This document shows positions 1 through 64,000 of a stretch of 64,000 nt of DNA, in pieces (the first letter of the stretch is position 1; every line of letters starts with the position of its first letter). This DNA comes from Monocercomonoides exilis PA203 (taxonomy: Eukaryota > Protista > Preaxostyla): assembly GCA_001643675.2 (NCBI GenBank), contig LSRY02000006.1, positions 1,116,001 to 1,180,000 of the forward strand, in the 5' to 3' direction. The notes below the pieces were generated by a model. It saw nothing but the letters and a program-made list of their open reading frames with translations. It made no database searches and had not been told where the DNA came from. The position numbers and the translations under genes were made by a program.

Positions 1-178
1 CAGCAATGACAACATCAGCTTTCTTCAATTCTTCTCGAATTTGGTCTTCTGGAGTTTGCAAACGATGATGATAAACAATTTCAGTTTCAAATGGAAATTC
101 TACTTCTTTCAAGCATTTTTCCAGTGTTGGTCTTAAACACGGAGAAATGGAACAAATGTAAAAGTGGAATTTGACCAT
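1..178 (-). CDS. 5' end of a gene running off the window (MVKFHFYICS...EELKKADVVIA); possibly a D-2-hydroxyacid dehydrogenase-type N-terminus
   Basis: ATG at 178-176 followed by an open frame to base 1 (my translation). The product guess rests only on the 'EELKKADVVIA' resemblance. Confidence 0.4.
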   Translation of the reverse strand, partial: MVKFHFYICSISPCLRPTLEKCLKEVEFPFETEIVYHHRLQTPEDQIREELKKADVVIA

Positions 179-385
179 AGAATTGAGAATTGCCTTCAAA
201 AATCGATAAAAATTCGATCAAGCTCCATAACTTATAAAAAAGATATAGCAATTGAAAAACATTTTTTTTTCTAAAAATATTTTAATGTTGACTAGGAAGG
301 AAAGAAAAGCATGAAGTGAATAATTTTAATTTATAATTAGCAAAATATGGTCAAGAGAATGATGAAAGTTTCTATAATTATTTTT

Positions 386-3038
386 TTAGCGTGAATTAAC
401 TGCATTTAACATCGCATTAATTCTCGCCATTTCATCCGCAGATGAGATGAACAATGGCTTTGCCACAGGTGCATCGCAAGACCTCATCCCCTCGCAATTC
501 TCACTGAACCTCTCTAAAGGATCGATCACGAGTGCCGTTGGCCTCCTCTTGAACATGTCAACAATCTGCTTTGTCTCGTCAATCGTCTCCATCAGCGCCA
601 TCCTCCCAAACACCCACAGCCCCAGGCGCACCCGTGAGACAGCCACGACCCACCGGCGGACGTCGCGCAGATGCCCCGCGCTCGCCCCGCTCCGCACAAG
701 CGACACGAGCACATAGTCCTCCTCCAGCCCTTGGAAGCGGTCAATTGTTGTCACTTTGTGCGGACTGCCGTACTTCGGATTGACTGCACACTCTTTCTCT
801 ATCATCTCCCTCAGCAGCGCCTTCTGCCCGTTATACGCTGCAAGAATCGCTATGCGCTTCGCAGGGTAGCCCAGCAGCCGCATGTACTTGTACACCTCCA
901 CCACAAACTTCGCTTCCCCGAGGTTCTGATAGAAGAACTGCACACTCTGCGTCTCCCCTTTCCCTTGATAGTCTCCAACATTCACAAACTGGTAGTCAAA
1001 CCCAAATCCTGCATTACCCACTCCAAATTTACCTTTCCTCTCAACGACAGCCGGCAGATCGCCCAGGCGATCGTACCGCCACCGGAACAGATCTGCAATC
1101 GACGCTCTTGTTCTCCCTTGTTTGTCCAGCTGAATGAAGGGAACACCAAAGCGAATGAGACGAGAAAATAAAGATTGATCAAAATGGCAGAATTTGGAGA
1201 GGCCCATGTTCTGCACCACAGGCGGGAGCTGGTGATGATCGCCGATCAGAATGATCCGCTTCAGCCGGCAGCCTCCTCTGTATTCTGAACTGTCTCCGTC
1301 TCCTTCTCCTGCTGTGCCTTCTCCTTTCACTTTTGCTGTTCTCTTCTTCTTCTTCTGCAGGCACATCGCAATCATCGCCTCAATCTCCAGCACCTGCCCT
1401 GCCTCCTCCATGATGAGGGTGTCATACTCAAACTGGTCGTTTATCAGCTCGTCTCTCACCATCGCCGCGTGTGTGCACGTCATCGCCACCACTTTTGCGT
1501 GTCTGCATAGAAGATGCCTCGATCTGTCCCTTTGCGAGGTGAAGAGCTCAAATGGACGGCATTCACGCACAGAGGAGAAGATGGAGGCAATGCACGAGAA
1601 GAGATGCTGAGAGATGCGGTATTTGGAGAGAGGGGGGAGATTGCTGGGGAAGAAGAGGGGCTTGAAACGAGGGTAAGGCAATTGTGGTGGTTGTGAGGCT
1701 GTTGTTGAATTAGCAGATGAAGAAGCAGAAGCAGAAGCAGAAGAAGAAGAAGCAGAAGCAGATATAGAAGACGATGGCTGATGATGAATGATATTCCCTT
1801 CTTCATCTTCGTCTTCCTCAGACTCGCCTTCAATGTCCATCGCAGCTGGATCTTTCTTTGCCTTCTTTTTGACTGAAGACGCATCAGAAGAAGAGGAGGA
1901 AGAGGAAGAAGAAGAAGAAGTTAACGGCCGAGGTTGCATGTTTTGCGCATCCTCTTCTGGAACCATCCCAAACCCAACATTCTTCAAGTAGAAATAGTTC
2001 TCCTCAAAGAACGCTTTAAATGGAAAGTCCTTTTCAATATCGAATTCTTCTTCTTCTTTCTGTTCTTCTCTTTTCTCTGTCAAAGTTTTACTTTCTTCCA
2101 CATCCATTGCTGATGCATCAATCTTTCCAGTATCATCTTTCCCTTCCTTCCCCTTCTCTTTCCCTTTCTTCTCTTTCTCCTTCTCCTTCTCCTCCTTCTC
2201 AATCACCCTCAAGCATTTCTCCTCATACTCCCTCCACAACTTCCTCACATAGTACTCATAGAAATACTCTGCGCTCTCACAGCTCTGGCTCGCCTGCTCT
2301 GCTGGCCCTCCCAGCGACTTCACCAGCCTCTTCACAACATCCAAATACGACAGCCTCCTCCCCAGCATATGCAATACCCTCCCTTCCCTCGTAAAGTCCT
2401 GCTTCAGCTCCAGCAGCTCTTCCCCGTGTCCCAGTCTCAGCAGGTACCGCTCGTCCACCACGCCTCTTTGGCTCACCCGCTCGAAGATCTGGTTCAGCCC
2501 GTGGTTTGAGTGCGCCATCAGCACAATTCTCTCCGTCGGGTGCGAAGAAGCTAACAATGACACAACATTCGCTGTCACTTCGGTTTTGCCTGTGCCTGGC
2601 GGGCCGACAACAAGTGTTAGACCGTGTCGAAGGCTGCTGTGGATGGCAGAGATCTGAGAGGGGGTGAAGGGGGTGGTGTTGAAACAGAAGGAAGAAGGAG
2701 AAGCGGGAGAAGAAGAAGAGAGGGAAGAAGAGTAAGAAGAAGAGGAGGAAGATGGATTTGAATAAGCAGGAATAATTGGATATGGCATGGGGGACATTTG
2801 CATTTGAGATGCCGAAGAAGCAGCAGAAGAAGAAGAATAAGAAGAAGAAGAGGAAGAAGCAGAAGCAGAAACAGCCGAGGCAACAGCAGAAAATGCGAAC
2901 AATGAGTCATTCACAGATGCTTCAAGTGGAGGAGGATAACGCTGCACATGAATTGTGGCACCCTCAAATCCAGATACTTTCTGTGGCAGAGGTTGTTCCA
3001 TTGATAGGCGATAGAACCAGCGGTGAGGAATAACATTG

Positions 3039-3070
<32 letters not shown>

Positions 3071-3074
3071 AGAA

Positions 3075-3108
<34 letters not shown>

Positions 3109-6100
3109 CCATTGTTGATGGAACTGTATTATTCAATCCAATTTTCTCGACAAGACTCGAATAAGCAGAATCTGCTGCTGGATCGTCTTCGAATGTGATG
3201 TTGGCGTTCTTGAAGGATGCTCTGATGTGCTCATCAGACACAAACACATCACCAAAGTCAATCCAATTTCTGTTCTCTGAAGAAGAAGAGGAAGAGGAAG
3301 AAACAGAAGAAGAAGAAGAAGAAGAAGAACTTGCAGATGATGATGAAGCTGTTGAAGAAGATGAAGATGTTTTTGTCTGTCTTGCAATCAGACTCGTCAG
3401 CAGCTCAATTCTCCTGTCTTCTCTCATCTCTGCCTCCATTCTCTTCATCCTCTCCTTCGGCGTCTCTATTTCTTCTGCTGATTCACCTTCGTTTTTCTCT
3501 CCATTCTTCGTCATTTCTTTCTTTTCCTTCTTATTCTTCTTTCCTTTCGCTGCAAGTTTCTTTTCTCTCAACCTCTTCTTCTTCTTCAGCTTCTCAATCT
3601 CTCTTTGCCAGCTCAGAAGATTTCCTTTCTTTTCTTCCTCTTCCTCTGCCTCCACTTTGTTGGGTGTGCAGGCTGAAGGATTGGCAATTCCAATGAGAAT
3701 GTCATTCATCCAATTGGGAATGCAAAGAGAGGTTGAAGGAGAGGAGGAAGAAGAAGACGACGACGATGATGAAGCAGAAGAAGCAGAAGAAGAGCTAACA
3801 ATTCCTGTGCCACTTCCTCCTTCCACATCTGACTCAAGAAGCAGACTGCGTATCGTCTGCAGCACCGCCTTGAAGTTGTTCTCTTTTGCTCTCCTTCTGA
3901 TGACAAGATTGAATGTCTGATATGGATTAACCACTGGCGCATACAACTCATCAATATCATCTTCCTCTCTTTCTCCTTCTCTTTCTCCTCCTCCTCCATT
4001 GCCTGAATCAAACGCATGCTGCAAGCTGTACTCACTCGCCCCGCTCAGCAGCTTCTTCCGCTTCTTCTCCATCTCCAACATCCGCTTCCTCCTCTTCCTC
4101 CTCTCCTCTTTCTCCTTCTCCTTCTCCTTCACTTCATTCATGTCCCTCTGATATTGATTCGCATCCACAAGCGCTCTGAAAATACGGATATTCCCTTTCA
4201 ACTCCACTCCTCGTGTGACTTTCACCTTCTGCCCAGCAAAACTGGCAACGCCCGCTTTTTCTGCATCGACAGCAGCAGTCAGAAACTCCGTTCGCACGTT
4301 GCCTTCTTCGTCTTCGATCTCCACAATCTCTGCCCCTCGCACAAAGGATACCCCATGCTTCAGACGGAAATCGGATTCTTTTAGTTTTCCTCCTTCTTTA
4401 TTTTCTTCTTCTTCTTCTTCTTCTTCTTCTTCTTCCTCTTTCCCTCCCACACTCACCAGGAACACCACATCGTGTCTCTTCATCTCGTCCCACTCGCTTC
4501 TGGCTGCCTCGTTCTTCACCTGCGACAGATCCACCACAAACTCCACTTTCACCATCGAAGGCGCAGATTCGCCCACATTTGCCTCAGACACATGCAGAAC
4601 AGAGAAAGAGGAGAGAGGAAGCGCCATGCGCGACCAGCCACGGAACGAGACGGCATTGGAAGAAGAAGATGAAGAGGAAGATGAAACGGAAGAGGAAGGG
4701 ATTAAAGCAGAGGAAGATGCTGATGAAGAAGAAGAAGAGGAGGAAGAGGAAGAAGAACCCGCTGATAATTCATTCTCTCTCTTCCTTCCTTTCCCTTCTT
4801 TCCTCCTGCACACAGCATCCACCCTTTCAATCGCATCCTCCAAGTCCTCCCTCACATTATGCGCAGCCTCCAGCCTGTAGAGTGTATACTGCCTGAGCAA
4901 ATAGTCTCTTAATGACAGAAACTGCAGCTGCATCTTTGGCAGCGTCAGCACTTTGTCCTTCACCGCGTAGCTGCGGGCAGGGAGAACAAGACTGTCCCAC
5001 AGCTGCTCTTCGGTGGGGAACAAGGGCATCGACTTCACAAGAAGCACTTGCGACTCCCGCCGCGCAAACTGCTCGATGATCAGGTCGACAAGAAGAGAGG
5101 CTGAAGAAGAAGAAGATGATGATGATGACGATGAGACAAAGTAATCGTTTGTATTCTGTTTGCTCAGATGCAACTTGGGAAATGGCAAAGGATATGTGTG
5201 CTGCAGAGGCTTCAAAAAGGAAGGCAGATGAAATTGCTTTGAATGTTGTGCTTTTTCTGTTGTTTTTTCGCTTTCTTTTTTATCTTCCTCCATTTTCTGA
5301 TCACCCTTTGCTTGAGAATTCTTTCCTCCTTTCTTTCCTTTCTTCTTCTTCGTTTGACTTTCTTTCTTCCCCTTCTTCTCTTCCTCTTCCTCTTCCTCTT
5401 CCTCTTCAACATCCATTCTTCCTTCTCCTCCTCCTTCTTCCTTGCTCTCTTTCTCCTCTTTCTCCTCTTTCCCTTCCTCCTCCATCCACTCGCTCGCATC
5501 AACCACCTCCTCCTCTCCCACCACACCCAGTTTCAGCGCCATGTGCAACAGCGTCTCCTCGTCCAATCTCATCAGCCGGCTACGCATCTCCTCCTTCGCA
5601 TCCACCCCTGTCACATGCGCCGTCCCAATAGACAGCAGCGCCTCTTTCGTCTGCCGCCGCATCCTTCTCCCACCGGAAAGCGCGCTGCGCAGCTGAGACA
5701 GAAGCAGCAAGTGGTTGTTTTGCTTTAAATCGGAGTGATTGGCTTCTTCTGAGGCTTTTTCCTTTTCCGCTTTTGCTGCTTCTTTTTCTCCTTCTTCTTT
5801 TTCTTTGGACTTCTCATTCTTTGTGTCTTTCTTTTTCTCTTCTCCTTTCTCTCTCATTCCTTCAATGAAGCACATCTGCTGCAGAGACCCAATCCTCTTG
5901 AAATGGAGTCGCTCAGCCTCTACATCAGACAGAGCAACGCCTCGCGTCTCATCTAGCTCGAAGAACAGATAGAACTCAGTGAGATTGACAAGCCGGGTAA
6001 AAGACGAGTTCATTTCCTCGGAATTGCTTGCGCTTTCCCCAAATTCCTCTTCTTCGTCAAATTGATAGAGCGCAGAATTGCGGCAGGCAATGAGGAAATG

Positions 6101-6983
6101 ACGCGAAAGAAGAAGAGGCCGAATAAACCGCCGAATCGGAATCATTGACAGTAAATCAATGACAATATCAAGAAATCTTTCACAAACTTCAATCATGTAT
6201 GGAACTTCATTGAATGATTGTGGATTATCTCTTGTTTTTGAACAATGTTCTAAAAGAAGCTCGTGATTGATGGATGAAAGAATCTTGAAAAATTTTCCCA
6301 GCAAAGTAGGGAAAAATAATGTTCGAAGATTCCATTCGTGTATTGAAGGAGATGGAGACGGTGGTGCAAAGTCCGTATTCAAATTTGGTTTTAGAGAATG
6401 AGGAGTTTTCTTTGCCTGATTCCATGATGAAATGCTTGCAGACCATAACTGTTGAAGTGAATGTGAAGTGTTCAGTTCGGAGATTCGTCTGGAAAGCGGA
6501 AGAACTCTCCAGATAGGAAGCGAAAGGAGTCTGAAAATATTCAATATTATTTGATAGATGCAAAATATAAAATTCAAAAAATTGAAATATCAAATACCTT
6601 AAAACAGAAGATGATATGACTTCGTTGTCTGTGCTGTGCAAGAGCCTTGAAAAGAGCAAAAGGTAAGACACAAATTGTTTTATCGAAATTGGCTCGTTGC
6701 AACATTGTATCAAATAAAAACGGTTCAGAAATTGATGAACTTTTAAAATTTTATCAGATTCTTGTTCGTTAAATTCTTTTATAAATCAAATGATAGAGGA
6801 AAAAATGAAATTATCAAAGAAAAAATTGATCAAACGAAAAAGTTGGCCATCGAAATCGTTAAGCAAATCAACAATTTCAAAAAAGCGATCTAATGTGCAA
6901 TCCGGGTCAAATGAGTTCCACCAATCTGGTAAAACACTCTTTGAAGCCGAAGATCCATTCATTAAAATATCACAAAAAAACAC
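386..6983 (-). CDS. AQR: Intron-binding spliceosomal RNA helicase Aquarius (SF1/UPF1-like); 5' exons approximate
   Basis: Motifs LPKMQLQFLSLRDYLLR, IRRRAKENNFKAVLQTIR, LVVGPPGTGKT (Walker A), MEEAGQVLEIE, LIGDHHQLPPVV and FYQNLGEA. GT-AG intron at 6597-6531 joins SVLR/LLSLPIW. True start not resolved. Confidence 0.92.
3038..3107. repeat. (GAA)n(GAT)n microsatellite encoding poly-Ser in Aquarius
   Basis: Visible trinucleotide run; one of many Ser/Glu tracts in this gene. Confidence 0.85.
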
Positions 6984-7225
6984 AAATAAAAGTGATATTT
7001 CATATGGGATAGATCAAATATTTTTGAAATCAATTGCGAAAAAACACTTTACAATAAAAAGACCTAAACTAGCAGTAAAATAAATGTTAGGAAAAATTAA
7101 ATGAAAGGGCGACCTCAGTATTTTTTGATTTCTGGATTCAAAAAAATAATTTCAACAAAAATATGATCAGTCAACATTATTGGAATATCCAACAGAAGTG
7201 AACCATTAAAAAAAGTGAAAACTGC

Positions 7226-8326
7226 TTATTGAGTTGTGGCTGGAATGTTCCAAGATCTGATGAAGCCATCAGAATAGCCAGCAAACAAATTCATTCCATC
7301 AATTGAGAATGAAGTTGACAAGCATTTTGGAACTTTTGGTTCTTTCGTTTCAGCTTCAGCATCAACTGCAACTTCGCGATCAGCAGCCTGAAGCTTCAAG
7401 TCAATGATGCATTGTTTCTTCTTGAGGCAGAAAATCTTGAGAGCTGAATCAGTTCCAACAGCAATCCACAATTTGCTTGGAGAGAAAGTGATAGAGTTGA
7501 TCACATCACCAGCTTGCAATGTGTACAAATGTGATCCTGTGTTAAGGTCATAAAGATTCACAACCTGATCTTTTCCACCTGATGCAACGAAAGCGCTATC
7601 TGGTGAAATGGCAATAGAGTTGATGTATCCTGTATGGCCTGTCAATGCATATTTCTGAGCAAATGTTGTTCTGTCCCACACGCGAATCATTCTGTCATAT
7701 CCTGCTGAAACAATTGGGTTGAGGTCATCGGCCATTCCAAATCTCACGCAGGTAATCCATTCTGGCAACTCGGCTGTGGAGTATTTCAATTCGCCATGAA
7801 TGTTCCACAATTTGATGGTTTTATCACGCCCAGCTGAAATGATTTGGCGGTTTCCACGAGAAAGGGCAACTGAAAGAACATCGTCTGTGTGACCATTGAA
7901 ACGGGCAATTGTTTTTTTTGCTGAAAGATCCCACAAGCGCAATGTCTTATCCCATGAAGCTGAAAGGGCATATTGTCCATCAGATGACAGGCAAATATCT
8001 TGGACGAAGTGATTGTGTCCAGTCAAAACACTTTTTGGTGTTATGTATGATTCTGGATGGGTTTCATTAATTTTCCACATGCACAAAGTTTTGTCTGAAA
8101 AGCAATTTTTAAAAAAATTTGATATTCAGCATGATGTGAAATGAAGGGTGGACAATTATATATTATGAATAAGTAATTTTAGTTTGCTGGTAAAAGAAAA
8201 GCATGCTTTAAACAAACCCCGAGATCCTGAAACAATGTGATCACCAGCTGCTGCAATTGAAGTAACCCAATCTCCATGATTTTTATATGAGCCCCGTGAA
8301 ACAACACCAGATCCTTGAGAAGCCAT
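7226..8326 (-). CDS. RACK1: RACK1 / guanine nucleotide-binding protein beta-like WD40 protein, 2 exons
   Basis: ATG at 8326 (MASQGSG...HGDWVTSIA...VSGSR). GT-AG intron 8217-8095 restores SGSRDKT. Motifs GHNHFVQD...SSDGQYALSASWDKTLRLWDL and GHTDDVLSVA. Confidence 0.93.
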
Positions 8327-8521
8327 CAAAAGATATGACTGATTTATAAATCTGATATCTTAAATAAGTATATTAAAACATTATCGTGATCATCAAAAAA
8401 TGATGATGATCTTTTGAAACAACTTTAAAAGAAAGATATTTTCTTTTGAATAAAGAATAACTCCAAAATGAATGCATTAATTCTTCGAGACAAAAAATAT
8501 TAGTATGTGTTCTCGATCAAA

Positions 8522-9811
8522 ATGACTGATGTTCTTCTTGTTGCTGGAGGTACCGACAGGCAAATCGACATTTTTTCTATGTCCAGGGCAGTAGAACAAA
8601 AGAAAATGGAAGGAACTGTACGAACTTTTTTCGTTTTTTCATAATTTAATTTTGTTGCGTTCTTTTTGCAAATACTCTATAAGCACGCAAATTGCATCAT
8701 TTTCACAGATGATAAACGCTTTTTTATTGTTGGTGGATTTAAATTAATAACCATATTTAAGCGAGATATTCATGAATCAATACTGAGATATCCTGTTCAT
8801 GAAGGAAACGTCACGTGCATGATATATTTAGGAGATGGAACATTATTGACTGGCTCAGATGATAAAAAAATCTTTATGTGGAAGTTGCAGTTGTATGTCA
8901 TATTTATTTTTTCATTTGATTATTTCTTAAAACATATTTTAAAATATAATTGGTCTTTTTATTTAAGAAATCCTGTTGCTGCACCTAAAAAATTGATAAT
9001 GAAGCAATTTGAGTCTGAAGTTACGTCAATGGCAAGACATCCTACTGAACCGTGGACTATTTATATTTCTTGTCAAAATGGAGATATTTTTCAGTGGAAA
9101 ATTAAATGGACAACTGAAAGTGATAATATTATAAAATTTGTATGCAAAACTTTTATTAATGATATTTGTTTATTTATTTTTAAAAACTGTAGAAATCTGG
9201 ACCAGATATGATACGTTCATTGACGACTGCTCCAACAGCTCAAATTCTTGTTGCTGCTGGTAATTCTGTTTGCTGACCATTTCTGAAAAAAAATGAATAA
9301 CCAATCTTTCAAATGAAAACATATTTTTGAAATTATAATTACTTTTAGGGTCATGTGTACATTTTCTCTCTTGAACCGATAGCTCTTTTGAAAGACTTTG
9401 AGGCTCATACAAAGTTTATCAATAAATGTTTGTTGAGTGCAGATGGAACGTATGTTAATTCTTTTAAACCATAGTTTTGATCATCATCATTATTTCTTTT
9501 TTAATTATTGTGTGTTACATTCATTGTGAAACAATGTGTGTGTGCTTAGATTATTAGCCACTTGTTCGGCTGATCATACTGCAAAGGTGTGGGATATGAC
9601 ACGATTAGAATCAGTGCAACTGAAATGGAAGAACGTTATTCATCACGCAAGATGGGTGTGGGATTGCGCATTCACCAGAGACGGGCGCAGTCTCATCACA
9701 GTATCGTCTGATAGATTTGTTCTTCAGTGGTTTGAAGGGATGAGTGCTTCTCGAACTTTAATTGAACGGCAAAGGCCGGCTCTGTGTGTTGCACTGGCAG
9801 AGGACGATTGA
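8522..9811 (+). CDS. LST8: TOR complex subunit LST8-like WD40 protein, multi-exon
   Basis: Starts MTDVLLVAGGTDRQI; contains HEGNVT; C-terminal LLATCSADHTAKVW...HARWVWDCAFTRDGRSLITVSSD matches the LST8 signature. Several short AT-rich introns. Confidence 0.8.
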
Positions 9812-10112
9812 ATTTCTTTAGTGAAAAAATTATTCATTGTTTTGTTTAAGGTTTTTATATTCATTTCAAAGCTATCTGTTATCACTTCATTTTCATTTTC
9901 TGTTTTATTGTTATTTGAGAGTACATTCTTTAATTATTTTCTTGTTAAAAATGGAATTTTGCGTTTCATATTTTTAAAGTTATCTGATTTTAGCAAAGAA
10001 CTGTAATTCAAATTTCACTGAGTTTGTAAATAGAACTGAATTGAATGGATCAAATGTTATGAGCCTTTTCACTGTTTTTTGATATTTTCGATACCCTTAA
10101 TAATTTTGTCAA

Positions 10113-11267
10113 ATGGTGTGATTGATCGTTTTCTGTATTTTTAAGTTGACGATGTTATGTATTATATATAACAGTTAAAAAGAACAGCAAGGCTTCGTAG
10201 AGAATATATATATAAAAAGTCATTACGAACAAAGGAAGCATTAATCAATCAACGGAAAAGACTTATAAAACAAGCAGAATTAGGTTTTAACTCTTTTTGT
10301 TTCGAGTGTCAAAGAGTTTTCAAATAAACTCAAATATTGTTATTGCTATTAGAGGGGAAACCAATCCCGACTGAACTTAGATATCACGAGAAAGAACTTA
10401 GTCGTGAGATTGAACTTGATGATGAAGAAACTGCAGGTATCGTAAATCAGAAATTCGTTTATAAATAACTCTTAAACGTTGAAACCTTTTAGAGGCTGGA
10501 CTTGGAATTGACGACGAATATGCAGATATTGGAGTGAAAGATCCAAAAATTGTGATTACAACATCAAGAGATCCAAGTTCACGCCTTCTTCAATTTGTAA
10601 AAGTATGTTCAATTTTCTTCTATGTGTTATGTTTCATTGAGACTTAGGAATTAGATATTCTTTTCCCAAACTCTCAGAGAATCAACAGAGGTTCTCACGT
10701 CATACCAGAACTGATTGATGCATGCAGAACTGCGGACGTGACAGATCTAATTATAATTCACGAACATAGAGGAGAACCTGGTTAGATTATTATTTGTTTT
10801 TGCTTTATTTTAAACCTTTTCCTTTTTTTTTTTATGCTAAAGATGGCATGATTGTAAGTCACCTTCCATACGGACCAACCTCATATTTCGGAATTGTGAA
10901 TACAGTTCTAAGGCATGATATTGAAACGCACTCCACGATGCCAGAAGAATATCCACATCTCATATTCCACAATTTGAAAACGCCGTTGGGGATTCGAGTT
11001 AGGAACGTGCTTCAGGCACTGTTTCCTGTTCCTAAGCCCGACAGCAAGCGCATCGTCACGTTTTTCAATCAAGATGACTACATATCATTTCGCCATCACA
11101 AACACTCCAGAGATGAGAAAGGTGAAGTTGTGTTAGAAGAAATCGGGCCACGTTTTGAGATGAGGCTGTTTAAGATAACGTTGGGCACTGCGGATATTAA
11201 AGAAGCAGACGTAGAATTTGAACTCAAACCGTACATGAACACAGCAAAGAAAGCTAAATTACTGTAG
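10113..11267 (+). CDS. IMP4: U3 snoRNP protein IMP4 (Brix domain), multi-exon
   Basis: ATG(10113-10115)|intron 10116-10174|LKRTARLRREYIYKK. Also DPKIVITTSRDPSSRL, HEHRGEP, SHLPYGPT, YISFRHH and EIGPRFEMRLF. Confidence 0.92.
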
Positions 11268-11650
11268 ATATAAAAGGATGTCAATGAATGAATCGTTTGT
11301 CATTGCTGAAAACATTGTTGACAGCTTTCATTTCACCATCTCACTTTAAAACTGCATTAAAATGGTATAACACTTCACTTTGAAAATGCTGTTTTCTTTT
11401 TGAAAAACAAAATAGATTGTTGAAAAATAGAAACTAAAACAGGGGTTATGAAAAATAAATGAATAACTTAAACACCAAAAAACGAAAATGTTTGATGAAA
11501 TGAATAAACTTCAACACAAAAAATTAAGCTATCACATTCGAAATAACGAGTATCTTTGCGAAAAATAAAGACAGTTCACAAATATTGGTGATGCTGAAAG
11601 TAATTTCAATTGGAACAGTTGCTCAAAAATTAAACACGATTTGTCTTTAA

Positions 11651-14600
11651 TCATTCCTTGTTCTGTTTCTGACTGTCGTTTATTAGCGAATTCATTTGTG
11701 GATTTTCTGATGCTTGTGAAAACGAGCCAGCATAAGAAGACCCTCGATGCTCAGATGGCATAAAAGAGTTCTGCAAAGAAGGCAAAGGCCGAGACCCAAG
11801 CGAAGCAAATGAAGAAGGCATCGGCCGTAGATGAGAAGAGGAGCCTGGGTTTGCTGGAAATGAATAGTCTTCTGGAGACTCAGCAGGCGAAGGTGAGACT
11901 GATGCGTTCTCTTCCACAGACGTCGGGCGAAGCTGAGCTGTTGTTCCAGACGCAGTCAAAAACGAATTGAATGCGGGAATGTCAAATTCGGATGAAACGA
12001 AATTCGCTTCAGAAGGTGCTTCTTCGTTGATGTGATTTGAGTTAGCGAGAGAGAAAGACGAAGGATGATACGAAAAAGCAGAGCCAGCACCAGGGCCAGA
12101 GTTAGTAACAGAACTGGCAGAAGTGAAAGATGTGGGTGAAGAAACAGATGGCAAGAGCAATGACGTGGAGCGAGTAGCAGCAGCTGAAGGAGAAGCAGAA
12201 TCAGAAGCCAAAGGTGTTGTGTCTAAAGGTTCATTTGGGGTCGTATCGTTTGCGGTTACAGATTGTGGAGAAAGCAATGGAATAATTTGCTGGGACCGAA
12301 AAGAAGAAAACATGGAAGAAGAAGAAGAAGAAGACACGGGAGATTGTAAAGGAAGGTTCGCTGCAAGGCGTGACGCAGAAACAGAAGGCGAAGAAGAAGA
12401 AGAAGAAGTGTTGGAAGGATCAAACGAACCAAGAGACGAGAAAGGAGAAGAAGAAGGCGTTGTTAATCCAAGCAGTGTGCGCGAAAGTGGTGGCTTAGGT
12501 GCCAGTTTTGAGGTTCCTGCTTCCATCGAGTTAAACGAGCCTGCGGGAAGAGAAGAAGTCAGCGATATCGGTGAGTTGCTCTGGAGAAGAGAAGAAGAAG
12601 TAATAGAAGTGGAAGAAGAAGAAGCAATAGCAGGTGATGGAGAAGAGTCGCTTGGCGAGTGGAGAGAAAGCGAAGGGAACGGAGGATTGGCGCGGATTGC
12701 GTGTAACGTGGCTGAAGAGCGCAGATTAGATGAAGTGCCGGCAAACGTGCCGAGCGGAAGCAGAAGAGGAGACATGTCTGCCTGGGCAGCGGACTGGAGG
12801 TGTTCCGGTGTGGTTCTTTCGCTGTTGGCTCCTTCGTTCGCAACGAGCGTATCTTTTGCCTCTTCATTTTGGCTTATTTGCCCATCTTCGTTCTTCTTGC
12901 GCTCATTCTCCAAACCACTTTTTTGATTCTTGTTGTTTATTTCTCCGTTTTCGTTTCCATTTCGGTTTCCGTTATTCGTAATGATCTGAAAAGAATCGGA
13001 ATTAAACAGTTCTGAAAAGCTGTTGTGCTTCGAATTGGACGGATTCGCTTTTTTGCATTCCTTCTGCATTTCCTTTCCTGATTCTTTCTCCTTGTTGTTC
13101 TCTTCCTCCATGTTCCAGAGTGGTTTTTCATCTTTGCTTTCTTTTTTCACATCACTGTTTTTCTCATCTGTCGCCTTTCTGTCATTTTCCAAAGCATGTA
13201 TCCGACTCTGGAGCAGCGCCACATACTTGCTGAGACTCGCAAATTCCTCGTTCAGCTTCTGCAGTCTTTGATCTGTGTCTCTTTGTTCTCTCAGCGCTGA
13301 GCGGAGTTTGAGATTCTGCGACGACAAAGTAGAAAGCACCGAAGCAACTTGAAGGGGAGAGCAGAGATGAAGAGCAGTCGAAATGAAAGACATAAGCTGA
13401 GACGAATAAGATTGCATCGGCGCCGCGGAGAAATTGGAGGAGGAAGAAGAGGACGCCGACACATCAGAGTTCATAAGCATGTTCGGGAAGAGGGCTGGTG
13501 ATGATGAGAAGATGGGTGATTGGTATGTGGCAATGAACGACTGCATCAACGAAAGCTGCTGCAGAGGCGAGCCAGAATCGTCTTGGTTCGAGTCGTCGAA
13601 GCCTTCGTTCATAAGAATAGAAATCACAGTCTGAAGCGATTCCAGCGCCTCCTGTTCTTCTTCCTCTTTCTCTTCGGCAGACTTCGAATCCTCGTTTCTG
13701 AGCTGGCCTTGTGACACTTGCGTAATTGCAACTTGCTGAATGGAAGGCGGAAGCGACGAATTGAATGTGTTGCTTAATCCTATTTGTGCACCTGCTGAAG
13801 AATAGCTCTTCGTTGACTGAATCCCTTGCCGTGTTGCAATTGTCGCATCTTCACCATTCGCTTTGCTTTTCAGCACAATCGTGCCATTGACCGCATCGCG
13901 CAGCAGCTCCATTGCCTTCATCAGCAGCAAGCATGCCTCGGCCAGCTCCTTCCGCTGCTTCTGAGTGTTTTCTAACTCCTTCTGCGTCAGCGTCAGCTGC
14001 CTCGACACAAACAGATAGTCGTTGCTCCCTTCGTACTCGTCGTAATAGTCGTCGTTGCTGCCGTATTCTTTGCTGTCGTCTTCGCTGCTCGACGAATTCT
14101 CGCTCTCTTGCTTCGACGACTCGTTCTCTTCCTTCTCAATCTCGTTTTCTTTCACTTTCTCCTCTTCCTCCTCTTGCCTCCTTTTCCTCCTCCTCAGATG
14201 CCTCTGCCTCCGCCTCCTTCTTCTTTCAGTCTCATCTGAGTTGTCAGACAATCCCGCGGTCTGCTCAGAAGGCATTCTGTTTCTTCCTTCTTCGTCTTCG
14301 TTCGTCTCTTCGTTTCCTCCTTCATCCACCCGATTCTGCGAAGCATTGCGAGCCCATCCGCCTCTTTTCCTTCTTCTTCTTGGTCTCTCTGTGTTTCTCC
14401 TTCTTGTCTGAAGCCACAGGCCTTCGCTTTCTGCTTCGCCTTCTCCGCTTATGTACTGATACCCGTTTCTGCTCTTTTCCTTTCCTTCATCTCGAACTGA
14501 GTTGTTCTCCTTCTCATCATTCGCACTGTCGCTCTTATTCTTCTCTTCGTTCTCCTTCACTTCCATCTTCTGTATCTTCTGCCTCAGCGTCTCTGTTGCC

Positions 14601-17600
14601 TGCGCGTGGCAGTTGCGATGCACATTCTGAAGCGTCTCCAACTCCACCCGGATCATCGCCAGCTGCGTCTCCACATCGTTTTTCGCTTCTTTCATTCTCT
14701 TCGCCTCTTCTCTCACTCTCTCCACCTCTTTCTCCACCACAAGCTTCTCCTGAACCAGATCCTCTTTTTCTTCCATTGCTCTCTTGTTCTCCTTCTGCAG
14801 CACCGTCAAGTCGTTTATCAGCTGCGCCACCCTCTTCCTCTCCTCCACCACCTCCCCGCTGGCTTCCTCTTTCTCCTTCTCTGTTCTTTGCAATCTCTGT
14901 TCCCTCTCTGCGATCCTCTTCGTGAGCGAGTCGACGCGGCACTGAGACACATCCAGGTCGTGTGTCGTCTGCAGCAGCTTCCGCTCCATCTCACTCAACT
15001 TCGCCCGCGCCTCGCTCAGCTCCCGCTGTGTGATCTCCAACGACGTCGCCAGCCCAGACGTCTTCGCACTCGCGTTCTTCACATCCGACAGCGCCTTCAG
15101 TTCTTTCTCGCTCATCTGCTCTTTCTCCTTCCGCAGCCGCTGCACCACTTGCATAATCTCACTCAGCTGCTGCTCGGCCTTCGCTGCTCGCCTTCTTTCG
15201 AGGCTGTTCTGCTCTTCCATCTGCTCTCCCCGGCTTTTAAGCAAACTGTTCTCTGCTTTCTCTCCATTCAGCTGCATCACCAGCTCTCCCTTTGCATCTC
15301 TCAGCACTTTGTTCTCTTTCGTCTCTTTCTCCAGTGCTCGTTTCAACTCATCCACATTTCTTTCATATTCTTCACATTTCTTTTCAAGCTCTCCAATTTT
15401 CTCTTTCGCGCTCTCCAGCGCTTTCTTCTGCACGGTCAGCTCTTCCGCCGCCCGCTTCATCGCAATCTTCGCAGCAGCCGTCTCGTTTTCAGTCATTTTC
15501 CTGTCTGACGTGAGTGCCAAGTGGTCCTCCTGCAGCTGGCGGTGCTGCTTCTTCAGCTGGCTGAGCGCCGTCTCTCTTTCGTGCAGCTCCTCCCGCAGCC
15601 GCTGGTTCGCCCGCATCTGCTCTGCCTCTTTCTCCCTCTGCTGCTTCAGCTCCTCGTAGCTCTGCTGCTGGTGGCTGCTCTTCTCCTTGTACGCTGTCTC
15701 CAGCTGCTGCTTCAATGCCTCACTTTCCTTCTCGTGGAGCGTCTGCATCTGCGAAAGCGTCAGAAGCAGCTGGTGTTTGACTGCATCTTCTCTTGCATTG
15801 TGCGTGATGGTGTGGCTAAGCAGCGCCCGGAGGTAGAACGGAAGTGTGAGCGGCTGCGGATTCAGGTCAGAGGAAAGCGAACGAGACGCAAAGGAAGAGA
15901 ATGTTGAGTTAGCAGTAGCGAAATTGGAAGTTAAGCCTGGTTTTTCAGACAGCTCTGATTGAACTGCAGACGAGTCGAATGTGGATGGCATTCCTTTCGA
16001 ACCCAAAAATCGCAGTTTGTCGTTGCTTTCTTCTCCCTTCCAGCTTTCTCTATCCAATTTTTTCTCTTTGTCTTCCTCTCCTTCTGCTTTTATCAGGGAA
16101 TACTTTGCCAAGAAATGCATCGGAGAAAACGAAGAGAACAGTTCAGAAGGCGGCGAGCGAAGCATATTCGATGGAGAAGTAACACTGCCTTGTGTGCGAC
16201 TCAAGAGCGGCGTGGGAATAACTGCTTGGTTTGACGGCATTGTCAATGAGAAGGACGAGTAAGGCACTCCTTCTGTGCCAACAACAGCAGCTGATGCTGC
16301 TGAGTTATTCGCAGACGGAGAAGAAAAAGCTCTTCTGTGTGCTATCGACGCGCCGTTGCTCGCATTCAGCAAGCTCGGAATCGGTTTAATTGAAGAAATG
16401 TCCTTCACAATCGCTGGAGGTGACATGTACAGTGAGATGCTCATCCTTTGCGTCGCATCCAGGAAGTTGTCCATCACCTGCTGCTGCTGAACCAGACTTG
16501 CTGTGCTATTCTGTTGAGTGCTAAATTCATTACATTCATTGTTATGTGAAAAAGAATGTGGCGCTGTTGCAGCAAGCAGCCTCCGCGAATTCGGTGTGCC
16601 TGGGTCAGATGCCAACACAGAAGCGTCCAAGCGCTCCTGTGAATGGAGCGGATAGAGAGGCGGAGACTGACCTTCAGACTGTCTCTGGGAACGTGAATGA
16701 GTCGAAGAATGAGAGCGAGAAAGTGGCGGTGTCGTCAGCGCTGAGTGCGTCCGGCTGTCCAGCGGCGAGCGCGAAGAAGAGTGGCGTGTGATGCTCTGCT
16801 GCTTCGAAGGCGAAAAGGGAGGAATCGACAGCGAAATCGAATCCTGGGCAGGTGGAAGCGCTGTTCGTGGAGTGCGAGAAGGATGTTGGGCGGTGGGTGT
16901 GGAGTGAGGAGAGAAAGAAGAAGAAGCTGAGTTTGAAGATGAACTTGAAGTTGAAGCAGAAAATGAGCCAGAAGCAGGTGCTGCTGAACTGAACGGCATT
17001 CCAGACGTTGCCAGTGCTGATGGCTCAGCTCCTGCAGAAGAAGCCGAAGAGGCTGAAGAAGATGCGAGTGAAGGCGCACCCGATGCAGAAATAGCAAGAA
17101 AAGAGGGAAGATTCACATCCATCTTCACCAAAAGCTCCATCGACTGCACAAAGTCCCTCGTCGACGCAGAGACGTCTTCTATTTCCATTTCGCTCCTCGC
17201 GTTCTTCTCTGCCAAAAGCGCAATCTGCTTCTCCAACTTCTTTTTTTCTTCTTTCATGCCGTCTGCCTCCATCTTCAGCAGTTCGATGTCGTGCCTCAAT
17301 GCCTTCACTTCCTCTGCGTGCTGCTGCTTCTGCTTGCCCAGCTGGTCCTCCTGCGTCTGCTGCAGCGCAGACTCTTCAGCGTGCCTTCTCTCCTCGTCCA
17401 TCCGCGCCTTCTTCTCAATTGCCACTTCAGCCGATTTGCCCCTCAAGTCAGACTGCAGCGATGCAATCTCCTGCTCTTTCTCCTCCAGCAGCTGCGCGTG
17501 CTTCGCCTCCTTGCTCCTCAGGTCCTCTTTGGCCAGCACCTCCCACCGCTCGTCCTTCGCCTTCAGCTCCCGGCGGTGCTTCTCCTCCAGCTCGCTCTTC

Positions 17601-18751
17601 TCTCTCAGCAGCTGAAGCCGCATCTCTCCAACTGCGTCCTCCTTCTCCTCCTTCGCCTTCTCCGCCGCACGCTCTGCGTCGTCCCTCGCCTCCCGCAGCT
17701 TGTGCCGCTCGAGCTCTGCCTGCCGCTCCATCTCTTCGCGCTCCTCAGAAAAGCTCTTCTTCAGAGAGGTGATTTCGCGCTGGTGAGATTCACGTAGCGC
17801 TTGCAGCTCCGCCTGGCACGCACTCCGCACGGAGTCGATCTCCTTTTCAGACTCTGTTGCGTGTGAAGCAAAGGTATCTAAATTGGAATTGGTGGCATGG
17901 AGCATTTGAAAATATGATTAAACAATTTTATCATAATTCTTTTATTAAGTTCAATCTTTATATATATAATTTTGATACCTTTCCATCTCTGTTGAAGAGC
18001 CTCATATTCTGCTGTTTTTTCTCTTATAATTCGATCCTTTTCATTTCGAATGTTTTCGATGATTTCCTTGTATTGTTTTTCTTTCTCTTCCCTGTTACGA
18101 GTTACTTCTTCGATTTGATTTTTCAATTGATTATTATCTTCTATTTTGTTGTTGCATTTCTCTTGAAGTGTAGAAAGTTCAGTTTCTAATTTTTTCTCCT
18201 CTTGTTCTTTTCTGCTAATTATTTCTAATTTTTCTTTGAGTTGAGCTTCTGAAACTTCTAAAGAATCTTTGATTTGGATGTACTCTTCTTCGATCTGTTG
18301 TTTTGATTTAATCAATTGTTCGCAGGCAGTTGAAATACTATCGCATTGTTCAGAAATTGCTTGTAACTCAGAATTTTTTATTGATAGTTGATCACTCAAT
18401 TGTTCGTTTTCACATTTCAAATTGTCTATTTGTTGTTGCGAAGAAAGAGATTGTTGTGTAATTCGTGATATTAATTGTCTTTCTTTTTCACGTTTTTCGT
18501 TAAGTTCAACTTTGACAGATGAAAGAAACTGTGCCAACGTTTGCTGAATGTGAATTAGAAAATTCTTCTCAGATTCAGAAGTTTTCTTGTAGTCATCCAA
18601 TCCTTGCAGCAGTGACAGAGATACTTCTTTTAATTCTATTTTGAACAAACAACATTCGGAAAAATTTGAATTAAATATGATTGATAATTCGATTTAATAT
18701 AAGTATTTTTCAAAGAATGTTGAGAATACCATTTAATGCCTTTTCCGTCAT
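11651..18751 (-). CDS. Very large coiled-coil / Ser-rich low-complexity protein of unknown function, 3 exons
   Basis: ATG at 18751 (MTEKALN|ELKEVSL; intron 18729-18636). A second intron at ~17978-17879 joins the 256-aa and 2084-aa ORFs. Long E/K/Q/L-rich heptad segments. Confidence 0.75.
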
Positions 18752-19086
18752 TAAAATCAGAAGCTAAAAAATCAAAGAAACAGTATCTTGTTATTAAAAT
18801 TTATTTGGAACCAAAATATCCTTGTAATAAAATAAAATCAAATTTCAAAGTTTGAGTTTGACAACTTATGGGAAGAAAAAGAGAAAAAACCAAAACATCC
18901 CAAGAATAAATAAATAAGAAAACAAATATTAAAATTATGTAGAATTTTGCAAGCAATAATCATTGTAAATCGTATTAAAATGGATCTTTGTAGAATTATA
19001 CAAAATGCTTGTCTTTGTTCGCAGATAGCAGCTTCTGCTACAAACAAGAATGGATTCGATTATGTTATCACTTTAAATTATACTCC

Positions 19087-19544
19087 TCAAGATTTTCTGT
19101 GATTCGAAGACAAATCACTTAATATTGAATATATTTTGTACGAATCATTCATGGTACAATAAAGCGTCTGGCTATTGATTTCGAACAAATGATTATAATC
19201 AAAAACTAGCAAAATTATGAAACCTCTGAAACGACATCCAAGTAATATCAACGCCGTAAATAAACCGACCTTCTCCACACCATCCACTCATTCGACAAAA
19301 TGCATCACAACTCACTAAATCTTTTCATTAAATTTCATAATTCTATCTTTTCATATAATTATTGAAAACCTGTCAATGGATACACAATAATATCCTCACT
19401 TTTTTCTGTTTCCAGTTCCAAAGTTTGATGAACCCAATCAATAGTCATTCTCCATTTTTTCGGGAATCCAAAATATCCTGTTTTCCATACTTCAAGATTA
19501 ATGTTTGGGACGTCTTGTACGATTTTATTTTGAGGAAATATCAT
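19087..19544 (-). CDS. Small spliced hypothetical protein
   Basis: ORFs 19359-19544 and 19087-19287 can be linked by GT-AG introns; no recognisable motif. Confidence 0.4.
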
Positions 19545-19647
19545 TTTTCATTGATTTTTACCATAATATTTTTTGTAAATATTTTCTCGCAGAATTATTG
19601 GTTGCAATCGAGATAACATAAATTATTATTAGGTTATTTGATTTTTA

Positions 19648-20842
19648 ATGTTTGTTTCCTCGGAATGTGAACGACAACCTTTTGATAAATCCGATAAAAC
19701 AAAAAATAAATTGAACGCTTTCCATTTTGAAAAAGAGTTTCTTCATAAATTTAATTCAATTGAATCGTTTCCACTGGAAAGAGCTGTATCCAGTTCTGAA
19801 GTTTCTTCAGCGAAGCAAAGTAATTTAAGCGTTACATCGTCGATTTATCCTTATTCATTTGCATTTTCTTCTCTTTATTGCATTCCAACAGCTACCGTTT
19901 CTTTTTTGCCTGTGTTTGTTTCAGCATCTACAAGTGATGTTTCTACGAAAAAAATGAGTGAAAAGCAAAATATTTCTCAAGAAGGTTGGGAATTATGTGA
20001 TGTTGAGAGTAAAAACAGCTTACTTCAGCGTAATACAAAGGAGCACTCATCAAATTTGTTTGAAAATCAGCTTCACGCTGAAAAACCTGCAGAAGATGAT
20101 GAATTTTATGCATTTGATCACTTGGAAATTCAGAAAATTTATCATTCGCAAATACGTTCAAATCAAAATACCACTAAGTTTGCTTCTTCAAATGCGAAAA
20201 GAGAATGTAAATCATCTATTCCTCGTTCTAAGTCATCACTGCGATGTAGTAGAATTGAGAAATCTTCTTCTTTTACTCCTCAATTTGAGTCTGCCCGCCC
20301 TTCGACTTATCACCAGCGCTCTTCATCACATAATCTGATTCGTAGAGTTGTTCTTTCACGTTCTCATGTGAGGCATAGTCCAGTTAAAACATATTCAGAT
20401 CATGTTGAATGCTGGAAAAAACTTCCATTTGTATGTTCTTCCCAATCACCTTGGTTTTCTGGTGCAGCAATATATCGTTCTTCTCCAGTTGATCCAAATC
20501 CAACTGTTCACAGAAAGACACACTTTTTATTTAAATCACCTTCTTCTGCATCATATCCATGCAAAAAAACGGAAACCGTTCGAGAGAAAATTATCAAAAA
20601 TCGAAGAAAAGCACCTTTGCACAAAGAACCTGAATGTGAAATACCAACATTAAAGAGAAGGGACGAACTTATCTGGAAAACGAGGGTTTGCAACTATTTT
20701 ATTTTATATTTTTTCGTTTGTTTAATGAGCAAGAACTGTGAACAATTTGAATTTTTTCCCAAATTATTATGCACTTGTAAATTTTTTATAGGCTAAAATG
20801 AATATATCGCATGCGCTCCTTAATCCTGCAGAAATTGTGTGA
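19648..20842 (+). CDS. Hypothetical protein with a HYLS1-like (centriole/ciliogenesis) C-terminal domain
   Basis: 382-aa ORF plus a short terminal exon after an intron (~20686-20791). RHSPVKTYSDHVECWKK and CEIPTLKRRDELIWKTRAKM resemble HYLS1 C-terminal motifs (recalled, not searched). Confidence 0.5.
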
Positions 20843-21519
20843 AGAAAAGAAAAGAATATTTGATAACAAAGTTTGTTATTTATTTTTTCTTCAAAAGCAT
20901 TTTAAATTGCTAATTGTTAATATTCTGCCTTTATAGATTGATTTATTGCTTTGGAAATAATTAGAAATTTGCATTTTAAAAAGAAAAGAAAAGAAAAATG
21001 AAAAATATTGAATAGGGTGGTTTTTTTATTCCTGAATTTTTTTAATTAGGACAAAATTTAAAATTCAAATATCTCAACAAATATTCAATATTAATTTACA
21101 GCAATTTGCACAGTTGTATATAAACATTCATGACATCTATTCATATTCAAATTATTAATAGCAATGTTGCATATTTTTTGAAATAAAAATTTTTAATTTT
21201 TGATAATCTGACTTTTGATGAATTTTTCTATTTAAATAAAACGATTTTGTCTTTTTTAATTTTCAGTAATTATTTTTTCTATGTAATAAACAATTCTGGT
21301 TATTTTTTATTTTCATCAAGTTGTTCTTTCTAATGGAATGAAAATCTATCATTTTGAAAAATTATTGTTAATGGTACACCTTAAAAAATTTTTTTTCCTA
21401 AAATGCAGGAGCATCTAACCGAAATCAACACTCGCCCTTTTAAATATGATAGTTATATATCTAAATTTTTTTGTAAAGTTCCTTTTGTTCAATTTTCAGG
21501 TGAAAATGAAAATTAAATA

Positions 21520-21915
21520 CAGACATCGCAAAAAATACCGGACATCGCACAAAATACCGGACAAGATCGATTTCTCAATAACCGCAAGAAGAAAATTTCT
21601 GATAATTTTCCTCAAAATATATCTCATCAATACAAACTCATGTGATATACAAGACTTTCAAAACAGCTTCATTTGTGCTCAGAAAAAATTGTTATTAAAT
21701 TCTCGGAGAAACTCAAAATCCTATTTCTCCGAGAATTTAATAACAATTTTTTCTGAGCACAAATGAAGCTGTTTTGAAAGTCTTGTATATCACATGAGTT
21801 TGTATTGATGAGATATATTTTGAGGAAAATTATCAGAAATTTTCTTCTTGCGGTTATTGAGAAATCGATCTTGTCCGGTATTTTGTGCGATGTCCGGTAT
21901 TTTTTGCACAAACTG
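21520..21915. mobile_element. Tc1/pogo-type foldback MITE (396 bp, near-perfect palindrome)
   Basis: TA|CAG...CACAAACTG|TA. Arms are reverse complements (AAAAAATACCGGACATCGCACAAAATACCGGACAAG...) around a short loop at ~21709-21724. Confidence 0.85.
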
Positions 21916-21917
21916 TA

Positions 21918-22050
21918 TTTAAGCTCAAATAAAGATGAAGATGTTTCTAATTTGCTTGTTCACTTTTCAGTGTTCATTTATTTGCATTCAAAAAATAATT
22001 CCGAACCGAAATTTTTATATGAAAAAATGTGATTAGAAAAACAATCACCC
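21918..22050. mobile_element. Right part of a diverged GG-terminal MITE
   Basis: GAACCGAAATTTTTATATGAAAAAATGTGATTAGAAAAACAATCACCC|ATAT aligns with the right end of the 37592-37847 element. Confidence 0.6.
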
Positions 22051-22322
22051 ATATCGAAAAAATGATTATTTGTGATTATTCGAAGGTGTTGGTTGAGTCT
22101 TGAATAACATGAAAAAATTTGATAGAAATTATTGTTTTTTTAAAAAATATCTCCTTTTCATTTTGAAGCGAAGAAAACTTCTTTGAACTCCATATTTTCA
22201 AAAAGGATGTTGAACAAAATGTTGAATAAAGAGAACCACAACGATAAATGGAAGAAATCATTTTGAATTTGTGGATGATTGAGTTTGCAAAAATCGCCCA
22301 TATTAATATAAATCGGATTAAA

Positions 22323-25300
22323 ATGAAGATTTTATTTCTTTTGTTTTTGTCTTTTTTTGTTGGAAGGGCCCAATGCTACGTGTTTGCAAGCATGCACAAT
22401 GTTGATTTGCGTGAAGTGCACAAGGAAAGCGAGATTTTAGCGCCAGGCTCAAATGAACTTTGGAAAATTGAAAAAAGCCAGTTTTTGTGTGGAAAGGAGA
22501 CAGAAAGCGACGCGAGGACTCCACCGGCCGAGAAGGACATTGCGGGGCGACTATGCCACACTTTTATTGCGTCCTGTGTTTCAGCTGATAATTCGTCGAT
22601 AAGTTGCTTGAACATTCGATTCACTTCAGCAGGGGGAAATGCAATTGTGCGGCTATTGGGGCAATCAACGTGTTTTGCAGGAGGCTGCCTGCTTTCATCG
22701 CCAGCACCTTCAGTTGATGCATTTGTTCACTCGTGCGGCGGATTCATTTGCTTTTTCAATTTGTCTTTGATTCCAACTCGATCGAATTGCCTTCTTCCGT
22801 CGTTGGTTTCTGTTCATCAGGCAGGTGCACTTCAAGGTTGCCAAAGCAGGGTTGAGGTCGAGGGCTCAGCTTTTTCGTCTTTTTTGTTGAGCAATTCAAA
22901 GCCGCTTGTCCAATCATCGACTTTTCACTGGGTCTCAGTCCAATCCAGCACCTTCCAGAATATATCGCAGCAACGTCCCGAGAGAAGCACATTTGGCAAA
23001 TATTGCGCGTCATTCGCGCTGTCGTCCTGCATTGTTTCATCTGTGACCAACCCGACCGAAGGCTGCATTGTTCCAAAAGTGTCAGATGGCTCTCTAAATC
23101 TTTTGAACTCGACATTTTTGAGATGCTCCAAAACAATTGGTTTGAAGATTAATCACGCAGGAACAGATGACACGTGCGTTGACAACTGCATATACGAGCA
23201 ATCTTTAGGTACAATTATTGTCCATTCTTCTTCTGGCATTTGCATTGTTAAAAATACAGATTTTCAGAATTCGTCAGTTGAAAGATGTATCTTTGAAAGG
23301 CAAAGCTGCGAAATGCAATCGATAAACAACAGTTTTTGTTTAATATCAACAACTAATTACGGATCATGCTTGGACCTTTGCGAGGGAACAGGTCCTTTAA
23401 CGATCAGAAATAACAACATGACATCTTGCCAATCAAGTTGGGGAGGAGGTTGTTGTCACTTTCATAATGGGTTTTCAGATGTGGATATTCTTTTAGATTG
23501 CTTATTTGGGAATTGTAATATGATAAATAGCTTTTATGAATGCAATGGAGGCGGTGCTATTTGGAATGGGGAAGGAGCTAAAATATCATATTCAAATGTT
23601 GCATTTGAAAATTGTTGTGCCAATGCATCTGTTGGAGGAGCAATATGTTTTGACTCAAGAAATGTTTCTTTGACACATTACAGTTCACTTTCTTATTGCT
23701 TGTTTTTTGGGTGCGATGCGCTTGGAAACGGAAAAGATATTTATGCAGCAAATCCATGGCAGAATGTATTGAATGAGAGTCAATTTGTTCTCTGTTGTAC
23801 AAATAAGCACTTGGAAGCCAATCGTCTAGTTTTTGCAGAGAAAGGGGATAAAAGCAGTTGGATTGGAAAGCTTGGTAACATTTATGCAGACGTCGATGGG
23901 ACGGACACTTTGGGATGCGGATGGGCAAAGTTTCCATGCTTGACGATATTCAACTCTGTTGAGATTGCCGTTGTAGCGAGCAAAGGCACTCCAGTGTACA
24001 TAAATATAGCAACAGGTTCATACGTGGAACGATCACTTACAATAGACTCGAAATTTCTTTCATTTAAAGGATCAAGGGACTTTGGGACAAAGTTGAGTGC
24101 CAATTTTTCGAATACAAAAGCTCTTTTCCAAATATCAACTGGATATGCGTTCCTTGCAGGATTGGTCGTCGTCAGGAACTCTTCCACATCGACTTCTCTG
24201 CCATTGTTCTGGATTTCTTCTGCAACAGGAGAGCTTGTGCTCTGGTCGTGCAAAATAACCGCTGAGCCATCGCAAGCTTCTCCATTCACCACGGCATTTG
24301 CATCGATATCAGCAGGACTCTTGAATGTGTCGAGCACAGCTGTTGAGTCGATGGTATTTTCTGACGTGTCAGCTCTCAGGATGGAGTCGTCGACGCTGGA
24401 CTGCTTCAATTTGGAGAATGCGACTTTCAGGGACGTCACGCGAAAAGAAGGAAGCGGAACAGTTTTTGATATGGACTTGGGGAGTGGGGACGAGCTGAAA
24501 TTGGACGGGGTGTTGTTTGAAAGGTGTGTGTGCAGCAAAGGGAATGGAGGATGTTTGAATTGCATTGTGGAAGCAGGGGGGAGACTGACACTTGGCTCCA
24601 CAAAAAGAATTGAAATGGAGGGATGCACAGTGCCGCAGGACATGTTCAGCGAGGGAAAAGGAGGAGGAATGCATCTGAAACTAGCAGGAAGTTCATCGAG
24701 TTTTGGGATACGCGATGCTGCGTTCGGCGGATGCGAAGCCTGGAAGGGGAACAACATATTTGTTGATGCGGTTTCGTTGAGCTCGTCAATAACGAGGGGC
24801 GCATTCGGGTTCACACAAGCAGGGATGGTTGACGACGATCTGATGGGGTTTGAAGAGCAGTGCAGGACGGAGCCTGTTCCTCTTCTTGCATATCTTCAGA
24901 CCTTTTCTGGAGCAGTGGTTGTTGGGGGAGCGAAAAACAGAGATTTCACAGGTTGCGGCACAGCCAACTATCCATGCGGAAGCATTGGATATGCAGCAGG
25001 ACTTCGATTTCCCAGCGGCAAGAGATTCATCTCGTTGAATGGAGGCTATGAATGGACAGAATATCTGCTCTTTGATGGTTATGGGTGGGAGGTGAAAAGC
25101 CTCACAAGAGGGCGAGAAATAAAAGTGTGGAGTGGGAGTGGCAGCCGGTCTGAAGGAATGGTGACAGTTGAGATTGCATCGCTCATTGCGAACTTGACTT
25201 TTTCAGCATCTGCGCAGCTTGGGGAGCATTCTTGTTTCCTGCTGTGCCAGTCTGAGGAGCTGTCGATGGCTGACTGCTCGCTGAAATGCTCATCGAGTGG

Positions 25301-28300
25301 AAATGTTGCATTTGGCTTTGGGTTCATAAAGATAAATGGAGGGAGCCTGCTTTTGAGCCGATTTTCCACATTGTCGCCGATTGCGTTTGGAACTGCTTCG
25401 CTGATCAGCCTGTCTGGATCTGGGATGCTAAACTGCGCAGGATGCACGATGAACAGCATCAAGAGGATGAGTGGGAGCGGAGGATGCATTTCGATTGGGA
25501 AGAAGAATGGGGTTGGAAGCAGCCAAAGCAGAAAGATAGCAATTGATGGATGCAGCTTCAGTGGCTGCTGTGCTTGTGGGGATGGAGGAGGGGAAGGAGG
25601 GGAAGGAGGAGGGATGAGTGCGTGGCTGGGAGGAAATGACGATCTGGTTGTGAATGGGTCGACTTGGTTTGAGGAATGCAGCGCGCAGAGTGAAGAAGGA
25701 TGGGGTGGAAAGGGGGGAGGGATAAGCATTCGCTGTGACGATGCTTCTTCTTGGTTTGGAATAATGAATGCAGTTGTATTTTCGAAGGTGAAGGAGAACA
25801 GGGCGGAATATGGGAAGGATGTGTTTGTTGGGTGCGAGAGTGGGATTTTGCTTTCGCAAATGATCAACACGACTTCTTTTGGGTTTTTTGATTCGTCGGA
25901 ATTGCCATCAGACGCTTTGGCTTTGAGCGGGAGCGAGAATGGAAGTGGCTCTGCGGTGATACCTCTGCATGTGTATCTTTGCAGTCTCCAGGCAGAAATA
26001 ATTGCAGACGGCGACATTGGGGCTGATCACACGCATTGTGGGTTTCCTTCTTTTGCTTGCATGACGATTGATTATTGCATTGAAAATCGGATAAGCAGCT
26101 GGTTGAACAGCATCAAGGTTGTCTCCGGGTCGGCAATAAAGCAGGAAATTGCGATCTCCTCTGCACCTGCGAATGTCTATTCTGAAGCGCTTGCGCCTGT
26201 CTCAGTTCAAGATGCAGGGGGAACAGCACAGGATGGGCTGGTGATGTGCCACTCTCCTGTTTTTCTCACAAATCTGTCGCTGAGTGTGCCGAGGCTGTTT
26301 GCAGCAGCAAGAAAAGCCTTTCTCTTCTCTTCGTTGTCGCTTTTCATTGCCAACTGTTGCCTGGAATATTCTTCAGAAAATGTGAACGAACCTGTTTCCT
26401 TTGCTGCTGTCTTTGTGGACAGGGGAGATGTGGTGATGAGTGGATTCAAAATGGAAGTGGGTGCAATGCTCGCGAATTCGCCAGTTTGGATCTGGAATTA
26501 CAATTCCATAAAGGTTGAGAACAGCAGCGTGAGTGGAACGAGGATGATAAATGGAGATGGAGGGTGCTTATTCATTAACGAGGCGAATGGGGATGGGAAA
26601 AGCATATGCATCCAAAGATGCAAGTTCAGTGGCATGTGTGAAGAAGGGAATGGAAACAGAGGCGGGGGGGTCATGGGGAAGGTTGGGAGCGGAAATGCGG
26701 TCAACATTAAAAGCACAAGTTTTGAGAATTGTGGTGTGCCTTCAGGAGATAGCGAAAATGGAGGGAAAGGATTGGGGGGTGGGATGTATCTTTTTTTGAA
26801 CGAAAGGGTCTGGAGCCTCGCCCTCGATAATGTCAGTTTCAGCGGCTGCAGTGCATGGAAAGGAAAGCAGCTGTTTGTTGATGGAGAAGACCTGAGGCAG
26901 ATTGCCGGCGATTGGCTGCAGTGCTTCAAAGCAGAAGCCATGTTGGCGGAAGACATGATGGGGTTTGAGAGAAGCACAGCAAATCGAGAATTCGAGATTC
27001 CGCTTGTGCTGTATTTCCGAGGATTTGTGGAGCCTTGCTTTATTGGGGGAGCAGAGGAGAACGGGCTTGACTACACAGGCTGCGGGTTTTCAGATTATCC
27101 GTGTGGGACGCTGGAGTATGGTGGCTTGATCCGATTTGGGGGTTTGAAGGCGGATTTGAGGCTCATGGAGCATTTCTGTTTTGCGAAGCCAATTGTTCTG
27201 AGGTCTCAAGAGATGGACATTGAAGCAGAGGCAAACGGAACGCTGATAAATGTGGTGTCTGATGGAACAGGAGAAGGCGAGGGACTCATCGAGACAAGCA
27301 ACGCTATCTCATTCAGTGGAATAACATTCAATGTTTCGACAACATTCGCAGCAGCCGAAAGAAAGTGTCTGCTTCTGTGCAGCGGCTCCGCCCTTTCGCT
27401 GGTTGATTGCTCGGTGAACGCGCAATCGAAGAAGATCGACTTTGGGTATGTGATTGTGAGAGGTGGTGCTCTCCATATTCTGAGGGGGGTGCTGAACGAA
27501 ATAGAACTGGTGGGAGCGCTTGTGGTTGAGATAAGCGGGGCAAGCAGCCGATGCACTCTAGAGGATGTGGAATGGAACAACCTGAAGACAGGGTCAATCG
27601 AAGGGCTTGTTTGTGCGAAGTCGAAGAGCCATGTTGAAATGAAAAACTCGAAAGTGTCAGGGCCGACACAGTTTGGGAATCAGGGGGTCTTGTTCGTTGA
27701 GGAATTGGCGAGCGCAATGGTTGAAAAGAGCAACTTCACACTTTTGACGAGAAAGGAAGGAAACGGAGGGGTAATTCAGGGAAGTGCTGGAGCCGGGAAG
27801 AGCTTGAGTGTGAGTTTTTGCTGGTTCACTTTTATCAGCTGCCTGGGGAGTGGGTCGAAAGGAGGAAGCGTCGTTGCAACTGTGTCAGCCGATGGGGAGC
27901 TGCTGTTCAACAACAACACAGTTGAAGAGAGCAAAGTGAAGAAAGCAGACGGGCTGGGGGAGGGCTGCACATGGAGTTTTTGAGCAGCGAGGTTGGATAC
28001 TCGATGAAAAACAACAAATTCCTGAGCAACGATGCGATGCTGGGATACGATGTGTATCTTGTGTGCCCGCGCCGCGGATGATGATTGACAGAAATAAATG
28101 GGCAGGGTCGGCCACAGAAGGCCAGGAGGAGAAAACGATGTGGGTGATTGATCCAACATTTCCGGATGGAACAGACACGCTTCTGAAGTATCTGTTTCCG
28201 AGAGCAGAGGAAATAATATATGTGAACACGGTCAATGGGCACACAGACGGGTGCGGCACTGACGATTATCCTTGCGAGGAGCTTTGGTATGCTTCGGGGA

Positions 28301-31300
28301 AAATGACCGAGGAGAAGCGCATTCTACAGATTATTTCTTCTTGTGAATTGCGGGGAGCGATCGAGAGGGGAAATGAGCCGACGACGATTGAAGGGAAAGG
28401 GGAGGATGGAAGCCGGCTGATTGTGGGGAAAGAGGGGCACTTGAAGATGGCGGTTGGCGCTGCACTCACGACACTGACGATTTCGAAGATTGGATTTGAG
28501 CTGCCGGGAATATCAGAGTTTGGGGAACTGGTGGAAGTCAGTGTGGGGACAACGTATTTTGTGGAGTGCACATTCGGGAGCGGCGATCCGGAAGCATGTG
28601 CAGAGACAAGCATGCGGATAATAACAGGGAGAGGCGGAAAGCTCTCATTTGATGGAGTGGTTATAAAGAACATGGTTTTTAATTCTGATTGCGGAATCTT
28701 TTTGAGCGGCGAGGTTGGGTGCAGTTTTGACTGTGTGGAAGCGAGCAACATCCGATCAAGCGGAAAAGGAATGGTTGTTGGAGAAGGCGGAATGGAGGTT
28801 TTGGTGAATGAATTGAGAAGCACAAAGTGCTCATTTGGGGATGGCAGCTTTGCTGTGCTGAAGAAAGTGAAGAGGCTGAAGTGGAAGAATGGGACGAGCA
28901 TGATGGGTTGCAGGAATGAAGGAGGGGACGGTGGGTGCGGGGTTATTTCAGTTGAAGGAGAAAGCGATGTTGAGATGAACGGGACAAGCATCAGGTTGTG
29001 CTCAGCAAGCGAGGATCGCGGAAGAGGAGGCGGGCTGTATCTGGAGATTTCAGAGAATCCTCTGGTGAATATGAAACTGACAGACATAACGTTTGCAGAT
29101 AATTTAGCAGTTGAGGGAAAGACATGTTTGTTTTGAGCACAGATGTGAATGCATCTGTTGTGAGAGAAAGGTTTGCATTTCAGCTTCAGAACGAGAGAAA
29201 CGAAAGCGTTGCTGATCTGAAAGGCACAGATGATGTTTTGTTGAGTGGATCAGTTATTGATCTCCTGGTGTTCTTGGTTCAAAGGAAGGAGAGTTCGATT
29301 CTTGTATCAAGGGGCGGAATGGACATTCTTGGGTGTGGAAGCGCGGAATTCCCTTGCCTGTCGTTCTGGAGAGGATATGAAAACATCGACTTAGATGCGC
29401 AGAATCGAGCGATACGAATTGACACAAGAGCAAATATCAAAAATCATTATGACCTCTCATCGTTCGAAGTTGTATCGAGCAAGGTAGATGAGAAGTGTGT
29501 GATGCTGTTTGAAAATGGCATGGAAGCAAGCGAAGAGAAAAAACCGATTATTCAGAACTCGAAAGAATTGAAGTTGGAATTGGTTCAGCTTTCGCTTCCA
29601 TCCTCTTTCTCAAACAACGAAGGCGTCCTTCTCCACTCTTCATCGGCCAATTCTTTCCTTTCGCTCAATGGATGCACCTTCAACCAAAACAGTGGATCAG
29701 ACTTGGAGTTCTGCATTATTCGTTCTGAAGGAGGCGATGTTCAATTGCTGGATTGCGATTTCTGTTCGCTGTCTTTCTTATCAACTCCTGTTCAGCTGAA
29801 TTCTTCGTGTGAAATAATCGGATGCAATTTTTCATCGATATCTGCAAGGCCAAGCGAGAAAGGGGGAGCAGTTTATGCGGAGCTGGTGGGTGAAGCGACG
29901 TTTTCGATGGGGCAAACAGAAACAGTTGGGTGCGGCTGCTCTGAAGAATGTGGAAGAGGCGGGTTTATTTTTGTTGAATGCCAAGGTGCGTCAACAGACA
30001 ATCCTTTTGTTTTTGGCGAAGGCATTTCTTTTGCTGGACACAAGGCGCGGGCAGGGAAAAACATATTCATCTCTGCGGGGGATCTGAACAAAAGTGTGAC
30101 GCTATCGTCATTCTGTTTTGACTTCACGAAAGGGAGAGAAGACGAGCTGCTGTTTTGTGGAAGGGATTTGGTCTGGGAAGACACGGGGTTGCTCCGTTTC
30201 TTGGAGACATACGTGAGCCAAACAATATTTGTGAGTTCAGGTGGATACGATATTATGAGGTGCGGAAGCGAAGAGGATCCGTGCAGGAGCATGTGGAAAG
30301 GGATGAGGCAGATAGAGCGAGATGCTCCGCAGACGTGGATAAAAATAGTCGATGAGACGATTGTGCAGGATTCGTTTGTGCTCTCAAACTTTATTATTGA
30401 GCGTGAAGAGACAGAGGAGGAAAATCGAGGAAAGCTGATATTTGCAAACAAGACAGCCGATGGAACCGACCCAGGGATACGCAGCGAGGATGCTTTGCAG
30501 CTGAACAGGATTTCTGTTGTGCTGTCTAAAGGATTTTGGAACGAGCAGCTGTTTTCGATTGTTGGGAAAAGTGGGGTGATTGGGATGAGCGATTGTTCAT
30601 TTGCGACAGAGGCAGGCGGAGACTTTCCAGCGAAGGTTGGGCTTTTGCTGATGGAAAGCGGAGTGTTGAATGTTACGAAGCTGGCGGTTGAGAATGTGAT
30701 GTCGGAGGTGGGTGTGTTTGCAATCAGCAAGAGATGCGATTGCGTGATGCAGCAAGTTGTGGCTTCGGGGTGCACATTTTGTGATGAAAGCTTTGTGAAA
30801 ATAGTTCCAAGTGGAAATGGAATGGAGAATGCAGCTGAATGCGCTGTTGCAATCAAAGACTCGACTTTCCAGCTGATCACTCGGAATGGCAACGGGCCTG
30901 CGATTATCAGTTCGTCTGGGTGTGCCGCTGCTCTATCAATCAGCGGGTGCACATTTGATTCGTGCAAGGCAGTTGAATCGGAGAAGGGTGGCGGTGTTTT
31001 TGAGGAGCTTCATAGTGAAGGAGCTCTGTGGATGAGCAAGTCGTCGGTGATTCAGTGTGGATGCAGCAACGACAACGGAAAAGGAGGAGGGATTTACATA
31101 TATGCCAATTTTGAGGGAGCACTCTCGTTTCTGTTTGAGAAGATGACATTCAAAGGAAACAGCGCGAAAGTGGGGAATGACGTCTTTGTTGAGTGTGTTG
31201 ACATCGAGAACCAGATCAACGAAACGCAGTTTTGTTTTGATTTGCGAGAAACGGCATACGCGCGGTTGAATGCCATCTACGGGATGGACACAAGGAACCA

Positions 31301-34298
31301 CAAAAGCGACACGAATCTGATGGACTTTGTCACGATCCACCAGGCGGACACAATCATCCTGTCATCGGATCCATCGAAGAACGGGAAGAACGATAGGCAG
31401 TGCGGAACGCTGAAGCTTCCGTGCGTGACGCTGGGCTATGCGCTGAGCCATTTGACGAACGATGTCGATAGCAGGCTTCTGGTGGATGGGGAATCTTGTG
31501 TTGAGAAAGAAATAAATCTGGAAGATCTTTCAGTGGCGTCTCGGAAGGAGGATGTTTCGAAAGTGGCGGTATTCGGTGATATTGCGCACACAAGAGCGAG
31601 CGTGATGGTAACCACAGGCAGTGTCTCTGTCTCGAAGATTGAATTTTTCTTTGATTCAGATTTTTCTTCAGCTCACCGCGTTCTGCTCACAGCAGAGTCT
31701 GGAAGCCTATCATTGTTTTTGTGCAGTTTTGCTCAATCGCAGGAAGAAAGAAGTGCTCAAACGATTGGACTGACGCTCGTCTCAATCGAAAATGGGCAAG
31801 TGACTGCTTCACAGATAAAAATATCTCACATGCACTTTTCTGCCGAAGCTTCAGTTCGAATCGCTCGTTTGAGTGGTTGCGTGTTGCTCTCTGAAATGAA
31901 AGTGGAAGATGTTGTTCTGAATGGAGGCACTTTCATTTTGGTTGAAGGAGCACATCCGTTTTCTGAACAGCAGAAAATAGGAGGAGAAAAGACCGTTGAG
32001 CTAAAAGATGTGTCATTTGACAATGTTTTATCAACACAGCAGGAGAAAGGGGTCATCGCTTGCTCGTTGTTCAAAGGAGGGATTTATTTGGCGAATTGCA
32101 CTTGTTCCAATGCTTCTTCGAAGTGTGTAACAGGAAGCGTGATGAGTTTTTGCGATTGCAGCAACGTGACATTGCATTGGAACGTGCTTCGAGGTGACCT
32201 GGAGCATTCAGAAAAAAGTGAAAACAGCAAAGAGGCGGACATTTGCCAATGGACATCTTCAGCTGTTTCTTTTGTCAGCAGCACAGCGACAATGAAAGAT
32301 ACCACGATTGCAAACAACTCTATAGGAGGAATGAGCATGTTTGGAGGAAGCATGATGATTGAAAAAAGCGAATTCATAAACAACAATCCGAAGATCGGAA
32401 ATTATCAATCAGTTCGGAGAAATATCGTTTGTGCAGGCTCTGGGTTGTTGAACGTTGCAAGTGTGAAAGGAGGAGACGGAGCGAAGGAGGGCTCATCGCT
32501 GTGGTTCCTAAACGAAGGGTGCACGCTGGGCGGGATAGCAGAAGAAAGAGAATCAGCGTTTTTCATTCCGGAACTTAAAAGTGTGAAGGGGGAAGATGAT
32601 GGAAGTGTGACGAGGCTGAAGTTCGTTGGGCTGCTTCTTGTTCCTTGCAATCTATCGTTTCGGGTGGTGAAGAGGGTTGGATCGGAGGCGTTGGTGGAGA
32701 GATACTCATTTGAAGAGGGAGGGTTTGTGTCGGAGGCAGAAGTATTAGGGGAAGTGCCTTCAAAGACGATTTGTGAGGCAGGAGAGGAGACAGAAGTGTC
32801 GTTGTGCATTCTGTATGGAAATGCGGAGACACCTTCGCCAACAAAGGAATTCATTTTGAAGAACGGAAGCAATCCGAAAGCAAATGGAGAAGAAAAGCTT
32901 GTTGAAGGTGGAAAAGAAGGAAAATCATCATGGGCGCTTATTGTGATTGTGATATTTGCTGTGTTATTCGTTATTGCTATGATTGGTTTTATTTTGTTTG
33001 TTATCCGCTGGAGAAAGCAAAAGAGAAGAACGGAAGAATTGGAGATAATTGTGGAAGACACAGTGAAGAAGGATCCGAAGGCGTTTGAGATGGTGACGAT
33101 GGAGATGTCGCCTGAGGAGCAATGGAGGAGAGCAGAGAGGGAGGCAGAGAAGAAGAACGAGGAGAGAATAAAGAAGAGGGTGTATGAGAAAAGCTTGGGA
33201 CACTCAGAGTCATCAGAGCATTTGCTGAGTGAATGTGAATCGACTGAATACATTCTTGGAAGAGATTCAGACAAAATTCCTGAATGGATGCTGGAGAAAG
33301 CAGACGATGATGAAAAAGAGAAAGAGGAGAAAAGGAAGCAAACACCATCGCCATCCATCTCATCCACTTCAACGACAGATACGTCAGACACAGAATCCAC
33401 TTTTGTTCGGAGAGAGGACTTGTGCCCAACCACTTCATCGATGTCGAACTTGGTGGATGCAATGGCCTGCTCCTCGCCTCATGAGAAGCTGATTGTGGAT
33501 CTGAGGGATTCGCTGTTCATGTTACTTCATGGGAGGAACGAGAAGAAAGAGATGGCGATTGGCTCTTTGGAGGAGAGGGAGCTGACAGCAGCCCAGATCC
33601 TGTTCTGGGTGGCTAATCTTGCGCTCCATTCTTTCGACGAAACGGAAATTCCGCTTCAGTCGCTGAGCAGTCTGAGTCCGCACATTGTGCTGTTCTCAGA
33701 GCACATGGTGATCTGCATTGTGATGCACTCTGATTTCCTTTCATCTGATGATTCAGACTCATCGTCGATCTCCTCGTCGACTGTTGTGACATCTGCAAGC
33801 GATGATGACAGTGACTCTCTGCCCTCATCAGCGTTTGAGGATGACTCGGATTTCAAGAAAGAGTGTCTGAGGTGGATGGCGCCGGAGCTGTTGAATGGAG
33901 CGAAGAAGCATGGGACGAAGAAGACAGTGGTGTTCTCGATTGGGATGATGCTGTGGGAGTGCCTGACGCTGGAGATCCCGTTTGGAGAGTATGAGGCAGT
34001 GATTGCTGGGGATAAGATTGTGAAAGGAGAAAGGCCAAGCATGGCGAAGATTGAAGGAACGTCAATGGAAAAAGTTGTGGAATGTTGTCTGCTGGGAGAA
34101 CGTGAAAAGCGGCCAGGCTTGAATGATGTCAAGCGGGAGTTCATATCGCACCAACCAAAAAGGTTTCTTCAAATGACGAGGTCAGATGCAGTTTGCGTTT
34201 CGAGCGAGATTGTCTTTATTTATCATTCAGATGAAGACAACATCAAAAGGGCCGCCGACACGAAGGCGAAATCAAAAGCATCCGAGTCATTCGTGTGA
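22323..34298 (+). CDS. Giant (~3,990 aa) type-I membrane protein: signal peptide, repeated Cys-rich/beta-helix modules, TM helix, C-terminal degenerate kinase domain (left copy; 3 apparent 1-nt frameshifts)
   Basis: Signal MKILFLLFLSFFVGRAQC; eight CG-x5-(P/A)C modules with GGG/GGA-x-hydrophobic repeats; TM WALIVIVIFAVLFVIAMIGFILFVI-RWRK; kinase C-lobe RWMAPELL, VFSIGMMLWECLTLEIPF and ERP. Frameshifts at ~27960, ~28066 and ~29115 are intact in the right copy. Confidence 0.85.
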
Positions 34299-35165
34299 AA
34301 CGATTCAATTAAATAGAAGTTATGAATAAAGAAGCTGTCGTGGCTTTGTTTGCGTGTTGATCAGATATTTGCGTGTCTTTCTTGAAAACAATGTGAGGTT
34401 GATATGTATTTTAAAAGCTCTTTGTGTTCAAGTGAATATCATAGAATTTTTTGTTCTTATAACAAGCGATGCTTGACCTGAAGCGATTATCATTCTGTGG
34501 CACAAACTTGCATATTTAGAAGTTTCTAAATATATATGTGGTGTTTATATGCAGCAGCAGCAGAAACAACAATATGTATATGTATATTATCCTCTTTTCT
34601 TAATTTTCAGCTCTTTATTTGACACTCAAATTCCGATTAACGTGTTTAATCACATTTCACTCTATTTTTTGCAAATATGAAATACAACATCAAATGTTTT
34701 GGGCATTTCTTCAATCCATATTCAAAGCAAAATTTAGAACACAGCCATAAGCCGATGCTAAACAAGAATTGTTCAAAAATGAAATTATTTGCATCGAACA
34801 AGTTGCGAAAGTTGTGTTCAAGTCAGATTATTTTCCAATCAAGATTCATTGCCAAAACTGAAATTTCGTTGTGATCGAACAAATTAACTGAATATCTGAG
34901 GCGCATGCCAGATGAAGGGCCTATTTTTGCAACTGCTGCAATGTGAAGAAGTTAATTACTTTTGAACTGCAATGCGAAATTTTTGAAGTGTTACAAACGA
35001 TAACTAAAATTGATTTATTCAACATGTTGGTGTATTTCTTTGAGTTCTTTCAAAAATTTCAGAATCATTTATTTTCTCATAAAAAAAAATTATAATTAAA
35101 ATTAAAATTACAATAAAAAATAAAATAAAATAAAATTGAATGAAAAATTAGAAAATATATATGTA

Positions 35166-35210
35166 CAGTCAGTGCCAAACACGATCCATGGTGCGAAACC
35201 CGGCCCATTA
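35166..35210 (+). repeat. Terminal inverted repeat of pogo-like transposon (3' end), mirrored at ~46092-46136
   Basis: TA|CAGTCAGTGCCAAACACGATCCATGGTGCGAAACCCGGCCCA: CAGT terminus after TA, with two ~19-bp imperfect tandem repeats. Confidence 0.7.
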
Positions 35211-35562
35211 CAAAAGTATTTAAAATGACTAACTCTTTGTAATTCTTTCAATTCCATAAGTGATAATGAATAATTTCAACTATTCGAAATCACAGGACCA
35301 TTTTATGACGCGTGGACAGTTTCATGATAGCTTTTGAAAAAAATGAAACAAAGAATTTATCTTTTTGCATTTTATTGAATATTATAGAAATAGTAGATAT
35401 GAAACAATAAAAACGATAATCAAGTTTCGATAATGCTCGCAAAGAGTGTTTTGCTTTCAAAGATCACATTTTTCCATTGTATTTATTGAAGTACTCTTCT
35501 CTTATGCGTCTTTCTTTCGAATCAAATGAAGGAGAAATTTCTCTGGGAGGGTGAACAAAATA

Positions 35563-37408
35563 TTATATTTCGTCACAAGAAGTTGATTTCACTTCTTTTT
35601 CATTGACTTTGACCATTTCAATCATTCTCTTTGCTTTTTTTCTCGAAAACTTTTTTTCCTTTGCTGGTTCTTTATTCAACATTTCATTAAGTTCTTGTCG
35701 ACTATGTTTATTCTCACGTTTCTTTTCAGAAGATGAAGTTGGTTTTCCAATTTTCGCAAGCTGCTTTTGAAGAAAATGGAAATGCTCTTTTGTTGATTCA
35801 ATTTGTTTCATTAGCTCTGATTCATCCATCTCATTTGCTCCTTCTGTTGGCTTTTCGTCGGTTGTATTTTCGTCGGTTGAATATTTTCTGTGATTAACGA
35901 TCAACTTTGTAGGTTCTTTTGATATTTCAGAATCTTTTAGAGATGAATATTTTGAAGGTTGTGAAGAAGGTAATTGTTTGTCGCTTTGAGGAGAATAATT
36001 CCAAAACAACTCTTCTCTTCAATCTCGCGATGAAACAGAAGTTTCAGAATTGCCTTTATGATTTTGTATTGGGGATCCAGATATGCGATCCAAAACTGGG
36101 GCTGCAGCAACAGACCAAACTCCGCTTTTAATGAAAGCTGATTTGATTGTGGAAGGCATTGTTGCTGCAGCAATTGCTTCAGGGAGAGTGTCAGCAAGTG
36201 ATGCTTTGTTTGAATGAATTGAAAACGGAGAAGGAATTTGAAATTTGTTATAAAGTGTAGTTTTCAAACGAGATAAGATGCATGAATCACATGGTTGTTA
36301 AAGATGAGTCATGTTGTGAGGAAAGAATTTAATAATTATGTTGTGTTCCTCAGCAGATCTTGAAACAGAATCATCCGTATGAGTAATATGATTATCCATC
36401 AAAAACAGGGCTTTATGTGTAGTGGATGGTTTAACTTTGGACACGATCCATGAAATCCTGCTATTGATCATGACACTTCTAAAAATCTCTTTAGTCATCC
36501 ATCCCGATGAGGAAGGAAGAACTTCAATATCGAAAGATGAAAGTGAAGAAAATTCTTTGGGTAAACATTTTGTTGGCCAAAGAAGAAATTTTCTTGGAGA
36601 GGATCCATCTGCACATACACATAAGCACAACGTTGAATTTGGCACTTTCGGAGGAGCTGGAGAAGATGGAGGAATTTGATTTTTCAGGCAAGCAATCAGT
36701 TTACTTGGACTTTTATTCAAATTCAATGAGGTTTCATCAAAATTAAATATTTTTGAAGAATCAATGTGATTTTCGTTAATCACATTTGACAATTCTTCAA
36801 ACCATTGTCTGACATTCTCTGGTGATTGAGCAGCAATTTTTGACATGTCTGTTGGCTTGAAATTGCAGCATGAATAAACTCACTCCTTTTTAACAACTTG
36901 TATGCACATTTTTCGTTTATTTTTCTTGGCTCGTTTTCATCTGTTGAATCCTTTTCGAAAATATCCACGCACTCATAAAAATGTGTATTTAAAAAAATGA
37001 AAAGTCAAAAACAAATAAAACCATGTTTTGAACGTCATGCACTCGAACAGTTTCCTGTTCTGACAACTTCACAAGAACTTGATTTTCTATTATTTCGAGC
37101 TGTGGCGAATTAATTGTTAAAGGATGCCCATCAACTCCAATATCCCTTCCTTCCTTTTGCGCTTTGATTCCCCTGAGCCAAGCTCCTTTGGATTTAAGTT
37201 TTTCATTCACGGCAGTTTGCCATTTCAGTGAATAATCATTTCGAATTGCAAATATTTTTTTCGTTGTTGAAGGAATGGAACGATATTTGCTGGATGCAAG
37301 TTCGCGATGAAGTTGAAGAGGAGAGAGATATGTTTTGTTGCTCAAGTTAAATGGGTCATGATCAAATTGAAAATCCCGATAACTGTTTTTCGTTACAACT
37401 TTTTGCAT
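35563..37408 (-). pseudogene. Decayed pogo/Fot1-like DDE transposase (left copy)
   Basis: KIFNFDET, LCVCADG, SSGWMT, LFLMDNH and FFPHNMTHL*QPCD are DDE_1 motifs. In-frame TAA and TGA plus a frameshift. Confidence 0.85.
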
Positions 37409-37591
37409 TACTTGATATATATCATCGTTTTTTGTGTCAATTTCTTTCTATAACTCAAACATGATATCATTTTTTGGCATAAGTGTAAAAAAAAATACCT
37501 CCTTCAGTTTAGCAATTTTTTCATTTCAACAAAATAGAAATAAATAACATAAAAATTCAACACTTTTGGGTGGAGCAGTTTTTTGATATAT

Positions 37592-37847
37592 GGGTGATTA
37601 TTTTTGAAATCATATCTTTTTTCGGGGTGTTAATTTTCAAAAATTGAAAGTTTTTCGAAAGAAAATTTTAATCCAAAAGAGAAGAAGCACGATAATTGTT
37701 TTTAAAAACAAATGTTTTCACCTAATGAAAGATTAAAATGCATCCAATATGCCTTTTCACTTTTCAACGTTCATATAAAAATATTCAAGATAAGTTTTTG
37801 AACCGAAAATTATGTATGAAAAAATTTGATTTCAAAAATAATCACCC
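37592..37847. mobile_element. 256-bp MITE with GGGTGATTATTTTTGAAATCA TIRs and ATAT target duplication
   Basis: ATAT|GGGTGATTATTTTTGAAATCA ... TGATTTCAAAAATAATCACCC|ATAT. Confidence 0.85.
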
Positions 37848-38460
37848 ATATCTTCAAAAATTTCTTTGACAAAAAATAATTATGATCAAAACCATAATTA
37901 AATCTTTATTTATATCTTTTTCGTTAAAAACTTTAATTCCTGCGAATTGAAAGTTTATCTTTGAATTTAATAACACAACACTAATAATATCACAAGTTAA
38001 TTTGAATCTACATGATTCTTATCAGAGATATGGTATATCAGCTATAGATTCATCTCGATTAGGTAGATAAATATTATCGATTTATGTGAATCTGGTGGTT
38101 GTTATCATCTTGTGTAATAAGTTGGAATAGGCAATGATAATAAGATAGAGATTGATGATTATTGCTGATACTCTTAGGGGTTTATCATGATTAGATTTTC
38201 AGTGATGTTCTATAAAGATGGAGTCATTGATAGGTGTAATCGAGATATATCTATAGCTGATATACTATATCTCCAAGAGGAAGAATTAGCTAAAAGATTA
38301 ACTGGAAGTGTTCAAGTTGGTGAATCAATGGTGAAATTGTGTGAAAATTGGTGTTATCGTCGATGAATAACATGAGTTGAACATGAGTTGAACCTGTTGA
38401 TGTGATCGTTTGTGAAATCGCAAATAAAAATAACTGATTTTGTTTTTTGTTTTATAGTAA

Positions 38461-38715
38461 ATGGGTCGGAAGAAGATATACGCAACTGTGGAAGAAGCGA
38501 AAGCGGCTCAACAAAAACAAATAAAACTGTTTCAGGAAAAACGAAAGGAAGAAACTAAGTATTACAACGAACATGTATCTGAAAAACAGAAGAAGTTGAT
38601 TAAGATATTGAGGAGAAAGCTTATCGAAAGTGATGAGTTGTTAGATGAGTTGATGGAAAAAGTTAATGGGTGTTTGCCTGCACAGGGTGGACAGGTTAAG
38701 CTGGTCAGGAAATAA
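38461..38715 (+). CDS. Small basic/helical protein (84 aa, MGRKKIYATVEEAKAAQ...), probably element-encoded
   Basis: Intact ATG-TAA ORF after an AT-rich leader, with a protein-like K/E composition and a GRKK N-terminus. Confidence 0.6.
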   Translation: MGRKKIYATVEEAKAAQQKQIKLFQEKRKEETKYYNEHVSEKQKKLIKILRRKLIESDELLDELMEKVNGCLPAQGGQVKLVRK

Positions 38716-38722
38716 GTGTGTT

Positions 38723-39430
38723 CTGTGGCTGGGAAATATTGAGTTAAATCTCCGTGCTGGAAGCGTAAACCAGAAACCGGATCTATTTATTTCATCTGAA
38801 AACAGCTGCCAACCTGTTATTTCTGCCAACATGAGTATTTTACCCCTTATTTGTCATGATTATGAGGTTTTTTTTATTTTCGATTATATTATCATTTTGC
38901 CACATTGCCACATGTTATCGTTGGTGGAACACGTTCGCTGTCATCATATTAGGAAGTAATTTTTAACTTTTGATGGAACAAGAAACTTGTTCTAACTTGT
39001 TCCGGTATGATTTTCAGGGAAATATCGTTTGTTAATCCTAAAATTGATGAAAAATTTGTGAAAAACGAGTGAAAAACAGGTAAAAACAATTAATTGTCGG
39101 AACACGCCGGACGGAACAAGTGACCGTTGGTGTCACCGTTACCCAAACCGATTTTTGTTCTGCCTGCTTTTTGTTTATTATAAAAAACAACGGTTCGGTT
39201 TCTTGAATAAATGGTGTTATGGTTGATTGCCTCATTGTCGATTTTGCTCAGAGGCGTTAATTGTTTTGCCTGGACCAGGTTGACTGAGCAGTTAATTTGG
39301 TGCTGTGGCTGGGAAATATTGAGTTAAATCTCCGAGCTTTTCACCTGGACTGGGTGGACCAGGTGGACCGGGTCAATTATATTCTAGAAATAATGTGGGC
39401 AAACGGGCAAAGTGAACAAAGTGGGCAAAA
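38723..39430 (+). repeat. Cluster of direct repeats / iteron-like motifs at the inner end of the arm (mirrored at ~41872-42579)
   Basis: 32-bp direct repeat CTGTGGCTGGGAAATATTGAGTTAAATCTCCG at 38723 and 39303; 10-bp-period (G)TGGAC repeats at 39345-39372; GGGCAAA-type repeats at 39397-39430. Confidence 0.8.
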
Positions 39431-39570
39431 TACATTTAATGTGAAAATTAACTGTTATCGTTCATTTTCGACATTAATCTCAACGTCATCTTTCCCGTAA
39501 ATTTACGTTTCTAAAATAAATCTGTTTCAAAAAAAAATTGATTCTTTTAATTTAAATCAAATTGGCAACC

Positions 39571-41820
39571 ATGAGCACAAGCATAACAGATATAATTGGT
39601 AACAACAGCAAAACGGTTCAACTCCTATTAAGCACGGAAGAAAAAACATTGAATGAAAGAATTGATTCTGACGTTGTTGATTTATGCAATTATCAAAAGC
39701 ATGATCGAGGCAGTGGTTCTGTTGTTACTGGAAGAGCATTATTGGAAAACAATGTGTTAAATTTAACTGTTATAAACATTGACATTAACAAATCGTTAGA
39801 CGACGAGTCCACACAATCTGATGGATCAAAGATATTAAACAAACTGGACGAAGACGATGTCGTTGTTCTAACGGCTTCAGGGGGATAACACATTTATGCC
39901 AATACCGATGACTTTTTCTCCAACTTCAACAGAATGATTAAATGTTGCACTTGCGATGAATTTGATGTTGATATCATGACATCGTTGGATGAGTGCAAAC
40001 GATCATTAATTGCATTACCAAACAGTAAAGTGCGTAAGGATCATCGATCAAAGACAAACGTTTATCAGCTTGTTAGAGGTTCGTTTGACTCAGCAATTAC
40101 ACGAAATGTTAATGATATATTAAACGATCTCTCATTGAAACTGTATATAAAAACATCTGATGAAATAGATAATATTGTTAAATTAGATAAGGACAACGAC
40201 AACATCAGTGACGAATTAGCTAATGTTTGAGTCAACGGGTTGGAATGTTTTGTCATACATAACGATACGAGGAATATGACAATCAACAGAGAAGTCACGT
40301 TTTTCACACTGTTTCAAGTGATAAATTCATTGCCGAATGAGCATATCGAATTATCTTACGACAGAGTACAAAACAGTGACAATTTGACAGCTAACGCACG
40401 TGATAACTATTATACTGCCAAAAAAACGATACAGATGTTTGAGATCATCGCCATTTGTGTTAGTTAAGATGTTAAATAAATGGAATAATGACTATTACAC
40501 AAACGAGATATTACCGTTACTGAGATACGACATCAATATTGTTTAACCAATAGATATGTCTGATTCGTTTTCCATGACAGATATTCGACGAAAAGCTGAG
40601 ACAAAACAATACAAAAACGCTGATGATGTTATAAGTAAATTGTCAAGAGTTATTAAATTTATTGAAACAGGAGCAATGCATATATATAAAAAGATTTCAA
40701 AAGATTCGATAAACGATGGGTGATAATATTTGTTACAGACACAAATATGGCACGTAATTTAAAGATGATTAAACGATGGAAAACTGAACATAAAACAACA
40801 ACAGCATATGACATTCTACTGTCTTGTTTGTTGAAACTAACATTGCAAGGAGTTATGTTAAACGCAAAAGACACAGCTAATGTATTCTCAATATTCCAAG
40901 GTTTCAAGAACAATTTACGAGAACATGTCAATATGGCAACAATCTCAATGTTTCTGAACTTTGTTCGTGAGGTTATTGCTGATTAAAACGACGATGCGTA
41001 TGAATATGTTATTAACTGGATTGCAAACATTGTTCAACACCCTGGAATTATAAATGAAACGGCATTTATATTGAAAGGAATTCAAGGCATTTGGAAAAAC
41101 AGATTCACACGTGTAATATCTGAACTATTCGCTGGTTATTCCAGTCGAAACGTTACAGAAATAGGAGAATTGACTGGAAACTTCAACTCTGTTGTTGAAA
41201 GAAAAATGTTGATTGTACCGAATGAACTGAAAAATTGTGGAGACGACAGATTAGCAAATTGCAATGCGTTGAAGTCTGTAATAACAGAAAACATTATAAG
41301 AATAAATGAGAAGAATCAACCTCGTAGAACCGCAGAGAACGTGGCAAATTTCATATTTGTGACAATCCACGCATTTCCTGTATAGATTGAAACAGGCGAT
41401 CTCAGATATGTTGTTCTCGCATGTAACGGTAAATACAAGAACAATTTCGTTTATTTCAAACAACTATATTCTTCATTCACTACAGAGTTTTATGATAATT
41501 TGCTCACATATTTGATGAACAAAGATCTTTCATCATTTAACGTTAGATCAATTCCAATGACAGAGGCTGAAATAGATATAATAGAAGCGACTAAAAGTCC
41601 GTTGGAAATGTGGATTTGTAATGATTAAGACGAGCTATGTGTTGGAATGAATTGTACAGAAGCTCTTCTCTGCAAACCTGTTGAAAAAAAAAGATAAGAA
41701 CTTCCAACTGCAACTGAAAGATAAATGTGAACGTAAACGACAAACAATAAATGGTATACGTTAATGGCATTATATATTGAAAGATGAATACAAACTGTTG
41801 TACAAACAAACTGTTTCTGA
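39571..41820 (+). pseudogene. Decayed bifunctional primase-polymerase (Prim-Pol/AEP) + superfamily-3 helicase of phage/plasmid/NCLDV D5/NrS-1 type
   Basis: N-terminus LTVINIDIN...VVVLTASGG*HIYAN resembles the DxD and TxSGGxH motifs. C-terminus has NWIANIVQHPG, LKGIQGIWKN (Walker A, G>W), LTGNFNS, LIVPNE (Walker B), LKSVIT..IRINEKN, NFIFVT and GDLRYVV. Multiple in-frame stops and frameshifts; no introns evident. Confidence 0.82.
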
Positions 41821-42586
41821 GAAAGGGGATAATTAATAGAAACAGAAATGTTACTGTGACATTTTTGCACGTTTTACACACTTTGCTCACTTTGCCCGTT
41901 TGCCCACATTATTTCTAGAATATAATTGACCCGGTCCACCTGGTCCACCCAGTCCAGGTGAAAAGCTCGGAGATTTAACTCAATATTTCCCAGCCACAGC
42001 ACCAAATTAACTGCTCAGTCAACCTGGTCCAGGCAAAACAATTAACGCCTCTGAGCAAAATCGACAATGAGGCAATCAACCATAACACCATTTATTCAAG
42101 AAACCGAACCGTTGTTTTTTATAATAAACAAAAAGCAGGCAGAACAAAAATCGGTTTGGGTAACGGTGACACCAACGGTCACTTGTTCCGTCCGGCGTGT
42201 TCCGACAATTAATTGTTTTTACCTGTTTTTCACTCGTTTTTCACAAATTTTTCATCAATTTTAGGATTAACAAACGATATTTCCCTGAAAATCATACCGG
42301 AACAAGTTAGAACAAGTTTCTTGTTCCATCAAAAGTTAAAAATTACTTCCTAATATGATGACAGCGAACGTGTTCCACCAACGATAACATGTGGCAATGT
42401 GGCAAAATGATAATATAATCGAAAATAAAAAAAACCTCATAATCATGACAAATAAGGGGTAAAATACTCATGTTGGCAGAAATAACAGGTTGGCAGCTGT
42501 TTTCAGATGAAATAAATAGATCCGGTTTCTGGTTTACGCTTCCAGCACGGAGATTTAACTCAATATTTCCCAGCCACAGAACACAC

Positions 42587-42841
42587 TTATTTCCTGACCA
42601 GCTTAACCTGTCCACCCTGTGCAGGCAAACACCCATTAACTTTTTCCATCAACTCATCTAACAACTCATCACTTTCGATAAGCTTTCTCCTCAATATCTT
42701 AATCAACTTCTTCTGTTTTTCAGATACATGTTCGTTGTAATACTTAGTTTCTTCCTTTCGTTTTTCCTGAAACAGTTTTATTTGTTTTTGTTGAGCCGCT
42801 TTCGCTTCTTCCACAGTTGCGTATATCTTCTTCCGACCCAT
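42587..42841 (-). CDS. Mirror copy of the 84-aa basic protein
   Basis: Identical translation to 38461-38715. Confidence 0.6.
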   Translation of the reverse strand: MGRKKIYATVEEAKAAQQKQIKLFQEKRKEETKYYNEHVSEKQKKLIKILRRKLIESDELLDELMEKVNGCLPAQGGQVKLVRK

Positions 42842-43454
42842 TTACTATAAAACAAAAAACAAAATCAGTTATTTTTATTTGCGATTTCACAAACGATCAC
42901 ATCAACAGGTTCAACTCATGTTCAACTCATGTTATTCATCGACGATAACACCAATTTTCACACAATTTCACCATTGATTCACCAACTTGAACACTTCCAG
43001 TTAATCTTTTAGCTAATTCTTCCTCTTGGAGATATAGTATATCAGCTATAGATATATCTCGATTACACCTATCAATGACTCCATCTTTATAGAACATCAC
43101 TGAAAATCTAATCATGATAAACCCCTAAGAGTATCAGCAATAATCATCAATCTCTATCTTATTATCATTGCCTATTCCAACTTATTACACAAGATGATAA
43201 CAACCACCAGATTCACATAAATCGATAATATTTATCTACCTAATCGAGATGAATCTATAGCTGATATACCATATCTCTGATAAGAATCATGTAGATTCAA
43301 ATTAACTTGTGATATTATTAGTGTTGTGTTATTAAATTCAAAGATAAACTTTCAATTCGCAGGAATTAAAGTTTTTAACGAAAAAGATATAAATAAAGAT
43401 TTAATTATGGTTTTGATCATAATTATTTTTTGTCAAAGAAATTTTTGAAGATAT

Positions 43455-43710
43455 GGGTGATTATTTTTGAAATCAAATTTTTTCATACATAATTTTCGGT
43501 TCAAAAACTTATCTTGAATATTTTTATATGAACGTTGAAAAGTGAAAAGGCATATTGGATGCATTTTAATCTTTCATTAGGTGAAAACATTTGTTTTTAA
43601 AAACAATTATCGTGCTTCTTCTCTTTTGGATTAAAATTTTCTTTCGAAAAACTTTCAATTTTTGAAAATTAACACCCCGAAAAAAGATATGATTTCAAAA
43701 ATAATCACCC
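43455..43710. mobile_element. Mirror copy of the 256-bp GG-terminal MITE
   Basis: Reverse complement of 37592-37847. Confidence 0.85.
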
Positions 43711-43893
43711 ATATATCAAAAAACTGCTCCACCCAAAAGTGTTGAATTTTTATGTTATTTATTTCTATTTTGTTGAAATGAAAAAATTGCTAAACTGAAG
43801 GAGGTATTTTTTTTTACACTTATGCCAAAAAATGATATCATGTTTGAGTTATAGAAAGAAATTGACACAAAAAACGATGATATATATCAAGTA

Positions 43894-45739
43894 ATGCAAA
43901 AAGTTGTAACGAAAAACAGTTATCGGGATTTTCAATTTGATCATGACCCATTTAACATGAGCAACAAAACATATCTCTCTCCTCTTCAACTTCATCGCGA
44001 ACTTGCATCCAGCAAATATCGTTCCATTCCTTCAACAACGAAAAAAATATTTGCAATTCGAAATGATTATTCACTGAAATGGCAAACTGCCGTGAATGAA
44101 AAACTTAAATCCAAAGGAGCTTGGCTCAGGGGAATCAAAGCGCAAAAGGAAGGAAGGGATATTGGAGTTGATGGGCATCCTTTAACAATTAATTCGCCAC
44201 AGCTCGAAATAATAGAAAATCAAGTTCTTGTGAAGTTGTCAGAACAGGAAACTGTTCGAGTGCATGACGTTCAAAACATGGTTTTATTTGTTTTTGACTT
44301 TTCATTTTTTTAAATACACATTTTTATGAGTGCGTGGATATTTTCGAAAAGGATTCAACAGATGAAAACGAGCCAAGAAAAATAAACGAAAAATGTGCAT
44401 ACAAGTTGTTAAAAAGGAGTGAGTTTATTCATGCTGCAATTTCAAGCCAACAGACATGTCAAAAATTGCTGCTCAATCACCAGAGAATGTCAGACAATGG
44501 TTTGAAGAATTGTCAAATGTGATTAACGAAAATCACATTGATTCTTCAAAAATATTTAATTTTGATGAAACCTCATTGAATTTGAATAAAAGTCCAAGTA
44601 AACTGATTGCTTGCCTGAAAAATCAAATTCCTCCATCTTCTCCAGCTCCTCCGAAAGTGCCAAATTCAACGTTGTGCTTATGTGTATGTGCAGATGGATC
44701 CTCTCCAAGAAAATTTCTTCTTTGGCCAACAAAATGTTTACCCAAAGAATTTTCTTCACTTTCATCTTTCGATATTGAAGTTCTTCCTTCCTCATCGGGA
44801 TGGATGACTAAAGAGATTTTTAGAAGTGTCATGATCAATAGCAGGATTTCATGGATCGTGTCCAAAGTTAAACCATCCACTACACATAAAGCCCTGTTTT
44901 TGATGGATAATCATATTACTCATACGGATGATTCTGTTTCAAGATCTGCTGAGGAACACAACATAATTATTAAATTCTTTCCTCACAACATGACTCATCT
45001 TTAACAACCATGTGATTCATGCATCTTATCTCGTTTGAAAACTACACTTTATAACAAATTTCAAATTCCTTCTCCGTTTTCAATTCATTCAAACAAAGCA
45101 TCACTTGCTGACACTCTCCCTGAAGCAATTGCTGCAGCAACAATGCCTTCCACAATCAAATCAGCTTTCATTAAAAGCGGAGTTTGGTCTGTTGCTGCAG
45201 CCCCAGTTTTGGATCGCATATCTGGATCCCCAATACAAAATCATAAAGGCAATTCTGAAACTTCTGTTTCATCGCGAGATTGAAGAGAAGAGTTGTTTTG
45301 GAATTATTCTCCTCAAAGCGACAAACAATTACCTTCTTCACAACCTTCAAAATATTCATCTCTAAAAGATTCTGAAATATCAAAAGAACCTACAAAGTTG
45401 ATCGTTAATCACAGAAAATATTCAACCGACGAAAATACAACCGACGAAAAGCCAACAGAAGGAGCAAATGAGATGGATGAATCAGAGCTAATGAAACAAA
45501 TTGAATCAACAAAAGAGCATTTCCATTTTCTTCAAAAGCAGCTTGCGAAAATTGGAAAACCAACTTCATCTTCTGAAAAGAAACGTGAGAATAAACATAG
45601 TCGACAAGAACTTAATGAAATGTTGAATAAAGAACCAGCAAAGGAAAAAAAGTTTTCGAGAAAAAAAGCAAAGAGAATGATTGAAATGGTCAAAGTCAAT
45701 GAAAAAGAAGTGAAATCAACTTCTTGTGACGAAATATAA
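43894..45739 (+). pseudogene. Decayed pogo/Fot1-like DDE transposase (right copy)
   Basis: Mirror copy with the same lesions (TAA 45002-45004, TGA 45281-45283, frameshift ~44430-44445). Confidence 0.85.
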
Positions 45740-47004
45740 TATTTTGTTCACCCTCCCAGAGAAATTTCTCCTTCATTTGATTCGAAAGAAAGACGCATAA
45801 GAGAAGAGTACTTCAATAAATACAATGGAAAAATGTGATCTTTGAAAGCAAAACACTCTTTGCGAGCATTATCGAAACTTGATTATCGTTTTTATTGTTT
45901 CATATCTACTATTTCTATAATATTCAATAAAATGCAAAAAGATAAATTCTTTGTTTCATTTTTTTCAAAAGCTATCATGAAACTGTCCACGCGTCATAAA
46001 ATGGTCCTGTGATTTCGAATAGTTGAAATTATTCATTATCACTTATGGAATTGAAAGAATTACAAAGAGTTAGTCATTTTAAATACTTTTGTAATGGGCC
46101 GGGTTTCGCACCATGGATCGTGTTTGGCACTGACTGTACATATATATTTTCTAATTTTTCATTCAATTTTATTTTATTTTATTTTTTATTGTAATTTTAA
46201 TTTTAATTATAATTTTTTTTTATGAGAAAATAAATGATTCTGAAATTTTTTGAAAGAACTCAAAGAAATACACCAACATGTTGAATAAATCAATTTTAGT
46301 TATCGTTTGTAACACTTCAAAAATTTCGCATTGCAGTTCAAAAGTAATTAACTTCTTCACATTGCAGCAGTTGCAAAAATAGGCCCTTCATCTGGCATGC
46401 GCCTCAGATATTCAGTTAATTTGTTCGATCACAACGAAATTTCAGTTTTGGCAATGAATCTTGATTGGAAAATAATCTGACTTGAACACAACTTTCGCAA
46501 CTTGTTCGATGCAAATAATTTCATTTTTGAACAATTCTTGTTTAGCATCGGCTTATGGCTGTGTTCTAAATTTTGCTTTGAATATGGATTGAAGAAATGC
46601 CCAAAACATTTGATGTTGTATTTCATATTTGCAAAAAATAGAGTGAAATGTGATTAAACACGTTAATCGGAATTTGAGTGTCAAATAAAGAGCTGAAAAT
46701 TAAGAAAAGAGGATAATATACATATACATATTGTTGTTTCTGCTGCTGCTGCATATAAACACCACATATATATTTAGAAACTTCTAAATATGCAAGTTTG
46801 TGCCACAGAATGATAATCGCTTCAGGTCAAGCATCGCTTGTTATAAGAACAAAAAATTCTATGATATTCACTTGAACACAAAGAGCTTTTAAAATACATA
46901 TCAACCTCACATTGTTTTCAAGAAAGACACGCAAATATCTGATCAACACGCAAACAAAGCCACGACAGCTTCTTTATTCATAACTTCTATTTAATTGAAT
47001 CGTT

Positions 47005-50000
47005 TCACACGAATGACTCGGATGCTTTTGATTTCGCCTTCGTGTCGGCGGCCCTTTTGATGTTGTCTTCATCTGAATGATAAATAAAGACAATCTCGCT
47101 CGAAACGCAAACTGCATCTGACCTCGTCATTTGAAGAAACCTTTTTGGTTGGTGCGATATGAACTCCCGCTTGACATCATTCAAGCCTGGCCGCTTTTCA
47201 CGTTCTCCCAGCAGACAACATTCCACAACTTTTTCCATTGACGTTCCTTCAATCTTCGCCATGCTTGGCCTTTCTCCTTTCACAATCTTATCCCCAGCAA
47301 TCACTGCCTCATACTCTCCAAACGGGATCTCCAGCGTCAGGCACTCCCACAGCATCATCCCAATCGAGAACACCACTGTCTTCTTCGTCCCATGCTTCTT
47401 CGCTCCATTCAACAGCTCCGGCGCCATCCACCTCAGACACTCTTTCTTGAAATCCGAGTCATCCTCAAACGCTGATGAGGGCAGAGAGTCACTGTCATCA
47501 TCGCTTGCAGATGTCACAACAGTCGACGAGGAGATCGACGATGAGTCTGAATCATCAGATGAAAGGAAATCAGAGTGCATCACAATGCAGATCACCATGT
47601 GCTCTGAGAACAGCACAATGTGCGGACTCAGACTGCTCAGCGACTGAAGCGGAATTTCCGTTTCGTCGAAAGAATGGAGCGCAAGATTAGCCACCCAGAA
47701 CAGGATCTGGGCTGCTGTCAGCTCCCTCTCCTCCAAAGAGCCAATCGCCATCTCTTTCTTCTCGTTCCTCCCATGAAGTAACATGAACAGCGAATCCCTC
47801 AGATCCACAATCAGCTTCTCATGAGGCGAGGAGCAGGCCATTGCATCCACCAAGTTCGACATCGATGAAGTGGTTGGGCACAAGTCCTCTCTCCGAACAA
47901 AAGTGGATTCTGTGTCTGACGTATCTGTCGTTGAAGTGGATGAGATGGATGGCGATGGTGTTTGCTTCCTTTTCTCCTCTTTCTCTTTTTCATCATCGTC
48001 TGCTTTCTCCAGCATCCATTCAGGAATTTTGTCTGAATCTCTTCCAAGAATGTATTCAGTCGATTCACATTCACTCAGCAAATGCTCTGATGACTCTGAG
48101 TGTCCCAAGCTTTTCTCATACACCCTCTTCTTTATTCTCTCCTCGTTCTTCTTCTCTGCCTCCCTCTCTGCTCTCCTCCATTGCTCCTCAGGCGACATCT
48201 CCATCGTCACCATCTCAAACGCCTTCGGATCCTTCTTCACTGTGTCTTCCACAATTATCTCCAATTCTTCCGTTCTTCTCTTTTGCTTTCTCCAGCGGAT
48301 AACAAACAAAATAAAACCAATCATAGCAATAACGAATAACACAGCAAATATCACAATCACAATAAGCGCCCATGATGATTTTCCTTCTTTTCCACCTTCA
48401 ACAAGCTTTTCTTCTCCATTTGCTTTCGGATTGCTTCCGTTCTTCAAAATGAATTCCTTTGTTGGCGAAGGTGTCTCCGCATTTCCATACAGAATGCACA
48501 ACGACACTTCTGTCTCCTCTCCTGCCTCACAAATCGTCTTTGAAGGCACTTCCCTAATACTTCTGCCTCCGACACAAACCCTCCCTCTTCAAATGAGTAT
48601 CTCTCCACCAACGCCTCCGATCCAACCCTCTTCACCACCCGAAACGATAGATTGCAAGGAACAAGAAGCAGCCCAACGAACTTCAGCCTCGTCACACTTC
48701 CATCATCTTCCCCCTTCACACTTTTAAGTTCCGGAATGAAAAACGCTGATTCTCTTTCTTCTGCTATCCCGCCCAGCGTGCACCCTTCGTTTAGGAACCA
48801 CAGCGATGAGCCCTCCTTCGCTCCGTCTCCTCCTTTCACACTTGCAACGTTCAACAACCCAGAGCCTGCACAAACGATATTTCTCCGAACTGATTGATAA
48901 TTTCCGATCTTCGGATTGTTGTTTATGAATTCGCTTTTTTCAATCATCATGCTTCCTCCAAACATGCTCATTCCTCCTATAGAGTTGTTTGCAATCGTGG
49001 TATCTTTCATTGTCGCTGTGCTGCTGACAAAAGAAACAGCTGAAGATGTCCATTGGCAAATGTCCGCCTCTTTGCTGTTTTCACTTTTTTCTGAATGCTC
49101 CAGGTCACCTCGAAGCACGTTCCAATGCAATGTCACGTTGCTGCAATCGCAAAAACTCATCACGCTTCCTGTTACACACTTCGAAGAAGCATTGGAACAA
49201 GTGCAATTCGCCAAATAAATCCCTCCTTTGAACAACGAGCAAGCGATGACCCCTTTCTCCTGCTGTGTTGATAAAACATTGTCAAATGACACATCTTTTA
49301 GCTCAACGGTCTTTTCTCCTCCTATTTTCTGCTGTTCAGAAAACGGATGTGCTCCTTCAACCAAAATGAAAGTGCCTCCATTCAGAACAACATCTTCCAC
49401 TTTCATTTCAGAGAGCAACACGCAACCACTCAAACGAGCGATTCGAACTGAAGCTTCGGCAGAAAAGTGCATGTGAGATATTTTTATCTGTGAAGCAGTC
49501 ACTTGCCCATTTTCGATTGAGACGAGCGTCAGTCCAATCGTTTGAGCACTTCTTTCTTCCTGCGATTGAGCAAAACTGCACAAAAACAATGATAGGCTTC
49601 CAGACTCTGCTGTGAGCAGAACGCGGTGAGCTGAAGAAAAATCTGAATCAAAGAAAAATTCAATCTTCGAGACAGAGACACTGCCTGTGGTTACCATCAC
49701 GCTCGCTCTTGTGTGCGCAATATCACCGAATACCGCCACTTTCGAAACATCCTCCTTCCGAGACGCCACTGAAAGATCTTCCAGATTTATTTCTTTCTCA
49801 ACACAAGATTCCCCATCCACCAGAAGCCTGCTATCGACATCGTTCGTCAAATGGCTCAGCGCATAGCCCAGCGTCACGCACGGAAGCTTCAGCGTTCCGC
49901 ACTGCCTATCGTTCTTCCCGTTCTTCGATGGATCCGATGACAGGATGATTGTGTCCGCCTGGTGGATCGTGACAAAGTCCATCAGATTCGTGTCGCTTTT

Positions 50001-53000
50001 GTGGTTCCTTGTGTCCATCCCGTAGATGGCATTCAACCGCGCGTATGCCGTTTCTCGCAAATCAAAACAAAACTGCGTTTCGTTGATCTGGTTCTCGATG
50101 TCAACACACTCAACAAAGACGTCATTCCCCACTTTCGCGCTGTTTCCTTTGAATGTCATCTTCTCAAACAGAAACGAGAGTGCTCCCTCAAAATTGGCAT
50201 ATATGTAAATCCCTCCTCCTTTTCCGTTGTCGTTGCTGCATCCACACTGAATCACCGACGACTTGCTCATCCACAGAGCTCCTTCACTATGAAGCTCCTC
50301 AAAAACACCGCCACCCTTCTCCGATTCAACTGCCTTGCACGAATCAAATGTGCACCCGCTGATTGATAGAGCAGCGGCACACCCAGACGAACTGATAATC
50401 GCAGGCCCGTTGCCATTCCGAGTGATCAGCTGGAAAGTCGAGTCTTTGATTGCAACAGCGCATTCAGCTGCATTCTCCATTCCATTTCCACTTGGAACTA
50501 TTTTCACAAAGCTTTCATCACAAAATGTGCACCCCGAAGCCACAACTTGCTGCATCACGCAATCGCATCTCTTGCTGATTGCAAACACACCCACCTCCGA
50601 CATCACATTCTCAACCGCCAGCTTCGTAACATTCAACACTCCGCTTTCCATCAGCAAAAGCCCAACCTTCGCTGGAAAGTCTCCGCCTGCCTCTGTCGCA
50701 AATGAACAATCGCTCATCCCAATCACCCCACTTTTCCCAACAATCGAAAACAGCTGCTCGTTCCAAAATCCTTTAGACAGCACAACAGAAATCCTGTTCA
50801 GCTGCAAAGCATCCTCGCTGCGTATCCCTGGGTCGGTTCCATCGGCTGTCTTGTTTGCAAATATCAGCTTTCCTCGATTTTCCTCCTCTGTCTCTTCACG
50901 CTCAATAATAAAGTTTGAGAGCACAAACGAATCCTGCACAATCGTCTCATCGACTATTTTTATCCACGTCTGCGGAGCATCTCGCTCTATCTGCCTCATC
51001 CCTTTCCACATGCTCCTGCACGGATCCTCTTCGCTTCCGCACCTCATAATATCGTATCCACCTGAACTCACAAATATTGTTTGGCTCACGTATGTCTCCA
51101 AGAAACGGAGCAACCCCGTGTCTTCCCAGACCAAATCCCTTCCACAAAACAGCAGCTCGTCTTCTCTCCCTTTCGTGAAGTCAAAACAGAATGACGATAG
51201 CGTCACACTTTTGTTCAGATCCCCCGCAGAGATGAATATGTTTTTCCCTGCCCGCGCCTTGTGTCCAGCAAAAGAAATGCCTTCGCCAAAAACAAAGGAT
51301 TGTCTGTTGACGCACCTTGGCATTCAACAAAAATAAACCCGCCTCTTCCACATTCTTCAGAGCAGCCGCACCCAACTGTTTCTGTTTGCCCCATCGAAAA
51401 CGTCGCTTCACCCACCAGCTCCGCATAAACTGCTCCCCCTTTCTCGCTTGGCCTTGCAGATATCGATGAAAAATTGCATCCGATTATTTCACACGAAGAA
51501 TTCAGCTGAACAGGAGTTGATAAGAAAGACAGCGAACAGAAATCGCAATCCAGCAATTGAACATCGCCTCCTTCAGAACGAATAATGCAGAACTCCAAGT
51601 CTGATCCACTGTTTTGGTTGAAGGTGCATCCATTGAGCGAAAGGAAAGAATTGGCCGATGAAGAGTGGAGAAGGACGCCTTCGTTGTTTGAGAAAGAGGA
51701 TGGAAGCGAAAGCTGAACCAATTCCAACTTCAATTCTTTCGAGTTCTGAATAATCGGTTTTTTCTCTTCGCTTGCTTCCATGCCATTTTCAAACAGCATC
51801 ACACACTTCTCATCTACCTTGCTCGATACAACTTCGAACGATGAGAGGTCATAATGATTTTTGATATTTGCTCTTGTGTCAATTCGTATCGCTCGATTCT
51901 GCGCATCTAAGTCGATGTTTTCATATCCTCTCCAGAACGACAGGCAAGGGAATTCCGCGCTTCCACACCCAAGAATGTCCATTCCGCCCCTTGATACAAG
52001 AATCGAACTCTCCTTCCTTTGAACCAAGAACACCAGGAGATCAATAACTGATCCACTCAACAAAACATCATCTGTGCCTTTCAGATCAGCAACGCTTTCG
52101 TTTCTCTCGTTCTGAAGCTGAAATGCAAACCTTTCTCTCACAACAGATGCATTCACATCTGTGCTCAAAACAAACATGTCTTTCCCCTCAACTGCTAAAT
52201 TATCTGCAAACGTTATGTCTGTCAGTTTCATATTCACCAGAGGATTCTCTGAAATCTCCAGATACAGCCCGCCTCCTCTTCCGCGATCCTCGCTTGCTGA
52301 GCACAACCTGATGCTTGTCCCGTTCATCTCAACATCGCTTTCTCCTTCAACTGAAATAACCCCGCACCCACCGTCCCCTCCTTCATTCCTGCAACCCATC
52401 ATGCTCGTCCCATTCTTCCACTTCAGCCTCTTCACTTTCTTCAGCACAGCAAAGCTGCCATCCCCAAATGAGCACTTTGTGCTTCTCAATTCATTCACCA
52501 AAACCTCCATTCCGCCTTCTCCAACAACCATTCCTTTTCCGCTTGATCGGATGTTGCTCGCTTCCACACAGTCAAAACTGCACCCAACCTCGCCGCTCAA
52601 AAAGATTCCGCAATCAGAATTAAAAACCATGTTCTTTATAACCACTCCATCAAATGAGAGCTTTCCGCCTCTCCCTGTTATTATCCGCATGCTTGTCTCT
52701 GCACATGCTTCCGGATCGCCGCTCCCGAATGTGCACTCCACAAAATACGTTGTCCCCACACTGACTTCCACCAGTTCCCCAAACTCTGATATTCCCGGCA
52801 GCTCAAATCCAATCTTCGAAATCGTCAGTGTCGTGAGTGCAGCGCCAACCGCCATCTTCAAGTGCCCCTCTTTCCCCACAATCAGCCGGCTTCCATCCTC
52901 CCCTTTCCCTTCAATCGTCGTCGGCTCATTTCCCCTCTCGATCGCTCCCCGCAATTCACAAGAAGAAATAATCTGTAGAATGCGCTTCTCCTCGGTCATT

Positions 53001-56000
53001 TTCCCCGAAGCATACCAAAGCTCCTCGCAAGGATAATCGTCAGTGCCGCACCCGTCTGTGTGCCCATTGACCGTGTTCACATATATTATTTCCTCTGCTC
53101 TCGGAAACAGATACTTCAGAAGCGTGTCTGTTCCATCCGGAAATGTTGGATCAATCACCCACATCGTTTTCTCCTCCTGGCCTTCTGTGGCCGACCCTGC
53201 CCATTTATTTCTGTCAATCATCATCCGCGGCGCGGGGCACACAAGATACACATCGTATCCCAGCATCGCATCGTTGCTCAGGAATTTGTTGTTTTTCATC
53301 GAGTATCCAACCTCGCTGCTCAAAAACTCCATGTGCAGCCCTCCCCCCAGCCCGTCTGCTTTCTTCACTTTGCTCTCTTCAACTGTGTTGTTGTTGAACA
53401 GCAGCTCCCCATCGGCTGACACAGTTGCAACGACGCTTCCTCCTTTCGACCCACTCCCCAGGCAGCTGATAAAAGTGAACCAGCAAAAACTCACACTCAA
53501 GCTCTTCCCGGCTCCAGCACTTCCCTGAATTACCCCTCCGTTTCCTTCCTTTCTCGTCAAAAGTGTGAAGTTGCTCTTTTCAACCATTGCGCTCGCCAAT
53601 TCCTCAACGAACAAGACCCCCTGATTCCCAAACTGTGTCGGCCCTGACACTTTCGAGTTTTTCATTTCAACATGGCTCTTCGACTTCGCACAAACAAGCC
53701 CTTCGATTGACCCTGTCTTCAGGTTGTTCCATTCCACATCCTCTAGAGTGCATCGGCTGCTTGCCCCGCTTATCTCAACCACAAGCGCTCCCACCAGTTC
53801 TATTTCGTTCAGCACCCCCCTCAGAATATGGAGAGCACCACCTCTCACAATCACATACCCAAAGTCGATCTTCTTCGATTGCGCGTTCACCGAGCAATCA
53901 ACCAGCGAAAGGGCGGAGCCGCTGCACAGAAGCAGACACTTTCTTTCGGCTGCTGCGAATGTTGTCGAAACATTGAATGTTATTCCACTGAATGAGATAG
54001 CGTTGCTTGTCTCGATGAGTCCCTCGCCTTCTCCTGTTCCATCAGACACCACATTTATCAGCGTTCCGTTTGCCTCTGCTTCAATGTCCATCTCTTGAGA
54101 CCTCAGAACAATTGGCTTCGCAAAACAGAAATGCTCCATGAGCCTCAAATCCGCCTTCAAACCCCCAAATCGGATCAAGCCACCATACTCCAGCGTCCCA
54201 CACGGATAATCTGAAAACCCGCAGCCTGTGTAGTCAAGCCCGTTCTCCTCTGCTCCCCCAATAAAGCAAGGCTCCACAAATCCTCGGAAATACAGCACAA
54301 GCGGAATCTCGAATTCTCGATTTGCTGTGCTTCTCTCAAACCCCATCATGTCTTCCGCCAACATGGCTTCTGCTTTGAAGCACTGCAGCCAATCGCCGGC
54401 AATCTGCCTCAGGTCTTCTCCATCAACAAACAGCTGCTTTCCTTTCCATGCACTGCAGCCGCTGAAACTGACATTATCGAGGGCGAGGCTCCAGACCCTT
54501 TCGTTCAAAAAAAGATACATCCCACCCCCCAATCCTTTCCCTCCATTTTCGCTATCTCCTGAAGGCACACCACAATTCTCAAAACTTGTGCTTTTAATGT
54601 TGACCGCATTTCCGCTCCCAACCTTCCCCATGACCCCCCCGCCTCTGTTTCCATTCCCTTCTTCACACATGCCACTGAACTTGCATCTTTGGATGCATAT
54701 GCTTTTCCCATCCCCATTCGCCTCGTTAATGAATAAGCACCCTCCATCTCCATTTATCATCCTCGTTCCACTCACGCTGCTGTTCTCAACCTTTATGGAA
54801 TTGTAATTCCAGATCCAAACTGGCGAATTCGCGAGCATTGCACCCACTTCCATTTTGAATCCACTCATCACCACATCTCCCCCTGTCCACAAAGACAGCA
54901 GCAAAGGAAACAGGTTCGTTCACATTTTCTGAAGAATATTCCAGGCAACAGTTGGCAATGAAAAGCGACAACGAAGAGAAGAGAAAGGCTTTTCTTGCTG
55001 CTGCAAACAGCCTCGGCACACTCAGCGACAGATTTGTGAGAAAAACAGGAGAGTGGCACATCACCAGCCCATCCTGTGCTGTTCCCCCTGCATCTTGAAC
55101 TGAGACAGGCGCAAGCGCTTCAGAATAGACATTCGCAGGTGCAGAGGAGATCGCAATTTCCTGCTTTATTGCCGACCCGGAGACAACCTTGATGCTGTTC
55201 AACCAGCTGCTTATCCGATTTTCAATGCAATAATCAATCGTCATGCAAGCAAAAGAAGGAAACCCACAATGCGTGTGATCAGCCCCAATGTCGCCGTCTG
55301 CAATTATTTCTGCCTGGAGACTGCAAAGATACACATGCAGAGGTATCACCGCAGAGCCACTTCCATTCTCGCTCCCGCTCAAAGCCAAAGCGTCTGATGG
55401 CAATTCCGACGAATCAAAAAACCCAAAAGAAGTCGTGTTGATCATTTGCGAAAGCAAAATCCCACTCTCGCACCCAACAAACACATCCTTCCCATATTCC
55501 GCCCTGTTCTCCTTCACCTTCGAAAATACAACTGCATTCATTATTCCAAACCAAGAAGAAGCATCGTCACAGCGAATGCTTATCCCTCCCCCCTTTCCAC
55601 CCCATCCTTCTTCACTCTGCGCGCTGCATTCCTCAAACCAAGTCGACCCATTCACAACCAGATCGTCATTTCCTCCCAGCCACGCACTCATCCCTCCTCC
55701 TTCCCCTCCTTCCCCTCCTCCATCCCCACAAGCACAGCAGCCACTGAAGCTGCATCCATCAATTGCTATCTTTCTGCTTTGGCTGCTTCCAACCCCATTC
55801 TTCTTCCCAATCGAAATGCATCCTCCGCTCCCACTCATCCTCTTGATGCTGTTCATCGTGCATCCTGCGCAGTTTAGCATCCCAGATCCAGACAGGCTGA
55901 TCAGCGAAGCAGTTCCAAACGCAATCGGCGACAATGTGGAAAATCGGCTCAAAAGCAGGCTCCCTCCATTTATCTTTATGAACCCAAAGCCAAATGCAAC

Positions 56001-58981
56001 ATTTCCACTCGATGAGCATTTCAGCGAGCAGTCAGCCATCGACAGCTCCTCAGACTGGCACAGCAGGAAACAAGAATGCTCCCCAAGCTGCGCAGATGCT
56101 GAAAAAGTCAAGTTCGCAATGAGCGATGCAATCTCAACTGTCACCATTCCTTCAGACCGGCTGCCACTCCCACTCCACACTTTTATTTCTCGCCCTCTTG
56201 TGAGGCTTTTCACCTCCCACCCATAACCATCAAAGAGCAGATATTCTGTCCATTCATAGCCTCCATTCAACGAGATGAATCTCTTGCCGCTGGGAAATCG
56301 AAGTCCTGCTGCATATCCAATGCTTCCGCATGGATAGTTGGCTGTGCCGCAACCTGTGAAATCTCTGTTTTTCGCTCCCCCAACAACCACTGCTCCAGAA
56401 AAGGTCTGAAGATATGCAAGAAGAGGAACAGGCTCCGTCCTGCACTGCTCTTCAAACCCCATCAGATCGTCGTCAACCATCCCTGCTTGTGTGAACCCGA
56501 ATGCGCCCCTCGTTATTGACGAGCTCAACGAAACCGCATCAACAAATATGTTGTTCCCCTTCCAGGCTTCGCATCCGCCGAACGCAGCATCGCGTATCCC
56601 AAAACTCGATGAACTTCCTGCTAGTTTCAGATGCATTCCTCCTCCTTTTCCCTCGCTGAACATGTCCTGCGGCACTGTGCATCCCTCCATTTCAATTCTT
56701 TTTGTGGAGCCAAGTGTCAGTCTCCCCCTGCTTCCACAATGCAATTCAAACATCCTCCATTCCCTTTGCTGCACACACACCTTTCAAACAACACCCCGTC
56801 CAATTTCAGCTCGTCCCCACTCCCCAAGTCCATATCAAAAACTGTTCCGCTTCCTTCTTTTCGCGTGACGTCCCTGAAAGTCGCATTCTCCAAATTGAAG
56901 CAGTCCAGCGTCGACGACTCCATCCTGAGAGCTGACACGTCAGAAAATACCATCGACTCAACAGCTGTGCTCGACACATTCAAGAGTCCTGCTGATATCG
57001 ATGCAAATGCCGTGGTGAATGGAGAAGCTTGCGATGGCTCAGCGGTTATTTTGCACGACCAGAGCACAAGCTCTCCTGTTGCAGAAGAAATCCAGAACAA
57101 TGGCAGAGAAGTCGATGTGGAAGAGTTCCTGACGACGACCAATCCTGCAAGGAACGCATATCCAGTTGATATTTGGAAAAGAGCTTTTGTATTCGAAAAA
57201 TTGGCACTCAACTTTGTCCCAAAGTCCCTTGATCCTTTAAATGAAAGAAATTTCGAGTCTATTGTAAGTGATCGTTCCACGTATGAACCTGTTGCTATAT
57301 TTATGTACACTGGAGTGCCTTTGCTCGCTACAACGGCAATCTCAACAGAGTTGAATATCGTCAAGCATGGAAACTTTGCCCATCCGCATCCCAAAGTGTC
57401 CGTCCCATCGACGTCTGCATAAATGTTACCAAGCTTTCCAATCCAACTGCTTTTATCCCCTTTCTCTGCAAAAACTAGACGATTGGCTTCCAAGTGCTTA
57501 TTTGTACAACAGAGAACAAATTGACTCTCATTCAATACATTCTGCCATGGATTTGCTGCATAAATATCTTTTCCGTTTCCAAGCGCATCGCACCCAAAAA
57601 ACAAGCAATAAGAAAGTGAACTGTAATGTGTCAAAGAAACATTTCTTGAGTCAAAACATATTGCTCCTCCAACAGATGCATTGGCACAACAATTTTCAAA
57701 TGCAACATTTGAATATGATATTTTAGCTCCTTCCCCATTCCAAATAGCACCGCCTCCATTGCATTCATAAAAGCTATTTATCATATTACAATTCCCAAAT
57801 AAGCAATCTAAAAGAATATCCACATCTGAAAACCCATTATGAAAGTGACAACAACCTCCTCCCCAACTTGATTGGCAAGATGTCATGTTGTTATTTCTGA
57901 TCGTTAAAGGACCTGTTCCCTCGCAAAGGTCCAAGCATGATCCGTAATTAGTTGTTGATATTAAACAAAAACTGTTGTTTATCGATTGCATTTCGCAGCT
58001 TTGCCTTTCAAAGATACATCTTTCAACTGACGAATTCTGAAAATCTGTATTTTTAACAATGCAAATGCCAGAAGAAGAATGGACAATAATTGTACCTAAA
58101 GATTGCTCGTATATGCAGTTGTCAACGCACGTGTCATCTGTTCCTGCGTGATTAATCTTCAAACCAATTGTTTTGGAGCATCTCAAAAATGTCGAGTTCA
58201 AAAGATTTAGAGAGCCATCTGACACTTTTGGAACAATGCAGCCTTCGGTCGGGTTGGTCACAGATGAAACAATGCAGGACGACAGCGCGAATGACGCGCA
58301 ATATTTGCCAAATGTGCTTCTCTCGGGACGTTGCTGCGATATATTCTGGAAGGTGCTGGATTGGACTGAGACCCAGTGAAAAGTCGATGATTGGACAAGC
58401 GGCTTTGAATTGCTCAACAAAAAAGACGAAAAAGCTGAGCCCTCGACCTCAACCCTGCTTTGGCAACCTTGAAGTGCACCTGCCTGATGAACAGAAACCA
58501 ACGACGGAAGAAGGCAATTCGATCGAGTTGGAATCAAAGACAAATTGAAAAAGCAAATGAATCCGCCGCACGAGTGAACAAATGCATCAACTGAAGGTGC
58601 TGGCGATGAAAGCAGGCAGCCTCCTGCAAAACACGTTGATTGCCCCAATAGCCGCACAATTGCATTTCCCCCTGCTGAAGTGAATCGAATGTTCAAGCAA
58701 CTTATCGACGAATTATCAGCTGAAACACAGGACGCAATAAAAGTGTGGCATAGTCGCCCCGCAATGTCCTTCTCGGCCGGTGGAGTCCTCGCGTCGCTTT
58801 CTGTCTCCTTTCCACACAAAAACTGGCTTTTTTCAATTTTCCAAAGTTCATTTGAGCCTGGCGCTAAAATCTCGCTTTCCTTGTGCACTTCACGCAAATC
58901 AACATTGTGCATGCTTGCAAACACGTAGCATTGGGCCCTTCCAACAAAAAAAGACAAAAACAAAAGAAATAAAATCTTCAT
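47005..58981 (-). CDS. Right copy of the giant membrane receptor/pseudokinase (4 apparent 1-nt frameshifts)
   Basis: Mirror of 22323-34298. Frameshifts at ~56725, ~54880, ~51295 and ~48552 are intact in the left copy. Confidence 0.85.
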
Positions 58982-59436
58982 TTTAATCCGATTTATATTA
59001 ATATGGGCGATTTTTGCAAACTCAATCATCCACAAATTCAAAATGATTTCTTCCATTTATCGTTGTGGTTCTCTTTATTCAACATTTTGTTCAACATCCT
59101 TTTTGAAAAACTGAAGTTAAAAAAATAATTTGTTCGATTCGAAAAACATAAGGATTAGGTTTTATTAACAAAAGTGTTTTGAATACTATTTTTTCGTAAT
59201 AAAAACAATCTCTGGATGTTTATTTAAGGTAACAAATTCATTATACGAAAATAACGAGATCAAGCTCATATGGGACAGATTTTTTGAATTTAAGAAAAAA
59301 TCTATGATTTGTTCCAAATTATTTCTGAAATCGTAGAATTATGATTCTGACATTAAAGTGATATTTTGGTATATTCACATAGAAAGGGGCAAAAAAATTT
59401 CACAGAAAAAAAAAATAAAAAATACAGAAATAAAGA

Positions 59437-59516
59437 GCTTTGGCAAAATCGAACCCCCGACCTTTGACCAACGGAACATAAATGGTTTAGGTTGCTACCA
59501 CTTACGCTACTCGAGC
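59437..59516 (-). pseudogene. tRNA-derived / Pol III type-2 promoter-like sequence
   Basis: Minus strand reads GCTCGAG-TAGCGTAAGTGG (A box)...GGTCGGGGGTTCGATT (B box), followed by T-runs. The cloverleaf stems do not pair well. Confidence 0.5.
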
Positions 59517-59560
59517 AAAAGCCCTGTTTAACTTTCTTATGACTCAACTTAAACCTGGCC

Positions 59561-59721
59561 AAACCCTAACCCAAAAAACCCAAAAAAGATCAAGTTTTTT
59601 TGAGTGCTAACCCTAAAAAGAAGAGCGGGAACATAACCCTAAACCAAAGATCTGTTACGCTAACCCTAAAACCTAAACCAAGCAATTAATACAGTGATTA
59701 TTTTGGTATTTTAACCCTAAA
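59561..59721 (+). repeat. Dispersed telomere-like (T/A)AACCCTAA motifs
   Basis: AACCCTAA occurs five times (~59562, 59609, 59635, 59662, 59713), with related AACCCAAA/AACCTAAA motifs. Confidence 0.65.
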
Positions 59722-60934
59722 AGTTAAAAAATACTGGGTCAGATCAAAGCTGCCCCGTTCTCTGTGAATATGCCGATATTTTGAATGTAGAAAAATAAAA
59801 ATTCGAGAAAAATCTTTGAAATGACTGTGTGGAACAAAATTCATAAAGCAAAAAATATTATCCAATATCGACCTGCTATTGCATGCGATGGATAATGAAC
59901 AAAAAAAAGCGCAATAAAATATGTGCACATAAATATGTGATTATTAACGAATGTAATTATAAGGAATGTGATTATATATGGTTTTAACTGTATTTCTGAC
60001 TATTTAAAGAATTTTCACGGGGAAGAGTTTGTGTCTTTGAGAAAAAAATTTTCAAAAAAAAGTTTTTTTTTGCTATTTGGGACTAAATTTTTCACTTCAG
60101 GCATTTTCATTAAAAAATTATGCGCTTTTCACCGAATTTTTTCGATCAAAAAACACACTTAAAATGAGTCCATTTTTGACCATTCGTGAAATGTCACAAA
60201 ACATTTTGTTATTTCATCAATTATGCCTCTAATGGATATTAAAACCAAATTTATTTTATAATCTGAGAAAGAAAAATAAAGTTAAGAGTGAAGCAATTTT
60301 ACATTGCCTTGTGCAAAAAATGCTTGAAAGTCCGTATTTTCCCCCATTTTTCATTGAAAGTTATTCTTTTTCATGAAAAAAAGAAATGCTCATAAATATT
60401 TTAATTATTGACAAATTTCTGAGTTATTATTTTTGAAAAGTCGAAGACATTTTATTTCCATGTTAATTGAAATTTGGCAGTTTATTTTGATTTATTGCAA
60501 CATAACAATCAATTGTTTCCCTCAGAAAAATATGAATTATTAGAAACTTTCAGTTTTCACAAATTTGTGTTCCGAAAAAATGAGATTGATTCATTGCTTA
60601 TAATAATGAAATTTTGATAAATATCGATGAACAAGAAGACTGAACATCTGTGACATATCGAAAAGAATAACACATATGAGGGAAAAACGCGAAGGAAAAA
60701 ATACTTGGAAAAATAACCTCACATATTCCGAATAAGAAAGTTTTTTTTTTTTTTTTTTTTTTTTAATTAATAAGAAATTGTTCTGATTATTTTCGAAACC
60801 CCTTTTTTTTAATCAATAATTTCGGTTTAAGAATTTTCTTTGAATATAGTTAAATCAACACTGTTCAGTTATAATTATTTTCTAAGATTATTTCTTCATG
60901 ATTATTTTCTCAAACATTGCTTATGCAAACAATT

Positions 60935-61141
60935 GGCTGATCCTTTTTGAAATCATACTTTCGTTCGAGTTTTGATCAAAAATTTAATCTCAATGGGATT
61001 TGTATCAAAATTTGTTTTTCCAATCGCAATATCATAAACAATAAGTGTTCTCTATTTCAACTCATTTTTTTCAAAAATCCCATTGAGAAAGAAATTTTGA
61101 TCAAAACTGGAACGAAAGTATGATTTCAAAAAGGATCAGCC
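60935..61141. mobile_element. 207-bp foldback MITE, GG-terminal family, AATT target duplication
   Basis: AATT|GGCTGATCCTTTTTGAAATCATACTTTCGTTC ... GAACGAAAGTATGATTTCAAAAAGGATCAGCC|AATT. Confidence 0.85.
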
Positions 61142-61441
61142 AATTGTCTAGATTGTTTTCTTTTGAATGAATCATTCCGTTTCAAATAAATGAAACCTTT
61201 AAAGAATTAACAATTCAAAAAAAGTGATGATTTCGAAAATTATTACTCAAATAATACTGATAAATAACCTAATTATATAAATAATCTTTGCAAATTCATG
61301 TCACATCGAAACTTTCATTTTATATCAACTGAATATTAAAGTTTAAAAAAAAATGGAATAATCAGAAATAATCGAACTTAATTTAATCTTTGATTTTACC
61401 AATATTTTTTTTCTTCAAACAAATGAAGCAGAAATGAAAGT

Positions 61442-62103
61442 GGGTGATTATTCTTGAAATCATATTTTTTTTCGTGGTGTTGATTTTTCAAAGATTGAAT
61501 TGTTTTTGAAAGAAATTGTTATATAAAAGAAAAAAAGCATGATAATTGTTTAATAAATTAAGTATTCTAACTGAATCAAAGATAAAAATGTTTTCAATTA
61601 ACTTTTTTTCTTTTCATTTTGTTTATTGATATATAGTTTGTGTTAATAATGGTGGACACTTTCAATAACTGTGGACAGTGGTATTATCTCAACAATCGTT
61701 GACTGTTGCATTTCGATAATAAACTCAACTATTCCCTCAATGAATATGAACTTATATGATTAGTTTTTATCACCCAACCAACACAATGAAATTAAACAAA
61801 TATTATTTTTGATTTTCGGAGAAACTCGGAGAATCTTATTTCTCCGAGTTTCTCCGAAAATCAAAAATGTCTCTAACTTTATTCTTGGGAGCAAGTTGTT
61901 TCATTTTTGAATGACTTATTAGTTTGTGTTCAATGAGGGAATAATTGGGTTAATTATCGAAATGCAACTGTCAACGATTGTTGAGATAATACCACTGTCC
62001 ACAGTTATTGAAAGTGTCCACCATTATTAACACTAACTGCAAAAGACAATTTTATGAACCGAAAATTATGAATGAAATATTATGATTTCAGAAATAATCA
62101 CCC
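61442..62103. mobile_element. GG-terminal MITE (AAGT target duplication) interrupted by a ~406-bp foldback insertion
   Basis: AAGT|GGGTGATTATTCTTGAAATCAT ... ATGATTTCAGAAATAATCACCC|AAGT. Internal sequence aligns with 37592-37847 on both sides of the insert (662-406=256). Confidence 0.85.
61634..62039. mobile_element. Tc1/pogo-type foldback MITE nested in the GG-terminal MITE
   Basis: TAGTTTGTGTTAATAATGGTGGACACTTTCAATAACTGTGGACAGTGG ... CCACTGTCCACAGTTATTGAAAGTGTCCACCATTATTAACACTAACTG, with a central hairpin TTCGGAGAAACTCGGAGAA...TTCTCCGAGTTTCTCCGAA. Confidence 0.8.
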
Positions 62104-62557
62104 AAGTGTTAAAAGTCACTTGTATTAATTATTTGATGATAAATAAAGATTGAAATTATTGACTTTTTCAATGAATTGTTGCAGAGATAACGATCTTTTT
62201 GTAAATAATTTGCGTTTTTTGAGTTTTTTTTTTCAATCTTCAAAAGAAGTTTGAAATATGTAATGAGTTCCTGAAAAAGAAAAAAACCATTTGACAAAAA
62301 CCACAATTTATCTAAGAAAATAGACATAATTAAATGAGAAAGATTAATTGAGCTGAATAGAAATAATTAAAAAAAATATTTTTTTGCAGTTTCAATTCGA
62401 AACTCATTAACAACCATTCAGCTCGATTTTTCCGCTGTATTTTTTTGTTTTTTTAATAGTTTTTCCATAAAATAGAAATAATTTTTGAAATGAAGATCCT
62501 TTCTTTTTGATCAAACACGTATATTATTACATTTAGTGAAAAAGATTGAAGTTATTA

Positions 62558-64000
62558 ATGGATGATGTAGTAGATTTCAGTATTTTCCCTCCGACAGCAG
62601 AGATGTATTTTGGTTGGCTTTTGCTTTTCTTTGTTGATTTCTTTTTCAAAAGCTTGGTTTTATCCATTTAGAGATATTTGAAAACATGTTACAAGGACAT
62701 ATTTACCTCAAAGATAACAGCATGCTGCAACTTCGAAAGATGTTTGAGACGATACCGTTTGAAGATCTTTCAGAATACTTATGCTCATTAGGGCTTTTGC
62801 TATTTGAAGCGTTATCAAGTGAAAATCTTGACATCAAAGAAAAGCTCATTTTGCTTGGAGTGTTAGAAGATATAGCCCTTAGAGGCTTATTGATTGGTGG
62901 CTTTGATGGGTCAAACCTTGCCTTTATCCCATTTGAAAAAGCGAATATTGTGCAATTTTTAAAGAATATTGTTGAACGCACCGAAAATCAAAATGATGAA
63001 ATTTCAAAACAAATGCGTTTGCGGTGCTTGGCCGTACATTCAATCTTAACGATACATACCGGGCATTCTCTTCAGACTTATGAAGAATTAATTCCAATTA
63101 TGTTAGAGCGGATTTCAAGTCAAATAGAAAAAAAGAGTATATGCGGCACTCAAGAAAAAGGATTGGCTGTTCTTTATTGCATTGCAGAGAAAAGAGGTTT
63201 TTGCTTTTCTTATTATGCAATTTTTCAGTATTATTTTTTTAGCGAATAACTTGAAGTTACAAGAAAGTAATTGCTTATCATGCATAATTGATGCACTTGC
63301 TCCAAAACAAGCAGATTCTGAAAATGCATTATCGGAACCTTCTGCCATCGCATTAATGTATGGGTTTAGAGTCTGCTACGTTGCATATGGTTACGATCCG
63401 AAAATAAAGGAAACATTTTTAAAAATGTTAAATTTCGAAGAAAAAATTTTCAAAATTATTGACTCTTTACTAATGAATTCATTTTTCGAAACTGCATATG
63501 CGCGTGAGATGAGCTATTCAACATGCCAAAAATGCTTTGTTACACTTAACAACTTTGCTGGACATCAAAAACAATTACATAACAATATTTATTACTCGAA
63601 CGATATGTTTTATCGAATAAAACTCGCAACTTCGATGCCTGTAAAAGACATTCAGATTGCTTCGCTTGTTTTGTGCGAGACTCTTTCAGAAGGACTGTGC
63701 AATTGTCTGTCAAAAGGAGATTTCGACTATGCTCAATGCGAGCGTTTTTTCGAGCTGGTAGGGGCTGTGTTCTCGGTGGCTATGAATGGTGTATCTCGCA
63801 CAGCGATTAAAAGAAGATTTGAAATTGTGACCAATTTACTTGCGAAATTACATCGCTTATATTTGCAGGAAAAATTGACCGCAATTCAATTACAAGAACA
63901 CAAATTTTCTCTTCTTCGGTTGAATTTGTTGGACAAAATGGAAGAAGAGGGAATCGATGATATTTTAACAGCGTATTATCAAACGTTCATCACTAACATC
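62558..64000 (+). CDS. Spliced hypothetical helical (ARM/HEAT-like?) protein, 3' end beyond window
   Basis: ATG at 62558, intron to ~62671, 187-aa ORF, intron ~63197-63242, then an apparently open Leu-rich frame to the end. Confidence 0.6.

Follow-up and report, generated by a model that had tools for sequence, protein, structure and literature searches.

The rDNA palindrome of Tetrahymena is a free, telomere-capped molecule with matching ends. A 42-bp inverted repeat beside a programmed break primes the fold-back synthesis from which it arises (as cited in PMC3734650). Accidental duplications of the fold-back type are known mainly from yeast experiments and human patients. In yeast, inverted Alu repeats lying 1.5 kb apart in single-stranded DNA led to inverted duplications of about 24 kb in 8 of 12 clones (PMC10164571), fold-back repeats were tolerated at up to 25% divergence (PMC10164571, PMC10622511), and the duplications were healed at PAU paralogs (PMC10164571; similar in PMC10622511). 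In a study on human inverted duplications, the spacer measured 766-70,466 bp (median 3,428), and three of 21 junctions made use of Alu or L1 copies that border the spacer in inverted orientation (PMC3907307). Metamonads appear to retain the recombination routes needed (PMC8516963).

The locus considered here lies in a 64,000-nt stretch of contig LSRY02000006.1 of Monocercomonoides exilis PA203 (hereafter the window). Self-BLAST gave a single 17.3-kb inverted match within the window at 99.8-99.9% identity, and exact alignment pairs 22195-39415 with 59109-41887, which confirms the original prediction of near-identical inverted 17.2-kb arms around a 2,471-bp spacer. The palindrome totals 36,915 bp and consists of a left arm of 17,221 bp (22195..39415, plus strand), a mirror right arm of 17,223 bp (41887..59109, minus strand), which is also covered by arm-exact contigs, and a spacer at 39416..41886 that is single-copy by alignment and depth and includes 15 bp of imperfect repeat at each edge, where a partial match extends 15 bp past the inner arm edge with substitutions at 39416, 39424, and 39426. 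A 17-kb match of this kind is far beyond chance. The arms differ by eight single-base indels, every one of them in a homopolymer run, and by one substitution (37345/43957) within a multi-copy transposase remnant; the upper bound on their divergence is ~0.03%, and the mirror duplication is very young. A 12-kb receptor-like gene, a dead transposase, and a miniature element (MITE) were all found in both arms, and a DUF5906 gene with stops was found in the spacer, as expected from the claim of a primase-helicase pseudogene at the center. We consider that the palindrome arose as a 17-kb inverted duplication by fold-back at the repeats of the central element, followed by outward copying and repair at a weak homology, and we assign this reading a probability only slightly above one half (about 0.52).

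Compared with the Alu fold-backs of yeast, this locus is similar in the spacing of the transposon repeats (1.5 kb there, 2.47 kb here), in the amount of DNA duplicated (~24 kb there, 17 kb here), and possibly in having its outer end at a gene-family or repeat homology; however, the yeast events were selected in mutants or after induced breaks, with terminal deletion and translocation shown (PMC10164571, PMC10622511), and the outer homology of this palindrome is only ~60 bp at 69%. The 2,471-bp spacer falls within the human range and within the ~1-70 kb that characterizes the class, but the human cases are mostly megabase-sized, pathogenic, and located beside terminal deletions, whereas here 17 kb are followed by an ordinary-looking chromosome (PMC3907307). 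With the Tetrahymena palindrome the locus shares an inverted repeat that would prime fold-back synthesis, but the repeat is 42 bp there (as cited in PMC3734650) and here at least 760 bp and derived from a dead element, with the arms ending in two different chromosomal flanks. Neither a short repeat nor a free palindrome with matching, telomere-capped ends was found here, and the analogy to Tetrahymena rDNA that had been drawn for this locus gives way to the accidental fold-back duplications of yeast and humans as closer models. If our reading is correct, the locus would provide a clean natural case, in a little-studied protist lineage, of a rearrangement whose mechanism is already known but of which this is a new example, with both junctions readable in the sequence. 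No account of this palindrome or of its element was found in the largely open-access Monocercomonoides and oxymonad literature that was covered.

The spacer contains a D5-type primase-helicase pseudogene (39637..41833, plus strand) with eight stops and three frame changes relative to an intact 732-aa family member, to which its pieces are 75-87% identical. The best match of the spacer gene is an M. exilis 'Poxvirus D5 protein' (89%; 88 matches), and relatives are also present in Trichomonas and Streblomastix. Its helicase half matches DUF5906, PDB 6k9e, and PHROG DNA primase families (phage), and the N-terminal half is presumably a primase, a label that we take from a DxD/GxH motif alone. Of eight runs that cover the region, the four DNA runs (X1-X4), all of one sample, provided contigs that were placed on 39351-59350 and used to examine the copies of this element. 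In X1, the depths summed across the gene reach 690-890, which corresponds to some 7-8 copies with an identity of at least 90%. A paralogous single-copy contig links the gene end (41789) to 41879-41909 in each of the four runs, and in three it continues to 42633; the inner repeat edge has about twice the depth of the gene (the family letter at 39416 reaches 1,568 in X1). Because this contig joins the gene end to the repeat and the inner edge is at twofold depth, we conclude that inverted repeats on either side of the gene are native to the element family. At 39416, the right-edge letter is the family letter, and the left-edge letter is private and at single-copy depth (37 in X4, 4.3 in X2), so that inverted homology prior to the duplication is evident at the spacer edges from the contig link, the depth, and the differing letters. 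The left repeat extends at least over 38669..39430 (plus strand), as delimited by the paralogous contig, with its outer end at ~37852 at most, and the right repeat at least over 41872..42633 (minus strand); from 41886 outward, the two repeats are now the same. The repeat is therefore at least ~760 bp long and cannot pass the MITE at 37851. The whole element measures ~4-5.6 kb.

Between the repeats of the element, where one gene fills 39637-41833, no integrase, transposase, polymerase, or capsid gene was found; searches with a D5 relative in viral contigs and with a 32-nt repeat motif in metagenome contigs gave no match. The Maverick-Polinton elements of metamonads have a similar combination of inverted ends and a primase-helicase gene, but they are 15-30 kb long and encode capsid, polymerase, and integrase, whereas the element here has a single gene between its repeats (PMC10120064). 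Terminal inverted repeats are thus the Maverick-Polinton trait found here, and a protein-primed polymerase, integrase, or capsid gene and a length of 15-30 kb are the traits lacking between its ends. The central element resembles a reduced Maverick-Polinton relative. The family as a whole seems to consist of a single primase-helicase gene flanked by long inverted repeats, with no integrase.

The state of the element also provides information on the order of events. Its eight stops correspond to ~7-9% neutral decay, at least 3%. Repeats that had aged alike should differ at ~110-150 of 800 bp, and 0 differences were observed in 2,070 bp; furthermore, letters at 42758-42788 that are rare in the element family are common to both arms. 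Because the arms share the rare letters of this particular copy and the repeats are without differences, the duplication postdates the death of the element: when the gene had long been dead, one aged repeat appears to have overwritten its partner, and the switch lies at the inner edge. The element is a passive substrate, not an agent. The suggestion that its inverted repeats seeded fold-back or template switching agrees with the native repeats, the symmetry switch, and the doubled arms, but it has to be restricted to a passive role of an element that was already dead.

Each arm carries a receptor-like gene with a C-terminal kinase remnant, the left copy at 22248..34298 (plus strand) and the right copy at 47005..59056 (minus strand), with 0 substitutions between them. 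The gene is 12 kb long and encodes a hydrophobic N-terminus and one transmembrane segment (32943-33005). Since the kinase match covers only positions 164-257 of 258 in Pfam PF07714, that is, the last 94, catalytic activity of the predicted remnant is doubtful. Seven of the eight indels between the arms lie in this gene, and each of them breaks the reading frame in one arm only. When the right-arm version is taken at three indel sites, the left copy becomes one 4,017-aa frame with a length as in paralogs, and two paralogs align across the frame breaks. For three indels, the full depth of the X1 contigs supports the left-arm version; for a fourth, contigs of X1 and X2 match the right arm without a gap; and for a fifth, a contig shows one gap that would agree with the indel (five of the eight indels are visible among the listed contigs). 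These short-read contigs suggest that the arm indels are consensus errors. Based on the frame reconciliation, the paralog alignment, and the contig versions at the indels, both gene copies are likely intact and identical, and the frameshifts in both should be treated with caution as probable consensus errors.

Receptor kinases are among the largest families of the M. exilis genome (PMC8767320), and the seven long proteins related to the arm gene (3,581-3,978 aa) all come from M. exilis. Six of the eight long family members form mutual closest pairs, each pair on one contig (12, 20, and 30 accessions apart; 92.3, 91.5, and 89.6% protein identity). Local duplication, in one orientation or the other, recurs in the receptor family. 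The older local pairs are P0092/P0098, P0093/P0094, and P0095/P0096; in the last, identity varies between 0.79 and 0.97 per 250 aa ahead of unrelated C-termini, and patchy conversion is possible. Fold-back duplication is one concrete way for a large receptor-kinase family to gain whole copies.

Directly outside the arms, we observed a weak homology between 22135..22194 on the left (60 bp, plus strand) and 59110..59173 on the right (minus strand), with 44 of 64 columns alike. A score this high was reached by none of 2,000 shuffles and by one of 2,000 real non-coding controls (one of 600 controls in a first test). At a single base, identity falls from 100% to 69%; no convincing homology was found beyond ~60 bp outside the arms, and the 60-bp stretch has no other convincing repeat match in the rest of the window. 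The junction lies 53 bp upstream of the first ATG of the receptor-like gene and 128 bp upstream of its likely start, and the 60-bp stretch may be the 5' region of a receptor paralog. The two arms lead into different flanks, beyond which further genes follow, and the right flank has 4.9 kb of its own sequence.

The native repeats, the symmetry switch at their inner edge, and the outer 60-bp homology all support fold-back. In such an event, a break or a long single-stranded gap beyond the right repeat would let this repeat pair with the left one, with the 2.47-kb gene looped out. Synthesis from the paired end would copy the left repeat and 15-16 kb of host DNA (either arm may be the copy), which would erase the differences between the two aged repeats. 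The new arm could then have been joined to other DNA at the 60-bp homology, whether directly by template switching or once replication had been followed by another break, and a joining point ~130 bp upstream of the likely start codon would have left a whole second copy of the gene. The proteins of the element would play no part, and the mirror arm would have replaced one of the original flanks of the element.

The reality of the palindrome was examined with the contigs of the four runs, 32 of 41,380 pieces being listed. One X1 contig (record 8; 879 nt, 0 differences) spans 58231-59109 and ends at the last shared base, and one X3 contig (record 24) passes 59109 by 52 nt and has four differences expected of the left flank, which fall in the first 13 bases outside the arm. 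The X3 contig thus shows the left outer junction, and since the X1 contig stops at the base where the X3 contig enters the left flank, the arm is implied to have another exit at this point. Among the 32 of 41,380 pieces listed, no contig crosses the right inner junction (near 41880) or leads from 59109 into the right flank. For depth, the eight listed arm contigs of each run were compared with contigs carrying the window's own letter at 31 spacer rows (from 40 listed of 894), 'single copy' being, by our choice, the lowest depth group of the spacer-specific contigs rather than a unique flank. Contig depth is not copy number, and summed bin depths were not taken as the copy number of the arms. 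The X4 arms have a median depth of 63.6 and the lowest spacer group (nine distinct values) one of 31.4, a ratio of 2.0, with five higher spacer values set aside as shared with paralogs. In X1, arms at 173 and spacer at 112 (four values, three higher ones set aside) give a raw ratio of 1.5; arm depth in this run decreases as GC rises (rho -0.95), and the depth of 258 fitted for the GC of the spacer gives a GC-matched ratio of ~2.3. Keeping all non-zero spacer rows lowers the ratios to 1.4 (X1) and 1.7 (X4), and the shallow runs, with depths near 5-10, give only 1.3 (X2) and 1.2 (X3) and are too shallow to use. At 9 of the 31 spacer rows, the window's letter is absent from all runs; these letters may be dropped rare variants or errors. 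By contig depth, duplicated arms around an unduplicated spacer, the pattern of the fold-back class, were observed in X4 and X1 and weakly in X2 and X3. The comparison of arm and spacer depth that had been proposed as a check on this locus therefore came out near twofold in X1 (GC-matched) and X4, but weakly in X2 and X3.

Given a contig that ends at the outer end of the arm, another that enters the left flank, and arms at about twice the depth of the spacer, the palindrome is probably real and not a product of assembly. An artefact, either from long reads that fold back or from a mis-join of two dispersed copies or haplotypes through the element repeat, would explain why the arms differ almost only by homopolymer errors and why right-hand junctions are absent from the listed contigs, and the nanopore N50 of one published M. 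exilis assembly (8.9 kb; PMC8767320), a possible source of the window, is shorter than an arm. However, plain fold-back reads predict single-depth arms without an outer branch, and the opposite was observed in the two deep runs; if both arm copies led into the same spacer, its letters should be as deep as the arms, and they were observed at about half that depth; and an artefact does not fit with the independent sequence of the right flank. We regard such an origin as quite unlikely. A biological alternative is that older, converging receptor paralogs flanked the element and that the right side was recently overwritten by a copy of the left, through long gene conversion or gap repair, with the tract running between the repeat of the element and the 5' region of the paralog, no dicentric being formed and the chromosome end being kept. 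The flanks are indeed weakly homologous directly outside the arms, just upstream of the gene, and the three other receptor pairs close together on single contigs, at 90-92% protein identity, show that such substrates exist, in one orientation or the other. However, the abrupt loss of identity at one base, with nothing convincing beyond the 60-bp stretch, speaks against this reading, and gene conversion would have had to cover an unusually long tract, 17 kb free of heterology in which a dead transposon and a MITE are included. This course of events is unlikely, although it deserves more weight than an artefact.

An active contribution of the element, in which proteins from an intact copy acted on the ends of this copy and ran into host DNA by a transposition or replication error, might be considered because the family has a recorded intact member, a 732-aa primase-helicase, and the symmetry axis coincides with the element. 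However, this copy is long dead, its repeats enclose no integrase or transposase gene, and a passive substrate accounts for all observations, which makes active involvement very improbable. Fold-back at the passive repeats is thus the reading that we prefer. It had also been proposed that the element offers a general route for amplifying the receptor family. This is not supported so far: none of the 12 contig-placed M. exilis D5 records is on any of the three receptor-pair contigs, which is a weak test as broken copies may be unannotated. The wider idea that scattered copies of a minimal oxymonad element repeatedly seed mirror duplications healed at receptor 5' ends, thereby driving the expansion of the family, appears improbable; if true, the window would represent one such element-seeded event caught almost without mutation.

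Several other repeats are present in the arms and flanks. An 84-aa ORF of a high-copy family (38461..38715, plus strand; mirror 42587-42841, minus strand) lies next to or in the element repeat; it is intact and basic beside the dead gene, and has a depth of 12,600-19,000 in X1, which suggests well over 100 related copies by contig depth, far above the helicase gene. The one relative of this ORF lies 107 accessions away from the D5 record of the same contig, which is no evidence that the ORF belongs to the element. The high-copy MITE (37588..37851; mirror 43451-43714) has inverted ends and loose contig ends at both borders. The dead DDE_1 transposase remnant (35168..37450, minus strand; mirror ~43852-46134), which we take to be pogo-like, contains stops and frameshifts. 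At 38016-38282, near the presumed outer end of the element repeat, a 46-nt inverted pair separated by 175 nt could be a small MITE or part of the terminus. Outside the arms, two 400-bp hairpin elements (21513-21922 and 61635-62038; 97% and 80% self-complementary) are located beside or inside a copy of the same MITE and have a common 52-nt central motif (81%), and a third hairpin is at 60929-61147. We rejected the possibility that the flanks derive from an older and longer palindrome, as the MITE copies have the same, not mirror, orientation and the hairpins share only the 52-nt core. Five CCCTAA hexamers occur on the minus strand within 152 bp (59564-59715), with six other telomere hexamers across the window; telomere healing at the outer end was rejected, since these five, 450-610 bp outside, point towards the arm, which is the wrong way. 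The adjoining stretch (59430-59720 region) contains what we take to be tRNA-like A- and B-box motifs. ARAGORN called 0 tRNAs, including none in this stretch, the 12 Rfam matches in 59000-62700 are all below the gathering score, and the tRNA-like part near 59430-59530 folds unremarkably (z -1.65). Candidate identities for the region 59430-59720 are a telo-box promoter, a remnant of a SINE, and a decayed subtelomere. To the left of the palindrome, 386-11267 encodes the housekeeping proteins Aquarius helicase, two WD40 proteins, one of which is presumably RACK1-like, and a Brix-domain protein.

What the first reader, a model, noticed from the sequence alone, without database searches (positions are those of the whole stretch)
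37860..43442. Candidate novel self-replicating element: a Prim-Pol/SF3-helicase gene flanked by inverted repeats with iteron-like motifs and a small basic ORF
Seen: the only non-duplicated DNA in the palindrome (39416-41886) is one intronless, decayed primase-polymerase + SF3 helicase gene. It is bracketed by inverted blocks with GGGCAAA and GTGGAC short repeats, a 32-bp direct repeat, hairpins and an intact 84-aa GRKK protein pointing inward. Known: AEP-SF3 helicase fusions are replication proteins of phages, plasmids, NCLDVs and some Polinton-like elements, not core eukaryotic genes. Inference: this is the remnant of a ~5.5-kb linear replicon (plasmid- or transpoviron-like) with long TIRs. 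No capsid, protein-primed PolB or integrase is visible, so it fits no standard eukaryotic transposon class.
Basis: partly seen in the sequence, partly recalled or inferred. Interest (0 to 1): 0.88.

Follow-up and report, generated by a model that had tools for sequence, protein, structure and literature searches.

The report
Dead Maverick-type primase centring young palindrome
A broken DNA-copying gene, of a kind also found in Maverick (virus-like) elements of gut protists, sits at the centre of a near-perfect 17-kb mirror duplication of ordinary host DNA, so its 'long inverted ends' are mostly that likely recent duplication, although short, older inverted repeats at the gene's edges hint that the gene may once have moved on its own.

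Summary
The sequence features are real; the reading as a 5.5-kb replicon with long TIRs is not supported. The mirror runs 17.2 kb (22195-39415 / 41887-59109; 1 substitution, 8 one-base indels) and takes in host kinase-family genes, a DDE relic and a MITE. Contig depth of the arms is about twice single copy, so the duplication looks real and young. The core (39571-41836) is a long-dead gene (7 internal stops, 3 frameshifts) of an AEP primase-polymerase plus NrS-1-like SF3 helicase family, confirmed by fold on an intact relative. The family is Maverick/Polinton-linked: both close relatives with usable flanks lie beside Maverick-type genes (A32 ATPase, DUF4108, PolB motifs, HNH). No such gene is in this window. 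Signs of a gene-sized, capsid-free cassette remain: imperfect inverted heptamer arrays older than the duplication, roughly 10-15 related copies in the genome, hundreds of related proteins in Trichomonas, and assemblies that break right beside intact genes. The 84-aa ORF belongs to a repeat about eight times more abundant than the primase. Best reading: a stray Maverick-type replicase cassette whose short inverted ends likely seeded a foldback duplication.

The parts
22195..39415 (+). Left arm of the 17.2-kb inverted duplication (host genes, DDE relic, MITE, small-ORF repeat)
   Evidence: arm contigs about 2x single-copy depth
41887..59109 (-). Right arm; differs from the left by 1 substitution and 8 one-base homopolymer indels
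39571..41836 (+). Pseudogene of an AEP primase-polymerase + helical linker + NrS-1-like SF3 helicase; stops near 39886, 40228, 40544, 40984, 41383, 41626, 41762; frameshifts near 40420, 40700, 41685; AEP motif I and Walker A altered
39394..39430 (+). Left heptamer array (GGGCAAA-type); its last 15 bp lie inside the unique spacer
41863..41908 (-). Right heptamer array; beyond the perfect junction 12 of 14 bases still match the left (P about 1e-5) and the array goes on in its own decayed form: likely an old short inverted end
39293..39447 (+). Repeat block (32-bp repeat, GTGGAC/GGACC repeats, heptamers); joined to the primase 5' region in another copy, and to the 38819-38927 block in a third
   Evidence: joints 39411>39492 and record 11
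38723..38754 (+). First copy of the 32-bp direct repeat (second at 39303-39334; mirrors near 42548 and 41968)
38461..38715 (+). 84-aa basic ORF (GRKK); only relative found is MONOS_17995, 92% identical; mirror at 42587-42841 on the minus strand
38012..38776 (.). High-copy repeat (summed depth about 80-180x single copy) holding the hairpin 38016-38282, short sub-repeats and the GRKK ORF
37591..37848 (.).
36298..36879 (-). DDE_1 (pogo/Tc1-type) transposase relic inside the arm
   Evidence: (E 2.9e-7)
29124..34298 (+). Host surface-protein/kinase family gene inside the arm (a second family member starts at 22248)
59110..59400 (-). Outer junction: sequence loosely similar to 21900-22194, likely the upstream region of a paralogous host gene; degenerate telomere-like repeats follow at 59563-59720

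Best explanation
A dead primase-helicase gene, likely a stray replication cassette of metamonad Maverick/Polinton-type elements, sits at the centre of a 17.2-kb near-perfect inverted duplication of host DNA that likely formed recently by foldback at old short inverted repeats at the cassette's ends. Step 1 (shown): the gene family is an AEP primase-polymerase fused to an NrS-1-like SF3 helicase, with catalytic motifs invariant in 66-67 of 67 intact relatives. Step 2 (shown for relatives, inferred for this copy): the family travels with Maverick-type elements; here it has come loose from capsid, pPolB and integrase genes and spread to roughly 10-15 copies before decaying. Step 3 (inferred): the heptamer arrays 140 bp before the start and 35 bp after the stop were its origin-like ends, in inverted orientation. 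Step 4 (inferred from yeast models): a break beyond the cassette was resected, the single strand folded back at these inverted arrays, host polymerase copied 17 kb of flank, and the new end was healed by recombination with the upstream region of a paralogous host gene. The dead enzyme in cis did not do this. The 84-aa ORF repeat shares sequence blocks with the cassette's left flank but is mostly found without the primase.
For: Arms extend over host genes with 1 substitution in 17.2 kb while the core has 7 stops and 3 frameshifts. Inner 15 bp are an imperfect inverted repeat, 12 of 14 matches after the first mismatch. Arm contigs at depth 202 and 225 against 96-115 for single paralog contigs and 95 for the core's own allele in X4; 52-80 against 35-40 in X1. 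An X4 contig starts exactly at 22195, the outer junction. Fold: residues 18-186 match pRN1 prim-pol (Z 9.8, rmsd 3.6, 150 aligned), 341-729 NrS-1 helicase (Z 26.6, rmsd 4.2, 362 aligned). L008 full-length relative lies beside DUF4108 (E 5.7e-6, just under cut-off), a Pox_A32-like ATPase (E 0.002) and a PolB-motif gene; L003/L002 relative beside Pox_A32 (E 2.4e-6) and HNH. DUF4108 is typical of TvMav3, and 8.6% of TvMav3 carry a 'Poxvirus D5 protein'. 171 query proteins from those loci hit nothing in the window but the primase. Foldback at widely spaced, divergent repeats and repeat-mediated healing are shown in yeast (abstracts).
Against: No listed contig bridges the centre, so the inverted arrangement rests on the assembly; all four runs are one sample and may be the source; X2 and X3 depths are too noisy to show 2x, and X2 record 9 runs through the outer junction without a break. 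If the organism were diploid, 2x could mean homozygous versus hemizygous; I found no paper on ploidy. Only 2 independent close loci had informative flanks; neither shows the heptamer arrays (no BLAST match). Whether the Trichomonas clusters (198 and 350 members) are the Maverick 'D5' gene was not shown. The true outer end of the cassette and any target-site duplication cannot be read here because one flank was overwritten. L008's polymerase call rests on motifs and weak hits (E 0.3-3) only.
Confidence: 0.58

Rival explanations
1. An autonomous, capsid-free AEP-SF3 element with true TIRs (anywhere from about 150 bp to 1.5 kb, possibly including the GRKK ORF) that replicates from heptamer origins with its own primase-helicase; the GRKK repeats are its non-autonomous derivatives. 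The 17-kb palindrome is a later accident at one dead copy.
For: Older imperfect inverted arrays at both gene edges. Same block precedes the primase in another copy, and is shared with the GRKK repeat family. 14 of 21 Logan-only contigs with intact relatives carry 300 bp or less of total flank (median 158; this window's unique flank is 175) against 5 of 13 for the Maverick ATPase control (median 625), p 0.011. Primase copies (about 10-15 of this subfamily plus 8 annotated proteins of others) outnumber the 6 capsid hits listed for M. exilis. This copy is closer to parabasalid and metagenome sequences than to other M. exilis copies (AU p 1e-5). A 2026 preprint reports repeat-bracketed and lone AEP genes and proposes the same mobility.
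Against: Both close relatives with long flanks lie among Maverick genes without such repeats. Short contigs are equally expected for an accessory gene inside multi-copy Mavericks. GRKK repeat to primase ratio is about 8:1, not 2:1. No integrase, no TSD, no episome seen. The 84-aa protein has no relative outside this host.
Confidence: 0.25
2. A plain relic: a fragment of a decayed Maverick left among other repeats. The 15-bp inner similarity is just the micro-homology at which a template switch happened, and the primase is at the centre by chance.
For: Repeat-rich neighbourhood (MITE, DDE relic, GRKK repeat). Family is Maverick-linked. Any foldback selects for a short inverted match at its centre.
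Against: The match is a periodic array present on both sides within 140 and 35 bp of the reading frame, and another copy has the same block before its start; no other Maverick remnant lies within the window.
Confidence: 0.12
3. The palindrome is an assembly artefact (foldback read or misjoin of two separate copies of the 17-kb segment).
For: Arm differences are almost all homopolymer indels, typical of long-read consensus error; no listed contig spans the centre.
Against: Arm depth is about twice core depth in the two deeper runs; distinct inner and outer junction sequences; a contig break exactly at 22195; a foldback read would not leave a 2.4-kb unique spacer.
Confidence: 0.05

Closest known systems
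Trichomonas vaginalis class 3 Mavericks (TvMav3) and other metamonad Maverick-Polintons/PLVs
   Same: Carry primase genes; 8.6% carry a 'Poxvirus D5 protein'; DUF4108 and A32 ATPase neighbours seen beside the relative in L008. AEP-SF3 is a known alternative replication module of PLVs.
   Different: This copy has no capsid, ATPase, pPolB or integrase nearby; unit is about 2.5 kb, not 10-28 kb.
Phage NrS-1 prim-pol/helicase, pRN1 ORF904, SaPI5 and poxvirus D5 primase-helicases
   Same: AEP domain plus SF3 helicase with C-terminal winged-helix region; best structural matches.
   Different: About 20% identity; here in a eukaryote chromosome, and dead.
Lone or repeat-bracketed AEP(-SF3) genes of polisuviruses and Bodo saltans virus (bioRxiv 10.64898/2026.10.13.758929)
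   Same: Replicase gene without capsid or integrase, multi-copy, proposed to move alone (section 13 read).
   Different: The Bodo saltans virus copies lack flanking repeats; the passages seen do not cover metamonad chromosomes.
Transpovirons
   Same: Capsid-free replicons derived from PLVs.
   Different: Encode a pPolB-SF1 (Tlr1-like) helicase and parasitise mimivirids; this gene is AEP-SF3.
Foldback inversions (inverted duplications) of yeast
   Same: Identical arms, unique spacer bounded by pre-existing imperfect inverted repeats, outer end at repeat homology (abstracts).
   Different: Natural case in a protist; mechanism not observed.

Membership tests
AEP-SF3 primase-helicase (NrS-1/D5-like) | N-terminal AEP fold with DxD, H and third D | tested here: met
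   Intact relatives: D67/67, D67/67, H66/67, D67/67; fold Z 9.8 to pRN1 prim-pol. In the window copy the first D is replaced.
AEP-SF3 primase-helicase (NrS-1/D5-like) | SF3 helicase with Walker A, B, motif C and arginine finger | tested here: met
   DUF5906 E 4.8e-14; NrS-1 E 2e-28 and Z 26.6; motifs altered in the window copy.
Maverick/Polinton (this locus) | Protein-primed PolB and rve integrase | tested here: not met
   No ORF over 105 aa in 37860-41886; L008 PolB-like protein gives no tblastn hit in the window. No rve query was available, so a decayed integrase is not excluded.
Maverick/Polinton (this locus) | Capsid proteins and A32 packaging ATPase | tested here: not met
   0 of 120 ATPases hit the window; no room for an intact capsid gene. 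A metamonad capsid profile was not available.
Maverick/Polinton (this locus) | TIRs of 100-900 bp with target-site duplication | tested here: inconclusive
   Only 15 bp of older inverted repeat is visible; the rest is masked by the duplication.
Maverick/Polinton (gene family) | Close relatives encoded among Maverick genes | tested here: met
   2 of 2 independent close loci with flanks (L008; L002/L003).
Transpoviron | pPolB-SF1 (Tlr1-like) helicase | tested here: not met
   Protein is AEP-SF3; definition.
Transpoviron / linear plasmid | Free linear DNA form | not testable with these tools
   Only assembled contigs were served.
5.5-kb TIR element as proposed | Inverted identity ends at the element ends and TIR divergence matches core age | tested here: not met
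   Identity continues 15.7 kb beyond 37860; 1 substitution in 17.2 kb.
5.5-kb TIR element as proposed | Small ORF co-occurs with primase at about 2:1 | tested here: not met
   Depth about 80-180x versus 6-22x; summed contig depth is only a rough measure.
Foldback inversion | Two real copies of the arm | tested here: met
   About 2x depth in X1 and X4; X2 and X3 noisy.
Foldback inversion | Pre-existing imperfect inverted repeat at the centre; homology at the outer junction | tested here: met
Foldback inversion | Inverted arrangement on single molecules | not testable with these tools
   No long reads served; no listed contig bridges the centre.

The most novel reading that the evidence does not exclude
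Metamonad genomes host an undescribed class of one-gene, self-copying elements: an AEP-SF3 primase-helicase bracketed by inverted heptamer origins, without capsid, integrase or pPolB, that hops in and out of Mavericks and between gut protists, drives non-autonomous GRKK repeats, and leaves inverted ends that seed large palindromic duplications of host surface-kinase genes.
Probability: 0.25. Interest if true: 0.82.

Novelty: new variant of a known kind. Interest (0 to 1): 0.45.

Why it matters
If the cassette reading holds, it gives a multi-copy chromosomal test case for the recent proposal that AEP-SF3 replicases of Polinton-like viruses move without integrase or capsid: hundreds of Trichomonas copies and many intact gut-protist genes allow ends, target sites and empty sites to be read directly. 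Separately, the locus is a natural example of a dead element's inverted ends at the centre of a young duplication of host kinase-family genes, one of the largest gene families of this host. If the cassette reading fails, this is an ordinary Maverick relic in a segmental duplication.

Tried and rejected
No whole genome was held, so genome-wide flank alignment could not be done. No RNA holder listed. IMG/VR scans gave only distant relatives, 24-28% (L001, L007). Heptamer pattern in viral contigs: 1 hit, at chance level; 32-bp repeat core: 0 hits. GRKK protein: no family at a useful E-value, none in viral contigs, in G001 or in fetched loci; the profile-library and atlas searches for it could not be run, so distant relatives are untested. 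No tRNA and no Rfam family above chance. Plasmid collection: only 23-29% helicase matches. Single-sequence fold of the L008 PolB-like protein failed, pLDDT 31, and Pfam/PHROG/NCBIfam/PDB gave no hit. ATPase search meant to find M. exilis locus tags next to primase genes listed only 120 of 483 hits, none named. Trichomonas locus tags were not found in the supplements held, one of which is cut. Bellas Table S5 is cut, so positions of the 6 M. exilis capsid hits were not seen. Alternative genetic code considered: all three stop types interrupt the core and host genes read in the standard code, so it is decay. Earlier-findings look-ups returned nothing. Paper searches listed no description of a stand-alone AEP-SF3 element in metamonads; subscription journals and Repbase are not covered.
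Full report
Setting. The window is eukaryotic, standard code, with large surface-protein/kinase genes. Protein hits point to the oxymonad Monocercomonoides exilis or a close relative: the 84-aa ORF is 92% identical to MONOS_17995. This is an inference; no genome was held.

The palindrome. Self-BLAST shows one inverted duplication of 17.3 kb. The perfect arms are 22195-39415 and 41887-59109 and differ by 1 substitution and 8 one-base homopolymer indels. They contain two host genes, a DDE_1 transposase relic, a MITE and the small-ORF repeat. Contigs of four DNA runs (one sample, one study; possibly the source) were laid on it. In X4, arm-unique contigs have depth 202 and 225, single paralog contigs 96-115, and the core's own allele 95. 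In X1, arms are 52-80 and the core's own allele 35-40. X2 and X3 are too shallow to tell. An X4 contig begins exactly at 22195, though X2 record 9 runs through it. So two copies are likely real; the inverted arrangement itself rests on the assembly, and ploidy is unresolved.

The core gene. 39571-41836 reads in four pieces with 7 internal stops. A one-frame query with X at stops found 115 proteins among 7,329 candidates, the best about 750 aa, intact and about 50% identical, from gut-type metagenomes, Trichomonas vaginalis, Histomonas, Monocercomonoides and Streblomastix. A model of intact P0003 from 67 sequences (pLDDT 87) matches pRN1 prim-pol over residues 18-186 (Z 9.8) and the NrS-1 helicase over 341-729 (Z 26.6). 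Catalytic residues are invariant in 66-67 of 67 intact relatives but altered in this copy. The gene therefore died long before the arms were copied; TIRs of the same age could not be 99.99% identical.

Family context. Scans of three collections gave 8 loci, 3 of them close (L002, L003, L008; L002 and L003 are the same element). L008 holds a full-length relative 88 bp after a DUF4108-like gene (E 5.7e-6, 26.7 bits against cut-off 27), with a Pox_A32-like ATPase (E 0.002) and an 836-aa gene showing PolB motifs by eye and only weak hits to phage protein-primed polymerases. L003/L002 hold a helicase-only relative between a Pox_A32 ATPase (E 2.4e-6) and an HNH gene. Sullivan et al. 2025 (PMC12289875; section 6 and supplement 1 part 1 read) list DUF4108 in 58.8% and 'Poxvirus D5 protein' in 8.6% of class 3 Mavericks, the latter among sporadic genes; that this is the same gene as clusters P0012 (198 members) and P0090 (350) is likely but was not shown. 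Bellas et al. 2023 (PMC10120064; passages and supplement rows) list 6 capsid hits for M. exilis. AEP-SF3 is a known PLV replication module (passages: 10.64898/2026.06.19.733378; PMC11161782). None of 171 query proteins from these loci hits the window outside the primase.

Signs of a discrete cassette. (a) Inside the unique spacer, 12 of 14 bases after the first mismatch still pair between the two sides (P about 1e-5), and the heptamer array continues differently on each side: an older inverted repeat 140 bp before the start and 35 bp after the stop. (b) Another copy joins the same block to the primase 5' region (joint 39411>39492 in both runs laid). (c) Summed depth over the core is 6-22 times single copy, with listed paralog contigs about 86-91% identical; 8 further annotated M. 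exilis proteins belong to other subfamilies. (d) Contigs with intact relatives end close to the gene: 14 of 21 Logan-only full-length hits have 300 bp or less of total flank (median 158) against 5 of 13 ATPases (median 625), p 0.011; six Logan-only hits (five short, one distant) were left out. Over all sources, 70 of 115 primase hits against the first 70 of 120 ATPases gave medians 530 and 960, p 0.007. An accessory gene in multi-copy Mavericks would give the same pattern. (e) On an N-terminal tree of 25 rows, a clade of this copy with three other M. exilis proteins is rejected (AU p 1e-5, quick tree); the helicase tree of 42 rows agrees without starred support. This suggests separate acquisitions; direction was not tested. 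A 2026 preprint (10.64898/2026.10.13.758929; section 13 read, figures and supplements not seen) proposes that AEP replicases move alone.

The small ORF. It lies in a repeat (38012-38776) with depth 80-180 times single copy, about eight times the core, separated from the primase block by low-copy DNA (38930-39235, about 6x). It shares the 32-bp repeat and, in another copy, the heptamer block, so it may be a non-autonomous relative, but it is mostly found without the primase. No relative outside this host was found; the more sensitive searches could not be run.

Mechanism. Shown: gene identity, decay, arm extent, older inner repeat, outer junction in loosely similar upstream DNA of a host gene family. 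Inferred: resection from a break, foldback at the two arrays across 2.4 kb, copying of 17 kb, healing at a paralog. Yeast work shows foldback at repeats up to 30 kb apart and up to 25% divergent, and healing through repeats (PMC10164571 and PMC10622511, abstracts only). That short repeated motifs beside a primase-helicase gene serve as its origin, as in phage P4, is recalled, not tested.

Other papers seen as passages only: PMC7845603, PMC8767320 (its supplements had no hit), PMC3671162, 10.1101/2024.03.23.586382.

Verdict. Observation confirmed; long-TIR linear replicon not supported; a Maverick-derived, capsid-free primase cassette with short inverted ends is the best reading (0.58), a truly autonomous one-gene element remains open (0.25). 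Interest 0.45.

Noticed in passing
window 37591-37848 (mirror 43454-43711); related ends near 22052, 60933-61143, 61440, 62105: MITE family with TA flanks and several hundred copies by depth, next to a DDE_1 transposase relic at 36298-36879; likely a pogo/Tc1-type pair.
   Followed up: partly
window 21513-21922, 60929-61147, 61635-62038: Three further small palindromes (220-410 bp, 78-97% arm identity); probably foldback-type repeats.
   Followed up: no
window 59430-59720: Five degenerate telomere-like repeats (59563-59720) and a tRNA-like stretch about 400 bp beyond the outer junction; ARAGORN calls no tRNA. Could mark an old healed end or an interstitial repeat.
   Followed up: partly
window 38304 (other copies): Some copies of the GRKK repeat carry a 35-bp double-hairpin insertion; similar short GC-rich hairpins occur in the Maverick-like L008 (841-870, 1297, 1337).
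   Followed up: partly
L008 1-9384: A Maverick-like protist contig is filed inside a bacterial MAG (G001); its ATPase is deposited as a Bacilli protein.
   Followed up: partly
L003 889-1013: A 66-bp direct repeat with short periodic motifs lies just upstream of the helicase-only relative; no significant match to the window's arrays.
   Followed up: partly
P0093 (MONOS_9167): Looks chimeric: N-terminus of a different subfamily (27% to this copy), helicase part 69% identical to this copy.
   Followed up: partly
window 32632-33965: The C-terminal part of the host kinase-family gene has very high summed depth (hundreds of copies), in line with a large gene family.
   Followed up: no
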